A stretch of DNA of 64,000 bases from Pyrinomonadaceae bacterium (GTDB lineage: Bacteria > Acidobacteriota > Blastocatellia > Pyrinomonadales > Pyrinomonadaceae): NCBI GenBank assembly GCA_041750995.1, contig JBGSYG010000018.1, positions 18,218-82,217 of the forward strand, written 5' to 3'. Made by a program: the position numbers and the translations under genes. Below the pieces are notes generated by a model, which had not been told where the DNA came from, made no database searches, and saw nothing but the letters and a program-made list of their open reading frames with translations. This document shows positions 1 to 64,000 of the stretch, piece by piece; the first letter of the stretch is position 1; each line of letters opens with the position of its first letter.

Positions 1-186
1 CCAAATCCATCCGGACATATACGGCCAATGCTCTTTAAAACGGTGCTTAATTTGTCGCCATTCCTCTCTTTCTCTTTCCGAGATCGCAACGACGACCGGC
101 CCGCGCTTCACACGATCTTGTCCAAACGAAGCCGACGCACTCGTTATTGCAGAGATGAGTAAAAGAAGAATTAAGAAGTGTTTCAT
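1..186 (-). CDS. Partial CDS (first 62 codons, runs off the left edge): exported hypothetical protein
   Basis: Not in the supplied track. The reverse complement of 184-186 is ATG and the frame stays open to position 1. It reads MKHFLILLLLISAITSASASFGQDRVKRG..., a typical signal peptide (charged N-terminus, hydrophobic core, ASA cleavage-type site). Confidence 0.4.
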   Translation of the reverse strand, partial: MKHFLILLLLISAITSASASFGQDRVKRGPVVVAISEREREEWRQIKHRFKEHWPYMSGWIW

Positions 187-298
187 CTAAACCTTATTTT
201 CAAATTGCAATCAGGTCGCTCGTTGCTTCGCTCGTTGGTCTTAGCATATATTGCCTCACACCCAATTTTAATATTGCGCTAAGAGGTCTAATTCTCCT

Positions 299-1753
299 AT
301 GTCTAGAACTGTTCCTATTACGGTCGCAAACGGCGACGGCATTGGGCCTGAGATCATGGCCGCCACGCTCGAGATTCTTAAAGGCGCGGGAGCGGCCCTC
401 GAAATCGAGATGATCGATATCGGCGAGAAAGTTTACCTCGCGGGAAACTCTTCCGGAATTGAGGCGAGCTCATGGGACTCGTTACGCCGCACCAAAGTTT
501 TTCTGAAAGCTCCAATCACTACGCCTCAGGGCGGTGGCTACAAAAGCCTCAACGTGACCGTGCGCAAGACGCTCGGCCTGTATGCCAACGTGCGTCCCTG
601 TGTGTCTTACCATCCGTTCGTGAGAACAAAACATCCGAACATGGATGTCGTGATCGTACGCGAGAATGAAGAGGATCTTTATGCAGGCATCGAACACCGG
701 CAGACGGCGCAGGTCGTGCAGTGCCTAAAACTTATTTCCCGGCCGGGTTCTGAGAAAATTGTTCGTTACGCTTTTGAATACGCGCGCCGCAACAACCGGA
801 AAAAGGTCACCTGCTTCACTAAAGACAACATCATGAAGCTGACCGACGGTCTTTTCCACAAAGTGTTCGACGAAATCGCCGCGCAGTATCCCGACATCGA
901 AAACGAACACTGGATTGTGGATATCGGCGCTGCGAAACTTGCTGACACGCCGGAAGCCTTCGATGTGTTAGTGATGCCGAATCTCTACGGTGATGTGTTG
1001 TCGGACGTGGCGGCTCAAATTGCGGGCTCAGTTGGTCTGGCGGGTTCTGCCAATATTGGCGAACACGTGTCGATGTTTGAAGCGATACACGGATCGGCTC
1101 CGCGGCGCGCTGGGCAAAATTTGGCGAACCCTTCAGGGCTGCTGCTCGGGGCCGTGATGATGCTGGTGCACGTCGGACAAACGGATGTTGCCGAGCGAGT
1201 GCACAATGCCTGGCTGCGCACGCTTGAAGACGGCATCCACACTTATGATGTCTACAAAGAGGGCGTGAGTAAGGAGAAGGTCGGCACCAAAGAGTTTGCC
1301 GCCGCGGTCGTGGCCCGAGTAGGACAACTGCCGCAAACGTTGAAAGCGGCCAGGTACCAAACTGCGTCAGAAAGCGCTGCCGAGGTTAAGAGCACTGCGG
1401 CGACAGCGGTGCAGAAGAAGGAGCTTGTGGGTGTAGACGTTTTTCTTGATTGGACTAGAGGGTCGGCGAACGAATTAGGCGAGTCACTAAATAAGCTCGG
1501 GGACGATGGCCTCAAGCTCGAAATGATGAGCAATCGTGGCGTGAAAGTCTGGCCCGGCGGACACGCGGAAACATTCTGCTCGGATCATTGGCGTTGCCGG
1601 TTCTTATCAGGTAAAGACGACGGCTCACTTTCTCACGATCAGATAGTGGCCCTTCTCGAGCGCGTGGCGGGTGCTGGTTTCGATTTCATCAAGACTGAAA
1701 ACCTTTACAACTTCGATGGCGAACGCGGCTTCTCGCTGGATCAAGGCGCCTAG
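299..1753 (+). CDS. icd: Isocitrate dehydrogenase, long form with C-terminal extra domain
   Basis: 484-aa ORF. It has the VANGDGIGPEIM N-terminus and the NLYGDVLSD and HGSAP motifs of the isocitrate/isopropylmalate dehydrogenase family. A C-terminal extension of about 130 aa matches the Thermus-type long IDHs. Confidence 0.88.
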   Translation: MSRTVPITVANGDGIGPEIMAATLEILKGAGAALEIEMIDIGEKVYLAGNSSGIEASSWDSLRRTKVFLKAPITTPQGGGYKSLNVTVRKTLGLYANVRPCVSYHPFVRTKHPNMDVVIVRENEEDLYAGIEHRQTAQVVQCLKLISRPGSEKIVRYAFEYARRNNRKKVTCFTKDNIMKLTDGLFHKVFDEIAAQYPDIENEHWIVDIGAAKLADTPEAFDVLVMPNLYGDVLSDVAAQIAGSVGLAGSANIGEHVSMFEAIHGSAPRRAGQNLANPSGLLLGAVMMLVHVGQTDVAERVHNAWLRTLEDGIHTYDVYKEGVSKEKVGTKEFAAAVVARVGQLPQTLKAARYQTASESAAEVKSTAATAVQKKELVGVDVFLDWTRGSANELGESLNKLGDDGLKLEMMSNRGVKVWPGGHAETFCSDHWRCRFLSGKDDGSLSHDQIVALLERVAGAGFDFIKTENLYNFDGERGFSLDQGA

Positions 1754-1754
1754 G

Positions 1755-2020
1755 CACCGAGACGCGGAGACACGGAGAAAGGGAGATGGGGAGACACGGA
1801 GACACCGAGACACGGAGATAGTGAGACAGGGAGACTCGGAGAATTAATATGGCTACTAAAACAAAAGGAAGAATTAAGTCATCGTCCACGAGTCCCCATC
1901 TCCCCGCATCCCCGCGTCCCCGTGTCTCCCCATCCCCGCGTCCCCCCAACTCCGCGTCACGGCGTTCCCGCGTCTCCGGGTCGCGGCGTCCCCTCGTCTC
2001 CGCGTCGCCCCATCCCCGTG
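1755..2020. repeat. Mirrored octamer arrays: left arm 1755-1842 (GAGACACG-like, about 10.5 units), AT-rich centre 1843-1890, right arm 1891-2020 (CGTCTCCC/CGTCCCCG-like, about 16 units)
   Basis: GAGA recurs every 8 nt in the left arm. TC(T/C)CC recurs every 8 nt in the right arm. The right-arm words are reverse complements of the left-arm words. Confidence 0.9.
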
Positions 2021-2037
2021 CCGCCGCATCATCCCTG

Positions 2038-2508
2038 GTGGCAGTAATCATGGGTAGCAAGTCGGATTGGGAAACAATGCGGCACGCGGATCAGACGCTT
2101 ACTGATTTCGGCGTGGCGCATGAATGTAAAGTAATGTCGGCTCATCGCACCCCACACCTCGCGGCTGACTTTGCTTCCAATGCCGAGTCGCGTGGCGTAG
2201 AAATTATTATTGCTGCTGCAGGAGGCGCCGCGCATCTTGCCGGCGTGCTTGCCGCTCACACCACCTTGCCCGTGCTCGGCGTGCCGATGAAAAGTGATGC
2301 TCTTAACGGCATGGATTCGTTGCTCTCTACCGTACAAATGCCGGCGGGAATTCCTGTCGGCACGCTCGCCATCGGAAAACCCGGCGCCGTTAATGCTGCA
2401 CTTCTGGCCATCGCAATCCTGGCAAATCAACGCCCCGAACTGCGTCAACAACTGAAGCAGTTTCGCGAGAAACAGGAGCAACAAGTTCGCGCCGCGACCC
2501 TCGATTAG
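2038..2508 (+). CDS. purE: N5-carboxyaminoimidazole ribonucleotide mutase
   Basis: The motifs IMGSKSDWETM, SAHRTP, AAGGAAHLAGV and PVLGVP are present. The track ORF starts at 1849, but its first ~63 codons (PRPRVSPSPRPP...) are just a translation of the octamer array. I placed the start at the in-frame GTG 2038; ATG 2050 is equally possible. Confidence 0.85.
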   Translation: MAVIMGSKSDWETMRHADQTLTDFGVAHECKVMSAHRTPHLAADFASNAESRGVEIIIAAAGGAAHLAGVLAAHTTLPVLGVPMKSDALNGMDSLLSTVQMPAGIPVGTLAIGKPGAVNAALLAIAILANQRPELRQQLKQFREKQEQQVRAATLD

Positions 2509-2658
2509 CAGGCACTTTCCGCCATAAGTTCTTCTTGTAATCCCTTCGGCTTTAGAGCAGAATGCCGCCATTGGATTGAGCTTTTCCAGGTCAGTTCTAA
2601 GGCCCGACACCCTCTCTGTTAGAACTTCTTCTCCACTCGCGTTTTGAAGGAAACCATT

Positions 2659-5610
2659 GTGATCGGTCAAACGATCTCCCATTACCGGATTATTGAGCCT
2701 CTCGGTGAAGGCGGAATGGGGACTGTTTATCAGGCCGAAGACACGCACCTTGGACGGCGTGTCGCCATCAAGTTTCTCTCCTCACTCGACTCACATTACC
2801 GCGCGCGCTTTCTCCGCGAAGCCAGAGCGGTTTCGGCGTTGAGTCATCCCAACATCGCTGCCGTTTATGATTACGGCGAAACGGCGGAAGGCCAGCCGTA
2901 CATCGTGATGGAGTTGGTTAAGGGCCGCACGTTGAGCGACGTGCTTGAGGACGAAAGACTTTCCCTCGGGCGCTCAGTGCAAATCGTCTCTGCCATCGCT
3001 GAGGCGCTTGGTGAAGCGCATCGAGGCGGAATTATTCATCGCGACGTGAAGCCCGCGAATGTGGTCATCAACGAACGTGGCCAGGTAAAGGTTCTTGACT
3101 TTGGTCTCGTCAAACATCTTGATGAGATCGATACCGGTCGTAATGATCCAAAAACTCGCTTTGCCTACACTCAAAGCGATGTGATCGTCGGAACTCCGCT
3201 CTATCTTTCGCCCGAACAAGCAACGGGAAAAGCTGTGGATGGTCGCAGCGATCTATTCGCGCTCGGCGCTTTGCTCTACGAATGCATCACCGGCCAGTCG
3301 GCATTTTCCGGGACCAGCGTGATTGAGATTGGCGCCCAGGTGATTCATGTAACGCCACCGCCACCGTCGGAAACTAATCCGCGCATCCCAGCCGAGCTTG
3401 ACCGCGTTACGATGAAAGCGCTGCAGAAGAATCCTGACTTGCGTCATCAATCAGCCGCGGAATTGATTGAGGAGTTGAACGCAGTCAGTGCCAGTCTTCC
3501 AAAGGATGGTGACTACCCGCCGCGGGCTCCGGCGAACGTAGCGCGGGCCAGTGCATTAACAACACTGAACCAAACTTTAAGGCGCCCGCGACTATCGCTG
3601 GGCGCTTTTCTTATCGGCGCTGTCATAATTGCGTTCAGCGTTTGGGCGGCGATGCGTTACTGGAAGCCGACGCCCTACCAGCCGATTCCCGAGGCACTCG
3701 GCTGGTACAACAAAGGAGTTGATGCGCTCCGCAACGGTGCGTTTCTCCAGGCAAGCAACGCGTTGGAAGAAGCCGTTAAGATTGATCCGAATTTTGCTCT
3801 GGCTCACGCGCGACTGTCGGAAGCCTACACGGAACTCGATTACACGGATAAAGCAAAGGACGAGTTGTTGCGGGTCAGCTCACTCGTACCCGATCGCTCT
3901 CAGCTGCCTCGCTTGGACGAGCTCTACCTGACGGGGATCAACAACACAGTGACGCGGTATTTTACTGCCGCAGTCAAAGCCTTCGACGAGATAGCGCAGC
4001 TCACGCCGGAAGATGCGCATGCATTCGTCGACCTCGGGCGGGCTCACGAAAAAGCCGACGACATCAAAAAGGCCCTCGATAATTATCTCCGAGCAACGAC
4101 GATTGACGGACAGTACGCCACCGCGTACTTGCGGGCTGGCGACATCTATAGCCGCAACGAGGATGTCGCTAGCGCTTCCGCAGCCTTTGATAAAGCGGAG
4201 GCACTCTTCAAAGCGCTCGAAAACACCGAAGGGGTTGCCGAAGTCCAACGCTTGCGCGGGATACTCTTCCGCGGCGTAAGCAAATTTGATGAAGCAAGAG
4301 AGCAGTTTCAAAAGGGCTTAGAGACCGCCAAGGCGAACGGCAATGAAGCGCAACAAGTGCTTTGTCTGATCGAACTAGCGCATTTGGCATTCACTGAAGG
4401 TAAGACTAAACAGGCGCAGGACTACGCCATGCAGTCGGTCGAATTCGCGCGGCAAAGACATCTTGAGAACCTGACGGCCGGAGGGTTAATCGAGCTTGGA
4501 CTTTCCTTTTCCAGTAGGGGCGTGTATCCGCAGGCTGAAAAATATTTTAAGGAGGCAATCGAGCTGTCGCGCGCTCAGGGTGGGCGGCGGCGCGAAGCTA
4601 TCGGCAAAATGAATTTGGGGGGCATCTATATTCATCAATTGCGGACTGACGAGGGGATGGCTCTCAATCAGGAAGCATTGAGTTTCTTCCGTCAGGGAAA
4701 TTATCCACGTCAAATTCTGATCAGTCTTGACTACATCGGGCGCTCGCAGCGTCAGAAAGGTGATTACGACGCTGCGCTAACCACTTTCGCTGAAAAGCTC
4801 GAACGTGCGAAACAAGGTGGCGACCAGTCGCAAATAGCGTTTGCGTTGGGCGAGATTGGGTCGGTGCTTGTCGAACGCGAGCAGTATGCCGAGGCGCTCC
4901 GCAAATATTCGGAAAGCTACGAGATAATCAAGTCGTTGGATAACACAGTGCAATTGGCTTACAACAACCACAACCGGGGAAACATGCTGTGGAATCTCGG
5001 TCGCTACGCAGACGCGCAGTCATCCCTGGACGAAGCTCTAAAGATCGCCAGTCAACCAGGCATTGACTACCAACAACTGCTGGCGGAGATTGAGTTGAGC
5101 TTCGCGCAAATTGCTCTCAGCAAAAGTGAGTTTGGCGATGCGCGCAAGCGAGCCATGAAAGCTCTCAGCCTTGCAGGGAACAAATACGCACAGGTCGAAA
5201 TCGGCGCCCAAAACACCTTGGGAGTAGCCAAAGCATTTTCAGGCAGCACTCGAGACGGAATGGCGGATTGCGAAAAAAGCCTGGAGCTGGCCCGCAAGGC
5301 AGGTGACTACGGCTTACTCACGCGCACCCTCGTGGCGGGGGCTCGCGCCGCACTTGAAAGCAATAGCCCCGAAAAAGCATTACAGTTAGCCACCGAAGCA
5401 GAACAAATGGCAGCCCGCGGCAAGAACAAGGAATCGCAGTGGCTTGCCCTCATCGTGACAGCTCGCGCGCAAGATCGGCTGGGAAACACCGCTGATGCCC
5501 AGAACAGAGCGGCCCAGGCCCAGAAGGTATTTACTGAACTTCGCAGCTCAGTAAGCGCCTTTGTTGATAGCTACTTAGCGCGAAAAGATATTGAGTTTTA
5601 CCGCAAGTGA
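2659..5610 (+). CDS. Ser/Thr protein kinase with one TM segment and a long TPR-like C-terminal region
   Basis: Hanks motifs are present: GEGGMGTVY, VAIK, HRDVKPANV, DFGL, SPEQ. A TM candidate (LGAFLIGAVIIAFSVWAAM) is followed by about 640 aa of TPR-like helical repeats. GTG 2659 has AAGGA 7 nt upstream; the track start is TTG 2644. Confidence 0.85.
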   Translation: MIGQTISHYRIIEPLGEGGMGTVYQAEDTHLGRRVAIKFLSSLDSHYRARFLREARAVSALSHPNIAAVYDYGETAEGQPYIVMELVKGRTLSDVLEDERLSLGRSVQIVSAIAEALGEAHRGGIIHRDVKPANVVINERGQVKVLDFGLVKHLDEIDTGRNDPKTRFAYTQSDVIVGTPLYLSPEQATGKAVDGRSDLFALGALLYECITGQSAFSGTSVIEIGAQVIHVTPPPPSETNPRIPAELDRVTMKALQKNPDLRHQSAAELIEELNAVSASLPKDGDYPPRAPANVARASALTTLNQTLRRPRLSLGAFLIGAVIIAFSVWAAMRYWKPTPYQPIPEALGWYNKGVDALRNGAFLQASNALEEAVKIDPNFALAHARLSEAYTELDYTDKAKDELLRVSSLVPDRSQLPRLDELYLTGINNTVTRYFTAAVKAFDEIAQLTPEDAHAFVDLGRAHEKADDIKKALDNYLRATTIDGQYATAYLRAGDIYSRNEDVASASAAFDKAEALFKALENTEGVAEVQRLRGILFRGVSKFDEAREQFQKGLETAKANGNEAQQVLCLIELAHLAFTEGKTKQAQDYAMQSVEFARQRHLENLTAGGLIELGLSFSSRGVYPQAEKYFKEAIELSRAQGGRRREAIGKMNLGGIYIHQLRTDEGMALNQEALSFFRQGNYPRQILISLDYIGRSQRQKGDYDAALTTFAEKLERAKQGGDQSQIAFALGEIGSVLVEREQYAEALRKYSESYEIIKSLDNTVQLAYNNHNRGNMLWNLGRYADAQSSLDEALKIASQPGIDYQQLLAEIELSFAQIALSKSEFGDARKRAMKALSLAGNKYAQVEIGAQNTLGVAKAFSGSTRDGMADCEKSLELARKAGDYGLLTRTLVAGARAALESNSPEKALQLATEAEQMAARGKNKESQWLALIVTARAQDRLGNTADAQNRAAQAQKVFTELRSSVSAFVDSYLARKDIEFYRK

Positions 5611-5685
5611 CTCGGTTGAGAATCACTACTCAGTCCTTCACCAACCGGGTTCAATTACTCCCACAACCGATCAAGGAGAACCCCG

Positions 5686-5946
5686 ATGGAAAAAAATCCC
5701 AACTTAATCAACAAAGCCACCGCTAGCGATCCGCCAACCGGAGGCGGCGGCGGCGAGTCAACTACACCAAGCGCTCCTCCAACCGGAGGCGGTGGCGGTG
5801 AAGCAACTCCAAGCGATCCACCAACGGGTGGAGGCGGAGGTGACTCTTCCCTCACCAGTCCACCCACTGGAGGCGGAGGCGGTGAAGACGATGGAACCGC
5901 TGAGAGCGATCCGCCCACGGGCGGTGGCGGCGGGGAGCAGTTGTAG
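5686..5946 (+). CDS. Small repeat protein with five PPTGGGGG(E/D) units (86 aa), function unknown
   Basis: The ATG is preceded by AAGGAG (caaggagaaccccgATG). The ORF is followed by a strong intrinsic terminator on the same strand. It has no signal peptide and lies 75 nt downstream of the kinase gene. Confidence 0.55.
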   Translation: MEKNPNLINKATASDPPTGGGGGESTTPSAPPTGGGGGEATPSDPPTGGGGGDSSLTSPPTGGGGGEDDGTAESDPPTGGGGGEQL

Positions 5947-5976
5947 CGGCTTGTTTCCTCGAATTGCTGATGCAGA

Positions 5977-6016
5977 AGCCCAGGGTCAGGCCTCAACCGT
6001 ACCCTGGGCTTTTTTT
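5977..6016 (+). terminator. Rho-independent terminator
   Basis: A 10-bp stem, AGCCCAGGGT (5977-5986) pairing with ACCCTGGGCT (6001-6010), runs into a T tract of seven T. Confidence 0.75.
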
Positions 6017-6086
6017 GTGAGTTCGAAACGCAGCGAGACCAGAACTGGCAGTTAGTGGGAACAGTTCTGCACTAGTTCCGAGCGCT

Positions 6087-6362
6087 TCAATCGCGTCGTC
6101 GAGTCAGCAGAGCAATCACGGCGACGAACAGAGCCGAACCAATAATTGACCAGACGATGGGAAAGGTTGTCGTTCCAATCTGAAGATTGAAAAGTTCCGG
6201 TAGGCCAAGCCTGCGGGCGATCCAGACTCCCAGTACGGCCCCCACGAAACCCAAGGCGATCGAAACCAAACAACCGCCACGCGAGAAGCCAGTGATCGCC
6301 TGGCCCAGAGCGCCGCAAACCCCGGCAACGAGTAACAGAACAATTAGATCAAAAATAGTCAT
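6087..6362 (-). CDS. GlsB/YeaQ/YmgE-family transglycosylase-associated small membrane protein
   Basis: 91 aa with three hydrophobic Gly-rich helices (LLLVAGVCGALG, ALGFVGAVLGVWI, IIGSALFVAVIALL), typical of this family. Confidence 0.75.
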   Translation of the reverse strand: MTIFDLIVLLLVAGVCGALGQAITGFSRGGCLVSIALGFVGAVLGVWIARRLGLPELFNLQIGTTTFPIVWSIIGSALFVAVIALLTRRRD

Positions 6363-6380
6363 ACGCCCCCCTGTAAATTT

Positions 6381-6522
6381 CGGATTGTGGATTGCCGATT
6401 GCGGATTGGCATCTACTCCGCAGTCATCATTCGTTAATCATCATTCGAATCGTCATTCCGCATTATCACTCCTCAATCATCATTCGAAAATCGGAAATCG
6501 CCAATTGGCAATCTTCAATCAC
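6381..6522. repeat. Heptamer arrays (GGATTGN x4 at 6381-6410; ..CATCATT/..TCAAT units at 6424-6522)
   Basis: Direct reading shows a period of 7. The array ends inside the stop-codon region of the amidohydrolase gene. Confidence 0.8.
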
Positions 6523-7823
6523 CGTATCTCATTGCGATAGACTTCTCCGCCTTTCATTACAAACTTTACTCGTTCTAATTCGCTGATAGTCGTCAATGGA
6601 TCGCCGCTTACAGCAATGATGTCCGCGTACTTGCCTGTTTCAATCGCGCCAAAGTCATTCGCGCGCTGCAGGAGGTCCGCCGCCACGGTCGTGGCCGACT
6701 GGATCGCCTGCATCGGTGTCATTCCATAGCGCACCATGTATGTCAGTTCTTTGGCCTGGTTTTCCGTCCACGCATAACCACCGGCATCGGTTCCGTATGC
6801 GATTCTCACGCCTTTGCGAACCGCGACAGGAAAAGCCTTCGCTTCCAGATCGCGCATCGTAAGCCAGATTGGTGCGCCCGCCGCGGCGCGACCCTCGGCA
6901 ACATACACGCCGACGTAGATCGTCGGGCACCAGTAAACTCCCTGTTTCACCATCCGATCCATCAGACCGGCGTCGAGACCGTAGCCATGTTCGATGGAGT
7001 CGACACCAGCGCGGAGCGAGGCATCGATGCCTTCCCAGCCCATCGCGTGTGCCGCTACTCTGCGACCGAGTCGATGCGATTCATCCACCAGCGCTTTCAT
7101 TTCCTCTTCCGTAAAGTTCACCCATGAATGAAGCGCGCCATCTTTCAGGAAGTAGCGGCGGTCTGCATAGAACTTGATCCAATCGGCACCAAACTTGACC
7201 TGTTCGCGCACCGCGCGACGAATGTTGTCTGGCCCGTCAACAATCTGCACGCCTTCGGGCATTCGCAATTCCCACGAATAGCCCTGGAGGGGGTACATCC
7301 CCGTGGCCGAGAAAGCGCGCGTCGCGACAAACATTCGCGGACCGGGCACGACGCCGCGATTAATTGCCTGTTTCACATCAACATCCGCGTACATTGCGCC
7401 TTCGGTCTCCAGGTCGCGCATTACAGTGAAGCCATTGAGTAGCGCGATGCGCGCAGCGACCGTGGCCCGGATAGTTCGGTAGGGGATCGACTCTTTCAGT
7501 AACTGCACGTCGTAATCGGCGGTGGTGATGTCGCCCTGAAGCAAGATATGAGTGTGACAATCTGCGAGACCCGGTAATACCGTTGCTCGCGAAAGATCGA
7601 TGACGTGGGTACCGAGTGGCGCTGCCCGTTCCACTGCCGCGAGAGGACCGACCGTTCTAATGCGCTCGTCCAAGATCAGGATTCCCTGATCTTGCAGTAC
7701 GCGCCCGGCACGCACATCGATCAGACGTCCGGCCTTGATTAGCGTTGAACGTCCATTTTGGCCACTTGCAGTCGCGAGCAGCGCAAAACAAATGGTGATA
7801 ATTGCGGGCAGTAGTTTTTTCAT
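6519..7823 (-). CDS. Secreted amidohydrolase-family metallo-hydrolase
   Basis: It has the HTH metal motif (LADCHTHILLQGD), later HAMG and EHG/DAG motifs, and the C-terminal GKYADIIAV...V.MKGG signature of the amidohydrolase superfamily. I moved the start to ATG 7823 (MKKLLPAIITICFALLATASG signal peptide, AGGAAAGG upstream). The track start 7970 adds 49 unlikely residues. Confidence 0.85.
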   Translation of the reverse strand: MKKLLPAIITICFALLATASGQNGRSTLIKAGRLIDVRAGRVLQDQGILILDERIRTVGPLAAVERAAPLGTHVIDLSRATVLPGLADCHTHILLQGDITTADYDVQLLKESIPYRTIRATVAARIALLNGFTVMRDLETEGAMYADVDVKQAINRGVVPGPRMFVATRAFSATGMYPLQGYSWELRMPEGVQIVDGPDNIRRAVREQVKFGADWIKFYADRRYFLKDGALHSWVNFTEEEMKALVDESHRLGRRVAAHAMGWEGIDASLRAGVDSIEHGYGLDAGLMDRMVKQGVYWCPTIYVGVYVAEGRAAAGAPIWLTMRDLEAKAFPVAVRKGVRIAYGTDAGGYAWTENQAKELTYMVRYGMTPMQAIQSATTVAADLLQRANDFGAIETGKYADIIAVSGDPLTTISELERVKFVMKGGEVYRNEIR

Positions 7824-8049
7824 GACCTTTCCTAATGGATGCCTTGGTTTTGCGGGCTTCAATTTAAGACTAAAGCCGTCAAGCAACTCCGCTTGTCTGC
7901 GGTTGCGCCAATTAATCCCAACCACTGAAGAAATTGTTTCCTTGTGGAGGCCGGGTTCCAATGGTGCCACCCTTAAATACTACCGATTTGTTCGAACCAG
8001 GCGTCGACACAAATTAGCTCACCATCGAACTCTCAATCAACGTATTCGC

Positions 8050-9615
8050 TCAGGACGCGGGCCGACGTGCCGCGAGCCATTCGCGCACGACTTCAACCGG
8101 CGCGCGCTTATTGGCATCGACTTCATAATTAAGACGGCGCATCTCTTCTGTCGAAATCGAGTTGGCCAGCCGCGACAGAGCTTCACCGACCTGAGGCACG
8201 CGATTCAAGGTGTCTTTGCGCAGGATATACACCGCTTCATATGGTGGAAAGTAACGGCGATCATCTGCGAGCTGCACAAAATCAAGAGCGGCGATGCGGC
8301 CTTCCGTGGAATTCCCGGCGATCAGGTCCACTTTGTTTGACGCGAGGGCAATATAGGTAAGCGAGAGATCCATTTCGCGTGGTTGGTCCGCGAACTTTAG
8401 ACCGTAAGCCTTGGAAAACCCGGGATAGCCATCGGCACGCGTCATAAAGTCTTGACCAAAGCCCGCGCGCCATTTACGCGAGTGCGGAACCGCTTCAGAA
8501 ATGGTTTTAAGGTTTAGGCGTCTGGCGTCCGCGCCTCTGACTAGAATCGCAAAAGTGTTTTCAAACCCGAGCGGTGGACTTACCTCTGCATTGAAGCGCT
8601 CGCCATATTCGCGCTTAACTTGGTCATAGACGGCGCGCGGATCAGTAATCGGCGGATGCCGCAGAATCGCCGTGTAAGCGGTGCCTGTGTATTCCGGATA
8701 CAGATCAATTCTGCCGGCAACGAGCGCGTCGTGTGGCAGATTGCCGCCAAGCTCATACTGTCGCTCAACTGTTACGCCGCGAGCCTCCAGCGACTGCGCC
8801 ATGATCTCTGCGAGCAGAATAGATTCAGTGAAGTCCTTTGATCCAACTACGACACGCGATCCACTTTCGCCGGTACCACGCCCGCGAATTGCGCTCCAAA
8901 TCCCCAGACTTGCCAGCAATCCAAAGACGACCAGGGCAACTATCCCTAGCGTGAAGCCGAGGCTTCGGTGCTTTTTGACTTTTCCTTCAACGGAAAAACG
9001 TTTCTCGAGTAACCCGAGAGAGAAGTCGGCGGCGAGCGCCATTAATGCCGCCGGTAACGCCCCCGCAAGCAGCAGATTGTTGTCGTACTGTCGCAGCCCG
9101 CGGAATATGTAGACACCTAATCCACCGGCCCCGACTGCCGCGGCAATTGTTGTCACACCCACCGAGATCACCATCGCAACTCTTACCCCGGTAAGTATGA
9201 CGCTCATTGCCAGAGGTATTTCTACTTGCTGCAAAATCTCTGTGTCAGTCATTCCCATCGCTACTGCCGCTTCACGCACATTTCGATCAACGCCGAGAAT
9301 TCCGGTGACTGTGTTACGGATTATCGGAAGCAAGGCGTAGACGACAAGTGCCACAATCGCAGTGCGCGCGCCGATGCCGCCAAGGAAAGGCAAAGGAATT
9401 AGAAAGCCGAAGAGCGCGAGGCTGGGAATCGTTTGCATAACGTTGGCAATTCCCAGAACAGGATTACGCAACGCTTTTTTTCTAGTCAAAAGAATGCCGG
9501 TAGGAATGCCAATCACAACAGCGATCAGTGTTGAGATCAAAACGAGAGTGAGGTGCTGGCCGACGAGCGTGAGCAACTCGTTCCAGTTTTGTTGGAGGAA
9601 TTGCCAAAAGTTCAT
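8050..9615 (-). CDS. ABC transporter, fused permease (N-terminal) and quaternary-amine-type substrate-binding domain (C-terminal)
   Basis: The N-terminal ~210 aa are polytopic BPD-type permease. A TM linker is followed by an OpuC/ProX-like binding domain of about 290 aa. The ATG overlaps the stop of the upstream ATPase gene (ATGA). Confidence 0.85.
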   Translation of the reverse strand: MNFWQFLQQNWNELLTLVGQHLTLVLISTLIAVVIGIPTGILLTRKKALRNPVLGIANVMQTIPSLALFGFLIPLPFLGGIGARTAIVALVVYALLPIIRNTVTGILGVDRNVREAAVAMGMTDTEILQQVEIPLAMSVILTGVRVAMVISVGVTTIAAAVGAGGLGVYIFRGLRQYDNNLLLAGALPAALMALAADFSLGLLEKRFSVEGKVKKHRSLGFTLGIVALVVFGLLASLGIWSAIRGRGTGESGSRVVVGSKDFTESILLAEIMAQSLEARGVTVERQYELGGNLPHDALVAGRIDLYPEYTGTAYTAILRHPPITDPRAVYDQVKREYGERFNAEVSPPLGFENTFAILVRGADARRLNLKTISEAVPHSRKWRAGFGQDFMTRADGYPGFSKAYGLKFADQPREMDLSLTYIALASNKVDLIAGNSTEGRIAALDFVQLADDRRYFPPYEAVYILRKDTLNRVPQVGEALSRLANSISTEEMRRLNYEVDANKRAPVEVVREWLAARRPAS

Positions 9616-10397
9616 GCGCTTCCTCCGTCCGGCTCGGCATCGACCTGCAGCTTCAACGTTTCCAGATAAGCACGAGCGTGTTCCTCTTTCGAATTGAGAA
9701 AGTTCTCGGGCGTTTCCAGCAGCAACAATCGTCCGGCCTGCATAAGAGCGATGCGGGTGCCAAGCCTCAGCGCTTCGCGCAGATCGTGAGTTACAAAAAT
9801 TGCAGTTTTGCCGAGACGGCGAGTGAGATTAACAAACTGCCGTTGCAAACTCGCGCGGGTAAGTGGATCAAGCGCCCCGAACGGTTCATCAAGCAGAAGT
9901 AGAGGCGGCTCGGCTGCGAGGGCCCGCGCGACACCAACACGTTGACGCTGGCCACCTGATAATTCTCGCGGATAGCGCTCGGCATACTTCTCCGGGTCAA
10001 GTCCGACAAGTGACAGTAGCTCGCGCACGCGATCTTTAAGCCGCGCTGCTTCCCAATTCTCAAGCGAGGGGACGAGCGCCACATTGCGTTCAACTGTGAA
10101 GTGCGGAAAAAGTCCAGCGTCCTGGATAACGTATCCCGTGCGCCGGCGCAAACGAATCGGATCCCACTCCGTCGTCGGCTTGCCTTCCACCAAAACTTCG
10201 CCGCTGGTTGGCAGATAGAGTCGATTAATTAGCTTGAGCGTTGTGGTCTTGCCGCAACCAGACTCACCCAGCAGCACAAGCGTCTCGCCGCGATGAACTT
10301 TTAGATCCAGATCGGAAAGGATTGGCGCGGGTAAGGCAGGAACGGCATAACTAACATCGCGAAACTCAACGAGCGCAGTGTTGTTGGCTTCGCTCAT
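9612..10397 (-). CDS. ABC transporter ATP-binding protein (no CBS tail)
   Basis: Walker A GESGCGKTT, signature LSGGQRQRV and Walker B LLLLDEPF are present. At 261 aa it lacks the tandem CBS domains of OpuAA/ProV-type ATPases. Confidence 0.9.
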   Translation of the reverse strand: MSEANNTALVEFRDVSYAVPALPAPILSDLDLKVHRGETLVLLGESGCGKTTTLKLINRLYLPTSGEVLVEGKPTTEWDPIRLRRRTGYVIQDAGLFPHFTVERNVALVPSLENWEAARLKDRVRELLSLVGLDPEKYAERYPRELSGGQRQRVGVARALAAEPPLLLLDEPFGALDPLTRASLQRQFVNLTRRLGKTAIFVTHDLREALRLGTRIALMQAGRLLLLETPENFLNSKEEHARAYLETLKLQVDAEPDGGSA

Positions 10398-10408
10398 CTG
10401 AGGACCAT

Positions 10409-11422
10409 TCAGTCGCTGGCTAGCAGGAGATTGCTGCTGAAGCGCTGCTGCGAATCAAGCCAGGTGCGTGAGCAGGTGTAACCAGTTTCGGCAGCCAGTT
10501 GCGCAATTCCGGGAAGATCGTATTTGTAGGAGTTTTCCGTATGAATTCGCTCGCCCGATTCGAAGTGCACTTCCATATTAAGCCCAGCGATGGTCACGGT
10601 CTGCGGCGATATGCTTTCAATGTAGATCTCAACGCGGCCAATCTCTTCGTTGTAGAAAGCGTGGTGCTTAAATGCTCGCAAGTTGAAGTTCCCGCCGAGC
10701 TCGCGATTTACTCGCGCCAAAAGGTTGAGATTGAAGGCAGCAGTCAAACCCAGCGCGTCGTCATAAGCCGGTTCCAGCACACTCCGATCTTTTTTTAGAT
10801 CTGCGCCCAACAACAAGGCATCTCCGGTTTTTAGCACTCGCCTCAGTGCGCGCAAAAACTTGGGCGCTTCGTCTCTCCCAAAGTTGCTGATATTTGAACC
10901 GAGGAAGAGTGCGAGCGTACGACCGCGCGGCTGGTGTTCGCTGAGCACCGCGAGCGCGTCAAAATATTCGGCTGCGTAAGCTTCGATTATTAACCGCGGA
11001 AAGGACTGCAACAGAATTCGCGAGCTGCTCTCCAAAGCTGAAGCGGAAATATCCACCGGCATAAACACTAAACTCGATTGTTTCTTAAGCAGGGCTTCAA
11101 TAATTAACCGAGTCTTGGAAGCGCTGCCACTACCCATCTCGAGCAATGTCTTTTCACCGCTGACCGAATCCACAATCTCGCCGGCGTAGCGTTCGATAAT
11201 TTCGTTTTCAGCTCGCGTTAAGTAGTACTCAGGCAGCAGGCAAATGGCGTCGAAGAGTTGTGAACCAAGTGCGTCGTAGAAATATTTCGGCGAAAGACGC
11301 TTTGGCGAGGAAGAAAAACCACGGCGCACGTCGTCCGCAAAACCCGCAGAAGGATCAAACCTGACAAGGTTATGGATTAGGAGCTTCTGTCCGTCTGCCT
11401 GGGCCGGTTCTGTTTGCGCCAA
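10409..11422 (-). CDS. egtD: L-histidine N-alpha-methyltransferase (hercynine-forming, EgtD family)
   Basis: The protein is collinear with mycobacterial EgtD as I remember it, through YFYDALGSQLFDAI, LEMGSGSASKT, FLGSNISNF, AYDDALGLTAAFN and TENSYKY. The start is TTG 11422, with AAGGAG 7 nt upstream. Confidence 0.8.
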   Translation of the reverse strand: MAQTEPAQADGQKLLIHNLVRFDPSAGFADDVRRGFSSSPKRLSPKYFYDALGSQLFDAICLLPEYYLTRAENEIIERYAGEIVDSVSGEKTLLEMGSGSASKTRLIIEALLKKQSSLVFMPVDISASALESSSRILLQSFPRLIIEAYAAEYFDALAVLSEHQPRGRTLALFLGSNISNFGRDEAPKFLRALRRVLKTGDALLLGADLKKDRSVLEPAYDDALGLTAAFNLNLLARVNRELGGNFNLRAFKHHAFYNEEIGRVEIYIESISPQTVTIAGLNMEVHFESGERIHTENSYKYDLPGIAQLAAETGYTCSRTWLDSQQRFSSNLLLASD

Positions 11423-11634
11423 GTGAACTCTCCTTGCCCTGCCGCGCTCCTGCAGAGATTGCTAAGTTTGTTGGACCGAGGGACGGCTATGATAACTGAT
11501 TGCCATGAGAGGCAGAAACTGTGAGCGGCTCTCAATGGCTGATTGATGGCGTAAAGCCACATTAAAAGTTTGAAGGATACTTTCGGTGGCGCAAAAGCCA
11601 GAATCATGAGTCCAGATTCCGGGCGGAACCAGCT

Positions 11635-11700
11635 AATCGGCAATCGCCAATCCGCAATCGCCAATCCGCAATCGCCAATCCGCAATCGCCAATCGGGCAA
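11635..11700. repeat. Heptamer array AATCGCC/AATCCGC, about 9 units
   Basis: Read directly. It lies in the divergent spacer between egtD and the vWA gene. Confidence 0.9.
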
Positions 11701-11745
11701 TTCCCTCGGCTTGACCACAACCGCTTTGCTCGGCAAGATCAGCGC

Positions 11746-13452
11746 ATGACTTTTGTGTTTGCGCGAAAGCTCTTGACCACTTTGTTCCCTGCAATCGTAT
11801 TCATGTTCGCTTCGGGTTCTACCACCCACGCCCAGAGTTATCAGCGCGAAATCGACACCCCGGAAAAGGTTTCGATTTCCGTAATAAATCGCAATGGGCG
11901 CGCCAGTATCATCGCCAGCGATGAGCAACAGAAGAAGGTCACGATAGAAGCCTCTTCCCGCGGCGCCGCGGTTGATCCGTCTGATCTGCAAATCGAAGCC
12001 AAGGGCGCCTCGATCGAAATCACTGTACGCGATCGCTCTGAGAGAGATCGCATCGATCTAGTCGCACGTATCCCGGTGCGCTCCAAAGTGAAAGTCGAGA
12101 CTGACGGCGGGGCCATCGACGTGGTTGGCAATCTGGAGCTTGCCGAAGTGCAAACAGACACCGGCACAATACACGCCGACGTCCCGCTCGAAGCTTTGCA
12201 ATTCAAATTCTTGTGGCAAGCGAGTAAACCGCGTTACCTCAGTGACGTCGAACTTCCGGAGGTCAAGGAAAAGCGCGGCGGTGTCTTTTCGATTTCCGGC
12301 AAGCTGGGCGAGAAGAAACCGAAAAAAGAAGAGCGAGTGCGTCTGGATTTCTTAACGCAACGTGGCGTTGTCCTGCTGAACGTTGATCCCAGCATGGTGC
12401 CCAGCGACTTGCGCGAACGGCCACTGACGGAAGCATCGCGAGCGATCGTGCGCAGTGGTGATCGCGAACTTGTTGACGCGATCCGCAAAGTTTCTCCCAA
12501 GCTGTTTGGCGATTATGCGAAGACTCTGCCGCCGATCGAAAAAGAGCCGACCCTGGTGCGTCGCGCCGCGCCCGGTCCTGTTGTCTCAATGGTTACACCG
12601 CAATTGATGAGGGTGAACGCCAGCGTCACCGATCGTAATGGCCGAGCCGTCGGCGGTATGAAAGAAAACGACTTTTCGGTACAGGAAAATGGAGTCGAAC
12701 GGCAGGTTAAGAGTGTTACGCCTGCCAATGAACCCTTCAATCTGGTGTTGCTCCTCGACGTTTCCGGGAGTGTCGAAGAGCGGATCGATTTCATCCGCAA
12801 AGCTGCGCGCGACTTTCTCAACACTGCTAGCCCGCAAGATCGTATTTCAATCATCAGCTTCCGCGACGACATTCAGGTGATTTCTGACTTCACCACCAAC
12901 CGGCGCTTGTTATCAAAAAAACTTGATGAGATTGACGCTGGGGGTGCGACTGCACTTTACGATGCTCTTGCCTATGTGCTCTCCGAGCCCTTGAAAAAGT
13001 TGCACGGAGAACGCACCGCGATAGTTGTGTTGTCAGACGGCGACGATAACAAATCCTTTGTCCCCTTTCCTGCGTTGCTTGAAGCTTTTAATGAGTCTGG
13101 AGCTCTCATCTATCCCCTGTACGTCCCCTCCGGCTTGATCCCGGAATCAAGTGTGCCTAAGTCGGAAACAACGCGAGACCCTTTGCGGACTCGCTACCTA
13201 ACGTTGACCACGCGAGCTGAAGAAGAAGGTCGGAAACTGGCGGCGGTCTCGGGTGGCGTCTATTACCCGGTGCGGCGCATTGAAGATCTGCAACGCGCGT
13301 ATGACGATGTGGTCCTCCAGCTGCGCACCGCTTATACGATCACGTACGCTTCAAACTCAACACCATCAGGTAACCGGCGAGTTCGTGTCAGGGCAAATCG
13401 CGAAGGTGCTTCAGTGCGGCTTAGTCCAGTGGTGACCGTCTCTAACCCTTAG
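11746..13452 (+). CDS. Secreted two-part protein: N-terminal beta-rich domain plus C-terminal vWA domain (acidobacterial VWFA-related type)
   Basis: Signal peptide MTFVFARKLLTTLFPAIVFMFASGSTTHA. The vWA MIDAS motif is LLDVSGS. The C-terminal half is collinear with the two vWA proteins at 36145-38320. Confidence 0.8.
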   Translation: MTFVFARKLLTTLFPAIVFMFASGSTTHAQSYQREIDTPEKVSISVINRNGRASIIASDEQQKKVTIEASSRGAAVDPSDLQIEAKGASIEITVRDRSERDRIDLVARIPVRSKVKVETDGGAIDVVGNLELAEVQTDTGTIHADVPLEALQFKFLWQASKPRYLSDVELPEVKEKRGGVFSISGKLGEKKPKKEERVRLDFLTQRGVVLLNVDPSMVPSDLRERPLTEASRAIVRSGDRELVDAIRKVSPKLFGDYAKTLPPIEKEPTLVRRAAPGPVVSMVTPQLMRVNASVTDRNGRAVGGMKENDFSVQENGVERQVKSVTPANEPFNLVLLLDVSGSVEERIDFIRKAARDFLNTASPQDRISIISFRDDIQVISDFTTNRRLLSKKLDEIDAGGATALYDALAYVLSEPLKKLHGERTAIVVLSDGDDNKSFVPFPALLEAFNESGALIYPLYVPSGLIPESSVPKSETTRDPLRTRYLTLTTRAEEEGRKLAAVSGGVYYPVRRIEDLQRAYDDVVLQLRTAYTITYASNSTPSGNRRVRVRANREGASVRLSPVVTVSNP

Positions 13453-13584
13453 TCGCAACGAATGCGTCCTTAGGGCGCTAGCGCAGAGGGTGGATCTAGC
13501 TAAAATCCAAATATTAGTAAGTGAGCAGTTGATCCAGCCAGCGGTTTTACTTTTCATCTCCCATCCTGCATTCTTTTCATTCTT

Positions 13585-14994
13585 ATGAGCCAACCGCTCT
13601 TTTCCGCCCTTTTTGATGAGACTGAACGCCGGCCACAAACTGTTTCCGAACTGACAGGGGCGGTGCGGAAATCTCTGGAGTCGCGTTTCTCTTCAGTCTG
13701 GGTTGAAGGGGAAATCTCAAACTTTAAGGCCCACTCATCGGGTCATTGGTACTTCACGCTCAAAGACGAGAGCGCACAATTGCGCGCGAAGTGCTTTCGC
13801 TCTACCAACAGTCGCATTCGTTTTCGTCCCACTGACGGTCTGTACGTGCGTGCTCGCGGACGGTTAAGCGTTTACGAACCGCGTGGCGAGTACGAGCTGG
13901 TAGTAGAAGCACTCGATCCGGTAGGCGAAGGCGCCTTACGAATTGCCTTCGAACAACTACGCGACAAGCTACAAGCGGAAGGTTTGTTTGCGCGCGACCT
14001 AAAACGTCCTCTCCCAGTTTTTCCTCGCCGCGTGGGCATCGTGACATCGCCAACGGGCGCCGCCATTCGCGACATACTCAATGTGATCTCACGCCGCACG
14101 CGGACCGTGCATGTGCTCTTTTCGCCAGCTCGGGTTCAGGGCGAGGGTGCTGGACGTGATATTGCGCGGGCAATTCGCCTGATAAACGAACACCACAAAG
14201 CAGCCGTCCAACGCGGTAAATCAGATGAGCTGGTCGACGTCTTGATTGTGGGTCGCGGCGGGGGCTCAACCGAAGACCTGTGGGCTTTCAACGAAGAAGA
14301 AGTTGCGCGCGCGATTCGCGCCTCGGCTATTCCTGTGATTTCGGCCGTCGGTCATGAAACAGACTTTACGATTGCGGATTTCACAGCCGACTTGCGCGCG
14401 CCCACTCCTTCAGCCGCAGCGGAACTGGTCGCGGCAAAGGAAGATGAGCTCTGCTCCACTCTTGCGGAGTTGGGAAGGAACCTTTCGCGGCTGATGCGCT
14501 TCCGAATTAGTTCCGCCCGCAACCGCGTACAGCAACAAGCATTGTCGCAAGCATTTGATGAAGTACGCGGACGCTTGCGAGCGGCGCATCGGGAAAGCAG
14601 CGCGGCCACGCATCGACTGCATTTGTTGATGACACATGCCCTGCGCACCACCCATGGTCGTTCGGAGCGGATCGCTTTTCAGTTATCTCCGGAGCGGTTG
14701 CAGGCACGTTTGGGACAGGCCAGAATGCGCTTCAACGCCGCTCAATCGGATTGCAACGCCGCATTTCTTTCTCGACTGGAAATACCCCGTGCGCGCTTGG
14801 GCCGCGTAGCGGCTTCGCTCGATGCACTCTCGCCCCTCGCAGTGCTGCAACGCGGCTACGCGATTGCCGAAGATGCCGACGGGCGTTTGTTAAGAGACGC
14901 AAGTTCAGTTTCGCCGGGCGATCAGCTGCGTGTCCGCCTGGCGATGGGACGCATTACAGCGCGAGTGGAAGACGCTGAAACTAATGACGAATAA
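13585..14994 (+). CDS. xseA: Exodeoxyribonuclease VII large subunit
   Basis: It has an N-terminal OB fold (VWVEGEISNFK..SGHWYFTLKD) and a GRGGGSTEDLWAFNEE core. xseB follows it. Confidence 0.9.
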   Translation: MSQPLFSALFDETERRPQTVSELTGAVRKSLESRFSSVWVEGEISNFKAHSSGHWYFTLKDESAQLRAKCFRSTNSRIRFRPTDGLYVRARGRLSVYEPRGEYELVVEALDPVGEGALRIAFEQLRDKLQAEGLFARDLKRPLPVFPRRVGIVTSPTGAAIRDILNVISRRTRTVHVLFSPARVQGEGAGRDIARAIRLINEHHKAAVQRGKSDELVDVLIVGRGGGSTEDLWAFNEEEVARAIRASAIPVISAVGHETDFTIADFTADLRAPTPSAAAELVAAKEDELCSTLAELGRNLSRLMRFRISSARNRVQQQALSQAFDEVRGRLRAAHRESSAATHRLHLLMTHALRTTHGRSERIAFQLSPERLQARLGQARMRFNAAQSDCNAAFLSRLEIPRARLGRVAASLDALSPLAVLQRGYAIAEDADGRLLRDASSVSPGDQLRVRLAMGRITARVEDAETNDE

Positions 14995-15262
14995 CGAAAC
15001 AAAACCCAGGACCTTCGAATCATCACTTGAGGCGCTCGAGCAGATTGTGCATCAGCTTGAGGAAGGCGATCTACCGCTCGAAAAGAGTCTTGAACTCTTC
15101 GAGCAAGGAATCCGGCTTTCGCGCGAATGTCAGGAACGACTGGGTCAGGCTGAGCGTCGCATCGAAGTTCTGCTGCGCGACAGCCAGGGCCGGCCCACGG
15201 TCAGCGAATTCGCCGCTGAGCAGGACTCGAATGGTTTTCCTGACGGCGGGCAACAAAGGTGA
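14984..15262 (+). CDS. xseB: Exodeoxyribonuclease VII small subunit
   Basis: FESSLEALEQIVHQLEEGDLPLEKSLELFEQGIRLSRECQ is typical of XseB. I placed the start at ATG 14984, which overlaps the xseA end by 11 nt; the track start is 14930. Confidence 0.85.
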   Translation: MTNNETKPRTFESSLEALEQIVHQLEEGDLPLEKSLELFEQGIRLSRECQERLGQAERRIEVLLRDSQGRPTVSEFAAEQDSNGFPDGGQQR

Positions 15263-16182
15263 TGACGTCGCTTTCTCTCAAGGATGACGCCGAGCTTGCT
15301 CCGCTTGCTGATTTTTTCAGCCGCGGCCGCGCACTCATCGACGCAAAGCTGGAGGAACTGCTCCCGGCGGAGACTCGCGAGCCGGTTGCCGTTCACAGCG
15401 CGATCCGTTGGAGTGTATTTGCTGGGGGTAAACGTTTTCGACCGCTCTTGTTGCTCGCTGCAGGGGAGACGCTCGGAGCTGGGCGCGATGAATTACTGGC
15501 GACCGCCTGCGCGCTCGAGATGATTCATACCTATTCCCTCATCCATGACGATCTGCCTTCGATGGATAACGACGATCTACGTCGCGGCCGCCCTACTTGT
15601 CACATCCGCTTTGGAGAAGCGACTGCGATTCTCGCTGGCGATGCGTTACAGAGTCTTGCTTTTCAAACGATCGCCGAGGACGAAGGCCTCGACGCTTCGC
15701 AACGTCTCAAGTTGATTGCTGAATTGGCTGGCGCTGCGGGAACGCCGCACGGCATGGTGGCCGGTCAAGCCCTGGATCTTGAGGCTGAGTCGCGGGAGGT
15801 TAGCGGGATAGAACTGGAGCAGAGTCATGGCTTAAAAACTGGAGCCTTGATTAGCGCCGCGGCGCGCTGTGGTGCGCTGATCGCTAACGCTGACGAAGTG
15901 GAATTGAATCTGATCACACGTTACGCCGAGCAGCTTGGTTTGCTGTTCCAGATTACCGACGACCTGCTTGATGTCACTGCGAATGCTGAGACTCTGGGAA
16001 AAACTCCAGGGAAGGATGCCCGCTCGCGGAAAGCTACTTTCCCCAGCATTTATGGCATTGAGGCGACACGCGAACGTGCGCGCGGGGTGCACCAGGAAGC
16101 GCTCGCCGCGCTGGCAGATTTAAACCGCAACACCGCCCAGCTGCATGCAATCGCGAATTTTATTCTTGAGAGGAAGTCGTGA
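15259..16182 (+). CDS. ispA: (2E,6E)-farnesyl/geranylgeranyl diphosphate synthase
   Basis: The two Asp-rich motifs LIHDDLPSMDNDDLRRG and FQITDDLLD are present. The gene sits in the conserved xseA-xseB-ispA arrangement. Confidence 0.85.
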   Translation: MMTSLSLKDDAELAPLADFFSRGRALIDAKLEELLPAETREPVAVHSAIRWSVFAGGKRFRPLLLLAAGETLGAGRDELLATACALEMIHTYSLIHDDLPSMDNDDLRRGRPTCHIRFGEATAILAGDALQSLAFQTIAEDEGLDASQRLKLIAELAGAAGTPHGMVAGQALDLEAESREVSGIELEQSHGLKTGALISAAARCGALIANADEVELNLITRYAEQLGLLFQITDDLLDVTANAETLGKTPGKDARSRKATFPSIYGIEATRERARGVHQEALAALADLNRNTAQLHAIANFILERKS

Positions 16183-16187
16183 AGGAT

Positions 16188-16403
16188 GGTCTTTGGATTT
16201 TGGTCTTTGGTCTTTGATTTAGCTGTGATTGAACTTGAACTTTGAACTTTGTTCTTTGTACTTGGTTTTTAGCTGCGCTGCTTGAGAATGTCGACGACAA
16301 GAATCAAGTTACGTAGGCGAACAAAGTTCGAAGTTCAAAGTACTAGGATACTAATTTTTCCAAAGACCAAAGACCAAAGACCAAAGACCAAAGACCAAAA
16401 ACC
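16188..16403. repeat. Composite mirrored heptamer arrays: left arm 16188-16270 (GGTCTTT.. then GAACTTT..), centre 16271-16318, right arm 16319-16403 (CAAAGTTC.. then CAAAGAC x6)
   Basis: The right arm carries the reverse-complement words in reversed order, giving a potential imperfect hairpin with arms of about 85 nt. Confidence 0.9.
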
Positions 16404-16413
16404 TACTTTTAAC

Positions 16414-17085
16414 ATGCTGATTGATCTTAGTCACACCGTCGAGCACGGCATGATCACTTACAAAGGTCTGCCGGGCCCGATCATCTCCGACCACCTCAGC
16501 CGCGAAGCTTCGAAGTCGAATTATGAAGCCGGTACTGAGTTCCATATTGGCCGGATTGAGATGGTAGCCAACACCGGCACCTACCTCGACAGCCCCTTTC
16601 ATCGTTATCCCGAAGGCAAAGATCTGTCTCAGCTTGAGCTGAGCTCGCTCGCCAATCTTGAAGGTGTGCTAGTGCGTTGTTTGACTGCCGGAACCGATCC
16701 GAGCCAGCGCGGAATTTCTACGGAAACGCTGGCCAGCAGAAACTTAAAGGGCAAGGCTGTTTTGTTCCACACCGGATGGGATCGTCATTGGCGCACTGAG
16801 AAGTATTCTGATGGCACTCATCCTTTCCTAACCGCCCAGACTGCGGAATTTCTCGCAAACGCGCGACCAGCCATCGTAGGAATCGATTCTTTCAACATCG
16901 ACGATACCAGTGTGGGCCGGCGGCCCGCCCACTCGCTCCTGCTCGCCGCGGAGATTCTCATCGTCGAACACCTCTGCAACCTCGACGCGCTTTCCGACTC
17001 AGACTTCCGCTTCTTCGCCGTCCCCGTAAAAGTAAAAGCCTTCGGCACCTTTCCCGTGCGCGCCTTCGCCGTCAGACGAGAATAG
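16414..17085 (+). CDS. Cyclase-family (kynurenine-formamidase-like) protein, metal motif degenerate
   Basis: The protein starts MLIDLSHTVEHGM. The region ANTGTYLDSPFH aligns with the family motif HxGTHxDxPxH but lacks two of the His residues. I moved the start to ATG 16414; the track N-terminus (KTKDQRPKTKDQ) is translated repeat. Confidence 0.7.
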   Translation: MLIDLSHTVEHGMITYKGLPGPIISDHLSREASKSNYEAGTEFHIGRIEMVANTGTYLDSPFHRYPEGKDLSQLELSSLANLEGVLVRCLTAGTDPSQRGISTETLASRNLKGKAVLFHTGWDRHWRTEKYSDGTHPFLTAQTAEFLANARPAIVGIDSFNIDDTSVGRRPAHSLLLAAEILIVEHLCNLDALSDSDFRFFAVPVKVKAFGTFPVRAFAVRRE

Positions 17086-17279
17086 ACCGCCAAGGCGCCA
17101 AGAAGAAGTGAGCTTTGAACTTGGTGCTTCGAATTTTGTTCGCTTATGAAAAAATTCGAGCGGAGATGTTGCGGCTGATGCTGTTGAAGCCAAAAGCCCT
17201 GGGTACTAGGTACTAAGAACAAAGCCCCAGTTCGTTTCATTCTCCTTGGCGAACTCCGCACGCTTGGCGACTTGGCGGT
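17086..17279. repeat. Mirrored repeat arms between convergent genes: ACCGCCAAGGCGCCAAG.. at 17086-17145 versus ..CTTGGCGACTTGGCGGT at 17201-17279
   Basis: The reverse complement of 17086-17102 (CTTGGCGCCTTGGCGGT) nearly matches 17263-17279. Inner words TTTGAAC/GAACAAAG are also mirrored. Confidence 0.75.
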
Positions 17280-17306
17280 TGCTTTTAGGAAAGCAAGGAA
17301 AAAATT

Positions 17307-18101
17307 CTACCGCCCGAATCCCGCCTTCTTCCGCATCTCTTTCAACGTCTCGGGAATAAAGGAAGTGATCTGATGAGTTTCTTCGTGGCCATCGGCGAAT
17401 GATTGGTAAAGTGTGAAGTCAGGAAGGGAAAGACAACTAAGCGGCGACTGGTGGTTATAACCTGTGTCGATGCCAATCGCGCTGTGGGAGATGTAGATGC
17501 CGTGACGACCCACTCGCCCGCGCAAGGGCAGGAAGGGCGTGGGCGTGTGTCCGAATACACACGGCTTGCCGCGATAGTTCTTATAGAAATCCATGTCGCG
17601 CGTCCAAATCAGTAATTGCGGTGAGCTCTCGCTCGGATGTTTGCCATGATCCAAGCCGGCGTGGACGTAAATCGCAAACTCGTCCTCATAGTAGTACGGC
17701 CGCTCACGGAAGAAATCGAGATGGGCGGCAGGAATCTTTTCTTCGATCAAATGGCGGGCGTCTTCCAAATCCCGTTCGTCTCTGATTGTCGGTGACTCTC
17801 CGGCGTATTGTTCAAACGTGCGCTCACCTCCCGTAACCGGCGTGATCCACAAATTCGTTTTGCCTTCAACGAAATCCAGCAACATCTGCTCATGATTTCC
17901 CCGGAGACAGAGCACCCGTTCCGGGTTAGCTGCTGACATCTTCATCACGTGGTCGACGCAGCCGGGTGCGTTAGGTCCGCGGTCGATCAGGTCGCCGAGA
18001 AACACTACCGTATCGGTAGCTTCGTCGCGCGGTAGCATCTCAAGCAAAGTCTCGAGTTGCGCACAACGTCCATGGATGTCGCCTATCACAAAAGTTTTCA
18101 T
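17307..18101 (-). CDS. PPP-family metallophosphoesterase (Ser/Thr phosphatase, PrpA/ApaH-like)
   Basis: The GDIHG, GDLIDRGP and GNHE motifs are present. The ATG overlaps the stop codon of the upstream kinase (ATGA). Confidence 0.85.
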   Translation of the reverse strand: MKTFVIGDIHGRCAQLETLLEMLPRDEATDTVVFLGDLIDRGPNAPGCVDHVMKMSAANPERVLCLRGNHEQMLLDFVEGKTNLWITPVTGGERTFEQYAGESPTIRDERDLEDARHLIEEKIPAAHLDFFRERPYYYEDEFAIYVHAGLDHGKHPSESSPQLLIWTRDMDFYKNYRGKPCVFGHTPTPFLPLRGRVGRHGIYISHSAIGIDTGYNHQSPLSCLSLPDFTLYQSFADGHEETHQITSFIPETLKEMRKKAGFGR

Positions 18102-20560
18102 GTTGTTGTGTGACGCTCCTGTCTTCCCTGCTTAATGCCCTCCATCAATTTCAGAAAACGCGGATCGTCCCGCAGGTCCGCCCAGTTGGGGTCGGATTCA
18201 AACCACTCTACATTCTCATTCCCCAGCCGAATTGCAGTCTCCAGCCAATTGAGCGCTTCAACCTGTTTCCCCTGAAGCAGGTAAGCGGCGGCAAGCCAGT
18301 TGGAGATGTCGTGGTCGGCAGCGGCCACTTGTCTGACTTTTTTCGTTAACTGTTCGTTTGCTTCCGTGTGTTTGCCCTGGGCGCTGAGACAAATCGCCAG
18401 GATTGGCCGGATGCCGTCAATCGGATGTTGCAGCAAAACCTGCTGCAGAATCCGCTCGGCTGAGTCAACCTCACCACGATAGTACAGCACGCGCGCGCGA
18501 AACGCGCGAATCAGCGGGTGGTCCGGCTCCAAATGGGCGCCTTTATCCAGCTCGGCCAGCGCCTCTTCATACTGTTGCCGGTACATGTGAATGCGCGCGC
18601 GATTGTAGCTTGCTACAACCTGCTCGGCGGGATTTAGTCGCACCATTCGATCAAAACTGCGCAGGGCGCGCTCATACTCGCCATCGAGCCGCGCCAGAAT
18701 CCCGCGCACGAAATGCACACCTACGTCGTTGGGATACTCCTCGCGCAACCGCTCGATCTCTTCACGCGCTCTCGGCTTTTCACCACGATGCAGATAAATC
18801 AGCACCATGTGCATGCGGGCTTCAAGCAATTTCGGATCGAATTGCAGCGCTTCAGTAAAAGCCTCCGCAGCTTTCTCATGGTCACCGACATCGCCGATAC
18901 CTTTAAGTACGCGATTGACGTAACAACTTCCCATCGCTGAGTAAGCAAGGGCAAAGTTCGGATCGACTTTGATCGCGCTTTGAAAATGTACGATTGCCTG
19001 ATCGACATGTTCCCGTAAGACGGTGTGATAAATAAACTGACCCAGGCAGTTGCGCCCGCGCAGGTATTCTTCAGAAGCCGCCGAATCTGAAGTTGATCCT
19101 TTTGCCAATTCCACTTTTTCGTCCGGACTCAACTCCAAGCGCAGTCCCTCGACGATTCGCTGCACCATCGTGTCTTGCACGGCGATGATGTCACTGGCCT
19201 CGGCATCAATTTTCTCGCTCCAGAGAATCTCTTCGCTGCGCACGTCAAGTAGTTGGGCAGTTACACGGAGGCGATCGCCGGCGCGCAAAAAGCCTGCAGT
19301 CAGAATTGAGTCAACACTCATCTCGCGTCCGGCTTCGCACGGATCCAACGGCTTGCCCTGATACTTCACTATCGCTGAAGAGGGGCGCACAATCAGCGAA
19401 CGTACGCGTGCGAGCTCAGTAATCACAGCATCTGCGAGGGAGAATTCATAGAACGCCGTTTCAGGATCGTTACTGAGATTCTTGAAAGGAAGAATTGCGA
19501 CACTCTTGCGTTCTTTGTCGCCAATACTGGTTTGCGGTGTTTCATGAGCTTCCGCTGACTGGACCGCCGCTCCCGAAATTGTGGGACTGGCGGTTTCTGC
19601 GCCGGTCACATTTTTTAGCCAGCGGAACGCACGAGCTACGGGACTAGCAGAGGTAAGGTGGCGGGGCGCTACGGGCACGGTGCTTTCATGCAATGTCTCA
19701 CCCGAAGCGTTTGCCAAGTCGCGGGCCAGACTCCGCAAGTCATCTCGCAAATCGGCAATCTTCTGATATCGGTCCCGGGGATTCTTCTTCATCGCGCGGT
19801 CAAGAATCTGTTGTAGCTGTGGCGGCACCGGATCGGGACGAGCAGTGGCGAGGGGCGCTGGCTCTTCATGTAAGACAGCGTGACGCACGTCGATGGCCGT
19901 CTTACCCTTGAAGGGCCAACTGCCCGTAAGCATTTCGTAAAGCAAAACCCCTGCGGAAAAAATGTCTGCGCGTGAATCGACTCGATCCCCACGGGCTTGC
20001 TCCGGCGCGGCATAGGTTGCTGTTCCGTACGGTATGCCAATCTCAGTCAGCTCTGTGTGATGAATGCCGGAAGTGCGCGCCGCGTCTTCATCAAGCAGTT
20101 TAGCCAAGCCAAAATCCAGCACCTTCGCCTGGCCTTTGCTCGTGACCATCACGTTACCCGCTTTGATGTCGCGATGAATGATCCCCTGGGCGTGCGCCGC
20201 GGCGAGTGCGTCCGTCACTTGAATAGCAATCGACAGCGCACTGGCCAGACCGAGCGGCCTGCCATTCACCAGCTGTCGCACATTGCGGCCCTCGATAAAC
20301 TGCATCGCGATAAAGTGGATCCCGTCGATGACGTTGAGGTCGAAGATGGTGCAGATATTCGGATGATCGAGAGATGAGGCCAGCCGCGCTTCGCGTTCGA
20401 AACGTTTGAGGTTTGCTTCTTTTGCCGTTAGCTCGTCCGGCAAGACCTTAATAACCACGGGGCGGCCCAATTTCGAGTCGATCGCTTTATAGACCGTTCC
20501 CTGACCGCCCGCGCCGAGCTTTTCGAGAATCTTGTAATTCCCTAGAGTTGTTCCTACCAT
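18098..20560 (-). CDS. Ser/Thr protein kinase with TolB-N-like and TPR regions
   Basis: Hanks motifs GAGGQGTVY, VIKV, HRDIKAGNV, DFGLA and APEQ are present. After the kinase domain comes SVAILPFKNLSNDPE..FSLADAVITEL (TolB-N-like), then TPR repeats. I see no clear TM helix. Confidence 0.9.
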   Translation of the reverse strand: MVGTTLGNYKILEKLGAGGQGTVYKAIDSKLGRPVVIKVLPDELTAKEANLKRFEREARLASSLDHPNICTIFDLNVIDGIHFIAMQFIEGRNVRQLVNGRPLGLASALSIAIQVTDALAAAHAQGIIHRDIKAGNVMVTSKGQAKVLDFGLAKLLDEDAARTSGIHHTELTEIGIPYGTATYAAPEQARGDRVDSRADIFSAGVLLYEMLTGSWPFKGKTAIDVRHAVLHEEPAPLATARPDPVPPQLQQILDRAMKKNPRDRYQKIADLRDDLRSLARDLANASGETLHESTVPVAPRHLTSASPVARAFRWLKNVTGAETASPTISGAAVQSAEAHETPQTSIGDKERKSVAILPFKNLSNDPETAFYEFSLADAVITELARVRSLIVRPSSAIVKYQGKPLDPCEAGREMSVDSILTAGFLRAGDRLRVTAQLLDVRSEEILWSEKIDAEASDIIAVQDTMVQRIVEGLRLELSPDEKVELAKGSTSDSAASEEYLRGRNCLGQFIYHTVLREHVDQAIVHFQSAIKVDPNFALAYSAMGSCYVNRVLKGIGDVGDHEKAAEAFTEALQFDPKLLEARMHMVLIYLHRGEKPRAREEIERLREEYPNDVGVHFVRGILARLDGEYERALRSFDRMVRLNPAEQVVASYNRARIHMYRQQYEEALAELDKGAHLEPDHPLIRAFRARVLYYRGEVDSAERILQQVLLQHPIDGIRPILAICLSAQGKHTEANEQLTKKVRQVAAADHDISNWLAAAYLLQGKQVEALNWLETAIRLGNENVEWFESDPNWADLRDDPRFLKLMEGIKQGRQERHTTT

Positions 20561-20712
20561 TGCCTTTTTGCGAAGGACCTATTTAATCCCAACCGTAGAA
20601 GTACCGCAACCTGACTGAGAACTTCATGAAACAAGCCCTCACCTGTCTCCTAATTTTCCTCACCACGGCGTTGTCCCCAGTTGCACAACAACAGGGGGCA
20701 ACGATTCTTTCT

Positions 20713-20746
20713 AAAGAAAAAGGGCGGCCACGAATTGAAGCCGCCC
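20713..20746 (-). terminator. Rho-independent terminator of the peptidase gene
   Basis: On the minus strand, GGGCGGC pairs with GCCGCCC (20740-20746 with 20722-20728) and is followed by TTTTTCTTT. Confidence 0.65.
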
Positions 20747-20778
20747 TCTGCCTACTACTTTCTGCCTTCTGCTTCAAG

Positions 20779-22911
20779 CTATTCCGCGAGGCCCATCTGC
20801 CAAAGCATGAAGGCGTAATCAAAAGCCACTTCACGCAGGTAATCGTAACGGCCCGATGAGCCACCGTGTCCGGCGCCCATGTTCGTCTTCAGGAGCAGCG
20901 GATTGTCATCTGTCTTCAGCGCTCGCATCTTTGCGACGAACTTTGCGCCTTCCCAGTACGGTACCTGGCTGTCGTTCAAAGAAACCTTCACGAGCGTTGC
21001 CGGATAGTTCGCTTTCTTGATGTTGTCGTAAGGCGAATACTTGGCCATGTAATCGTAAGCAGCTTTCTCATTGGGATTGCCCCATTCAATGTACTCACTC
21101 GTCGTAAGCGGCAACGATGCATCAAGCATGGTGTTCAGCACGTCGACAAACGGTACTTGTGAAACGACGGCCTTGAACAAATCAGGACGCATATTTGTTA
21201 CAGCGCCCATCAACAGGCCGCCCGCGCTGCCGCCTTGAATCACGAGATGATCGCTCGACGTGTATTTGTTTTTCACAAGGTGCTCGGCGGACGCGATGAA
21301 GTCCGTGAAGGTGTTTATCTTCTTCATCATCCTGCCGGCCTCGCGCCATTCTTCGCCCATCTCCCCGCCACCGCGAATGTGCGTAATCGCGTAAACTACG
21401 CCGCGATCCAGCAGGCTTAAGCGATTGGACGAGAAGTTGGGAGTCATCGAAGCGCCGTACGAACCGTAGCCATAAAGTAAGAGCGGCGCCTTGCCGTCAA
21501 GCTTTGTGCCTTTGCGGTAAACGACGGACATCGGGATCTTCGTGCCATCGGAAGCAATAGCGAAAATGCGTTCCGACTGATAGTTGTTGCGGTCGAAACC
21601 TCCTGGCACCTCAGTCTGTTTCAACAGCACTCGAGTCTGCTTTTCCATGTCGTAGTCGAAAGTGGAATTGGGAGTCACGAGTGACTGGTAGCCGAAACGC
21701 AGCACCTTGGTGTTGTATTCGCGATTGGTGCTCACGAAAGCGGTATAGACAGGCTCCGGGAAGGTTAGACGATGCGACTTGTTAGTCTTCAAGTTGGTTA
21801 TGCGAACGTGTTGCAAACCACCTTCGAGTTCGGAAACGACCAGGTGATCTGCGAAGAGATCAATGTCATCGATTTTGACTGCGGGCCGGTGCTCAATGAT
21901 CTCTTTCCAATTCGCTTTGCCGGGATTCGCCACGGGCGCAGTCACCAGACGGAAATTTTTTGCGCCCTGGTTGGTGCGGATGTAGAAAAGCCCGTCGCGA
22001 TGATCCACTGAATACTCGTGATCGGCTTCGCGCGGCAGAATCACCTTCGGCGCGTCAGTTGGGCTGTCAGCGGGAATGTAGAGATACTCAGTCGACGTTT
22101 TGCTGCCGGAGGCGATCAGAATCATCTTCTTGTCGCGCGTGCGGCCGCCGTAAACGTCGAACAACTCATCCTTATCTTCAAAAACGAGTTCGTGCTTGTC
22201 CGTCCCCAGGACGTGACGGAAAAACTTGTCGTTGCGTTTCGTGACGGCATCTTCAGTCGAATAGAGGATGGTTTTGTTGTCCGTCGCCCACATCACGGAG
22301 CCAACTCTGTCAACGGTGTCAGGAAGCAGTTGACCGGTGCGCAGATCCTTGACTTGGAGTTTGTACTGACGGTAACCCGTTGTGTCGGTTGAGTAAGCCA
22401 GGTAGTTTCCGTCGTCACTCACTGAGTAGGCGCCGAGTCCCAAATACTTCAACCCCTTCGCCATCTCGTTCAGGTCGAGCGTAATCTCTTCTTTCGCTTC
22501 CGTGCTGCCTCGCTTCCGGGCGTAGATCGGATACTGCATTCCTTTCACTGTGCGCGAATAGTAAAAGTGGTCGCCCTGGCGATAAGGTACATTTTCGTCA
22601 GTCTCTTTAATGTGACCGACCATTTCGTTATAAAGTTTTTCTTGCAACGCCGCGGTGTGTTTCATGGCCGCTTCGGTGTAAGAATTCTCAGCCTCCAGAT
22701 AAGACGTCACCGCAGGATTCGTCTTTTCGCGCAGCCAGAAGAAGTCGTCAACCATCTTGTAGCCGTGGATTTCCGTAGTTTTTGTTTTTCTTTCTGCCAT
22801 TGGTGGTTTAGGAGCGGCGGGCCCATTTCCGTTTCCTTGAGCCATTGCCGCAAAGTAAGTTGTCAGAATTACGCTGATGACTATCAGCAGAGGTAACACA
22901 AATTTTTTCAT
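20779..22911 (-). CDS. S9A-family serine oligopeptidase (oligopeptidase B / prolyl oligopeptidase-like), secreted
   Basis: 710 aa with signal peptide MKKFVLPLLIVISVILTTYFAAMA. An N-terminal propeller region is followed by a C-terminal alpha/beta hydrolase with the nucleophile elbow GGSAGGLL and a GHGG tail. Confidence 0.9.
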   Translation of the reverse strand: MKKFVLPLLIVISVILTTYFAAMAQGNGNGPAAPKPPMAERKTKTTEIHGYKMVDDFFWLREKTNPAVTSYLEAENSYTEAAMKHTAALQEKLYNEMVGHIKETDENVPYRQGDHFYYSRTVKGMQYPIYARKRGSTEAKEEITLDLNEMAKGLKYLGLGAYSVSDDGNYLAYSTDTTGYRQYKLQVKDLRTGQLLPDTVDRVGSVMWATDNKTILYSTEDAVTKRNDKFFRHVLGTDKHELVFEDKDELFDVYGGRTRDKKMILIASGSKTSTEYLYIPADSPTDAPKVILPREADHEYSVDHRDGLFYIRTNQGAKNFRLVTAPVANPGKANWKEIIEHRPAVKIDDIDLFADHLVVSELEGGLQHVRITNLKTNKSHRLTFPEPVYTAFVSTNREYNTKVLRFGYQSLVTPNSTFDYDMEKQTRVLLKQTEVPGGFDRNNYQSERIFAIASDGTKIPMSVVYRKGTKLDGKAPLLLYGYGSYGASMTPNFSSNRLSLLDRGVVYAITHIRGGGEMGEEWREAGRMMKKINTFTDFIASAEHLVKNKYTSSDHLVIQGGSAGGLLMGAVTNMRPDLFKAVVSQVPFVDVLNTMLDASLPLTTSEYIEWGNPNEKAAYDYMAKYSPYDNIKKANYPATLVKVSLNDSQVPYWEGAKFVAKMRALKTDDNPLLLKTNMGAGHGGSSGRYDYLREVAFDYAFMLWQMGLAE

Positions 22912-23131
22912 GGCGATCCTTCTTTACTAAGAAAGCGGGGGTTGCAGTCATTGGGGAATAGTGACCTGCGGGTTCTCATTTTGGTGCGCTCCCACGCACC
23001 TCGTAACTGAATATTCTTGTATTGATGCAATCGAAAAGGGCTCCCGCGTGGCAGTACTAACCTCTCTCCTAAAACTGCATCATTCCATATCTGTGGTGAA
23101 ACCAGCGCACGGCCGGTTAATCGTGAACGGT

Positions 23132-23362
23132 TCAACCGCGCGGCGGGTCGCCCCAGCCCGATGCAACGTACTTGCCATCTTCGACGATGCAGGGAACGGT
23201 TGGGTCACCGGCGGAGTAAGAGAACATCTCAGCGCGTCGCTTTCGATCGTTTTGAGCGTCGTAGTCTGTAAACGGAATACCCTGAGAGTTGTAATGATCA
23301 CGAGCCTGCTGACAGTAAGGACAGCCCGGCTTGGTATAAATCACTAACGCCAAATCGCACAC
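23132..23362 (-). CDS. Glutaredoxin-like small thiol-disulfide oxidoreductase
   Basis: 76 aa with a CPYC active site after a beta-strand (VIYTKPGCPYCQQA) and the VPCIV cis-Pro region. It has a GTG start and a TGA stop (see finding). Confidence 0.75.
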   Translation of the reverse strand: MCDLALVIYTKPGCPYCQQARDHYNSQGIPFTDYDAQNDRKRRAEMFSYSAGDPTVPCIVEDGKYVASGWGDPPRG

Positions 23363-23468
23363 CTCCGTAATGCCACTAGTTTAGCAATCTATTCGTGAAG
23401 ATGAGAAGCGGGGCGGGAAAAGATCGGGTATTATTCTGCCATCGGAACCGCTATACTCCGCCCGCGTC

Positions 23469-23810
23469 ATGAACGAGCAAACTCTCGACCAAACCCCACC
23501 AGTTCTCGATGCCAGCGACTTACTCGATCCCTACGAGAAATTAATTACGATTGAGATTCTCGGCAAGCAAGTGCAGGTTCCCGAGAAAAACCGCTTATTG
23601 CGCTGCTTTCAGTACCTTTCTCTCAATTCCATTTCTTACGGCGACTTTTGTTGGAACGGCGAATGTACGAATTGTCAGATCTGGTGTCATGACATCGGAC
23701 AGACCGCTGCGAACGACAAACCCATCCTCTCGTGTCGTTCAGAAGTAACAGAAGGAATGGTCATTACCAAGCTGAGTCAGTTCATCAAACTCGACGGCAT
23801 CAGCAAATAA
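23469..23810 (+). CDS. Small (2Fe-2S)-binding protein (Fer2_4-like)
   Basis: 113 aa. The Cys cluster FCWNGECTNCQIWCH plus LSCR resembles the CxxGxCxxC ... C pattern of sarcosine-oxidase-alpha-N/Fer2_4 domains. Confidence 0.55.
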   Translation: MNEQTLDQTPPVLDASDLLDPYEKLITIEILGKQVQVPEKNRLLRCFQYLSLNSISYGDFCWNGECTNCQIWCHDIGQTAANDKPILSCRSEVTEGMVITKLSQFIKLDGISK

Positions 23811-23813
23811 CAT

Positions 23814-24149
23814 TCAATACTTGGGCACGTTGGGATCGACCTCATTTGACCACGCCGTAATTCCGCCACTGAGATTTATCAAGTTGCCGGAGAAGCCGGC
23901 TTGTTTCAGTATCGCGATTGCCTTCGCACTGCGGCCACCCATCTTGCAATGCACGACGGTCTCACGGTTCGGATCGATTTCCGAAATACGGTTGAGGACT
24001 TGTCCGAGAGGGATGTGAATTGTGCCCGGCATTTTTGCGATGTCGAGCTCGTGCGCCTCGCGCACATCAATGATTTGTAAATCTTCGCCATTATCCAGCC
24101 GCTGTTTCAGTTCGGTAGCAGTGATCTGCGGCATAGTCGTCCCGTTCAT
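23814..24149 (-). CDS. Single-domain rhodanese (sulfurtransferase)
   Basis: It has the active-site loop HCKMGGRS and the C-terminal GGITAW motif. I placed the start at ATG 24149 (GGGAGA 6 nt upstream); the track start is 24203. Confidence 0.85.
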   Translation of the reverse strand: MNGTTMPQITATELKQRLDNGEDLQIIDVREAHELDIAKMPGTIHIPLGQVLNRISEIDPNRETVVHCKMGGRSAKAIAILKQAGFSGNLINLSGGITAWSNEVDPNVPKY

Positions 24150-24346
24150 AAGTTTCTCCCGTCCATTTTTTCTCATCTTAACTACTGAGGCAAACAGCGA
24201 CAAGTCCGGCTCATCGCTTGTAACACAAACTGTTAGTTTGCGTGCGCAAGCTGACAGCTTGCGCTACATTCGGTCGAGTGCTTTTCGTCTGCTCATCAGT
24301 TAAACTTTCTCTAAAGCTTCTTGATTCAACCCCTCGAGGAATCAAA

Positions 24347-25363
24347 ATGAGATTCGAGTATTACCACCCCGGTCTTGATAACGTGACCAAACTGTCAGTT
24401 GATGGCACGGTTCCGAACAGCGTGCATTTTTCGCATTGGGAAGGAAATGAAACGCCTCTCGAGCTTAAGGCAGATACTTCAACTGAAATCGCGCTCAACC
24501 TCGTTGCGTCCCCTCAACCATCACAATTTACGCGCGGCATCGAGTTAGTTACGAATAATCACTTTGATACTGACGGCGTGCTTTCCGTGTGGACGGTGCT
24601 AAACGGCAACCGCGTTTTGGAATTCCGAGAAACTCTAATTTCCAGTGCAGAGGCTGGTGACTTTTCGGAACTGACAAGCGAGACTGGCGTGCGCGTCAGC
24701 ATTACGATTCAAGGTTCAGATCAGGCCGGAAATGAAACGCAGGAAGGTTCACCACTGGCGCAGTTTCTCAATGATGGCGAGCCCGTCGACGACGCTAAAG
24801 CCTACGACCTCGTGCTGCCTGAAGTTGAGAAGTTGATAAAAAACATCGACGCCTACGAACATTTGTGGCGAGCGGGTTGGGAACAGGTTGCTACTGCGAT
24901 CGAGAGTTTTGAGAAAGGCGCTTCGGTGACTGAAGAGCTTCCCGGCGTAAAAACAACACTTGTAACGCTCTCACCTGACATTTTTGGACCCACTGGTTTC
25001 GACCCGAAAAAACACGGAGTGCCAGTGATCGCGATTTCGCGTTACGCGCAGGGAGAGTTGTTCCTAATCGCGACGCCCTATGAATCCGGCTGGAGTTACC
25101 GTTTCGATTATCCCTACTACTCGTGGGCCGAAACGGTGGTGCGTCCGAAGATTGTGCGCCGCGACCTGACGCCGCTGCTAGCTCGCTTGAATGAAATCGA
25201 AAGAAACAGCAAAGCAAGATGGCAGTTGGACGGGAGTGAGATGACGTCCGCAATTAAATTCTTTGACGAGACTAAGGCGATTGCGGCGTCCGGGCTGCAG
25301 CCGGATGAAGTTGCAGCAATCATTCGATCCGAACATCTAAGCATAAGCGCTATGGTGAAATAG
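24347..25363 (+). CDS. Hypothetical protein (338 aa) with an NNHFDTDG motif
   Basis: This is a clean ORF. ATG 24347 has GAGGA upstream; the track start 24242 is unlikely. I recognise no family, although the HFDTDG segment is reminiscent of DHH/MYG1-type phosphoesterase motif I. Confidence 0.6.
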   Translation: MRFEYYHPGLDNVTKLSVDGTVPNSVHFSHWEGNETPLELKADTSTEIALNLVASPQPSQFTRGIELVTNNHFDTDGVLSVWTVLNGNRVLEFRETLISSAEAGDFSELTSETGVRVSITIQGSDQAGNETQEGSPLAQFLNDGEPVDDAKAYDLVLPEVEKLIKNIDAYEHLWRAGWEQVATAIESFEKGASVTEELPGVKTTLVTLSPDIFGPTGFDPKKHGVPVIAISRYAQGELFLIATPYESGWSYRFDYPYYSWAETVVRPKIVRRDLTPLLARLNEIERNSKARWQLDGSEMTSAIKFFDETKAIAASGLQPDEVAAIIRSEHLSISAMVK

Positions 25364-25399
25364 ACTTGCCACTTCGAGCCCGGCCGCCTGAACCAACCC

Positions 25400-26317
25400 A
25401 TGTATGACGTCTTAATTATCGGCGCCGGACCCGCCGGCCTGGCCGCCGCTTTCTGGTGCTACCAGTTGGGACTTGACGTCTTAGTCATTGAGCAACAGCC
25501 GGAGATCGGCGGACAACTTCATTCCATCTACGGAGCAATCGACAATTATCCCGGACTACGTGCGAAAGATGGTGAAGAGTTTCTTGAGAACTTCGCGGCG
25601 GGGGCAGCCGAAGCTGGTTTTGATCTCTGGACAAATGTCGAGATCGCAAAAGTCGATCTGGTAGCCAAACGAGCAACTTTAATAAGCGGCGAAGATCTTC
25701 CGGCAATTACCATCATAATCGCGACCGGAGTGAGACGGAGACAGCTAGGAATTCCCGGTGAGACTGAGTTTGAAGGCAAAGGAATCATTAAATCCGGTGC
25801 ACGCGACAAGGATCTTTATGCAGGAAAGGACGTCTGCATCATCGGCGGTGGCGACGCCGCGATCGAGAACGCCCTTTTGTTGGCTGAAGGCTGCGCCACT
25901 GTGACTGTTGTGAATCGAAGTAAGAAGCTAAGAGCGCGAAGTGAGTTCAGGGAACAGTTGGGAACTAACCACTGCGTCACGGTCTTCAATGAAGCGATCG
26001 CGACGCGCATCCTTGGCAGTGCTGCAATCGAGGCAGTGGAGATTCAGCGTAAGCAAGCGCTGAAGCCTTTTCAGATGGCGGTTAAGGGCGTCTTAATTCG
26101 TATCGGCGCCACGCCGAACTCCGAGCTGTTCAGCGATCAGTTGAAGGTGGACGACGGCGGCTACATTTCGGTTTCGAGCCAACAGGAAACCAGCGTGACA
26201 AATGTGTTTGCGATCGGCGACGTCTCAAATTCTTTGGCGCCAACCATCAGCGGCGCGGCAGGCGACGGCGCCACAGCGGCAAAGGTGATAGCCGCGCGCC
26301 TGCAAGCAAACAGTTAA
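25400..26317 (+). CDS. Thioredoxin-reductase-like FAD/NAD(P) flavoprotein lacking the redox-active CxxC
   Basis: GAGPAGLAAA and IIGGGDAAIENA are the two dinucleotide-binding motifs, and GD is near the C-terminus (FAIGDV). The position of TrxB CATCDG reads SGARDK. Confidence 0.85.
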   Translation: MYDVLIIGAGPAGLAAAFWCYQLGLDVLVIEQQPEIGGQLHSIYGAIDNYPGLRAKDGEEFLENFAAGAAEAGFDLWTNVEIAKVDLVAKRATLISGEDLPAITIIIATGVRRRQLGIPGETEFEGKGIIKSGARDKDLYAGKDVCIIGGGDAAIENALLLAEGCATVTVVNRSKKLRARSEFREQLGTNHCVTVFNEAIATRILGSAAIEAVEIQRKQALKPFQMAVKGVLIRIGATPNSELFSDQLKVDDGGYISVSSQQETSVTNVFAIGDVSNSLAPTISGAAGDGATAAKVIAARLQANS

Positions 26318-26362
26318 CTCGGTCTCGTTTCCAAGCATTCGTGCGGTGGTTAACCTTCGCAT

Positions 26363-26815
26363 ATGACGTCCCTGACTTCTGACAATTTGAGCAACCATGC
26401 GTCTTACACAGACGCACACATTGCTGCCTACCCAGTTGAGTACATTGCCGGGATTGATTTATACAACGCCGGAGAGTTTCACGCGGCTCACGATGCCTGG
26501 GAGGAACGTTGGATGGGAGAAGTGGGCCCGCAGGAAAAACTTTTTCTGCAGGCAATGATTCAGTCAGCTGTTGCTTTTCATCATCTGGAAATAGGTCGGC
26601 CCGGTGCAGCGCGCCGAATGCATCAGATGGCTGGGGAGAAGTTTGCGCGTCTCGGTGTAAGCGTTTTCATGTCGCTTGATCTAGTCGACTACCAGGCCCA
26701 GCTCGAAAACGCGCTCGCATGGTTGCGGGATGCTCCCGACCCGCGTGATCTAGTTCAGCCCCAGATAACTCCACCCAAGATCAAACTGATGTCCCAGATC
26801 ATGCCCTACGATTGA
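26363..26815 (+). CDS. DUF309-domain protein
   Basis: GIDLYNAGEFHAAHDAWEERW ... LQAMIQSAVAFHH matches my recollection of the DUF309 signature. Confidence 0.65.
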   Translation: MTSLTSDNLSNHASYTDAHIAAYPVEYIAGIDLYNAGEFHAAHDAWEERWMGEVGPQEKLFLQAMIQSAVAFHHLEIGRPGAARRMHQMAGEKFARLGVSVFMSLDLVDYQAQLENALAWLRDAPDPRDLVQPQITPPKIKLMSQIMPYD

Positions 26816-26824
26816 AGTCGTTAT

Positions 26825-27337
26825 ATGAACCCTATCAAATCCATTAATTATGTCCGCCTGGTCTTGCCGGGAATGTGGTTGGGCGCCGCTGTCTATTTCA
26901 GCGCGATTGTCGCACCCAGCGCCTTCGCCGTGCTACGCAGTTACCAAAGCTTCAACGCTGGAGAGATTGCCGGCGCCATAGTTAACCGCAACCTTGCGGC
27001 AATTAATCTTAGTGGCTTTGTAATAGGTGTCGTTCTGTTCGTCACCGGGTTTATTAGATTCCGAAAAGTGCCGCTGCCCTCTTTCCTGATCGAGATGGTT
27101 GGCGTCACTGTCCTAAGTGTTGCAACAGCGGTCGGCAACTGGATCATTGCTCCTAAACTTCGCTCTCTACGACTGACACTACAGGTGCCGATAGACCAAC
27201 TGGCGGTCACCGATCCGCGCCGGATCTCATTCGACAAGCTTCACGCTTATTCCGTGAAGGCCCTTAGTGTTGCTATGATTGCGGCCCTCCTGGGACTTGT
27301 AATGATCACGCTGCGAGCGCAACGTGATGCAAAGTAA
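26825..27337 (+). CDS. DUF4149/TMEM205-like four-helix membrane protein
   Basis: 170 aa with four hydrophobic segments. The N-terminal GAAVYFSAIVAPSAF is typical of the family. Confidence 0.55.
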   Translation: MNPIKSINYVRLVLPGMWLGAAVYFSAIVAPSAFAVLRSYQSFNAGEIAGAIVNRNLAAINLSGFVIGVVLFVTGFIRFRKVPLPSFLIEMVGVTVLSVATAVGNWIIAPKLRSLRLTLQVPIDQLAVTDPRRISFDKLHAYSVKALSVAMIAALLGLVMITLRAQRDAK

Positions 27338-27369
27338 CGGTTCTGTTTAGTTTGTAGGAAGGGTATGCC

Positions 27370-28185
27370 GTGGAAATTATTGAGCAAATAGAAGAGTGGC
27401 GGAAGCGTTATGCCGAGTGGCACAAGGATCATGGGGCCGCTCAGACTAATGGTGACGTAGGAGAGTCGTACCCGTTCGTCGTTAATAAGCGAGCTCCATT
27501 CACACCCGCGCGGCGCGCGTTGCCAATGCTTAATTTGGCATTGATTTCTTCAGCTGGCGCTTACCTCGACGGCACTCAGCCTTTCAATGTTAGTGATGTT
27601 GCTGGTGATGTAAGTTTTCGGGAGATACCGATTGAAGTTGGTCCTGACGATCTGAAGTTTACGGCGCGCGGATACGATCCAGCTGCTGTGCATGCCGATC
27701 TCAACACTCAACTTCCGCTACAGCGACTAGCCGAATTTCAGGCAAACCGAATCATCGGCCAACTAAATCCTGTCTTTTGGAGTTTTGCCGGATTCATTCC
27801 GAACGCCGCTAACATCGTCGATGAAATGTTGCCCCAACTTCAAGAACGCGTGCGGCGCTATGAGGTGCAGGCGGCCTTGCTCATCCCAGCTTCACGCTTA
27901 TGCCACCAGTCAGTGTCCCTAATTGCCCGCGCGTTAGAGTTGAATGGCTTACCGACCATGACACTAGCAGTCGCTCAGGATGTCGTGGAAGTGGTGAGAC
28001 CGCCACGTGCTGCTTGTTACGCGGGGGAGTTAGGCAGCGTGGCTGGAAAACCTAACTGGCCCGAACATCAACGGCGGGTTCTCGATGAGGCGCTGCGTCT
28101 AATTGAGCCCATGGACCAGCCGGCGATTCGCCAACTGACTGTAACGCTCCAAAGCCAAGTCCAAAACGAGCGCGGCGAACGCTAG
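27370..28185 (+). CDS. GrdB/PrdB-family (reductase 'selenoprotein B'-like) protein, short non-Sec form
   Basis: GTG start. ISSAGAY.., FREIP, ARGYDP..VHADLN..LPLQRL and LLIPASRLCHQSVSLIARALELNGLPTMTL resemble the GRDB family layout. The assignment is from memory only. Confidence 0.5.
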   Translation: MEIIEQIEEWRKRYAEWHKDHGAAQTNGDVGESYPFVVNKRAPFTPARRALPMLNLALISSAGAYLDGTQPFNVSDVAGDVSFREIPIEVGPDDLKFTARGYDPAAVHADLNTQLPLQRLAEFQANRIIGQLNPVFWSFAGFIPNAANIVDEMLPQLQERVRRYEVQAALLIPASRLCHQSVSLIARALELNGLPTMTLAVAQDVVEVVRPPRAACYAGELGSVAGKPNWPEHQRRVLDEALRLIEPMDQPAIRQLTVTLQSQVQNERGER

Positions 28186-28226
28186 CAGAGTCAAGCCTCA
28201 CAATCTGAGACTAAACATCACCATCC

Positions 28227-29300
28227 ATGTCTGTAATCAAACGGTTACTGCTGCTGGGCGTTGTATTGATCGCCGTCGTCTTCGTTTATCTGTCTTTCTG
28301 GCCCGTGCCTATCGAACCCGCAGCCTGGACTCCTCCAGCAGCGCCTTCTCTCACGGGACCGTATCAACAGAATAATCGCCTGGCCGGAATGGAAAGGCTT
28401 TCCCTGGGTCATGGTTTCGCACCCGAGGACGTGGCGATTGACGCTGAGCAGCGCATCTATGCCGGTCTCGACGATGGCCGCATCATGCGTTTGCAAAAAG
28501 ATGGCACGCGGCCCGAGCTGTTCGCTGACACGAAAGGACGACCGCTCGGCTTGAAGTTCGACAACTCGGGCAATCTCATCGTCGCCGACGCAATCAAAGG
28601 CTTGCTGTCAGTTGATCGCAGCGGAGCGATTTCCGTGCTGACCACGGCGGCGGACGGAATTGCTTTTCTCATCACCAACGATTTGGACATTGCCGAGAGC
28701 GGCACGATCTACTTCACGGATGCGTCCACCCGCTTTCCTCTGACGAATTACAAGGCAGACATTTTGGAGCACCAATCAACAGGACGTTTGCTAGCCTACG
28801 AGCCTTCGACCAAAACCACGCGGCTGGTACTGGGAGGGCTTAGCTTTGCGAATGGTGTCGCCCTGAGTCCTGACCAGTCTTTTGTCCTCGTTAATGAAAC
28901 TGGAAAGTACAGAATCCATCGCGTCTGGTTAAGCGGCGCAAACTCCGGCAAGTCGGAGATATTTATCGACAACCTTCCCGGCTTTCCCGATGGCATCTCC
29001 TCAAACGGCAAAGACAAGTTTTGGCTGGCGCTTGTGACTCCGCGCGACGCAACTCTCGACAAACTGCTGCCGCATCCATTCGTGAGAAAGGCAGTTTGGC
29101 GCTTGCCGCCGTTTCTTCGCCCGGCGCCGAAACGGTATTCATTCGTCCTCGGCCTGGATACCAATGGTCGAGTAGTCGAGAACCTGCAAAACGGTTCAGC
29201 GGATTGCTATGCGCAGATAGCCAACGCCGTAGAGCATGATGGCTTTCTTTATTTTGGGAGCATCGGTGAGGCTGCGGTCGGGCGCTGGCAGATTCGCTAA
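28227..29300 (+). CDS. Strictosidine-synthase-like / SGL-type six-bladed propeller protein with N-terminal membrane anchor
   Basis: The N-terminal helix is LLLLGVVLIAVVFVYLSFW. The motifs PEDVAID, GRPLGL, IYFTDAS and FANGVALSPD are typical of Str_synth/APMAP-like proteins. Confidence 0.8.
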   Translation: MSVIKRLLLLGVVLIAVVFVYLSFWPVPIEPAAWTPPAAPSLTGPYQQNNRLAGMERLSLGHGFAPEDVAIDAEQRIYAGLDDGRIMRLQKDGTRPELFADTKGRPLGLKFDNSGNLIVADAIKGLLSVDRSGAISVLTTAADGIAFLITNDLDIAESGTIYFTDASTRFPLTNYKADILEHQSTGRLLAYEPSTKTTRLVLGGLSFANGVALSPDQSFVLVNETGKYRIHRVWLSGANSGKSEIFIDNLPGFPDGISSNGKDKFWLALVTPRDATLDKLLPHPFVRKAVWRLPPFLRPAPKRYSFVLGLDTNGRVVENLQNGSADCYAQIANAVEHDGFLYFGSIGEAAVGRWQIR

Positions 29301-29311
29301 TGCCGTAATAA

Positions 29312-29378
29312 TCCGAAATACCGGGCCGAAATATCGAAATATCGGAAATATCGAAATATCGAAATATCGAAATATCGG
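29312..29378. repeat. Octamer array GAAATATC, about 6 units plus flanking half-units
   Basis: Read directly (cgaaatatcgaaatatcggaaatatcgaaatatcgaaatatcgaaatatcgg). Confidence 0.9.
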
Positions 29379-29572
29379 TTACCTGCTACACAGCTGTATA
29401 CCTCATAACCAGTCTCCGCGACCTGCATTCACTAACGAATACCTCGTTATCCAATTCCTGCCAGTTTTCTGGATAGCTGGTATCCACGAAGAGTTTTTGT
29501 AATGCAAGGCTCTTTCAGCGTAAGTTGTTCAAAGCAGCTGGCCTAAGACTCTTACTACAAATGTTGCAGTTG

Positions 29573-29588
29573 TGGCACAGGCATTGTA
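29573..29588 (+). promoter_or_regulatory. Candidate sigma-54 (-24/-12) promoter
   Basis: TGGCACaggcaTTGTa matches the spacing of the TGGCAC-N5-TTGC consensus. The -12 element reads TTGT instead of TTGC. It lies 53 nt upstream of the PKS ATG. Confidence 0.35.
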
Positions 29589-29640
29589 ATAGAAAAACAA
29601 CGAACGCGCAGATGGAATCCGGTCCCCCAGGGAGAAACCA

Positions 29641-30774
29641 ATGATCAACTTACTATCAGCAGCCACCGCCACACCCCAGCATTGCCTTCAGACCACCGAC
29701 CTCGTCTCGGCCCTGATGCACAAGGTTTCTCCCGAGCTGATCAATTCCATCAACAGTCTGGGCGTCAACCAGCGTTACTCCACTTTGGAAAACTATGCCG
29801 AGTTTTTGACAGGCAAACCGGCCAGACCGACCAGCTCAACCACCCAGTTAGGCGTCGCCGCCACCAAACGCTGCATCGAGCAATGGCAAGGCGACCCTTC
29901 CAAAATTGGTTTGCTGATCGCGGCCACTAACACACCGGACCAGATGTTGCCGTGTCTCGCTTCAGAAGTGATGGGACGAACTCACGGTCTTCTGTCCCGC
30001 TCACTCAGAACCGTTAGCATGCAAGCCCAAGGCTGTTCGGTTCTGTTGAAATCGATTGAGGTTGCCCAATGGTATCTGGCCGCCAACCCCGGTCAGATGG
30101 CCATGGTTCTGATGGCTGAAGCTCATACTCCCTATGTCGCGCCCCTCCTCCGCGATGAATACAAAGGCTTTCGCGAACTCCTACGACTCAGAAAGGACAA
30201 CAGAATAGATGATGAACAATTCGAACAACAGAGGTTGGATACGACCTTTGTGATTCAGTCTATGCTCTTTGGCGATGGGGCAGTGGCCTTGTTAGTTGGT
30301 AAGGAAGAAGGCAAGCCCGAGTTCGGTCCCATCTCACACTTAACAAACGAGGAAGCTGATGACATGAATCTTCTCACCATGACCAGCAACAGCTCACATC
30401 CTCATCTCAAGGGCCGCCCGCAATACTTCATGCGGCCCAGCGTTCCCGCGCGCGGCGCCCACTATGCCGTCACCACCGTCAAGAATGTTTTGGAACATCC
30501 GGATTGTCCCGTTTCGGATCTGGAGCAGGTGGACAATTGCCTGATTCATACCGGCAGCAAAAAGATTCTTGACGGCGTTTGTTCGCAACTGGATCTCGAC
30601 ACCGACTCAGATAAAGTCCACGGCTCTTACGAAGTTCTCAAGAGATATGGCAACCTCTCGAGCGCCTCGACCGGATTTATGCTTGCAGAGAAGAATGAGT
30701 GGCGCGGACCTGCGATGGTAGTAGGATTTGGAGTCGGATTTACCGCCAGCGCGGGCATCATGAACTACAACTAG
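29641..30774 (+). CDS. Type III polyketide synthase / KAS III-like condensing enzyme
   Basis: Cys-His-Asn triad contexts are present: AQGCSVLL, LIHTGSKKIL, YGNLSSAS. GGGAGA lies 6 nt before the ATG. There is an insertion of about 40 aa (RDEYKGFRELLRLRKDNRIDDEQFEQQRL) relative to canonical enzymes. Confidence 0.75.
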   Translation: MINLLSAATATPQHCLQTTDLVSALMHKVSPELINSINSLGVNQRYSTLENYAEFLTGKPARPTSSTTQLGVAATKRCIEQWQGDPSKIGLLIAATNTPDQMLPCLASEVMGRTHGLLSRSLRTVSMQAQGCSVLLKSIEVAQWYLAANPGQMAMVLMAEAHTPYVAPLLRDEYKGFRELLRLRKDNRIDDEQFEQQRLDTTFVIQSMLFGDGAVALLVGKEEGKPEFGPISHLTNEEADDMNLLTMTSNSSHPHLKGRPQYFMRPSVPARGAHYAVTTVKNVLEHPDCPVSDLEQVDNCLIHTGSKKILDGVCSQLDLDTDSDKVHGSYEVLKRYGNLSSASTGFMLAEKNEWRGPAMVVGFGVGFTASAGIMNYN

Positions 30775-30780
30775 CTGAAG

Positions 30781-33700
30781 CTAGACGTTCACGTGCTCGA
30801 GAGCCGGACGTTCGCGACAGACCTGGGCAATGGTGTTACTCACCTGAACAAAATCAAACGGCTTGCCGATGATGGCGTTCACCAGCTGAGCCTCGCCGGC
30901 GGGTGGCGTCGTGCCGGGTCCGTAGCCGGTAACTAAAACAATATTCATCTCCGGCCAGCGCTTGCGAATCTCACGCGCCGTCTCCCAGCCGTCCATTTCG
31001 GGCATAGCCAAATCGCTAAAGACAAGATCAAATTCACCCTCGCTGAGTTTCTGAATGGCTTGCTGTCCGCTCTCGGCAATCAAGACTCTGTGACCCATGG
31101 CTTCCAGCATGTCTGCGAGGGTTTCCCTCACAAACTCTTCATCATCGACGACGAGAATCGAAATCGCATTTTGTTCGGGCAATGAATTTGTTTCGTTTTC
31201 CTCGGTGCACTCGGTATCGTGGGCCGTTAAATCTATTGTGAAGACAGTGCCGCACCCGGGCTCTGAGACGACGCTAATTGCTCCCTCATGCCGTTCGATA
31301 ATGCTGTAACTGACCGAGAGGCCAAGGCCGGTTCCATGTGCACCCTTTGTGGAGAAAAATGGTTCAAATATTTTCTGCCTCACATCTTCCGGCATTCCAG
31401 TGCCGGAATCGGCGAACTTCAGACGCAGGTGGCCATTTTCGCGTTCGGAGCTAACATCAAGTTTTCCGCCCTCCGGCATTGCGTCTACCGCATTGACGAT
31501 CAGGTTTACAAACACTTCACGCAACTCGGAAGCGCTGCCGTAGGTATTCTGACCGGGTTTCGCATCGAGTGTGACTTCATATTCCAGCCCCCGCAGGCGA
31601 GCTTCGTTTTGCCAACGCGTGCGGGTGATTTCGACAGCGTCGTTTAGCAAACTGCCAACATCGAGGACCTCAAACTCTTTCGCCGGCGCCTTCCGAGCGA
31701 ACGTTTGAATGCGACGCACGGTGGCGGCCGCGTCTTCTGCTGCCGTTTGAATGATGTCCAGATTGCGAACCAGGGCCTCGTCCTTCAACTGCCGACGGAG
31801 CAACTGCGCTCTACCCAGAATTGCCGCTAGTGAATTATTGAAATCGTGCGCCACACCCGAAGCCAGCTGTCCCAACGCCCGTAGTTTGTCTGCGCGTGCT
31901 GCACGTTCACGCTCTTCCTTTTGTTCAGTGATATCGCGCGCGATTCCCAGCACGCCAGTCACCTGGCCATCAACTACCAAAGGTGAGTTGTCGACGCGGG
32001 CATAACGCAGTTGCCCATCAGGAGAGAAGAAACGCATTTCATAAGTCTGAGCAGCACCGCCCAGGGCAGCCGCCAGTTTCTCAGAAACCATATCCCGATC
32101 ACTCTCGTGGACCAGGTCAAGCAACGGCCGACCGATGAATTCGTCGCGGCTGTAGCCTAATCCCGTCTGCGTTGCCGTGTTGCACCACTTGAAGCATCCG
32201 TCAGTATCAACTGCGTAGATCGACTCGCGAGCGCTCTGAAGGATGTTAGTCAGCAACGATTGATGTTCGCGGGCAACTGCCTGAACCTTTCGCAACTCGG
32301 AAAGGTCGCGGGCAGTGCAAACGACACCAATCGTTTTGTCGTCTTTGTCTGGAACCGGCTCGACGGACACGAGCAAGGGACGATTGAGTCCGATCGGAGT
32401 GATTTCAATCGTGGCACTCTGCCTTCTCTCAATCGCTTTTTCGACCACGCAACCTTCCTCTTCGGCACGGCTGCGGAGAATGTCGCAACATTTACGGCCG
32501 AGCAGCAGGCGAGGCTCGGTGTTTTCCATCATTGCCCCGGCACGATTAACTCGCTTCAGCCGTCCATTACGGTCAAAAATGAAGATGCCGTCAGACATTG
32601 CATCAAAAGTAGTTTCCCATTCCTGTTTGCCGCGGGCCACCATCTCGAAGAGCTCAGCCTGGGCAATACCGATCGCGAGACGTTCCGCGACAGCCTCGAC
32701 TAGAGCGGCCTCATCGTCACTCCAATAACGAATCCGATCCGTCTGATGAATGCATAGGACACCGCGGAATAGTCCTTTGACGATAACCGGAAAGTTGATC
32801 AACGAACGGACCTTGAGTCGTGCTGCCTCCGCGCGAATGCTGGCCGCAAAGTCAGGCTCCCCTTCTTCATAAATCAGGGCATTCGCAATCATGATCGGCT
32901 TCTCAGACTCGAGCAGGGAACTACCAAGCGGATCTTCGAAACTTATTTCTAATGATCCCAGGCTATCGCAACCAGAGGCGACAAATTCGTGCTCGACAGG
33001 TGAGACCGGGTTCTCGGGATGATAAAGATGCAGGTAGACACGGGACGCGGATAACGCCTGGCCCAGTTCACGGGTAGCTGTACGCAAAACCTCGGGAAGA
33101 CTCAGTGAGGCTCGAAGCGCTGTTGAGACACGGTTAACCAAGGATTCGCGTGTCGAAGTGGCTTCGGCCTTTTGGTAAAGCTGCGCCTGACGAATCGCTA
33201 TTCCTGTTTGGTCGGCAACCGCCTTTGCGAGCGCAATATCGGAATCGGTCCAGTTGCGCTGTTCCCGGGTGGTGGAAAGCGCAAAAGCTGCCGGCACTTC
33301 ATCTCCAACGCGGATTGCCACGTACATGATAGATTGCACGTCTGCGTCTTTCAGGATCTTTTCGTAAAGGGTCCTGATCCGTTCGTCGTTGGCAGCATCG
33401 TTAAAAACCAGGACGCCTTTTTCACCGATTGCTTCGGCGAGACTTGCTACATCGCCGAGGGCAAAGTCGCTCGCTGCCGGCTTAACTCCTACCGCATGAT
33501 ATTCAGCGACATTCCGGAGATGACGCGCATTCTCGTCTTTCATGAAAAGAGAGCAGCGATCTACGGCGAGATAAGAACCCAACTCGCGTACAGCCGATTC
33601 GAAAATTTCGGATGTTTCGAGGGTGCGCCGTACGGCTTGTGAGATGCCGTGGGTGATTGCTTCACGCTCGGCTTGATTGGCAAGTGCCTTCTCAGCCTGC

Positions 33701-35919
33701 CGGCGCTCGGTTATGTCGACGCCCACGCCGGCCACAAACTTTTTGCCGTTGGCGTCCGTCATCGGAAACTTAACTACGAGCCAGTGATGCGGCTGGCCGT
33801 CCTGCGTCGGCACGGTTTCTAAAATCTCCTGGGGTTCACCGCTAGTGAGCACCGACAGATCATGATCGTGAGTATCCTGGGCAGTAACAGCCGGCAACCA
33901 ATCGAAGCTGGTTTTACCACGGAGGAAATCGAGTTTTTGCCCAAACAACTCCTCGAAAGGCTTGTTAACGTAGACGTAACGTCCTTCCTCGTCCTTCATG
34001 AAAGCAATACTCGGACTGTTGTCCATGAAACTATGGAAGAACGTCTGGCTCTCGCGGAGGGCCGCCTGGGATCGCTGGTGCTCTGTTAAATCGCGCGCGA
34101 CTCCCTGCACACCGACCGGCTTACCGTTTTCATAGATGATGCGACTGCTAACCTCAATCCGAATGCGGCGACCGTCTTTAGCAATCAATTCAATTTCGTA
34201 AACAGTCGGCGCCTTGCTGTCGGCTTTCTGGGTAATCATCTGCCGCGCCAAGTTGATGTATTCCGGCGCGATGACATCCCCAATGTTCATCTTCGCGGCT
34301 TCTTTCCAGCTGTAGCCAACAATTCGCTCGCCGCTGCGATTCAGCGAAGTGAAATTCCCTGCGAGGTCGTGGGTGTAGATGATGTCGTTAGCGTTTTCAA
34401 CGAGCTCACGGTAACGCTGCTCATTCTCTCGAGAAACCTTTTCCGATTTGCGCGTCTCGGTAATATCGGTAGCGACGCCGATCACACCAATCACCTGGCC
34501 TTGCTGATCATACTGAGGCGAGTAACGCGTATTGAAAGCCAGCTCACCAACTTCCACCGCTTCGGAAAACGCTTCGCCAGCCATGGCGCGGCGAATGTTC
34601 GCGATGATTTGCGGAACATCACGATACATTTCGAACACTGACTGGCCCACCGATTCCCCCGCCTTGAGGCCCAGGGCCTTCAAGCCTTCTCCCTCAGAAA
34701 GCGTAAAGATGCCATCAGTATCGACTGCGAATAGCACGAGCGATGCGGAGCCAATAACTGTTTGTAACCGGGTTTCGGTTTCTTTGAGAGCTTCCAGAGC
34801 GCGTGTTCGATCGGTAACGTCACGAATCACAGCCTGCACCGCAGGTTTGCCCTGTAATGTGAGTGGCATGCCTGTAACTTCGACGTCGATAACTTCACCA
34901 TCAAGGCGAACGTGCTTTTGGACAATCAGTTTACTGGCCCGTCCCTCCTGCTGGATCTTTCTAACGCGTTGCTCAACAGAATCGCGAAAGTCGGGATGGA
35001 CCACTTCAAGCAGCGCTTTGCCGACAAGTTGGTCGCTGGTCGCGCAATAGAGGGCCTCGGCCGCGGAATTAACATAAACAAACTTTCCCTCACTGGTGAC
35101 CACAATCGCATCAGGCGAACACTCGACTAACTGGCGATAACGTTCTTCACTCTCTCGCAACGCTTCGGCTGCCAACTTTTGCTCAGTCACGTCGCGAACG
35201 ACACCGCGAACTGCAGTCGGCTCACCGCGATTGTTAGATTCAACGGTGATCATACCTTCGAGGTAACGAAGTTGACCTTCAGCGTTAATAAGCCAATGAA
35301 GCGAACGAACCGGTTTGTCGCTGGGATGATTTCGGGTCTCTTCAGTATCGTGCAAGCCGGCTTCAGTTCCGATTAGATCGCTGAGATGGACGCCGACAAG
35401 CTCGGACGCACTGCGTCCAAAGAAGTCGCAGCCGGCAGCGTTGATGCTGGTGATATGACCATCGATGGTGCGCGTGTAAATGATATCGGCGGCTTGCTCT
35501 ACGATTTCGCGGTAATGCTTTTCGATCTGGTGGCGTTCCGCAAGCCGGGCGACCTTGACGAGAAATCCCTCGTTGCGAAAAGGCACGTCGAGATAGTCGT
35601 CCGCTCCTGCGGTTAAACCTTCAAGGCCATCTTCGGACGATCGGCGCAGGCCGCTGATTAGCAGTACGGGCACTCTTGCCGTGTCAACGTGCCGCTTCAA
35701 ACGCCGGCACAGCTCGATTCCGTCGAGGACGGGCATGACCACGTCGCTCACGATCACATCAAGATCGTTGGAGAGCGCTAATTCAAGGGCGGTGCCACCG
35801 TCAGACGCGCGAAGAACTTCGTATCCCTCTTGCTCGAGCAGCTCGACAAGTAGAGACTGAACTTTTTCATCGTCGTCGGCGATTAAGACGCGCCGGGGCT
35901 TCAGTGAAGTCTTCGTCAT
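30781..35919 (-). CDS. Giant hybrid sensor histidine kinase: REC, multiple PAS, two GAF, PAS, HisKA, HATPase, REC
   Basis: 1712 aa. The N-terminal receiver is RVLIADDDE...SDVVMPVLDG. The H-box is GVAHDFNNSL. The ATPase G-boxes are GTGMPE and GTGLGLS. The C-terminal receiver is ILVVDDEE...SDLAMPEMDG. Confidence 0.9.
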   Translation of the reverse strand: MTKTSLKPRRVLIADDDEKVQSLLVELLEQEGYEVLRASDGGTALELALSNDLDVIVSDVVMPVLDGIELCRRLKRHVDTARVPVLLISGLRRSSEDGLEGLTAGADDYLDVPFRNEGFLVKVARLAERHQIEKHYREIVEQAADIIYTRTIDGHITSINAAGCDFFGRSASELVGVHLSDLIGTEAGLHDTEETRNHPSDKPVRSLHWLINAEGQLRYLEGMITVESNNRGEPTAVRGVVRDVTEQKLAAEALRESEERYRQLVECSPDAIVVTSEGKFVYVNSAAEALYCATSDQLVGKALLEVVHPDFRDSVEQRVRKIQQEGRASKLIVQKHVRLDGEVIDVEVTGMPLTLQGKPAVQAVIRDVTDRTRALEALKETETRLQTVIGSASLVLFAVDTDGIFTLSEGEGLKALGLKAGESVGQSVFEMYRDVPQIIANIRRAMAGEAFSEAVEVGELAFNTRYSPQYDQQGQVIGVIGVATDITETRKSEKVSRENEQRYRELVENANDIIYTHDLAGNFTSLNRSGERIVGYSWKEAAKMNIGDVIAPEYINLARQMITQKADSKAPTVYEIELIAKDGRRIRIEVSSRIIYENGKPVGVQGVARDLTEHQRSQAALRESQTFFHSFMDNSPSIAFMKDEEGRYVYVNKPFEELFGQKLDFLRGKTSFDWLPAVTAQDTHDHDLSVLTSGEPQEILETVPTQDGQPHHWLVVKFPMTDANGKKFVAGVGVDITERRQAEKALANQAEREAITHGISQAVRRTLETSEIFESAVRELGSYLAVDRCSLFMKDENARHLRNVAEYHAVGVKPAASDFALGDVASLAEAIGEKGVLVFNDAANDERIRTLYEKILKDADVQSIMYVAIRVGDEVPAAFALSTTREQRNWTDSDIALAKAVADQTGIAIRQAQLYQKAEATSTRESLVNRVSTALRASLSLPEVLRTATRELGQALSASRVYLHLYHPENPVSPVEHEFVASGCDSLGSLEISFEDPLGSSLLESEKPIMIANALIYEEGEPDFAASIRAEAARLKVRSLINFPVIVKGLFRGVLCIHQTDRIRYWSDDEAALVEAVAERLAIGIAQAELFEMVARGKQEWETTFDAMSDGIFIFDRNGRLKRVNRAGAMMENTEPRLLLGRKCCDILRSRAEEEGCVVEKAIERRQSATIEITPIGLNRPLLVSVEPVPDKDDKTIGVVCTARDLSELRKVQAVAREHQSLLTNILQSARESIYAVDTDGCFKWCNTATQTGLGYSRDEFIGRPLLDLVHESDRDMVSEKLAAALGGAAQTYEMRFFSPDGQLRYARVDNSPLVVDGQVTGVLGIARDITEQKEERERAARADKLRALGQLASGVAHDFNNSLAAILGRAQLLRRQLKDEALVRNLDIIQTAAEDAAATVRRIQTFARKAPAKEFEVLDVGSLLNDAVEITRTRWQNEARLRGLEYEVTLDAKPGQNTYGSASELREVFVNLIVNAVDAMPEGGKLDVSSERENGHLRLKFADSGTGMPEDVRQKIFEPFFSTKGAHGTGLGLSVSYSIIERHEGAISVVSEPGCGTVFTIDLTAHDTECTEENETNSLPEQNAISILVVDDEEFVRETLADMLEAMGHRVLIAESGQQAIQKLSEGEFDLVFSDLAMPEMDGWETAREIRKRWPEMNIVLVTGYGPGTTPPAGEAQLVNAIIGKPFDFVQVSNTIAQVCRERPALEHVNV

Positions 35920-36144
35920 ATTTCCGAGCGCAAGGGAACAGGGAGGGCGTCTCAGTGGAGGCAGAAAGACTGATTACTTTATCCGAAATCGCGTGTGTGA
36001 GATTGCCCGCTTGGTAGAGAAGGGATCGCAGCTAAACTACTGCTGCGGCGGCAGTATAACAGTGTTGGCAGAGACTTGTCATCACTTTATGGGCGGGGAT
36101 TGAGGGTAAAATAGTGTGAAAACCCCCATAAAAGGGCTCTTGCT

Positions 36145-37287
36145 TCACTTTTTCCCGGGCGTGGTCGATGCTCCGCCTTTTGCAAAGTAACCTGCGCGAT
36201 ACGTCAGCTTTAGGTTTTGCTTTCGGAGCTCAGGATTAACTATCTCGATCTGAAGGCGGCGGTAGGTTCCGTCGTGGGCCTTATTTGAGGGTGAATAGGC
36301 GATGAGATATTGCTCGCGGAGGTCTCGTTGAATTTGGGCAAAGGCCTCTCGCAACTCACGCTCGCTGTGCGGAAAGTAGGCTCGCCCGCCCGTCTGTTCT
36401 GCGATCTTTCGCAAGGCGCCTTCGTTTACGCCGAAGTTGTAGCTATCGCCAATGCCAATCGTGTAGATCAGCGCGTCAGCTTTTTGCGCCCGTTCAATCG
36501 CTTCGTGCATCTTCACCTGGCTAATCGTATCTTCACCGTCAGTGAGCAGGATGATGGCTCGTCGAGACTCCTCGGCGGCATCCGAAAGCAACTCATTAGA
36601 AGTCGCCCAGACGGCATCCCAAATCGCCGTCGATCCGGCCAGCACCTGGTTCTGACCAGAGATTGGTGGCGTTCCTCCCACGACTACGCCACCACCGATG
36701 TAACCGGAAGGCGGAACAAACTCGACGCGATCGATGGCCCGTCTCAGTCGATCGAGGTTGCCCGTGAATCCCTGCTCCAACGTCACGTCTCCAGTGAAGG
36801 AAACGATCGACGCTTCATCTCTTCCCGGTCGCATCACCGTCTCTAAAAATGTCCGCGCTGCTGCTTTTTCGTCGGGGAGGGTGCGCTCCTCGGACCGACT
36901 CGTGTCGATCAGAATTGCGGTCGAAAGCGGCAAGTCGATGTTCTGTTGAAAGGTGAAAATCTCTTGAGGCTTTCCGTCTTCAAGAATGCGAATGTCTTCT
37001 TGTTTCAAGTGGCCAATGAAACGTTTGTTCTTATCGGCAGCGGTGAAAAATATATTCGTGAGACTTGTTTCCACGCGGACGACATCATCTGAATCTTGCG
37101 GAACAGGCTCACGCGGAACAGGCGTCGGGCTCGGAGCCGGGGCGCCTTCGTTTGTGCGACGCGGACGGCTCTTATCCTGCGACGCTTCCTGTGTGATCAG
37201 GTGCGCCGAGACTGAGCTGCCGAGAAACAGCAGAGCAACTAAGCCGAAGAGGAGGAAAAAATTTCTAATTCTTGGATTCACTGCCAC
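36145..37287 (-). CDS. Secreted vWA-domain protein (VWFA-related acidobacterial type)
   Basis: The signal/anchor is FFLLFGLVALLFLGSSVSA. The MIDAS motif is LIDTSRS, and the tail is typical (YLIAYSP...YRRLQIEI). GTG start. Confidence 0.85.
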   Translation of the reverse strand: MAVNPRIRNFFLLFGLVALLFLGSSVSAHLITQEASQDKSRPRRTNEGAPAPSPTPVPREPVPQDSDDVVRVETSLTNIFFTAADKNKRFIGHLKQEDIRILEDGKPQEIFTFQQNIDLPLSTAILIDTSRSEERTLPDEKAAARTFLETVMRPGRDEASIVSFTGDVTLEQGFTGNLDRLRRAIDRVEFVPPSGYIGGGVVVGGTPPISGQNQVLAGSTAIWDAVWATSNELLSDAAEESRRAIILLTDGEDTISQVKMHEAIERAQKADALIYTIGIGDSYNFGVNEGALRKIAEQTGGRAYFPHSERELREAFAQIQRDLREQYLIAYSPSNKAHDGTYRRLQIEIVNPELRKQNLKLTYRAGYFAKGGASTTPGKK

Positions 37288-37291
37288 ACCT

Positions 37292-38320
37292 TTAGGGTCT
37301 TACGGCATCTGCAATCGCCTTATAACCCTGCTTCGTTCGCACTTTCATGCCACCCTGGCCATTGGCTAGTCTCACTTCGATGCGGCGGAAGCTGCCATCG
37401 TAGCGATCATTTCCCGGTTTATAGGTAACCAGGTATTGCGCGCGTAACTCTTTGTTGATCTTCGTAAACGAGCGCTCGAGTGACAGCATGTCCCCAGTGA
37501 AGAATGCTATGCCGCCTGTTTCTTCCGCGAGTTTAACGAGAGTGTTGTCGATCTTGTCCTTCACTTCACCGAGCCGCACACCCGGAACCGTTCCCGATAA
37601 ACCAGCCTTCGTCGAGATCACATAGATTGTGGTTTCAGTCCGCTGTGCGATATCGATCGCATCCTTCAAATCCGCCCGACTATAGGTGTCTTCGCCGTCG
37701 GTGATTACAACCAGGACGCGGCGGCCGGAAACGGAGCGCAACTTCTCGTCGCAGAATTGCCAGATGGCGTCGTACAAAGCTGTCTGCGTTCCGAGTTTCT
37801 TAACCCCGAAAACTGCCCGGTCCAGGAGATCCAATTTATCGGTGAAGTCCTGTTTCAATTCGATTTGATGATCGAACGTGGCGAAGAGCACGCGATCCCG
37901 TCGGGGCCTAACCACAGTTTGAATAAAATTCATCGCCGACTCTTGTTCGAATTTCAGTTTGCCTGCGGTAGAAGGCGACGTATCCATTAACACCGCTACG
38001 TAGAGTGGCAGACTCTCGCCCAAATCGTCGGAGAAAGTTTCGATCTGCTGCGGCAGCTTGTCTTCGAAAACAAGAAAGTCGCTCTGAGTTAACCCGGGAA
38101 CGAACTGTCCTTTCTTGTCGACCACCGTGATCGGCAAGCGCACGCGCCGAATAAAAGTTGTAATGGATGTTTGATCGTCGACTGTGATGGGCGGCGTAGG
38201 ACTCGCTTTCGGAGTTGCTTGTTGAGCGGCAGCCAAGCCGCCTGTGGCAGCAAAGCAACACAACAAGAGTGCAAGTTGATGTGCAAGTCTATAAGTAATG
38301 CGCGTCGCGACAGGAGTCAT
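37292..38320 (-). CDS. Secreted vWA-domain protein (VWFA-related acidobacterial type), paralogue of the downstream gene
   Basis: The signal peptide ends ..GGLAAAQQ. The MIDAS motif is LMDTSPS and the tail is YLVTYKP...FRRIEVRL. Its stop lies 4 nt before the next vWA gene. Confidence 0.85.
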   Translation of the reverse strand: MTPVATRITYRLAHQLALLLCCFAATGGLAAAQQATPKASPTPPITVDDQTSITTFIRRVRLPITVVDKKGQFVPGLTQSDFLVFEDKLPQQIETFSDDLGESLPLYVAVLMDTSPSTAGKLKFEQESAMNFIQTVVRPRRDRVLFATFDHQIELKQDFTDKLDLLDRAVFGVKKLGTQTALYDAIWQFCDEKLRSVSGRRVLVVITDGEDTYSRADLKDAIDIAQRTETTIYVISTKAGLSGTVPGVRLGEVKDKIDNTLVKLAEETGGIAFFTGDMLSLERSFTKINKELRAQYLVTYKPGNDRYDGSFRRIEVRLANGQGGMKVRTKQGYKAIADAVRP

Positions 38321-38603
38321 GATCTAAAAGCCAGTGATTGTAGTAGTTGCTGAAGAATTCGCTAATTAAAACCGCCGATTCGATGCCGCGGCAACTGCAT
38401 CTCGTTGCCCCCGGAAGGCTTCGCCGCAGCGGCGTCAACGAATACCCAAATATGAAAACATATCGGGCGCAACTAGCCAAGCCTACGCGACTTCTTCCCT
38501 CGCTTTGTCACCCAGGCAGTTTGTAGTTTGCAGCGCTAACGCGGTGATACAATGCGCGCGTTCCGGACGGCCTTCGCATCGTCACCACTGGGACACATGC
38601 TTC

Positions 38604-41153
38604 ATGTCTGATCTCAACCCTCCGCAAAAAGAAGACAGCCTCGCGTCCCCAGAACTTGTAGCTCACTATCGAATCATCAAGCGCTTAGGCAAGGGTGGAA
38701 TGGGTGAGGTATTTCTGGCGGAGGACACTAAACAACACAACCGCAAAATTGCCCTCAAAGTGCTGCCGCCCCACTTAACGACCGAAGAGGGTCGCGTACG
38801 TCGTTTCAAGGATGAGGCTCGGGCAATCCTAGCTCTTAACCATCCCAACATCCTGACGATATTCGAAATCGGCGAAACGGAACAAACCCACTACATCGCT
38901 ACGGAATTTATCGACGGCGAAACTCTGCGCCACTGTCTCTGGGGCCAGTCGATCAAAATTGATGAAGCGTTGGGGATTGCCATTCAAGTAGCAATGGCGC
39001 TAGAAGCAGCGCACGCGGCGGGAGTCGTGCATCGCGACATTAAGCCGGAAAACATTATGTTGCGTCACGATCGTTTCGTGCGCGATCGGTTCGTCAAAGT
39101 GTTGGACTTTGGTTTAGCAAAACTCACCGAGCACGACTCACGACTCCACGATCCGGAAGCGGTGACGATGACCAGTACCAATCCCGGCACCATTCTCGGC
39201 ACCACCGGGTATATGTCTCCGGAACAGGCACAGGGTAGCCCGATTGATGTGCGCAGCGACATCTTTAGCCTCGGTGTGGTGCTTTACGAAATGGTCGCTG
39301 GTCGTGCTCCCTTTACTGGCCCGACTGACAGTCACGTCAGAGTCTCCATCATTGATCAAGATCCCATGCCCTTATCACAACAGTCGGGACAGGTTCCACG
39401 GCAACTGGATCGAATAGTCGCGAAAGCACTGGCGAAAGATCGCACCAAGCGTTACCAAACTATTACTGACCTAAAACTCGATCTCGAGCAGCTGCGTGCT
39501 GAGCTCACTGACCTAAAAGAACGGACCGAGTCACTCCATGATGAATTAAGGCAGACATCAGCCGGTCGCGCGACAGGTGATCGAGTTACATCCGCAGACA
39601 CGACTCGGATTCTCACCAAAACAGTTGACGCCAAACCGCAGAAAGGATTTGTTCAGGCACACAAAACAGCACTGCTGATCTCGCTTGCTGTGATCATCGC
39701 CGTAATCGCCGGTGTCGTGTACTTCAAATACTCACGGCCGAAGATCACTTCGGTAGCGATCCTTCCCTTTGCTAACGATAGCGACGATCCCAACGCCGAG
39801 TACCTTTCAGATGGAATCACGGAAAGCATCATCAACAGCCTCTCGCGCCTCCCGGGCCTCAAGGTAATGTCGCGAAATGCGGTCTTCAGATTCAAAGGTA
39901 AAAATCCTGATCCGCAGGAAGTGGGAAGAAACTTAAAAGTGGGTGCGGTTTTGATGGGCCGACTCGTCAAGCTTAACGACCGTCTGATTATCAAGACTGA
40001 ACTGGTCGATGTTGCCGACGGTTCCCAGCTCTGGGGCGCGGAATACAACAAAAGTCTTTCCGACATTCTCTTAGTGCAGGATGAAATCTCGCGCACAATT
40101 TCGTCGAAACTCGAGCTTCGGCTCACTGGGGCTGATGAACAAAACCTGGCGAAGCGGTTCACCAGCGACGCCGAAGCGTATGAACTTTATTTAAAAGGTC
40201 GTTACTTCTGGAACAAGCGTGGCGAGGCTGGTCTGCGCAATGGAATCAAATACTTTCAAGAGGCCGAACAAAAGGATCCAAACTACGCGCTCGCTTATTC
40301 TGGTCTCGCCGATTCCTACGCTTTGCTGTGTGACATTGGCGTAGTGGCGCCAATCACCGAGATGCCCCATGCGAAGGCGGCGGCGCAGAAAGCGGTCGAC
40401 ATCGATCCAACGCTCGCGGAAGGCTATACGTCACGTGGTTTTATTAAACTCGCATACGATTGGGATTGGTTGGGTGCGGAGGCTGATTTGAAGCGAGGCT
40501 TGGAGCTCAATCCAAAGTATCCGACAGCGCACCAATGGTACGCCTCGTATCTGGTGCAGATGGGAAAATTCGATCTTGCCAAACAAGAGATCGAACAAGC
40601 ACAACAACTCGACCCGCTCTCGCCAATCATCAGTTCAAACGCGGGCCTGTACTCGTATTTCGAACATCGTTACGACGACGCGATCGTTCAGTATCAAAAG
40701 ACACTCGAGATCGATCCTACCTTCTGGGTCGCGCACCATTATCTCGGACTCGCTTATGCCAAGAAAGGAATGCACGACCAGGCCATCAGTGAGCTGCGTA
40801 ACTCTCTCTATTCCCCTGGAATTGGACCGTTGAAAGAAGGTGCGGTGGAAAGTGATCCGGAGATTGCAGCCTCGCTCGGATTTGCCTATGGGTTAGCCGG
40901 GCGACGGGCGGATGCCGAAGCAATTTTGAATCGCTTGCGCACCCTCGCTCAACGGCGTTACGTGTCAGGACTCTATTTCGCGATTGTCTACACCGGACTC
41001 GGCAATAAAGATCGAGCGATTGAGTATTTGACCAAAGCGTATGAGAGCCGGCATCCCGGACTGGTGTTGATTCGCGTAGACCCGATTTTCGACAATCTCC
41101 GATCCGACAAACGTTTTCAGGAATTGACCGCCCGCTTCGAGCCGATGCCGTAG
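38604..41153 (+). CDS. Ser/Thr protein kinase with TM segment, TolB-N-like domain and TPR repeats
   Basis: Hanks motifs GKGGMGEVF, ALKV, HRDIKPENI, DFGLA and SPEQ are present. The TM segment is LLISLAVIIAVIAGVVYF. Next comes SVAILPFANDSDDPN..LSDGITESII, then TPR. I placed the start at ATG 38604 (MSDLNPP); the track start is 38505. Confidence 0.9.
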   Translation: MSDLNPPQKEDSLASPELVAHYRIIKRLGKGGMGEVFLAEDTKQHNRKIALKVLPPHLTTEEGRVRRFKDEARAILALNHPNILTIFEIGETEQTHYIATEFIDGETLRHCLWGQSIKIDEALGIAIQVAMALEAAHAAGVVHRDIKPENIMLRHDRFVRDRFVKVLDFGLAKLTEHDSRLHDPEAVTMTSTNPGTILGTTGYMSPEQAQGSPIDVRSDIFSLGVVLYEMVAGRAPFTGPTDSHVRVSIIDQDPMPLSQQSGQVPRQLDRIVAKALAKDRTKRYQTITDLKLDLEQLRAELTDLKERTESLHDELRQTSAGRATGDRVTSADTTRILTKTVDAKPQKGFVQAHKTALLISLAVIIAVIAGVVYFKYSRPKITSVAILPFANDSDDPNAEYLSDGITESIINSLSRLPGLKVMSRNAVFRFKGKNPDPQEVGRNLKVGAVLMGRLVKLNDRLIIKTELVDVADGSQLWGAEYNKSLSDILLVQDEISRTISSKLELRLTGADEQNLAKRFTSDAEAYELYLKGRYFWNKRGEAGLRNGIKYFQEAEQKDPNYALAYSGLADSYALLCDIGVVAPITEMPHAKAAAQKAVDIDPTLAEGYTSRGFIKLAYDWDWLGAEADLKRGLELNPKYPTAHQWYASYLVQMGKFDLAKQEIEQAQQLDPLSPIISSNAGLYSYFEHRYDDAIVQYQKTLEIDPTFWVAHHYLGLAYAKKGMHDQAISELRNSLYSPGIGPLKEGAVESDPEIAASLGFAYGLAGRRADAEAILNRLRTLAQRRYVSGLYFAIVYTGLGNKDRAIEYLTKAYESRHPGLVLIRVDPIFDNLRSDKRFQELTARFEPMP

Positions 41154-41171
41154 CGCTTCTACACCTATTTC

Positions 41172-42140
41172 TTAGCTCTCCAAGACATCGAGCAAGTGCT
41201 GCAGGTCGGCCGGCAAGGGGGCCTGGAAGCGAAGCTGCTCGCCGGAGATTGGATGGCTGAGTCCCAACTCCGCTGCGTGTAAGAAGTGTCGCCCTAACTT
41301 GCGAATCTCAACTCTCACCTTCGAATCGCTAACCGTGTTGTCTCGGCCGCCGCCATAAACCTCGTCCCCAACTACCGGATGTTTCAAAGAAGCGAGATGG
41401 ACCCGGATTTGATGGGTCCTGCCAGTCTTGATTTCAACATCAAGCAGCGTGAAACGATCGAAACTACGGCGCGTCCTATAGAGCGATAGCGCGCCTCTGC
41501 CGCCACGCACAATTGCCATCCGTGTCCGGTTGCGAGGGTCCCGCGCCAGCGGTTCTTCGATCCGGCCGCTATCGCGCTCTACGACTCCATGAACGAGCGC
41601 AAGATAAGACTTGAAAACCTTTCGCTCGCGAAATTGATCGGCCAAATGCTCGTGGGCTATTTCCGTTTTTGCCACTGCCAGTAAACCCGACGTGTCTTTA
41701 TCGATCCTATGCACGATGCCCGGACGAACCGCGCCGGCATTCGTCGAGAGCTTTTCGAAATGATAAGCGAGTGCGTTTGCGAGGGTGCCCGTCTGAATTC
41801 CCGCTGCCGGATGAACCACTAAACCGGCGGGTTTATTTACGACGATCAGCGCTTCATCCTCAAAGACAATATCGAGAGGAGTGTCTTCCGGAGCAAAAGA
41901 TGTCGTTGAGGATGCGACAAGCTCAACTTCGATCTCGTCGTTTGCGTTTAGCTTATAAGAGGATTTGGCAGGCTTTCCGTTGACTAAGACTTCTTCGTCC
42001 GCGATCAGATGTTGCAGGCGCGCCCTACTCCAACCTTCAATCTGAGAAGCAAGGAAGGCATCCAGACGAACCCCTTCATTTTCGCGGTCCACAATCAAAG
42101 TGCGAGTTAGAGAGTCGATAGGCGGTTCGTGGGCCGTCAT
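41172..42140 (-). CDS. rluD: RluA-family 23S rRNA pseudouridine synthase (RluD-like) with S4 domain
   Basis: An N-terminal S4 domain (RLDAFLA) is followed by the catalytic HRIDKDTSGLL motif and HQIRVH. Confidence 0.88.
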   Translation of the reverse strand: MTAHEPPIDSLTRTLIVDRENEGVRLDAFLASQIEGWSRARLQHLIADEEVLVNGKPAKSSYKLNANDEIEVELVASSTTSFAPEDTPLDIVFEDEALIVVNKPAGLVVHPAAGIQTGTLANALAYHFEKLSTNAGAVRPGIVHRIDKDTSGLLAVAKTEIAHEHLADQFRERKVFKSYLALVHGVVERDSGRIEEPLARDPRNRTRMAIVRGGRGALSLYRTRRSFDRFTLLDVEIKTGRTHQIRVHLASLKHPVVGDEVYGGGRDNTVSDSKVRVEIRKLGRHFLHAAELGLSHPISGEQLRFQAPLPADLQHLLDVLES

Positions 42141-42154
42141 TAGCGTAGCCGACT

Positions 42155-42226
42155 GATTGCCGATTGTAGATTTTCGATTAGCTACTTTCGTTCAGGGCTA
42201 TTAACAATTGGCATCGTCAATCGTCA
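42155..42226. repeat. Short mirrored heptamer words: GATTGCCGATTGTAGATTTTCGATTAG versus CAATTGGCATCGTCAATCGTCA
   Basis: Read directly. It lies in the spacer between the rluD start and the serC stop. Confidence 0.7.
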
Positions 42227-43312
42227 CTAACCGTTGGTTCGTTCGAATTCTTTCATGAACGAAACCAGGGCAGTCACGCCTTCCCGGGGAAACGCATTGT
42301 AGATGGAGGCTCGGATCCCGCCGACCGAACGGTGCCCCTTCAGTCCATCCAGGCCTTGTGCTGTCGATTCCGCGCAGAACTTCTTCTCCAGCTCTTCAGT
42401 CGGCAAGCGAAAGGTAATGTTCATGATTGAACGCGAATCGGTATCGGCATGGCCTCGATAAAAATCGGTGCTATCAATCGCGTCGTAAATCAACTGGGCC
42501 TTCTCTTCGTTCTCTCGCTGCATTTCCGCGAGCCCGCCTTTCTCCATGATCCATTTGCAGACGAGGCTGATGATGTAAATGCCCCAGGTGTTTGGCGTGT
42601 TGTAGAGAGATTTGTTTTCAACGTGAGTGCGGTAATCGAGCATTGTGTGCAAGCCGTCGGGAATGCGTCCCAATAAATCATCACGCACGATCACTAGTGT
42701 GACGCCGCTCGGACCCATGTTTTTCTGCGCGCCGGCATAAATCAATCCGTACCGATCCACCGGAATCGTGTGAGAAAGAATGTCGGATGAAGCGTCGGCA
42801 ACAAGCGGCACCTCGCCGGCATTTGGTTCCTGCTTCCATTCGACGCCCTCGATGGTTTCATTCGTCGTCAGGTGAAGGTAGGCAGCATGCGGATCGAGAT
42901 TCAATTCGTCGTGAGCAGGAACGCGTGTGAAGCCGCCATCGGCAGTTGTTGCAGCCACCCTCGTGGCGCCGGAGCGCTTCGCTTCTTTGAGGGCTTTCTT
43001 GCCCCAGCTGCCGGTGATGATGTAGTCGGCGCTGCCGGCCGCCGGCAAAAAATTCATCGGTATCATCGAGAACTGCAAACTCGCTCCACCCTGCAAAAAG
43101 AGCACATGATAGTTGTCGGGAATGCTCATCAACTCACGCAGACCTGATTCGGCTCTCGCGAAGATTTCGTCGAACGTTTTCGAGCGATGACTAATCTCCA
43201 TTACTGACATTCCGACGCCCGGCAGGCTCAACATGTCTCGCTGCGCTTCTTCCAGAACGGGCACCGGCAGGACCGCAGGTCCTGCACTAAAGTTGAAAAT
43301 TCGCTCAGTCAT
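42227..43312 (-). CDS. serC: 3-phosphoserine aminotransferase
   Basis: MTERIFNFSAGPAVLP is the typical SerC N-terminus. I placed the start at ATG 43312 (GGAGAA 7 nt upstream); the track start is 43348. Confidence 0.9.
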   Translation of the reverse strand: MTERIFNFSAGPAVLPVPVLEEAQRDMLSLPGVGMSVMEISHRSKTFDEIFARAESGLRELMSIPDNYHVLFLQGGASLQFSMIPMNFLPAAGSADYIITGSWGKKALKEAKRSGATRVAATTADGGFTRVPAHDELNLDPHAAYLHLTTNETIEGVEWKQEPNAGEVPLVADASSDILSHTIPVDRYGLIYAGAQKNMGPSGVTLVIVRDDLLGRIPDGLHTMLDYRTHVENKSLYNTPNTWGIYIISLVCKWIMEKGGLAEMQRENEEKAQLIYDAIDSTDFYRGHADTDSRSIMNITFRLPTEELEKKFCAESTAQGLDGLKGHRSVGGIRASIYNAFPREGVTALVSFMKEFERTNG

Positions 43313-43344
43313 CAATTTTTCTCCGCTGATATTTCTTGCTGGCC

Positions 43345-44130
43345 TCATTTTTCACTCTCTCCAAAACTCTTTCGCATCATCTTGCCCGCAACTCGAACAA
43401 CTAGAGAGCGCGGGACCACTCTCTGCGCTTCCACCATCACGAAGTTACTAAGGCCCGAAATGACATGCCCTTTGCCACGCCCCAACGCCTTCAAGGCGGT
43501 CTCCGCGACCTCATCAGCAGTTTGGGCCGCTCGTGCGGGTGGTTTATGTCCGTGCGCGGCTTCGAAGAAATTGGTGTCGGTCACGCCCGGACACAAAGCC
43601 AGCACTTCGATCCCATGCTGCCGGTTTTCTTCGCCCACTGCTTCGGAAAAGGAAAGTACAAAAGCCTTGGTAGCGGCGTAAGTGGCCATGTAAGGCACCG
43701 GTTGAAAGCCGGCAGTGGAAGCGACGTTGATGATGGTTCCGCGTTTGCGAACTCGCATCGGCGCCAGAAAGAGATAAGTTAGCTCGACCAGTGATTTTAC
43801 GTTGAGATCGATCATGTTCAGCTCGCGTGCCAGATCAAGCTTTCCAAAATCGCCCATCGAACCAAACCCGGCATTGTTTACAAGCATGTCGATTTCCAGT
43901 CCTCGCTTCTCAGTCTCGGCGAAAAGCCGCTCCGCGGAATCCGGTTGTGAAAGATCGAGTACGACGTATTGCGCACGAACCGGGTGATTTCGTCCCAGCT
44001 CGTTGCAGAGTGTCACCAGCTTGTCTTCTGACCGCGCCACGACTAACACGTTGCGCCCGAGCGCGGCTAACCGTCGCGCAAAGGCTTCGCCGATTCCGCT
44101 CGATGCTCCAGTGATCAGGCTTGTATTCAT
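43345..44130 (-). CDS. Short-chain dehydrogenase/reductase (classical SDR)
   Basis: It has the TGASSGIG cofactor motif, NNAG, and the YxxxK motif (YAATK). Confidence 0.9.
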   Translation of the reverse strand: MNTSLITGASSGIGEAFARRLAALGRNVLVVARSEDKLVTLCNELGRNHPVRAQYVVLDLSQPDSAERLFAETEKRGLEIDMLVNNAGFGSMGDFGKLDLARELNMIDLNVKSLVELTYLFLAPMRVRKRGTIINVASTAGFQPVPYMATYAATKAFVLSFSEAVGEENRQHGIEVLALCPGVTDTNFFEAAHGHKPPARAAQTADEVAETALKALGRGKGHVISGLSNFVMVEAQRVVPRSLVVRVAGKMMRKSFGESEK

Positions 44131-44145
44131 TTCAGACTAGAGGCT

Positions 44146-44200
44146 TTAGATCTCAGATTTCAGAAGTTTTCAGATTTAAGATCTGAGATCTCAGATTTTA
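44146..44200. repeat. Heptamer-like array (TCAGATT / AGATCTC words)
   Basis: Read directly. It overlaps the serA stop codon. Confidence 0.75.
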
Positions 44201-45409
44201 GTGGGCTCCCAGTTGCAGCACGTTTAACTCGATAATGTTCGCATTGTCAGCGCGCAAGCGCTCCAGGGTTTTCTCGTCAGGCGCTCTATCAAGATTAATG
44301 CGCGCCACCGCAGCCTCAGCTCCTTCAAACACAATGTTTTCCATCTCCTGCACGTTGATCTGCTCTGCCTTGATCGCCTCCAACACACTTGCCAGCACGC
44401 CCGGGCGATCCTGATGACGCACCACCAGCCGATGCGTCGCCGGAGTCTGCAAAGCCAGGTTCACAACATTCGGTACCTTTCCCGTCTCTTTAAACTCGCG
44501 AATGATGCGCACCGTTTCCGCGGCGATGGCTTCCTGCGCCTGATCGGTGGAAGCACCCACATGATGCGTGCCATACATACTTGCTTCATCTCGAATTGCG
44601 TCGCTGAATTCGCCGGTCGCAGATGTTGGTTCAGCTGCGAACACGTCGAGACCTGCTCTAATACCCCGCGTCTTCATCGCCTCAATAAGCGCAGCTTGAT
44701 CTACGACATCGCCACGCGCTGTGTTAATAAAGTATGCGCCTGGTTTCATGGCTGCTAAAAATTCCGAGCCAATCAGTCCCTTCGTTTGGGGTTTCAAGGC
44801 AAGATGCACACTAACGATGTCTGCTTCGGCGGCAACTTCCTGCGGCGTGGCCCGGAAAGCAACCCCAAGCTCGTCCGCTCGTTCAGGAGTGAGGCTGCGA
44901 CTCCAGGCAATCACCGGCATCCCAAAAGCATGAGCGCGCGGAATCATCTCCTGTCCGATCTTGCCGACTCCAATCAAACCAAGCGTGCGACCGAATAGCC
45001 CTCGCGCTTTGGAAAATTCCTTCTTGTTCCATTCGCCGCGGCGCAAACTAATCACATTGTCGGCAATGCGGCGGTCAAGCGCGAGAATCAACGCAAAGGC
45101 CAACTCGGCTACAGCAATCGAGTTTTTGCCGGGACAATTCGAAACGTAAATGCCTCGCTTCGAAGCGGCGGCTACATCAATGGTGTTGTATCCCGCACCC
45201 GCGCGCACGACCAACTTCACGGAACCGGCATCGAGCATTGGTTCAGTAACTTTGGTTGAGCGCACGACGAGAACATCAGGACGCGTGTCGGCAATCGCCG
45301 CAACGAGGGCCTCGTCCTTTAGGTCAGGTTGGTAGACTACCTCGCACCCCAGCGCCTGCAACCCATCGCGTCCCGACTGTTCAAATTTGTCAGCTATTAG
45401 AACTAACAT
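44198..45409 (-). CDS. serA: D-3-phosphoglycerate dehydrogenase with C-terminal ACT domain
   Basis: It has the 2-hydroxyacid dehydrogenase NAD motif GLIGVGKIG and the catalytic R/E/H contexts. An ACT-like tail follows (HRLVVRHQDRPGVLASV). I placed the start at ATG 45409 (MLVLIADKF); the 62 extra track residues are translated repeat (KSAIGNRQSAIGN). Confidence 0.9.
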   Translation of the reverse strand: MLVLIADKFEQSGRDGLQALGCEVVYQPDLKDEALVAAIADTRPDVLVVRSTKVTEPMLDAGSVKLVVRAGAGYNTIDVAAASKRGIYVSNCPGKNSIAVAELAFALILALDRRIADNVISLRRGEWNKKEFSKARGLFGRTLGLIGVGKIGQEMIPRAHAFGMPVIAWSRSLTPERADELGVAFRATPQEVAAEADIVSVHLALKPQTKGLIGSEFLAAMKPGAYFINTARGDVVDQAALIEAMKTRGIRAGLDVFAAEPTSATGEFSDAIRDEASMYGTHHVGASTDQAQEAIAAETVRIIREFKETGKVPNVVNLALQTPATHRLVVRHQDRPGVLASVLEAIKAEQINVQEMENIVFEGAEAAVARINLDRAPDEKTLERLRADNANIIELNVLQLGAH

Positions 45410-45419
45410 GATTAAATTT

Positions 45420-45610
45420 CCGATCGCCGATTGCCGATTGCCGATTGCCGATTTAATCTTTGGTCTTTGGTCTTCGGTCTTTGGTCTTAGGTTTTGGCGC
45501 CTCACTTCTTGGTTTTGTCCTTCGGTGTTCGCCACCTTTCGCATCATTCTGGAAAACAAAGACTCAAGACCAAAGACCCAATTGGCAATTGGCAATCGCC
45601 AATCTCCAAT
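45420..45610. repeat. Composite mirrored heptamer arrays: left arm 45420-45497 (CGATTGC x4 then GGTCTTT x5), centre 45498-45555, right arm 45556-45610 (AAGACC.. then CAATTGG/CAATCGC..)
   Basis: The right arm is the reverse complement of the left-arm words in mirrored order. Confidence 0.9.
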
Positions 45611-46836
45611 TAGATCTTGTGTATCAACAATCCATCCCGCAGCTTCGGCTCGAACCAGGTCGACTTTGGCGGCATGATCTCACTGGCATCGGAAACTCTC
45701 AGCAGATCGTCAACAGTCGTCGCGTGCAAAGAAAAAGCGACTGCGGCTTTTCCTTCATTCACGAGACGCTCGAGTTCTTTGGTGCCGCGCAAGCCACCGA
45801 CAAAGTCGATTCGCTTATCGGTGCGAACGTCTCCGATTCCGAGGATTGGATCCAACAACCGGTCTTGTAAGACAGACACATCAAGTGAATTCACCAGCCC
45901 TGCCGCGGGCGCTGTGCCCTTACCCAGCCGCAGCTCGTACCAACGGCCGTCGAGATACATGCTCCAGATCTGAGGCTGCGCGGGCGCAGGATTGCCGTTT
46001 TCGACTACGCTGAAAGCCTTTCTTAGTTCCGCCAGAAACGATTCCGCCGTCATCCCATTAAGATCCCTAACCACGCGATTGTAAGGAAGAATCTGCAACT
46101 GATCGTCGGGAAAGATAACGGTAAGAAAGAAGTTGTATTCCTCGTCACCGGTGTGTCCGAAACTTTGATCTCTGAGTTCCGTACGGGCCCGGCTGGCGCT
46201 AGCGGCACGATGATGGCCGTCAGCAATGTAAAGGTAAGGAACTTCGCGAAAGGCCTGAACAAAACGAACCGCATCGGGCACATGCCAGATAGTGTGCTGA
46301 ATCCCATCGTCGGCGGTGAAGTCATAGAGCGGCTTCGTCATCGTCGTCTCAAGCGTCATGTTGTCGATGTCTGGCCGCGCGCGGTATGTGAGAAAGACGG
46401 GACCGGTCTGCGCCTGCAACACCATCATGTGACGAGTCCGATCATCCTCCTTGTCGCGGCGCGTGCGCTCATGCTTGCGAATCAAATCCTGATCGTATTC
46501 GTCAACCGCGCAACAGGCGACGAGGCCTACTTGTTCGTGCTCGCCCATGACCAGCCGGTAAAGATACAAACTGGGAACTTCTTCAGTCTCGAGCGGACAA
46601 GCTGAAATCAGCTGTTGAAAATTCTCGAGTGCTCTGCGGTAAACGGCGTCGCTGTAAAGATCGGTGCCTTCAGGCAAATCGATCTCCGGCCTAGATACAT
46701 GGAGAAAGCTCAGAGGATTACCCGCCGCCAGGGCCGCAGCTTCTTCGCTGTTCACCACGTCATAAGGCACGCTGGAGACTTGCCTGGCCTTTTCCGGGGG
46801 CGGACGCAGAGCACTGAAAGGATGAATGACCGCCAC
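45610..46836 (-). CDS. DUF1015-family protein
   Basis: (M)AVIHPFSALRPPPEKA...VPYDVV is the typical DUF1015 start, and ADGHHR is in the core. I placed the start at GTG 46836 with AGGAGG 5 nt upstream; the track start is 46884. Confidence 0.8.
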   Translation of the reverse strand: MAVIHPFSALRPPPEKARQVSSVPYDVVNSEEAAALAAGNPLSFLHVSRPEIDLPEGTDLYSDAVYRRALENFQQLISACPLETEEVPSLYLYRLVMGEHEQVGLVACCAVDEYDQDLIRKHERTRRDKEDDRTRHMMVLQAQTGPVFLTYRARPDIDNMTLETTMTKPLYDFTADDGIQHTIWHVPDAVRFVQAFREVPYLYIADGHHRAASASRARTELRDQSFGHTGDEEYNFFLTVIFPDDQLQILPYNRVVRDLNGMTAESFLAELRKAFSVVENGNPAPAQPQIWSMYLDGRWYELRLGKGTAPAAGLVNSLDVSVLQDRLLDPILGIGDVRTDKRIDFVGGLRGTKELERLVNEGKAAVAFSLHATTVDDLLRVSDASEIMPPKSTWFEPKLRDGLLIHKI

Positions 46837-46997
46837 CGAATCCTCCTGGGGTCTAGCTCGGGCTGCACAAAGCGGTGACATCAAGACCGCGAGCTGGCCC
46901 GATTACTCTTTGACTTGATTGCTAAGGCTTGAAAACAAGACTATCCGGTCAGGCGCGGTCTTAGCAAGCCGCGACCGATCTGATTGAAGCGTGAGCC

Positions 46998-47234
46998 ATG
47001 ATGGCTGAAAGAGTAAGATGTCCGCTAATGGAAGACCTTACGAGTGATCGGCGCCGTGCCCTCGAAGAGAAGCTGCGAAGTGTTGAGGAAATCTTCGAGC
47101 GGGAGATGCGCCAGCGAGGCTTTGAGCCGGACCAGGCTGAGAACGTCGCATTGCCGACCTCTCTGGCCCGTCTTTACACCCAACGCGAAGCATTGAAAAC
47201 CGAACTGGGCGAGATGATAGGTGGAACTGAATGA
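46998..47234 (+). CDS. Small hypothetical protein (78 aa), helical and charged
   Basis: The ORF ends in ATGA, overlapping the start of the DinB-family gene, which suggests translational coupling. I recognise no family. Confidence 0.45.
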   Translation: MMAERVRCPLMEDLTSDRRRALEEKLRSVEEIFEREMRQRGFEPDQAENVALPTSLARLYTQREALKTELGEMIGGTE

Positions 47235-47704
47235 AAGAGACTGAAAGAATACGCGAACAATTGGAGCGAGCATTCGCCGGCGGAGCGTGGCATGGTCCGG
47301 GCGTCCTGGAGATTCTAGAGAACGTAACAGCCAGCCAGGCGGCAGCAAAGCCAATTGTTGGTGCGCACAGCATTTGGGAACTTGTGCTACACATCAAGGC
47401 ATGGGAAGACGCTTGCCGGCGCCGTCTCAGCGGTGATCGCGCTGAGCTGTCCGATGAAGAAGATTGGCCGCAGGTTAATGAACCCAGCGACGAGGCCTGG
47501 GAGGATACCCTCGCTGCCTTACGAGAAAACCATCAAAAGTTTAGTGATGCGATTGCCTCCGTGGACGAGTCGCGGCTTGACGAGCCCATTCTGGAAGGCA
47601 TGAAGACCGTGTACGCAACTCTTCACGGTGCGGTGCAACACGACCTCTATCACGCGGGACAGATAGCCATCCTGAAGAAAGCTTCAACCGGAGAAACTGT
47701 ATGA
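47231..47704 (+). CDS. DinB-family (DinB_2) four-helix-bundle protein
   Basis: The conserved His positions are in context: WELVLHI, LHGAVQHDLYHAGQI. Confidence 0.8.
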   Translation: MKETERIREQLERAFAGGAWHGPGVLEILENVTASQAAAKPIVGAHSIWELVLHIKAWEDACRRRLSGDRAELSDEEDWPQVNEPSDEAWEDTLAALRENHQKFSDAIASVDESRLDEPILEGMKTVYATLHGAVQHDLYHAGQIAILKKASTGETV

Positions 47705-48024
47705 GCGAGTTAGCTAGTCGTGCCTGTGTTCCTTGTCGCGGCGGCGTGCCGCCACTAAAAGGTGAAGAGATCACGAACCTGCTGGGAGAGCTTAACGAAT
47801 GGTCAGTCGTGAGTGATCATCATCTGAGCAAGCTTTTCAAACTGCGTGACTTCGAGGAAGCGCTTGGGTTTGTAAATCGCGTTGGTGAACTTGCCGAAGA
47901 GCAAGGGCATCATCCCGATATCTGTTTCGGCTGGGGCCGTGTCGAAATCACGATATGGACGCACAAGATTGACGGGCTGACGGAGAGCGATTTCATTCTC
48001 GCAGCGAAGATCGATACGCTTTGA
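47701..48024 (+). CDS. phhB: Pterin-4-alpha-carbinolamine dehydratase
   Basis: CVPCRGG, the HHPD motif (EQGHHPDICFGWGRVEITIWTH) and the length (107 aa) fit. Its ATG overlaps the DinB gene stop. Confidence 0.85.
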   Translation: MSELASRACVPCRGGVPPLKGEEITNLLGELNEWSVVSDHHLSKLFKLRDFEEALGFVNRVGELAEEQGHHPDICFGWGRVEITIWTHKIDGLTESDFILAAKIDTL

Positions 48025-48067
48025 GCCAAGAAGCAGTTGCAAGAGTCGGAAAGCAGCGATCATCACC

Positions 48068-48213
48068 GTCCCGCCAGGGACGAAATGTTTATGAAACTTT
48101 AGGACAACCTTGCGGAACCAGCTCCGTAGGAGCGAATGTTAGCTGTTGCGCCCCGAGTGGGGCGTATTGCCTTGATTGAATCTAATTCTTTAAACACTGT
48201 GCGCCTACGGCGC
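48068..48213. repeat. Cluster of four short GC-hairpin modules with an ATGTTTAT-like tail
   Basis: Three modules read on the plus strand: GTCCC-gcca-GGGAC+gaaatgtttat (48068-48092), GCTCC-gta-GGAGC+gaatgtta (48121-48141) and CGCCCC-gagt-GGGGCG+tattg (48149-48169). The fourth is in the opposite orientation: tttaaacactgt+GCGCC-tac-GGCGC (48189-48213). Confidence 0.75.
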
Positions 48214-48293
48214 TGACTCTTGTCAGAAACCCTTCCCGGAATGTGCCTTTCAGACTTAGTTTCGCCACACTCATTCGCCTCGCCATTGAACAT

Positions 48294-49397
48294 TTACAAC
48301 GCCTCTGAATAGACAGTTTCTGTTTCTGCCACCATCCTCTCGAGGCTAAAGCGCTGCTGCACGTCAGCCTGGGCGTTAGCAGTCATCTCTTTCGTCTTTT
48401 CCGGGTGCGCCAAGAATTCACTGATTACTCGCGACATTTGTCCAATTCCTCCAATGGGAACAAGTATCCCGGTTGTGCCGTCGCGAAGAATTTCTTTCGC
48501 CCCTTCGGTGTCAGTCGCAACGACGGCTGCACCAGCCGCCATCGCTTCTACAATCGCAAGGCCAAACGACTCGCTGTGCGAAGCCGAAACGAAGACATCC
48601 AGAGCGCAGTACAACTCGTTGATATCGTCCATGCCGCCAAGAAGGCGGACCCGGTTTGTGAGTCCGAGTTGCTGAATCAAACGCTCGAGTCGTTGGCGAT
48701 ATGGTTTAGTTGCAGCGCTTTCGGTGCCGGAAACTATGAAGAAAGCTGAGGGCGTCGAGTCGCGCAACTTTGCGGCAGCCTGCAAAAAGTCTTCGTGACC
48801 TTTTAAGACTGTTAGAGTCCCGATGCTGCCCACGAGTGAGCTCTCCATAGGCAGGTCCCGACGGCGACAGAACTCTGCCCGATCGAAACGACTCCGTGCG
48901 TCTGCAATCTTTTTCCAGTTAATCCCATTCTGAATAACCGTGATCTTCTCTGGAGCGATTAGCGCCTGCGCCTGTAGCTCACGCGCAACTGCATGTGAGA
49001 CGGCGATCACTCGCGAAACGTGTGCGAGCGTCACCTTGTGCAGCCGGTTCAAGGGAAACAAGACGTGGCGCGTGACAATCAAGCGTGCACCGGGATTTCT
49101 TCGCACCGCATACGCTGCGAGCGGATAGTCGCGGGCCATGTGCGCGTGAACAATCTCAATCTTGCGAACCGCGACGAGTTTGGCGAGCGAGCTGGCACTG
49201 CGCGCGTCAAGGGCGTTGCGTAGCGGCAACGTCGTGAGGTTTTCACCGGGGAGTTTTAGTTCCGCGAGCAATGGAGACTTAGGACGCACTACTGCGTGAA
49301 CTTCATGACCGCGAGCGGCAAGTGAATTCGCGAGATCGGCGAGGTGACGTTCACCGCCACCAAATGCCTGAGCTGAGCTGATCTGAAGAATTTTCAA
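48294..49397 (-). CDS. GT4-family (GT-B) glycosyltransferase
   Basis: It has the N-terminal GGGERH motif and the C-terminal ESFGLAIVEAMAAGAAVV (EX7E) motif. TTG start. Confidence 0.85.
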   Translation of the reverse strand: MKILQISSAQAFGGGERHLADLANSLAARGHEVHAVVRPKSPLLAELKLPGENLTTLPLRNALDARSASSLAKLVAVRKIEIVHAHMARDYPLAAYAVRRNPGARLIVTRHVLFPLNRLHKVTLAHVSRVIAVSHAVARELQAQALIAPEKITVIQNGINWKKIADARSRFDRAEFCRRRDLPMESSLVGSIGTLTVLKGHEDFLQAAAKLRDSTPSAFFIVSGTESAATKPYRQRLERLIQQLGLTNRVRLLGGMDDINELYCALDVFVSASHSESFGLAIVEAMAAGAAVVATDTEGAKEILRDGTTGILVPIGGIGQMSRVISEFLAHPEKTKEMTANAQADVQQRFSLERMVAETETVYSEAL

Positions 49398-49766
49398 GCT
49401 GCTTTAACCGAAAGGAAACTGTGACCGCAGGGTATGCCGAGACGATTCCACATTACAACCTTGTGTGCTCGTACCCGGATATTGTTTTTGGCCCGTACTG
49501 AACCAAACATTCGTGATTGCTTACAGACACTGCGAAACACTGGAAAAGACACACCGAGTACCGATAAACCAAATGGTTTCTGGGCACAGTGGTTGCAAAC
49601 GTTAATGCTGAGCGGGCAAGCAAAAGGTAAACAAATTTCCAATTCTTTTAGGAGGACATTTCTAGGGCCAAGCCAGCATTAGTTACGGGTCTTTTTAAAA
49701 ATCGCAGCGCCGCGGAGTCAGCCATCGACGGTGGTGCGCATGTGCGTGAATAATCTCTACTTCAAC

Positions 49767-49806
49767 TAAAAATAAAAAGGGCCTGTGGCGAAATTCGCTA
49801 CAGGCC
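49767..49806 (-). terminator. Rho-independent terminator of csbD-like gene (symmetrical, possibly bidirectional)
   Basis: GGGCCTGT (49778-49785) pairs with ACAGGCCC (49799-49806). It is flanked by an A-run on one side and a T-run on the other. Confidence 0.75.
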
Positions 49807-49829
49807 CTCTTTTTCGTTGGTGTGAAAAA

Positions 49830-50042
49830 CTACCTCTTGATTGCGTCGCCGATGTCTTCCACTGTTTCGCCCACCTTCCGTTTGGCGGTGCCGAAGCCTT
49901 CCTGAATATTACCGCTCGCCCGATCGGCATCACCTTCCGCTTCGAGGTCGCGATCATTAATGGCCTTGCCGACTCCTTCTTTGATGGAACCTTTGGCCTG
50001 ATCAAACTTTCCTTCCATCTCGTCTCTGTTTGGTAAACCCAT
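49830..50042 (-). CDS. CsbD-family general stress protein
   Basis: 70 aa. GKFDQAKGSIKEGVGKAINDRDLEAEG is the CsbD signature. GGAGG lies 7 nt upstream of the ATG. Confidence 0.85.
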   Translation of the reverse strand: MGLPNRDEMEGKFDQAKGSIKEGVGKAINDRDLEAEGDADRASGNIQEGFGTAKRKVGETVEDIGDAIKR

Positions 50043-50269
50043 AGTTGAACCTCCGCTATAAAATCAGAGCCGCTGTGATTGACCGGGCGGCCTCCGTTGC
50101 CTTGAACGAGAGCAACGGCCATGCCTTCCGCTAACAAATCCCTTTTCGTTAACTTAAAGCAGGGTTTAGCTGGGCTGAGAGTGCCAGAGCAATAACGAAA
50201 GCTTTCTGACTGTACGTTTCGCAGACTAGCCGAGTGGTCTAACTTGGAACGCTTCGATTGGGTCCGGGG

Positions 50270-51811
50270 TCACTTGATAGAGATTAGATTCTCGCTGGTA
50301 TCGTGAATCTCATCGAAGAAAGGCGGCAAGTTTTTTACAAATCTCTCGCTCTTCTCGCACAAGGGAAGTCGTACCTCGAAGCGCGTCCCTTCACCTGGTT
50401 CGCTGACAACCAGGATCTCGCCGTTGTGGCGCGTAATGATGCCATGCGAAGCAGAAAGGCCGAGGCCAGTTCCGCTTTTGCCTTTGGTGGTGAAGAACGG
50501 CTCAAAGATTCGAGCCGCAGTCTCCGGCTGCATGCCACAGCCGTTGTCGGCAACCCAGAAACAGCCGCTGTCGATTTCGGAGCGCGTGCCAATTTCAATC
50601 ACGCCACCCCCTGGCATTGCATCCACAGCATTGAAGATCAGATTGAGCACCACTTCACGCAGCTCGGCTAACTCACCCATCACATAGACTGGCCCATTGC
50701 ACTCAGCCTTTACTTCGATGGTCGCCTTCGCAGATTTACTTTGCCACTTTGGTCGGGCGATTTCGATGCTTGAAGTCAACAAGTCGGAGATGTCGACGGG
50801 CGTGAACTCTTTAGCGGAATCACGTCGCGCAAACTCGAGAATGCGTCGCAGAGTTTGCGCACCCTCTTCGACAGCGTTGGTAATGATCTTGAGACTCTTC
50901 GCGACCGCTTCATCACTAGTCCGCATCATCAAAAGCTGGGCACGTCCCTGAATCACGGTAAGCGAGTTGTTCAAATTGTGGGCGACACCAGCCGCCAGTT
51001 CGCCAACGGCTCGTAGTTTGTCCGACTGTGCTTGCAGTTCCTGATGCCGACGGCGATCGGTGACGTCGCGCAGGAAAACCAAAATGCCAGAGACCTCATT
51101 GTCTTTCCATAAAGGTGAGGTGTGCGCTTCAACATCGCGGAGAGTATCGTCAGGTCGTACGGCGCGCATTTCAAACTCCGAGTTTTCGCCAACCAGCGCG
51201 CTTTGCAGTTTACTGTTTGCGAGCTCTCGGTAATCTTCGGCAACAAACTCGATTAGGTAACGGCCCGACAGCATGAAAGAACTTCCGCCCTCGCCCCGCT
51301 CGTTCATCCAGGTGATTCGTCCGTTACTATCAAGAGCGTAGATTTCCTCCGGACTGCGATCGGCAATACTCGCGATGAATGAGCGCTGCGCTAGCGCCTC
51401 AGCTTCAGCCCTGCGCAGTTCTGAAATATCACGTGCAATTACGACTGCACTGCGCGGTGCGCTGTCATCGCCGGGCTCAGGCTGAACGGTAACGAGGGTT
51501 GGTTTTGCTTCGTCACCGACAAGCAACTCAACTTCAACTCGCTGTCCAGTCGTTAATGCGCGATCCACGATGCAGTTTTCCGTACCCTCCACCCGCCAGA
51601 ACATCTCGCAGCAGCGCCGGCCCTTGAGCCAGGCAGCCGAACGGCCTTGCAGGAGGGCGCCACTGTTGTTGGCTGTTGTCAGGAGGCCCTGACTATCGAA
51701 CGCGTAGATCGGATCCGCGAGGGCGTTGCAGAAACTCAGCAAGAGATCGGCGGGCATGGCCTCGGTCGAGGCAGAATCGTCTAGATAAGTCGTGTTGCTT
51801 TCGTTAGTCAT
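50270..51811 (-). CDS. Cytoplasmic PAS-PAS sensor histidine kinase
   Basis: The H-box is GVAHNLNNSL and the ATPase motifs are DNGCGM and GTGLGLS. The transmitter is closely similar to that of the 1712-aa kinase. Confidence 0.9.
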   Translation of the reverse strand: MTNESNTTYLDDSASTEAMPADLLLSFCNALADPIYAFDSQGLLTTANNSGALLQGRSAAWLKGRRCCEMFWRVEGTENCIVDRALTTGQRVEVELLVGDEAKPTLVTVQPEPGDDSAPRSAVVIARDISELRRAEAEALAQRSFIASIADRSPEEIYALDSNGRITWMNERGEGGSSFMLSGRYLIEFVAEDYRELANSKLQSALVGENSEFEMRAVRPDDTLRDVEAHTSPLWKDNEVSGILVFLRDVTDRRRHQELQAQSDKLRAVGELAAGVAHNLNNSLTVIQGRAQLLMMRTSDEAVAKSLKIITNAVEEGAQTLRRILEFARRDSAKEFTPVDISDLLTSSIEIARPKWQSKSAKATIEVKAECNGPVYVMGELAELREVVLNLIFNAVDAMPGGGVIEIGTRSEIDSGCFWVADNGCGMQPETAARIFEPFFTTKGKSGTGLGLSASHGIITRHNGEILVVSEPGEGTRFEVRLPLCEKSERFVKNLPPFFDEIHDTSENLISIK

Positions 51812-52000
51812 TGAGTTAGGGACTTTCGGAGTAGCTGGTGGGGCTGACTGTGGAAGGACCGCCCGGCAGGCAACTACATCCTAGCAAATTGCGGCAAAGG
51901 CTTGCCAGCATAAAGTTCGCAGGCCTGCGAACGGGCCAGATGAGTGAGTGTCTTGTTTCCAGGAGTTGTGGAGCCAGCAATCAAAGGCTTAAGTGCGCCA

Positions 52001-52038
52001 AACAAACGAATAGGGCGGACTTATTGGGTCCGCCCTAT
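52001..52038 (-). terminator. Probable intrinsic terminator of the TonB-dependent receptor gene
   Basis: TAGGGCGGAC (52011-52020) pairs with GTCCGCCCTA (52029-52038). On the minus strand it is followed by TTCGTTTGTT. Confidence 0.6.
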
Positions 52039-52068
52039 CGGTGTGTTTATAACTCAGGACTGCTGAGT

Positions 52069-55000
52069 TTAGAAGTTGAAGCGCGCCGCAAACTGAATCT
52101 GCCGCTCGCGGAATACCGTGTTGCCCGCCTCGCTGGGCACGGTGAACAGCCGATCCACAATCAGTACCGGAGTTCCCAGCGGAACGCCAGGCGCGTTAGC
52201 CGCAGTCGCCGTGGAGACAGTGTAAAGCGTAGTTCCACGGTTGGTGATGTTGACGCGATTGAAGAGGTTGAATGCCTCGCCGAGGACTTCGAAATTCACC
52301 GTTTCTGTAATGTGGAAGCGGCGCGAGACGCGCAGGTCAACATTAAAGGTCTTCGGGAAGCGGAATGAATTACGCCCAAAGAGTGGGAAACGACTCGAGC
52401 CGCCAGCTCCAAGGATTCCAAAGCTGGCTGCGGATGAGAGCGCCGATCCACCACAAACGGCTGCATTCGTGCAGGCCGGGGCGTTGCCGCTTACACCTGC
52501 CGAATTCGGACGTCCTGAAGAAATCTGCACGATCGGCGCGATTGTGAAGCCGTTGAAGATTGCCCTACCAACTTTATTGTCCGCTGAGAAGAAGTCAGGA
52601 TTCCAAACCACGCTGGCGACGAAACGATTCTTCAGATCGAAATCTGCCGGACCATTCTCGAAGCTGTAGTCAAACGGATTGAGCGGCACATTGGGAGAAG
52701 TAAACGTCTGTGAAGCCTGTCCCGTGTCGGTCGCTCGCGCTCTCGTGTAGTTGATTTGAAATTGCAGGCCTTTGCTTAGACGGCGATTTAGTTGCAGCAC
52801 GAGCGCCTCGTACTCAGACTTGATGCTGCTGCGAATCTCGGTCATGCGCGCAAAGTTGGCATTTGGACGGCTGGTGAATCGCGGGAAGCGAAAGACCTGT
52901 CCGTTCAAATCGCCGCCGACCACAGTGTACGGAGTGACCTGCGTGGCAGCATTCAAATTAGTATCCACAAATGTCGGCAGGCGGCGACCAAGGCTAACCA
53001 GGAATGACACCGAAGCGACGGTATTTTTTGCGATTTCACGTTCGAAAACGAGGTCGGCCTGGTGAATCTGCGGATTCGCCATGTGCTCATCGAAGAAGAT
53101 GATATCGGGGCGAAATGTCGTCAGCGGCGGCGCAGCGGCCAAAGTGTTTGGATAACTAGGAGCGCCTGCCGTGGTCGGTGAGAAACTGAACTGCAGCTGT
53201 CCACTCGTGTTGCCCGTGTTAGTGATGGCGTTAGAGATGGTCGAGTTAATAATACGACCATAGTAAATTCCGTAACCGCCTCTAACCGAGGTCTTGCCGT
53301 CGCCTTTGATGTCGTAAGCAAAACCAAAGCGTGGGCCCCAGTTGTTCTTGTCCGCCGGGAACACGCTTGTTTGCGGAACGGCTGGATTTGGAATCTGCGG
53401 TTCAGGAAGTTTCTCGTATTCATAACGCAAACCGAGGTTGACGGTCAGCTTCGGACTGACGCGGAAATCATCCTGAATGAAGAAGTTGTAGTCAGTGGTT
53501 TTAAAGAAGAATGCGCTCGGTCCAAATCCCTGTCCGTAACTGCTGTAACACCGTTGACTGAAGGACGTTCCGCACCTCCCAGTGGGAAAGGCAAAGTCGC
53601 TGATGAAATCGACGACGTTGCTGTAGCTATACGCTCCGCCTTCCTGAAAAAGGTTGTCGAGCAAATCGCTGACGCGATTTACGTCACCGCCAAACTTCAG
53701 GGTGTGATTACCCATCGAGTAAGTAACGGTGTCAGCAAACTGCCAGCGCTTTTCATCCGGATAAGCGCGGCGCTCGAGGAAGTTTGGTTTGCCAAACGTC
53801 AGACCGCCACTGCCAATTGATACTGAAGGTGGACGACCATTCAAACCAGTCGTGGGCTCGCCGGGTGCTGGCGTCTGACTAAGTTGAAATTCGTTATCGC
53901 GACCATATTGGAAACGTGCTTCATTGAGCAACACAGGTGAGATGGTGGACGACAAGCGCAGGTTAAGCGCATCAACGTTAACGAAGTCGTCACCAAAGCT
54001 GGCGATGCCGCGGGTGACGACGGCCTGGGATTGAATTCCAGCGGGCGACTCGGCGCGCAGGCGATTGTAAGTTGCGCTGAAAGTATTGTTGCCGTTGATC
54101 TGCCAGTCGATCTTAGGAAGATAAATGGTTTGGTCGCGGCGACGAGGAACTTCGCCCGTCAACCCACGCAGGAAAGCGAATGCTGCGTCGCGCTGGGCGT
54201 TAGTGACACCACGCGAAGTAAGTGTTGCCTGCTGGGTCGATGTCAGGCTGAAGAAAGTCAAACTGCTCGGCGCGGCGACGGCCGGGAAGTCCTGCTTCTG
54301 CTGGTCGAAGCTGAAGAAGAAGAAGAGCTTGTCTTTGACGATCGGCCCGCCGATCGCGCCGCCATATTGTAGCCGGCGATCCTTTGGCTTGAGCCCCACC
54401 ACCTGATTACCAGTCGGCGTAGCAATCGTTTGGAAGCTGAAAGCGTTGCGAGCGCCCCACTTGTTATCGCGATCGTAGAAGAAAGCCGAACCGTGGAAGT
54501 CGTTCGTACCACTCTTGGTTACCGCGTTGACGACGCCGCCGGCGGCGCGGCCATACTCGGCTGAGTAGTTGGAAGTATTTACCTGAAACTCGCGAATCGC
54601 TGCCTGGCTGATGACGTAGGGGATGCGGGTACGACCACGCTCTTCAGAGAAGAACGCCTGGTTGTTGTCGCCGCCGTCAACCGTATTGTTGTTCAGCAAG
54701 CCGGAAACGCCACGAAAACTGATTAGTCCGAAGGCGCCGTCAGGAACCGCGCCGGGAGTCAGCAGCGCAAAGTTGGACCAACGACGACCGTTAATCGGCA
54801 GTTCGTTAATTGAGGTTTGGTTGACGTTAGTCGAGAAGTCCTGCTGCGAGGTGTTGATGACCGGAGCTTCCGCAGTAACTTCGACTGTTCCGGAAACGGG
54901 ACCAATCTGCACGCCCGCGTTCACTTCAGTGACGCGTCCCACCTCAACTACGAGGTTATCCTGAGTGTACAAGCCGAAACCGGTCGCATTAACCGAGACG

Positions 55001-55239
55001 GTGTAGGTTCCGGGCTGCAAGTTAACGATGCGGAAGCGGCCTTGATCATCGGTTGTCGCCGTGTCCTCTTTGTTCGTTTCAGAGTTACGAACGGTCACGG
55101 CCGCGCCAGCTACCACCTCATTGTTGGGATTAGTTACCGACCCACCGATAGCGCCGGAGGTCGTGGACTGTGCCATCGCAATGCCACTCATAGCGATGAC
55201 AAAGGTAAACACGAAAGCGAGCTTCAGAATTTTCGACAT
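52069..55239 (-). CDS. TonB-dependent outer-membrane receptor with N-terminal CarboxypepD_reg-like domain
   Basis: The signal peptide is MSKILKLAFVFTFVIAMSGIAMA. A carboxypeptidase-regulatory-like beta sandwich (GGSVTNPNNEVVAGAAVTV) is followed by a plug and a long barrel ending ...AARFNF. I placed the start at ATG 55239 (AAGGAG upstream). Confidence 0.9.
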   Translation of the reverse strand: MSKILKLAFVFTFVIAMSGIAMAQSTTSGAIGGSVTNPNNEVVAGAAVTVRNSETNKEDTATTDDQGRFRIVNLQPGTYTVSVNATGFGLYTQDNLVVEVGRVTEVNAGVQIGPVSGTVEVTAEAPVINTSQQDFSTNVNQTSINELPINGRRWSNFALLTPGAVPDGAFGLISFRGVSGLLNNNTVDGGDNNQAFFSEERGRTRIPYVISQAAIREFQVNTSNYSAEYGRAAGGVVNAVTKSGTNDFHGSAFFYDRDNKWGARNAFSFQTIATPTGNQVVGLKPKDRRLQYGGAIGGPIVKDKLFFFFSFDQQKQDFPAVAAPSSLTFFSLTSTQQATLTSRGVTNAQRDAAFAFLRGLTGEVPRRRDQTIYLPKIDWQINGNNTFSATYNRLRAESPAGIQSQAVVTRGIASFGDDFVNVDALNLRLSSTISPVLLNEARFQYGRDNEFQLSQTPAPGEPTTGLNGRPPSVSIGSGGLTFGKPNFLERRAYPDEKRWQFADTVTYSMGNHTLKFGGDVNRVSDLLDNLFQEGGAYSYSNVVDFISDFAFPTGRCGTSFSQRCYSSYGQGFGPSAFFFKTTDYNFFIQDDFRVSPKLTVNLGLRYEYEKLPEPQIPNPAVPQTSVFPADKNNWGPRFGFAYDIKGDGKTSVRGGYGIYYGRIINSTISNAITNTGNTSGQLQFSFSPTTAGAPSYPNTLAAAPPLTTFRPDIIFFDEHMANPQIHQADLVFEREIAKNTVASVSFLVSLGRRLPTFVDTNLNAATQVTPYTVVGGDLNGQVFRFPRFTSRPNANFARMTEIRSSIKSEYEALVLQLNRRLSKGLQFQINYTRARATDTGQASQTFTSPNVPLNPFDYSFENGPADFDLKNRFVASVVWNPDFFSADNKVGRAIFNGFTIAPIVQISSGRPNSAGVSGNAPACTNAAVCGGSALSSAASFGILGAGGSSRFPLFGRNSFRFPKTFNVDLRVSRRFHITETVNFEVLGEAFNLFNRVNITNRGTTLYTVSTATAANAPGVPLGTPVLIVDRLFTVPSEAGNTVFRERQIQFAARFNF

Positions 55240-55682
55240 ATACAGGAACTCCTTAAGCAATTAGTGACAGTTGAGGTAGCCTCTGCGTGATGACCACAGA
55301 GGGCGCAGACGTGACCTTGAATTCGATTGCGACGGGAACTAAGCAAGTCAAGATGATTAGGACGACTAGAACCAATCTGTAGGATTCGGTCTTCTACCAT
55401 GTGAAGCTGGGTTGGCGCAAGCATAATGCAGTGAAATCGAGCTTAATTAATTGCGCGCTTCGAGTCCGAAGACGATCTGGCGAACTCCAACATACGCCCT
55501 CTTTCGCAATACTTGTGCCGAGTGAGCACGATTAGAATGAGGTCGGATAAGGCTAAGCTTTTCACGCGTTGTATAGAATCAGACAGTTTGAGCTCTGCAA
55601 TGATTCCTCAGGAATTTGGATTTTATTGGAAATTCAGGAAATCGATTTGCTTGTCGCAGCAGCAATTCACTGCGACTTTTCG

Positions 55683-56885
55683 CTAAACACGCTCGACAAT
55701 CATTGCGATACCCTGACCACCGCCGATGCACGCTGTGGTTAAAGCATAACGAGCTTGACGACGGCGCAATTCGAGCAGCGCGGTAAGGACCAGACGCGTT
55801 CCGGTTGCGCCCAGTGGATGTCCAAGCGCAATCGCTCCGCCGTTTACGTTGGTCTTTGAGCGATCGAGACCCAGCTCTTTTTCCACTGCCAGGTATTGCG
55901 CGGCGAATGCCTCGTTAACTTCGATCAAATCCATGTCAGAAAGTTTTAGTCCTGCTTTCTCTAAAGCCATGCGCGTTGCGGGCACAGGCCCGATACCCAT
56001 TATCTCCGGCTCTACCCCGGCATAGGCCCAGCTGACAATTCGCCCCAGCGGCCTCACTCCCTTGTTTTTGACATACTCTTCACCGGTGATTACCAGGGCT
56101 GCGGCACCGTCAACAATTCCTGAGGCGTTTCCGGCAGTGACGAAACCATCCTTTGCAAAAGCAGGACGCAGCTTGGCTAACCCTTCAAGCGTGGTTTCCG
56201 GCCTCAAGTGATCATCCTGCTCAAACATGAAACTGCCTTTGCGTGACTTAACTTCCACGGGGACGATCTCTTCGGAAAAGTAAGAAGCCTCGCGCGCGCG
56301 TTTCGCTTCCTGTTGCGAGCGATAGGCATAGGCGTCTTGCTCTTCCCGCGAAACTTTAAACTTGCGCGCCAGGTTCTCTGCTGTGCCAGCCATCGGCGTG
56401 TTGCAGTAAGTATCGAGCAAAGCCACCATCAAGCTGTCCTCAAGCTTCCCTTCGCCCAGGGCAAATCCTGAACGCGCGCCTCTAAGCACATGCGGCGCTT
56501 GCGACATCGATTCGATCCCGCCGACCAGCGCGGTGTTGGCTTCACCCAGTTGAATCATCTGGGCGCCTGAGACTATCGCTTGAATTCCGCTGCCGCAGAG
56601 TCGGTTGACAGTTAGAGCTGGTCGATCAAACGGGACGCCGGTTTTTAGAGCGACGTGTCGCGCGCCGTAGATCGCATCGCCGGAAGTTTGTAAGGCGTTA
56701 CCAATAACTGTGTGATCGATTTCTTCGGGGCTAACCCCTGTTGCCTCGAAGGCTCCGCGCGCTGCCACGGCCCCCAAATCTATTGCTGAAATGTCCTTCA
56801 ATGCGCCAACGTATTGACCCATTGGCGTCCGTTTGCCACCGAGAATAAAAACGTCCTTTGCCATAGTCGAGATTGCCTGCTCCAT
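55683..56885 (-). CDS. Acetyl-CoA C-acetyltransferase (thiolase II)
   Basis: It has the acyl-Cys context NRLCGSGIQA, the NEAFAAQ and GAIALGHPLGATG motifs, and the C-terminal CIGGGQGIAMIVE. The start is either ATG 56885 or ATG 56864 (MAKDVFILGG). Confidence 0.9.
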   Translation of the reverse strand: MEQAISTMAKDVFILGGKRTPMGQYVGALKDISAIDLGAVAARGAFEATGVSPEEIDHTVIGNALQTSGDAIYGARHVALKTGVPFDRPALTVNRLCGSGIQAIVSGAQMIQLGEANTALVGGIESMSQAPHVLRGARSGFALGEGKLEDSLMVALLDTYCNTPMAGTAENLARKFKVSREEQDAYAYRSQQEAKRAREASYFSEEIVPVEVKSRKGSFMFEQDDHLRPETTLEGLAKLRPAFAKDGFVTAGNASGIVDGAAALVITGEEYVKNKGVRPLGRIVSWAYAGVEPEIMGIGPVPATRMALEKAGLKLSDMDLIEVNEAFAAQYLAVEKELGLDRSKTNVNGGAIALGHPLGATGTRLVLTALLELRRRQARYALTTACIGGGQGIAMIVERV

Positions 56886-56965
56886 TCGTAAAATTGTGAA
56901 CTCCTGACGCTAGCAAATGAACTGAAAAGGGTCAAACCAAGGCAATGCGGGAGTTTGCAAAACCT

Positions 56966-57207
56966 TAATCTTTGGCGATTGCGATTGGCTTATTGACTGC
57001 TTAGTGGCGATTGAACCAGCTATGGGCCATTCAAGAGTTCAAGTGTGTTGAAGTTCTGAAGGATTCAGTCGTGAGGGAGACGCGCGATGGACTTCCTAGT
57101 GTGATTTATTTCTTATTCTTCCTGGCGAACTTGGCGATCCTTGGCGCCTTGGCGGTGAAATCGTTGCAGTCTGCCACTCTCCAATTGGCAATTGGCAATC
57201 GGCAACC
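56966..57207. repeat. Several short arrays: GGCGATT words (56966-57014), CTTGGCG words (57121-57156), CAATTGG/CAATCGG words (57181-57207)
   Basis: Read directly. The first and last blocks are reverse complements of each other. Confidence 0.7.
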
Positions 57208-57215
57208 GAAATTAC

Positions 57216-58037
57216 TCATTCTTTGAAGCGGTGCACGGCGCGGTAACGATGAAGCAGTTCTTCTAAAAAGCCCTCATAGGTGAACGTCGATAAGTCGTAT
57301 CCAGGTCGCATCTGATACAACAAGGGAATCGTAACTCGCCACGCCATCCACTGGCGCGCCGCATCGCCAAGCTCCCAACGCCGCCGCAGAAAAGTTTCCA
57401 CTACCTCAATCTGTGCTTCGCTCAGGTTATTAACGGTGCCTGTAAAGTCGACTGGCGGAAAAGCGCGGCGCAAAGCCGGATCGCTGATGGGGGCAGCGAA
57501 CACCTCATCGAATGCCGGCGCTTCAGCATCGCGTTCGCGCACAACAACTGTTCCTGCGATCAGATCTCCAACTCTTTGATCAATGCTGCTGACAAAAACT
57601 GAGATGAGGCCGATTGAATAGAACGGCGCCGGCATCATGTCGAAACTGCGCAGCAGGTTCCTGACTGTCGCTTCCCAGAATGTAACTGGTCGCCCGTCTT
57701 CACGAATAACGCGCAGCTTCAACCAGCGTTTGCCCGGAGTCTGTCCGCTCCAAACGCATTCGAAAAAAGCAAAATAGCCCGACACGATCAGAAACAGAAT
57801 CACGATCAAAATTGCATACACCCATTTCGGCGCGGCGTTCAGCCTCTCTCCAAGAGTCGAAACATTTGCCAGCGTCATGAAGGCAATGATCATCAAGGAG
57901 ACTGTTATGGCTTGAATAGCGTGATCGATCGCACAGGCGAGGAAACGATTGCCGATGGACGCGAGCGCAAAATGAAGCTGAACGCGCTCGGGCGTTTCAA
58001 TAATCAGAACGTCTTCTGTAGCGACTGCAGAAGACAT
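57216..58037 (-). CDS. RDD-family membrane protein with C-terminal soluble extension
   Basis: GNRFLACAIDHAIQ opens the family, and three TM segments plus the R..D..D context (VGDLIAGTVVVRERD) follow. Confidence 0.75.
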   Translation of the reverse strand: MSSAVATEDVLIIETPERVQLHFALASIGNRFLACAIDHAIQAITVSLMIIAFMTLANVSTLGERLNAAPKWVYAILIVILFLIVSGYFAFFECVWSGQTPGKRWLKLRVIREDGRPVTFWEATVRNLLRSFDMMPAPFYSIGLISVFVSSIDQRVGDLIAGTVVVRERDAEAPAFDEVFAAPISDPALRRAFPPVDFTGTVNNLSEAQIEVVETFLRRRWELGDAARQWMAWRVTIPLLYQMRPGYDLSTFTYEGFLEELLHRYRAVHRFKE

Positions 58038-58039
58038 TT

Positions 58040-58456
58040 CTAAAGTGCGCCAAGCTGTTTATACATCGTCATGAAATCGAAGTTGTTCCAAGCCTCAACA
58101 ATTTGGCCTTTTTCAATTCGGACGATCGTAATTCCTGTAAACTCTGTCGATTGCCCGGTCGCAGCGAAGCCCAAACTATCTGACTGATGCTTACCGCGCA
58201 CTAAGCAACGAGCCGCCACCTTGTCGCCTTCGGCAATTGTGTCTTCAACTACGACTTCAATCTCCGGGAAAGCAGCGCGAAACTTTCGGAAGAAAGGCTT
58301 GAAGTCTTGCGGGCCACGCAAGGCGTTCCCAGCCTCGTCAGCGAGCCCATGCGCGATGCCCTCCGCCGCAAACAACTCATCGATCACTTCTTCGCGACCT
58401 TGATTCCAAACCTCCTCAAACCATCGTTGGATGAGGGCTTTGTTTTCGTCAGACAT
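58040..58456 (-). CDS. SnoaL-like / predicted ester cyclase
   Basis: The start NKALIQRWFEEVWNQG is typical of the ester-cyclase subgroup of NTF2-like proteins. Confidence 0.8.
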   Translation of the reverse strand: MSDENKALIQRWFEEVWNQGREEVIDELFAAEGIAHGLADEAGNALRGPQDFKPFFRKFRAAFPEIEVVVEDTIAEGDKVAARCLVRGKHQSDSLGFAATGQSTEFTGITIVRIEKGQIVEAWNNFDFMTMYKQLGAL

Positions 58457-58566
58457 AATTTTCGTCCCTTAAAAATTGCCTTTCCTGGACAAGGTTAGGT
58501 TCTGTCGGCAAAAATGCCGTTAGGATCCGTCTCCAATTTTTTTAGCTCCATTAGCAGCGACACAAG

Positions 58567-58682
58567 GCGCTCTTCCGGAGCGCGAGAATTCATCAGAATT
58601 TGTGAAGTATGAACATTCCGCTCCTGCGGAGCTTCTAAAATGAAAGCCAGGTTTAGCTATAAACATGCGGCTCCCTCGGAGC
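58567..58682. repeat. Second cluster of GC-hairpin/ATGTTTAT modules (three units)
   Basis: The units are GCGCTC-ttccg-GAGCGC (58567-58583), tatgaacattcc+GCTCC-tgc-GGAGC (58608-58632) and tataaacatgcg+GCTCC-ctc-GGAGC (58658-58682). On the minus strand each hairpin precedes ATGTTTAT/ATGTTCAT, downstream of tyrS. Confidence 0.75.
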
Positions 58683-58693
58683 TTTGTCTACTT

Positions 58694-59920
58694 TCACCTT
58701 CCACTTACTCGAACAAAACGGCGTTTGCCAACCTTGATGTCGAATCCTGGCTTGCCCGGTTGGACGGGATAGGATTTGTTCGTGTTCGGATCGCACCGCT
58801 CGCCATCAACGTATACTCCGCCTTGTTCAATGAGCCGACGCGCTTCAGCTTTTGAGGAAGCTAGTTCAAGTTCCACAAGCAAGTCTCTCAACTCCCACGT
58901 ATCAAAGCGAACGGTTCGCTCTTCAATCTCTTCGGGTGCTTCCTTACGTCTGAAGATTCGATTGAAATCCTCTTCTGCAGTGTTTGCCGCGTCAAGGGAA
59001 TAAAAGTCAGTAATGATTCGCTTTGCCAACTCGGCTTTCAAATCCCGCGGGTTAGACTGTCCCGCCGCGGCAGTTTCGCGCAGCCTATTGATCTCTGATA
59101 ACGGAAGATCGGTCAGCAGTTCATAGTACCGCCACATTAGGTCATCCGAGATCGACATTACTTTTCCGAAAATCTCCGCGGGTGGTTCGTTGATGCCGAT
59201 GTAATTCCCGAGGCTCTTCGACATCTTCTGCACGCCATCAGTTCCTTCAAGGAGCGGCATGATCACACAGACCTGCGCTTCCTGCTGGTACTCGCGCTGC
59301 AGATTCCGCCCCATCAGTAGATTGAACTTTTGATCGCTGCCACCAAGTTCAACATCTGCTTGCAGAGCGACCGAGTCGTACGCCTGCGTCAAGGGATAAA
59401 GCAGCTCGTGGAGTGCGACTGGCTTTTCTTCTTGCAAACGCTTCGCGAAGTCGTCGCGTTCGAGAATTTGTTTCACTGTGACATGCGCGGCTAGTCGAAT
59501 GAAACCAGCGGAGCCCAGCTTGTCCATCCACTCCGAGTTGAAGCGCATTTCCGTCTTCTCGGGATCGAGCAGCTTGAAGATCTGTGTCTTATAAGTTTCA
59601 GCGTTGGCATTGATTTCATCGCGCGTTAATTGCGGTCGCGTGGCGGAGTTGCCTGAGGGATCGCCGATCAGTCCCGTGAAGTCGCCAATCAAAAAGATGA
59701 CTGTATGGCCGAGCTTCTGAAACGCACGCAGCTTGCGAATGACTACGGTGTGGCCCAGATGGATGTCTGGTGCTGTTGGATCGACGCCCAGTTTTACGCG
59801 CAAAGGTTTTCCGGTTGCAGCCGCCTTCTCGAGCTTGGTGCGTAATTCATTCTCACGAATGATGTCCACCGTGCCCTGACACAGGATTTCAAGTTGTTCG
59901 TCGATTGTCATTGTTGTCAT
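58694..59920 (-). CDS. tyrS: Tyrosine--tRNA ligase
   Basis: The HIGH-type motif (PDIHLGH), KMSKS (VQKMSKSLGN) and a C-terminal S4-like domain are present. I placed the start at ATG 59920 (or 59911); the track TTG 59977 start adds translated repeat (DSRFTIHDLRFT). Confidence 0.9.
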   Translation of the reverse strand: MTTMTIDEQLEILCQGTVDIIRENELRTKLEKAAATGKPLRVKLGVDPTAPDIHLGHTVVIRKLRAFQKLGHTVIFLIGDFTGLIGDPSGNSATRPQLTRDEINANAETYKTQIFKLLDPEKTEMRFNSEWMDKLGSAGFIRLAAHVTVKQILERDDFAKRLQEEKPVALHELLYPLTQAYDSVALQADVELGGSDQKFNLLMGRNLQREYQQEAQVCVIMPLLEGTDGVQKMSKSLGNYIGINEPPAEIFGKVMSISDDLMWRYYELLTDLPLSEINRLRETAAAGQSNPRDLKAELAKRIITDFYSLDAANTAEEDFNRIFRRKEAPEEIEERTVRFDTWELRDLLVELELASSKAEARRLIEQGGVYVDGERCDPNTNKSYPVQPGKPGFDIKVGKRRFVRVSGR

Positions 59921-59958
59921 CGTAAATCGTAAATCGTGAATCGTAAATCGTGAATCGC
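59921..59958. repeat. Heptamer array CGTAAAT/CGTGAAT, about 5.5 units, abutting the tyrS start codon
   Basis: Read directly. Confidence 0.9.
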
Positions 59959-59962
59959 CTTT

Positions 59963-60060
59963 GGAGTGCGAAGGCAAGCGCAGCGCGACACCGCTTTGGG
60001 TCTCATCGTGGCTTTAATACCCCAAACCGCCGTCGTCGCTTGGCGCTGCCTGCGCACTGC
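59963..60060. repeat. Imperfect GC-rich inverted repeat (arms 59963-60000 and 60020-60060)
   Basis: The reverse complement of arm B (GCAGTGCGCAGGCAGCGCCAAGCGACGACGGCGGTTTGGG) aligns with arm A (GGAGTGCGAAGGCAAGCGCAGCGCGACACCGCTTTGGG) with several mismatches and indels. Confidence 0.6.
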
Positions 60061-60163
60061 TATTGTGAAGCAAATTTCTTCACACAAAGTTCTGAGCGGC
60101 GGTGTTTGCCTAACAGAACACCTCTGCGTCTTTTAGAGTCTTAGACCTACATCGAGGAGCATC

Positions 60164-61336
60164 ATGAGCATACTGTCAATCGCCGCCGCGACCATTTTCT
60201 GTGGAGTTGGCTGTACGTTTTACGGAGTCGAGGCCCTCAACACCGATAGCCTCGTCCAGCAACAAAGCGCCAACGAAATCTCGTCCGACACTAGAGCAAA
60301 CATCCAAAAACTCGCTTCCGCAGATGCCAGGGAACGCACGGACGCTGCCTGCAGATTGGGTAAAGCGCGCGCGGTGGCCGCGATTCCGGGCTTGATCCAG
60401 TTGCTTAGCGATGACACGCCTGTAGAGCAGCCGGTGTGCGAAGAAAAAGGAAACTGGCGCGGCCGGGGAATGGACAAGACAACGCCTGGAGAGATGGCAG
60501 CGGTTGCTCTATCCCAAATCGGCAATGAAGCCGTTGAGCCGCTAATCGCCGCGTTGCGAAGCAGCGCCTGGCAAGCACGAGCGAACGCCGCGTTTGCCCT
60601 GGGACTAATTCATGATGACCGTGGAATAGAACCATTGATTTCGGCAACCCGAGATCCTGAGTCGCGCGTGCGCGAAAAGGCTTGCTGGTCGCTGGGACTC
60701 GTCGGTGACGATCGCGCGGTGGAGCCGTTGAGTGTCGCCCTGAAAGACGCCGACGCACGCGTGCGTTCCCAGGCGGCGTGGGCGCTAGGCTTGAAAGGCG
60801 ATGAGCGTTCCGTCGAGCCTCTGATACTCGCATTGCGGGATCAAAACGAAGAGGTGCAATCACAAGCGGCTTGGGCGCTCGGGCTTAAGGGCGACGATCG
60901 CGCCGTCGAACCTCTTACGATTGCATTGACGGCTGGTCACGAAGAGGTCCGGTCGCAAGCAGCGTGGGCTCTCGGTCTCAAAGGAAATTCAAAAGCAGTG
61001 GCGGCTCTAATCGTGGCGCTACGAGACCCCAACGCCGAGGTGCGTTCGCAGGCGGCGTGGGCCCTGGGACTGAAAGGCGACGAGCGCGCAGTTGAACCGC
61101 TCCGTAACGCTTTGAACGACTCAGACGCAAACGTGCGCAAACAGGCGCGTTGGGCTTTGGATCTCCGAGACCTAGAGAGCGGTCACCGCCGCGTGAAAAT
61201 CAAGAGCCGGGATATTGATGTGAATGTTGACGTTGACCCGAAGGTGGAAGTGGATAGCCCGGATGTCGACGTTGATGTTCGCGTCGAGCCCAAAGTGAAA
61301 GTTGAACCGAAGGTCAAAGTGAGAGTGAAGACCTAA
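60164..61336 (+). CDS. HEAT (PBS-lyase-type) repeat protein with hydrophobic N-terminus and alternating-charge C-terminal tail
   Basis: It has about 8 units of the type (E/R)VRSQAAWALGLKGDERAVEPLIxALRD. GAGGAG lies 5 nt before the ATG. The C-terminus is DVNVDVDPKVEVDSPDVDVDVRVEPKVKVEPKVKVRVKT. Confidence 0.85.
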   Translation: MSILSIAAATIFCGVGCTFYGVEALNTDSLVQQQSANEISSDTRANIQKLASADARERTDAACRLGKARAVAAIPGLIQLLSDDTPVEQPVCEEKGNWRGRGMDKTTPGEMAAVALSQIGNEAVEPLIAALRSSAWQARANAAFALGLIHDDRGIEPLISATRDPESRVREKACWSLGLVGDDRAVEPLSVALKDADARVRSQAAWALGLKGDERSVEPLILALRDQNEEVQSQAAWALGLKGDDRAVEPLTIALTAGHEEVRSQAAWALGLKGNSKAVAALIVALRDPNAEVRSQAAWALGLKGDERAVEPLRNALNDSDANVRKQARWALDLRDLESGHRRVKIKSRDIDVNVDVDPKVEVDSPDVDVDVRVEPKVKVEPKVKVRVKT

Positions 61337-61338
61337 AG

Positions 61339-61504
61339 AATTGAGTCATTGAGTCATTGAGTCATTGTGTGATTGTGTGATTGTGTGATTGTGTCATTTG
61401 AAGAGTGACCAATGATTCGATGATTTAATGATCCGATGACTCAATCACTAAATCGCTCAATGACTCATTCACTAAATCGCTCAATCACTAAATGACTCAA
61501 TCAC
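61339..61504. repeat. Mirrored octamer arrays: left arm 61339-61398 (ATTGAGTC x3, ATTGTGTG x4); right arm 61408-61504 (GACTCAAT / CACTAAAT / CGCTCAAT units)
   Basis: The period is 8. GACTCAAT is the reverse complement of ATTGAGTC. The right arm covers the last ~8 codons of purN. Confidence 0.9.
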
Positions 61505-62092
61505 GAGCCTGACTGCCTCTGCATAGAGCTTGTGCTCCTGCTCCAGAATTCGCGCTGCTAAAGATTCTTCGGTGTCTCCGGGAAGGACCGGCACCGCGCG
61601 TTGGGCGATGATCGGGCCACCATCAAGCGTTTCGTCAACGTAGTGAACCGTACAGCCGCTCGAAGCGACGCCGGCGTCGAGCGCTTGCTTGTGCGGATGA
61701 AGCCCAGGGAAATCGGGAAGCAGACTGGGATGAATATTCAGGATGCGGTTGCGGAACGCTGCAATGAACTCCGGCGAGAGCAAACGCATGTATCCGGCAA
61801 GACAGATAAGCTCAATCTGGCGCTCGCGTAGCGCTTTCGCAATTTCGCGATCGTGATCTTCACGACTCCGGCCGCGACGCTCAATTAGCAACGTCTCAAT
61901 ATTGCGTTCTTTCGCTCGCGCCAACCCTGCGGCACTCGCCTGATCGCTAATCACTAAAGCTACTTCAGCTTCCGGCACGCGTCCCTCACGAATCGCATCG
62001 GCGAGCGCCACCATGTTTGAGCCGCGTCCGGAAATCAATATTCCCAGCCGACAGATCTTCTCCGAATTAGGCAACCAACTTCCCCTGGACAT
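61481..62092 (-). CDS. purN: Phosphoribosylglycinamide formyltransferase
   Basis: The motifs GILISGRGSNM, LAGYMRLL, NIHPSLLP and HYVDE..DGGPII are present. The true start may lie downstream of the track ATG. Confidence 0.85.
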   Translation of the reverse strand: MSRGSWLPNSEKICRLGILISGRGSNMVALADAIREGRVPEAEVALVISDQASAAGLARAKERNIETLLIERRGRSREDHDREIAKALRERQIELICLAGYMRLLSPEFIAAFRNRILNIHPSLLPDFPGLHPHKQALDAGVASSGCTVHYVDETLDGGPIIAQRAVPVLPGDTEESLAARILEQEHKLYAEAVRLVIESFSD

Positions 62093-62148
62093 GTTGGACT
62101 ATCATGGTAAGGCCGGTGTGGACCAGATGAACGCCTTGGTAATTCCTC

Positions 62149-64000
62149 CTAGCCTTCTGTGCTTTTTTTCTTAGGTGTTCTGAGTTGGAAGACGTCGATC
62201 AAATAAGGATGCAGGCTGTTGCCACACCGTTGAGGATCTTTGACGCCGATAACGTATCCGGTCAGGGTATCTTTCGTGAGCCGGAAGCGGACAATCTGCT
62301 TAAACTTCTCGATTCTCGCCGCCCCACCACTCTCATTGTTATGCCCATTGAAGCCCAGACTCACGCCCAGATACCAACCTAACCAAACACAACTAAGAAA
62401 GGCGCCAAACACCGCACCGAGGAATATCGGAAACAACTGCCACCAACCTTTCCAACTAAACCACCATTCATATGTAGCGAACGGCACCGCGGTGCTGAAA
62501 GTGTGAGGCCAAAAAATCAGGTTCCAAAGCGTTGATGGTGTATCCGAGCCATTATTGATAAGCCAAGCATAGACCAGAGGCGGAAGGGCTAGCATCAACG
62601 CCCCGAATACAACCCAGGCGAGCGTTAATAACTTCCGTTGATTCTTGCGCATCAGTGATTTGCCGATCCACCAAAAAATGAAGATTAGGACCCCTGCTAA
62701 AAGTACCGTCAACCAGGTACCCTTTTTGATCAGGAACACAGCGATGCCGATCTGTAGGAGCGCGTGCCAAATCCCGATTGCTGCCATACCTAGCTTGCCG
62801 GCACCTCGCTGATGCTCACCGGCCACTTTCCAGGCAGCAATTACGAGTAAGACTGGAATTGCAATTACCACCAGCACCGAAACGATGTCAGCTACGAGAT
62901 AAGCTGCCGGGTTGGCCTTGCCGAAAACCCAGAGACCGATAGCAACAGCGAAGAAAGCGCAAGCGGCAAAAACCCAGGTTATTGCCCAATCGCGACGTCG
63001 TATCGCCCGCTGAGAGGCCTGTTCAAACAGCCAATCGCTGTACGTGAGACTTAGATAAATCGCGACTCCCGCCCAACACATGGTTAGTAGGACCATGAGA
63101 CTGTTACCGAAAGGCGTGATGAAGTTTCGATAAGGCATGACTAATAGAATGCCAATCAGGGCCTGCAGGATTGTCCAAAGCGTAAATCCCCGAATCGTCC
63201 GATTAACTTTTTTGACATGCTCCCGGTTATCGAACGGCTTTTTCGCAACGGCGGCTTTCTGCTTTACCTCCAGCCGGTCCTTCCATTCATCGTAATGCTG
63301 CCCCAGGCGAAATATAGCGAGTCCCATTACGGGTAGCGTCAATAGTAGAAGCCAAAACCCCCACGTGTACTCCGTGGGCCACACAGTTCTACACTTGCCC
63401 CAGAGATACAAGGGTTTATGTTGTTCGTCTGCTGTTTGGCAATCGGGATCACTTGAGAGCTTGGGATCCCACTTTTCTGTGAGGCCAACACTCATCAGGG
63501 CATTGGTCAAGATGGTGGGTTGAATATCTTCTTGTCGTTTTTTTGCTTCGGTTAGAGACTCTACGGTCGACTCATATCGCTCTGGCTGAGTGATCCCCAG
63601 AGCCACGAACGGCTTAAAATTGTGGATTGCGGGGCGGGTACTGTCGTCGGCGATCGCTGCGAAAGCCAGAATCAGCGCAACTAATCCGCCTACAAACCAT
63701 ACTCCACCGCCCTTAACAACTCGCCAGGGGTTGAAAATTTCGCCCGCCACGTGTTCGCGGGAATCGTCCTCATCCGGAAATAGAGCTTGTTCCCTGATTT
63801 CATCGACATAGGTCGTCGAGGGATGATGAAAGGCTCCGCCCAAACCGGACATTACGGAGGCGTAGTTGTCCCGCGTCAAAACTTCCTTAGGCGGAGCGTA
63901 GCGTCGCGTGGGTTGCGTGTTAGGCGAAGGCGGTCCCCAGTAGCGCGCGTAGTGGTGCACATCTCCAGCGAGGTCGAGTCGAATCTCATCATCGCCCAAT
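62149..64000 (-). CDS. Partial CDS (N-terminus beyond the right edge): metallophosphoesterase-like end fused to a large polytopic membrane domain
   Basis: The frame is open to the window edge. GDVHHYARY resembles the last metallophosphatase motif (GHVHxYER of purple acid phosphatases). At least 10 hydrophobic helices follow. Confidence 0.65.
   Translation of the reverse strand, partial: LGDDEIRLDLAGDVHHYARYWGPPSPNTQPTRRYAPPKEVLTRDNYASVMSGLGGAFHHPSTTYVDEIREQALFPDEDDSREHVAGEIFNPWRVVKGGGVWFVGGLVALILAFAAIADDSTRPAIHNFKPFVALGITQPERYESTVESLTEAKKRQEDIQPTILTNALMSVGLTEKWDPKLSSDPDCQTADEQHKPLYLWGKCRTVWPTEYTWGFWLLLLTLPVMGLAIFRLGQHYDEWKDRLEVKQKAAVAKKPFDNREHVKKVNRTIRGFTLWTILQALIGILLVMPYRNFITPFGNSLMVLLTMCWAGVAIYLSLTYSDWLFEQASQRAIRRRDWAITWVFAACAFFAVAIGLWVFGKANPAAYLVADIVSVLVVIAIPVLLVIAAWKVAGEHQRGAGKLGMAAIGIWHALLQIGIAVFLIKKGTWLTVLLAGVLIFIFWWIGKSLMRKNQRKLLTLAWVVFGALMLALPPLVYAWLINNGSDTPSTLWNLIFWPHTFSTAVPFATYEWWFSWKGWWQLFPIFLGAVFGAFLSCVWLGWYLGVSLGFNGHNNESGGAARIEKFKQIVRFRLTKDTLTGYVIGVKDPQRCGNSLHPYLIDVFQLRTPKKKSTEG

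Follow-up and report, generated by a model that had tools for sequence, protein, structure and literature searches.

The 64-kb stretch of DNA analysed here, referred to as the window, belongs to a host in the family Pyrinomonadaceae (Acidobacteriota), and the nearest genomes were Pyrinomonadaceae/Blastocatellia MAGs in which the SerA protein was at most 97% identical. The statement of a preliminary description that the gene content is not cyanobacterial was therefore borne out, and its labels for serA (44198–45409, - strand), purN (61481–62092, - strand) and an amidohydrolase gene (6519–7970, - strand) were essentially correct. Short tandem arrays had been reported at 12 loci, and all 12 were found to hold them. 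Period-7 or period-8 arrays were detected by TRF at 10 of these (1755–2018, 6377–6486, 11635–11695, 16187–16403, 29327–29377, 44148–44198, 45416–45610, 57139–57205, 59919–59957 and 61340–61504), and the other two (17086–17279 and 42155–42226), which carry just 2–3 scattered copies of a word and its complement, were found by reading the sequence. An autocorrelation scan of the window identified eight period-7 and four period-8 runs and none at periods 6 or 9–12, compared with 0.05 period-7 and 0 period-8 runs in shuffled windows. The features at the 12 loci are as follows.

1755–2018, unstranded: the largest element, with 5' arm (GAGACACG)×11 (1755–1842), unique centre (1843–1882) and 3' arm (CGTCCCCG)×17 (1883–2018); fills the spacer from the icd stop (1753) to the purE ATG (2050), flanking genes assigned by Pfam.
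6377–6522, unstranded: element with GGATTGN heptamers (6377–6408), a centre of 14-nt period (6424–6486) and complementary ..CAATC.. units (6489–6522); intercistronic, from the amidohydrolase stop (6519–6521, - strand) to the start of a small Transgly_assoc gene (6087–6362, - strand).
11635–11695, + strand: unpaired array (AATCGCC/AATCCGC)×8.7 in the divergent egtD|VWA spacer, 50 nt 5' of the VWA start (11746).
16187–16403, + strand: nested element, (GGTCTTT)×4 (16187–16216), (TTGAACT)×5 (16229–16267), centre, (CAAAGTT)×3 (16319–16346) and (CCAAAGA)×6 (16360–16403); takes up the spacer that separates the ispA stop (16182) from the cyclase ATG (about 16415).
17086–17279, unstranded: element with an outer stem of CGCCAAG ×2 (17088–17102) and CTTGGCG ×3 (17245–17277) enclosing 140 nt that are partly structured; in a convergent spacer bounded by the stops of the cyclase (17085) and metallophosphoesterase (17307) genes.
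29327–29377, + strand: unpaired array (CGAAATAT)×6, 27 nt past the stop (29300) of a strictosidine-synthase-like gene.
42155–42226, unstranded: small weak element, GATTGCC-GATTGTA-GATTTTC-GATT, ~25 nt, then CAATTGGCATCGTCAATCGTCA; fills the aminotransferase|rluD-like spacer, genes on the - strand.
44148–44198, - strand: array of (AATCTGA/GATCTCA)-type heptamers with AGATCT palindromes inside; adjoins the serA stop codon (44198–44200).
45416–45610, - strand: nested element, (GATTGCC)×5 (45416–45453), (GGTCTTT)×6 (45457–45497), centre, (AAAGACC)×3 (45557–45578) and (CAATTGG/CAATCGC)×4.7 (45578–45610); fills the spacer from the DUF1015 stop (45610–45612) to the serA ATG (45409).
56966–57207, unstranded: element with outer arms GGCGATTGCGATTGGC (56974–56990) and CCAATTGGCAATTGGCAATCGGCAA (57181–57207) that pair, and inner (CTTGGCG)×3–4 (57123–57155) unpaired; RDD|thiolase spacer, genes on the - strand.
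59919–59957, - strand: unpaired array (ATCGTAA/ATCGTGA)×5.6 in 5' leader position, ending at the candidate tyrS start codon (59916–59918, - strand).
61340–61504, unstranded: octamer element with 5' arm (ATTGAGTC)×3 then (ATTGTGTG)×4 (61340–61398), centre, and 3' arm (61412–61504) with a 24-nt super-period (GACTCAAT/CACTAAAT/CGCTCAAT); convergent spacer past the HEAT gene stop (61336), covering the last eight codons of purN (stop 61481).

The claim that the arrays mostly form mirrored pairs able to give hairpins with arms of 20–130 nt was supported. Mirroring was strong at four loci, with z between -5.6 and -9.4: the largest element contains a 71-nt inverted repeat that is 70% complementary (MFE z -5.6 on the + strand and -7.2 on the - strand over 1754–2049), and the inverted repeats at 16187–16403, 45416–45610 and 61340–61504 are, respectively, 90–95% (MFE -88.9, z -9.4 over 16183–16414), 78–83% (z -8.7/-6.9 over 45410–45609) and 73–76% (z -5.7 over 61337–61480) complementary. 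It was moderate at 17086–17279, which has a 17-bp outer stem (z -3.3 over 17086–17306), and at 6377–6522 (z -3.0 on the + strand and 0.4 on the - strand over 6360–6525). Mirroring was weak at 42155–42226 (z -0.9/-1.5, scored over 42141–42226) and at 56966–57207, where only the outer arms pair (z -2.1/+0.6 over 56886–57215). The arrays starting at 11635, 29327, 44148 and 59919 are single, with no mirrored pair. That at 11635–11695 has no inverted partner and no strong + strand fold, and that at 44148–44198, which is present at the same site in relatives L002 and L003 and absent in L005–L010, is self-complementary because of the AGATCT palindromes it contains. Only 11635–11695 and 59919–59957 are in a leader position, and most elements lie 3' of genes.

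The window was compared with loci of 80 relatives (1.37 Mb in total, window included), and 120 metagenome contigs formed a second set. Elements of this kind were found in both. Period 7 was dominant in the relatives' loci (211 arrays) and likewise in the metagenome contigs (374 arrays), and octamer and 9–10-nt arrays showed the same behaviour as heptamer arrays. The search for an excess of mirrored pairs over random orientation, suggested in the preliminary description, was run on the 1.37 Mb and gave a clear excess, with an inverted partner within 400 nt for 137 of 182 period-7 arrays (75%) and a direct partner for 5 of 182 (3%); 10 of 947 distant windows matched in the control. An element consists of a 7-nt word (8-nt in fewer cases) repeated in tandem, a centre, and an array of the reverse-complement word, and the elements constitute one class of spacer-filling quasi-palindromes. 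The typical array has ~4 copies (30 nt) and the maximum is 17, the centre is unique (median 37 nt), and the median element is 113 nt long with -0.45 kcal/nt. Some elements nest two word families in the order A-B-centre-B'-A'. Although this block order is mirrored, the order of variant units within the arms was so no more than by chance (26/47, p=0.34), and the arm lengths of an element are only weakly correlated (r=0.37), with unequal and variable copy numbers.

As an independent Logan contig, L001 (SRR28170469), is 100% identical to positions 12855–16389 of the window, and hence to the 16187–16403 element as far as 16389, and the same elements are present in assemblies from many studies, the arrays are not an assembly artefact. 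Short-read contigs do break at the arrays; L001 ends within one and a second Logan contig, L082, starts within that at 59919–59957.

The intergenic location of the arrays was confirmed, with 17 of 185 period-7 arrays (9%) and 3 of 33 period-8 arrays embedded in long ORFs in the window and the relatives' loci, compared with 67% of random positions. Approximately one spacer in eight is occupied across the relatives and one in four in the window, and occupancy is 14% for co-directional, 12% for convergent and 6% for divergent spacers. Counted from the stop codon, arrays start at a median of 4–5 nt (whole elements at 4 nt); between co-directional genes a median of 13 nt is left before the next ATG/GTG, and the element covers a median of 72% of its spacer. 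Stable stems directly 3' of stop codons, found also in convergent spacers (17086–17306 and 61337–61504) and about half as often in divergent ones, are consistent with intrinsic or bidirectional transcription terminators, or insulators. However, only 3 of 56 elements had four or more consecutive T on the sense strand less than or equal to 12 nt from the 3' arm, and 100 of 129 are flanked by genes of the same direction, often without space for a promoter. Canonical terminators with a GC stem and T-tract are located elsewhere in the window (49778–49808 and 52010–52038), and the terminator scan that flags these does not flag the arrays. The canonical, Rho-independent form of the terminator role offered in the preliminary description was therefore rejected, and termination or insulation is the least probable of the readings considered here. 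A known structured RNA family was also rejected, as the whole window gave no Rfam match at gathering thresholds; a tRNA/tmRNA scan of the window found none.

Comparison of the relatives revealed that the architecture of the elements is conserved but the sequence is not: a given spacer may differ between relatives in word and copy number, and may even lack the element. At the DUF1015|serA site there is presence/absence polymorphism, and the two genes are only 2–18 nt apart in 16 relatives (2–9 nt in some). Where this spacer is at least 40 nt, 47 of 60 sequences fold with z<-3, including 8 of 12 that have no tandem arrays, and about 20 or more unrelated word families make up the hairpins. Differences of a single unit in one arm separate close relatives, and the copy in L002 is decayed. 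In L004, the word has been swapped for one typical of a distant clade while the centre is similar, and the element resembles that of the distant L031.

Strong hairpins that form at this spacer regardless of sequence, some without tandem arrays, may reflect selected RNA devices, in which a stem-loop in the transcript would provide differential mRNA stability, RNase III/RNase E processing, or translational coupling to the downstream cistron through the hairpin. For the STRR hairpins between co-transcribed genes in cyanobacteria, a role in the stability of transcripts or in translational coupling has been proposed (PMC2670836). The position of the elements agrees with such a role, as the base of a stem that adjoins the stop and ends ~13 nt short of the next start brings both codons together, as does the lower occupancy of divergent spacers. 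The sense strand also tends, weakly, to give the more stable fold of the two strands (33 vs 21, p=0.057). However, G.U mismatches on the sense strand are not in excess (103 vs 93 A.C), which speaks against single pairs being under strong selection at the RNA level, and convergent spacers, in which coupling plays no part, contain elements as well. The DUF1015|serA element is moreover dispensable, given the 16 relatives with 2–18 nt and the decayed copy in L002. Selected RNA devices are considered a less likely reading.

More than 80 distinct heptamer words were found across the family, among which AATC/GATT is ~3-fold over-represented. The counts of word dispersal in the host cover 64 kb of its genome, and here the claim that words are shared between loci stood for the GATTGCC family at five loci (6390–6507, 11639–11688, 42155–42206, 45429–45598 and 56977–57194) and for GGTCTTT and CTTGGCG at two each, but the second GAACTTT locus was weak, with GAACTTG at position 17110. 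AAGTGAT occurs at three loci within 21 kb of L043, and the octamer family GAGACGCG/CGTCCCCG at non-orthologous sites in the window, L030, L025 and L051. Identical words thus turn up again at loci that are not linked and, in other genera, at positions that are not orthologous. Polarity was constant in 13 of 13 words, the GATTGCC arm being first in a ratio of 32:1, and the 5' arm had G>C in 27 words vs 5 and G+T>A+C in 33 vs 12.

The reuse and strict polarity of words, the presence/absence polymorphism at one site and the likeness between L004 and L031 could reflect mobile palindromic elements (REPIN-, MITE- or foldback-like), whereby a trans-acting enzyme or inter-locus recombination would place copies of ready-made W...rcW units in new spacers, and the polarity and reuse data lend some support to the selfish spread raised in the preliminary description. 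However, the centres are unrelated in every comparison, both between window loci and among 19 GATTGCC elements from metagenomes, and no target duplications were seen by eye; a MITE was rejected on these grounds. The number of distinct words, the unequal and variable copy numbers of the arms, and the lack of any transposase or RAYT domain among the window genes scanned against Pfam also count against mobility, which is considered quite unlikely.

The words are relevant also to protein binding, in which the 7-nt period would be the footprint of a single-strand-binding (e.g. cold-shock) or DNA-binding protein coating one arm. The dominance of the heptamer period, the G+T-rich 5' arms and the excess of AATC/GATT are consistent with this, and (GTCTTTG)n, the word of the 5' arms that start at 16187 and 45457, matches the Bacillus subtilis CspB consensus GTCTTTG/T (PMC1904285). 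Cold-shock proteins were earlier proposed to bind the TAACTGA heptamer repeats (PMC4679880). However, with >80 words the chance of one exact match to a given heptamer is roughly 5%, and the 5' arms are not generally T-rich (T>A in 21 words vs 16) or pyrimidine-rich (purine vs pyrimidine, 24 vs 21). Octamer and 9–10-nt arrays also behave alike, and a footprint of this kind is highly doubtful.

Foldback (FB) transposons of Drosophila likewise have long inverted terminal arms of tandem short units and a variable centre, but are eukaryotic, kilobase-scale and transposase-associated, and the analogy is architectural only. The REPs of proteobacteria are conserved 20–40-nt palindromic units with a GTAG or CGTC tag that are mobilised by RAYT transposases. 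REP/BIME/REPIN sequences are, like the elements described here, intergenic, usually 3' of genes and hairpin-forming, and a REPIN is a pair of inverted units that flank a spacer and keep a fixed polarity. However, the arms here are tandem arrays of many short words, and RAYT was absent from the Pfam-scanned window genes. Roles of REPs in mRNA 3'-end protection are known and have been summarised elsewhere (PMC3733652). The TAACTGA repeats of Beggiatoaceae, cyanobacteria and Bacteroidetes, intergenic heptamers in 2–6 copies that often end at a start codon, resemble the unpaired arrays at 59919–59957 and 11635–11695, but are almost exclusively direct (1 inverted set of 170), consist of a single word and are oriented toward the downstream gene (PMC4679880).

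The elements are the acidobacterial counterpart of repeats known in cyanobacteria (STRR) and Xanthomonas, and mirrored heptamer hairpins have already been described in these and in the Nostoc trnL intron. Mirrored pairing had been thought to lie outside the description of STRR, but STRR hairpins between hupS and hupL are reported in several Nostocales (PMC2670836). Cyanobacterial STRR, which include these and the hairpins upstream of hoxW, share with the elements here the period of 7, the location between genes, several word families per genome, and possible hairpins between co-transcribed genes. However, the words differ, the host is not a heterocystous or filamentous cyanobacterium as in the original definition, and mirrored pairs are the rule here (75%), whereas the Nostoc GGGGAYT repeats include 'only a few paired repeats' (PMC4692102).

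According to Rehm et al. 2015 (PMC4692102), about 75% of the GGGAATC arrays in Xanthomonas belong to convergent pairs adjoining stop codons, and 70 of 186 repeat sets are convergent inverted pairs. The proportion with an inverted partner, the G>C bias of the 5' arm and the 4–5 nt from stop to array correspond to this type of pair. In both cases the modal array has ~4 units (30–33 nt here), lies very near or overlaps a stop codon and has the G-rich arm first, and position and pair type are kept between species while length varies. However, Xanthomonas has essentially one G-tract word with G-quadruplex potential, whereas here there are >80 words, nested arms and octamers, and the words read (GATTGCC, GGTCTTT, GAACTTT, CTTGGCG and ATTGAGTC) have no GGG tracts and so no G-quadruplex potential of the Xanthomonas type. 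In the P6b stem of the Nostoc tRNA-Leu(UAA) group I intron, heptamer motifs (TDNGATT or NNTGAGT) occupy both arms (PMC4476775). There, 7-nt indels affect one or both sides and one motif class has repeatedly been replaced by the other, comparable to the word turnover in the DUF1015|serA spacer, and GATT- and TGAGT-containing words occur here too. However, P6b belongs to a self-splicing intron, not to a spacer between genes, and has just two motif classes.

The reading preferred here, to which a probability of roughly 60% is given, is that the elements are slippage-driven quasi-palindromes that are tolerated, or weakly selected, as intercistronic stem-loops. Replication slippage would add and remove units in each arm on its own, as the weak correlation of arm lengths, the unmirrored unit order and the single-unit, one-arm differences between close relatives suggest. 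The comparisons of G.U with A.C mismatches and of sense with antisense folding are read as symmetry at the DNA level, which also favours this account. The complementarity of the arms at word level may be maintained by arm-to-arm template switching, a known mechanism of quasi-palindrome correction, and/or by selection for a compact fold. A self-folding insert would hold the upstream stop and downstream start codons adjacent, and would therefore be tolerated or mildly favoured after genes, while divergent promoter spacers have it about half as often. In mRNA it would form a long imperfect stem-loop without a U-tract, and so not an intrinsic terminator. It would most plausibly act as REP or STRR hairpins do, stopping 3' exonucleases or serving as a processing site, with translational coupling preserved, an effect that would be dispensable.

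However, pure slippage and tolerance does not explain the fixed polarity of words, the excess of G over C in the 5' arm, the reuse of words at unlinked and non-orthologous loci, the word replacement around a similar centre in L004, or the seeding of a new hairpin at spacers of 2–9 nt. A further, unlikely reading is that the elements are polar, sequence-specific devices rather than passive microsatellites, in which the G/T-rich, first-transcribed arm would present heptamer sites for a single-strand-binding protein whose occupancy decides hairpin closure, the cold-shock family being the lead candidate because (GTCTTTG)n equals the CspB consensus. This would amount to a switch of intercistronic processing or coupling, dependent on protein level or temperature, at hundreds of operons. 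Strict polarity could alternatively mark a self-propagating palindromic element of a new kind, and either, if true, would also account for the convergent heptamer pairs of Xanthomonas and the STRR hairpins.

Knowledge of heptamer tandem repeats between bacterial genes goes back to 1990, but to our knowledge they have no accepted function. High-density heptamer elements are now shown for a whole family of abundant soil Acidobacteriota. As short-read contigs end inside the arrays, the elements fragment Pyrinomonadaceae MAGs, and their stop-free repeats lead to mis-called gene starts. The many sequenced relatives provide a natural experiment, in which one orthologous spacer has either no insert or a hairpin made of unrelated words. 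This absent-or-hairpin pattern, the fixed polarity of the arms and the excess of G over C in the 5' arm are regularities that any mutational, selfish or regulatory mechanism has to explain.

Period-7 or period-8 arrays were recovered by Tandem Repeats Finder at 10 of the 12 loci named in the preliminary description of the window, and at the remaining two (17086-17279 and 42155-42226) the word copies were visible on direct reading. An autocorrelation scan of the window identified eight period-7 and four period-8 runs and none at periods 6 or 9-12, against 0.05 period-7 and 0 period-8 runs in shuffled windows. The reported sharing of words between loci was borne out for GATTGCC-type words (five loci), GGTCTTT (two) and CTTGGCG (two); for GAACTTT, also placed at two loci, the second locus was marginal. 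The hairpin potential of the arrays is listed here, with the fold energy score (z) for those regions where inverted-repeat search and folding indicated a very strong hairpin.

1754-2049: very strong hairpin potential, z -5.6/-7.2
6360-6525: moderate hairpin potential
11635: unpaired array
16183-16414: very strong hairpin potential, z -9.4
17086-17306: moderate hairpin potential
29327: unpaired array
42141-42226: weak hairpin potential
44148: unpaired array
45410-45609: very strong hairpin potential, z -8.7/-6.9
56886-57215: weak hairpin potential
59919: unpaired array
61337-61480: very strong hairpin potential, z -5.7

An extra weak (GCCTTCT)x4.3 array, missing from the earlier list, was found at 20743-20772, just 3' of the stop codon of a prolyl oligopeptidase gene (20779, minus strand).

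An assembly artefact was ruled out by the independent Logan assembly SRR28170469 and by the presence of arrays among the loci of relatives. A contig of this short-read assembly (L001) shares 100% identity with the window over 12855-16389, and both it and a second contig (L082, about window 59928-61393) match the window identically and break off within arrays, where a k-mer assembly would be expected to halt. Exact-protein look-ups for within-population copy-number variants returned just two short contigs, both array-terminated. Heptamer arrays fragment short-read Pyrinomonadaceae assemblies, and are probably under-represented in MAGs.

The window has a GC content of 54%, and Pfam scans identified housekeeping and signalling genes (icd, purE, xseA/B, ispA, serA, tyrS and purN), several Ser/Thr kinases with TPR repeats, and VWA proteins. 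A SerA search returned 80 loci with up to 97% identity, all in Pyrinomonadaceae/Blastocatellia (Acidobacteriota) MAGs, in agreement with the earlier view that the host is no cyanobacterium. A planctomycete origin, to which the Ser/Thr kinases, VWA proteins and GC content had pointed, is rejected by this result. Several ORF calls extend across arrays because the repeats lack stop codons, and the arrays fall outside genes once plausible starts are taken (purE 2050, the cyclase about 16415, serA 45409). The longest ORFs called mechanically were stretched 5' through arrays at 44198-45595, 1849-2508, 16282-17085 and 58694-59977, and serA, purE, the cyclase gene and tyrS are likely to receive wrong, over-long N-termini in automated annotation. 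The element at 6377-6522 separates the amidohydrolase gene from a small Transgly_assoc gene on the same strand. A 45-nt-period tandem repeat (x2.7) at 5725-5843 falls within two overlapping small ORFs without Pfam matches, one at 5686-5946 (plus strand) encoding DPPTGGGGGE-type repeats and the other at 5655-5996 (minus strand) encoding SPPPPPVGGSL-type repeats; either strand, or neither, may be coding.

When the window and the loci of relatives were examined together (1.37 Mb), period-7 and period-8 arrays were embedded in long open frames in 9% of cases, compared with 67% of random positions; period-6 arrays were mostly coding. Period 7 was the commonest among relatives (211 arrays), followed by periods 9, 8 and 10. 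An inverted partner, defined as two or more tandem repeats of the word's reverse complement no more than 400 nt away, was found for 137 of 182 period-7 arrays (75%) and a direct partner for 5 of the 182, with a match in 10 of 947 distant control windows. The excess of mirrored arms over random orientation, which had been set as a check on the original observation, is thus present. Inverted partners were also found for 22 of 31 period-8 arrays. The modal array length was 30-33 nt, or about four units, and the median gap between arms was 37 nt.

Elements were present in 14% of the spacers between co-directional genes, against 12% for convergent and 6% for divergent pairs. In co-directional spacers, the element began a median of 4 nt past the upstream stop codon, ended a median of 13 nt ahead of the first in-frame ATG/GTG, and covered a median of 72% of the spacer. 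The 3' arm of GATTGCC elements (the window at 45416-45425, L088, L094, L118 and L138, and others) often ends in a variant unit, ...AATCGGAAAT, a few nt upstream of the downstream ATG, and this unit may be a weak ribosome-binding site carved from the last repeat.

The spacer between the DUF1015 gene and serA, which holds the window element at 45416-45610, was compared among 76 relatives. In 16 relatives, L008 (5 nt) included, the two genes are 2-18 nt apart. The other 60 have a spacer of 40 nt or more, of which 47 gave z<-3 on folding (median -5). The word families used in these hairpins are unrelated and number about 20 or more; they include GATTGCC, GTCCAAA, ACTGACC, TTTGATT, GTGATAA, GAGACTA, TCGAGAC and CGCAAAGA. 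Twelve of the 60 contain no tandem array, and 8 of these still fold with z<-3, as a simple long inverted repeat. On the SerA tree, relatives with and without the element, and with different words, are interspersed. The closest relative (L002) retains a decayed copy, and another locus within the GATTGCC clade (L004, SerA 92% identical to that of the window) has a GTCCAAA/TTGGAC element at 734-811, the centre of which is about 65% identical to that in a distant relative (L031), a similarity that might stem from the entire element having been exchanged or replaced. Three relatives (L042, L069 and L028) share a plain inverted repeat, TAGGACAGACATTCCTGTCTG ... CAGACAGGAATGTCTGTCCTA, with differing loops, at the site occupied by heptamer arrays in other species. 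The invariant of this spacer is a fold-back beginning at the stop codon, the sequence being free and quickly turned over.

As a word followed by its reverse complement reads identically from either strand, any polarity is intrinsic to the element. Polarity was fixed for each of the 13 words having at least two elements. GATTGCC...GGCAATC outnumbered the reverse arrangement 32:1 among Tandem Repeats Finder pairs, and 36:3 by pattern search among 94 metagenome hits that were not at contig ends. With one vote per distinct word, G exceeded C in the 5' arm for 27 words versus 5 (p=1e-4) and G+T exceeded A+C for 33 versus 12; in the metagenome set, G exceeded C for 11 versus 5. Avoidance of C-rich Rho-loading sites as the cause of this G-first polarity is weakened by the unpaired arrays, which do not avoid C-rich sense strands, being unbiased between G and C on that strand (20 vs 18). 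The strict polarity and the reuse of words would fit models in which the elements are disseminated or are recognised by a specific binder, both of which we regard as improbable.

Among distinct words, no tetramer was more over-represented than AATC/GATT (17 observed vs 5.3 expected), which is also found within Xanthomonas, Nostoc and trnL-intron words. A stop codon is present on either strand in 45 of 80 words, a count with no chance expectation beside it; the idea that stop-rich words act as an all-frame stop device fails, as GATTGCC and GGTCTTT contain no stops. The 5'-arm (GTCTTTG)n at 16187 and 45457 matches the Bacillus subtilis CspB consensus (PMC1904285), a match that could arise by chance at roughly the 5% level given more than 80 words and is a lead only.

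Canonical terminators were ruled out, as U-tracts were found at 3 of 56 elements and ordinary GC-stem plus T-tract terminators occur elsewhere in the window (49778-49808 and 52010-52038, the second bidirectional), indicating that the genome uses these apart from the heptamer hairpins. Rfam and tRNA scans of the window were empty, giving no match to known RNA families or tRNA-linked elements. A MITE with a conserved core is argued against by the centres, which showed no similarity between loci in the window or among 19 GATTGCC metagenome elements. Although (GATTGCC)3 was found in 13 IMG/VR viral contigs (L203-L215), none had a mirrored partner and 6 of the 10 hits away from contig ends were inside long open frames; these contigs are uninformative. 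In one of them (L210) the array immediately precedes a start codon, beside a GATTTTC-type array. At 59960-60062, in the divergent tyrS-HEAT spacer, lies a GC-rich hairpin roughly 100 nt long that is not tandem-built. A distant relative (L023) carries two inverted copies of its 40-nt arm at 95% identity (12614-12653 and 12710-12749), which suggests a separate dispersed family of REP-like palindromic elements in these genomes.

Arm lengths were weakly correlated (r=0.37), close relatives differed by single units in one arm, and permutation of units gave no support for a mirrored order of variant units between arms (26 of 47 exceeded the null mean, p=0.34), so that mirroring is confined to word family and block order. 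The arms therefore probably change by independent slippage, the word family staying complementary. There was no excess of G.U-type over A.C-type mismatches on the sense strand (103 vs 93), and the greater fold stability of sense over antisense strands was borderline (33 vs 21, p=0.057); the mark that selection on individual RNA base pairs usually leaves is thus missing. A finely tuned RNA is accordingly less favoured than a process acting symmetrically on the DNA, or than rapid turnover. Slippage in each arm, with template switching from arm to arm and/or selection for a compact fold, would generate and maintain the elements, which may be tolerated because folding would hold the stop and start codons together. 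As part of an mRNA they would behave as stem-loops like those of REP or STRR sequences, not as terminators.

In Nostocales, cyanobacterial STRR heptamers form hairpins at sites that include the hupS-hupL spacer, and roles in transcript stability or translational coupling were proposed (PMC2670836). The GGGAATC repeats of Xanthomonas lie near stop codons with a mode of four units, conserved in position and variable in length, and form pairs in 70 of 186 sets that are always convergent for the G-rich word (PMC4692102), the same polarity as the G-over-C 5' arm of the Pyrinomonadaceae elements. The P6b stem of the Nostoc trnL intron is heptamer-built, one motif class having been repeatedly swapped for another (PMC4476775), whereas TAACTGA repeats are direct (PMC4679880), unlike the mirrored elements described here. 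Rules for polarity and a G-over-C 5' arm were not found stated for any of these in the literature examined, and a literature search found no prior description of such elements in Acidobacteria. What sets the Pyrinomonadaceae elements apart from the known systems is a far larger set of words, together with arms that nest several words and the existence of octamer forms. The arrays are genuine; they lie between genes, on the 3' side, in mirrored arrangement, are lineage-wide and turn over fast, with the architecture conserved and the sequence not, and they extend the known kind of heptamer repeat to a new phylum.
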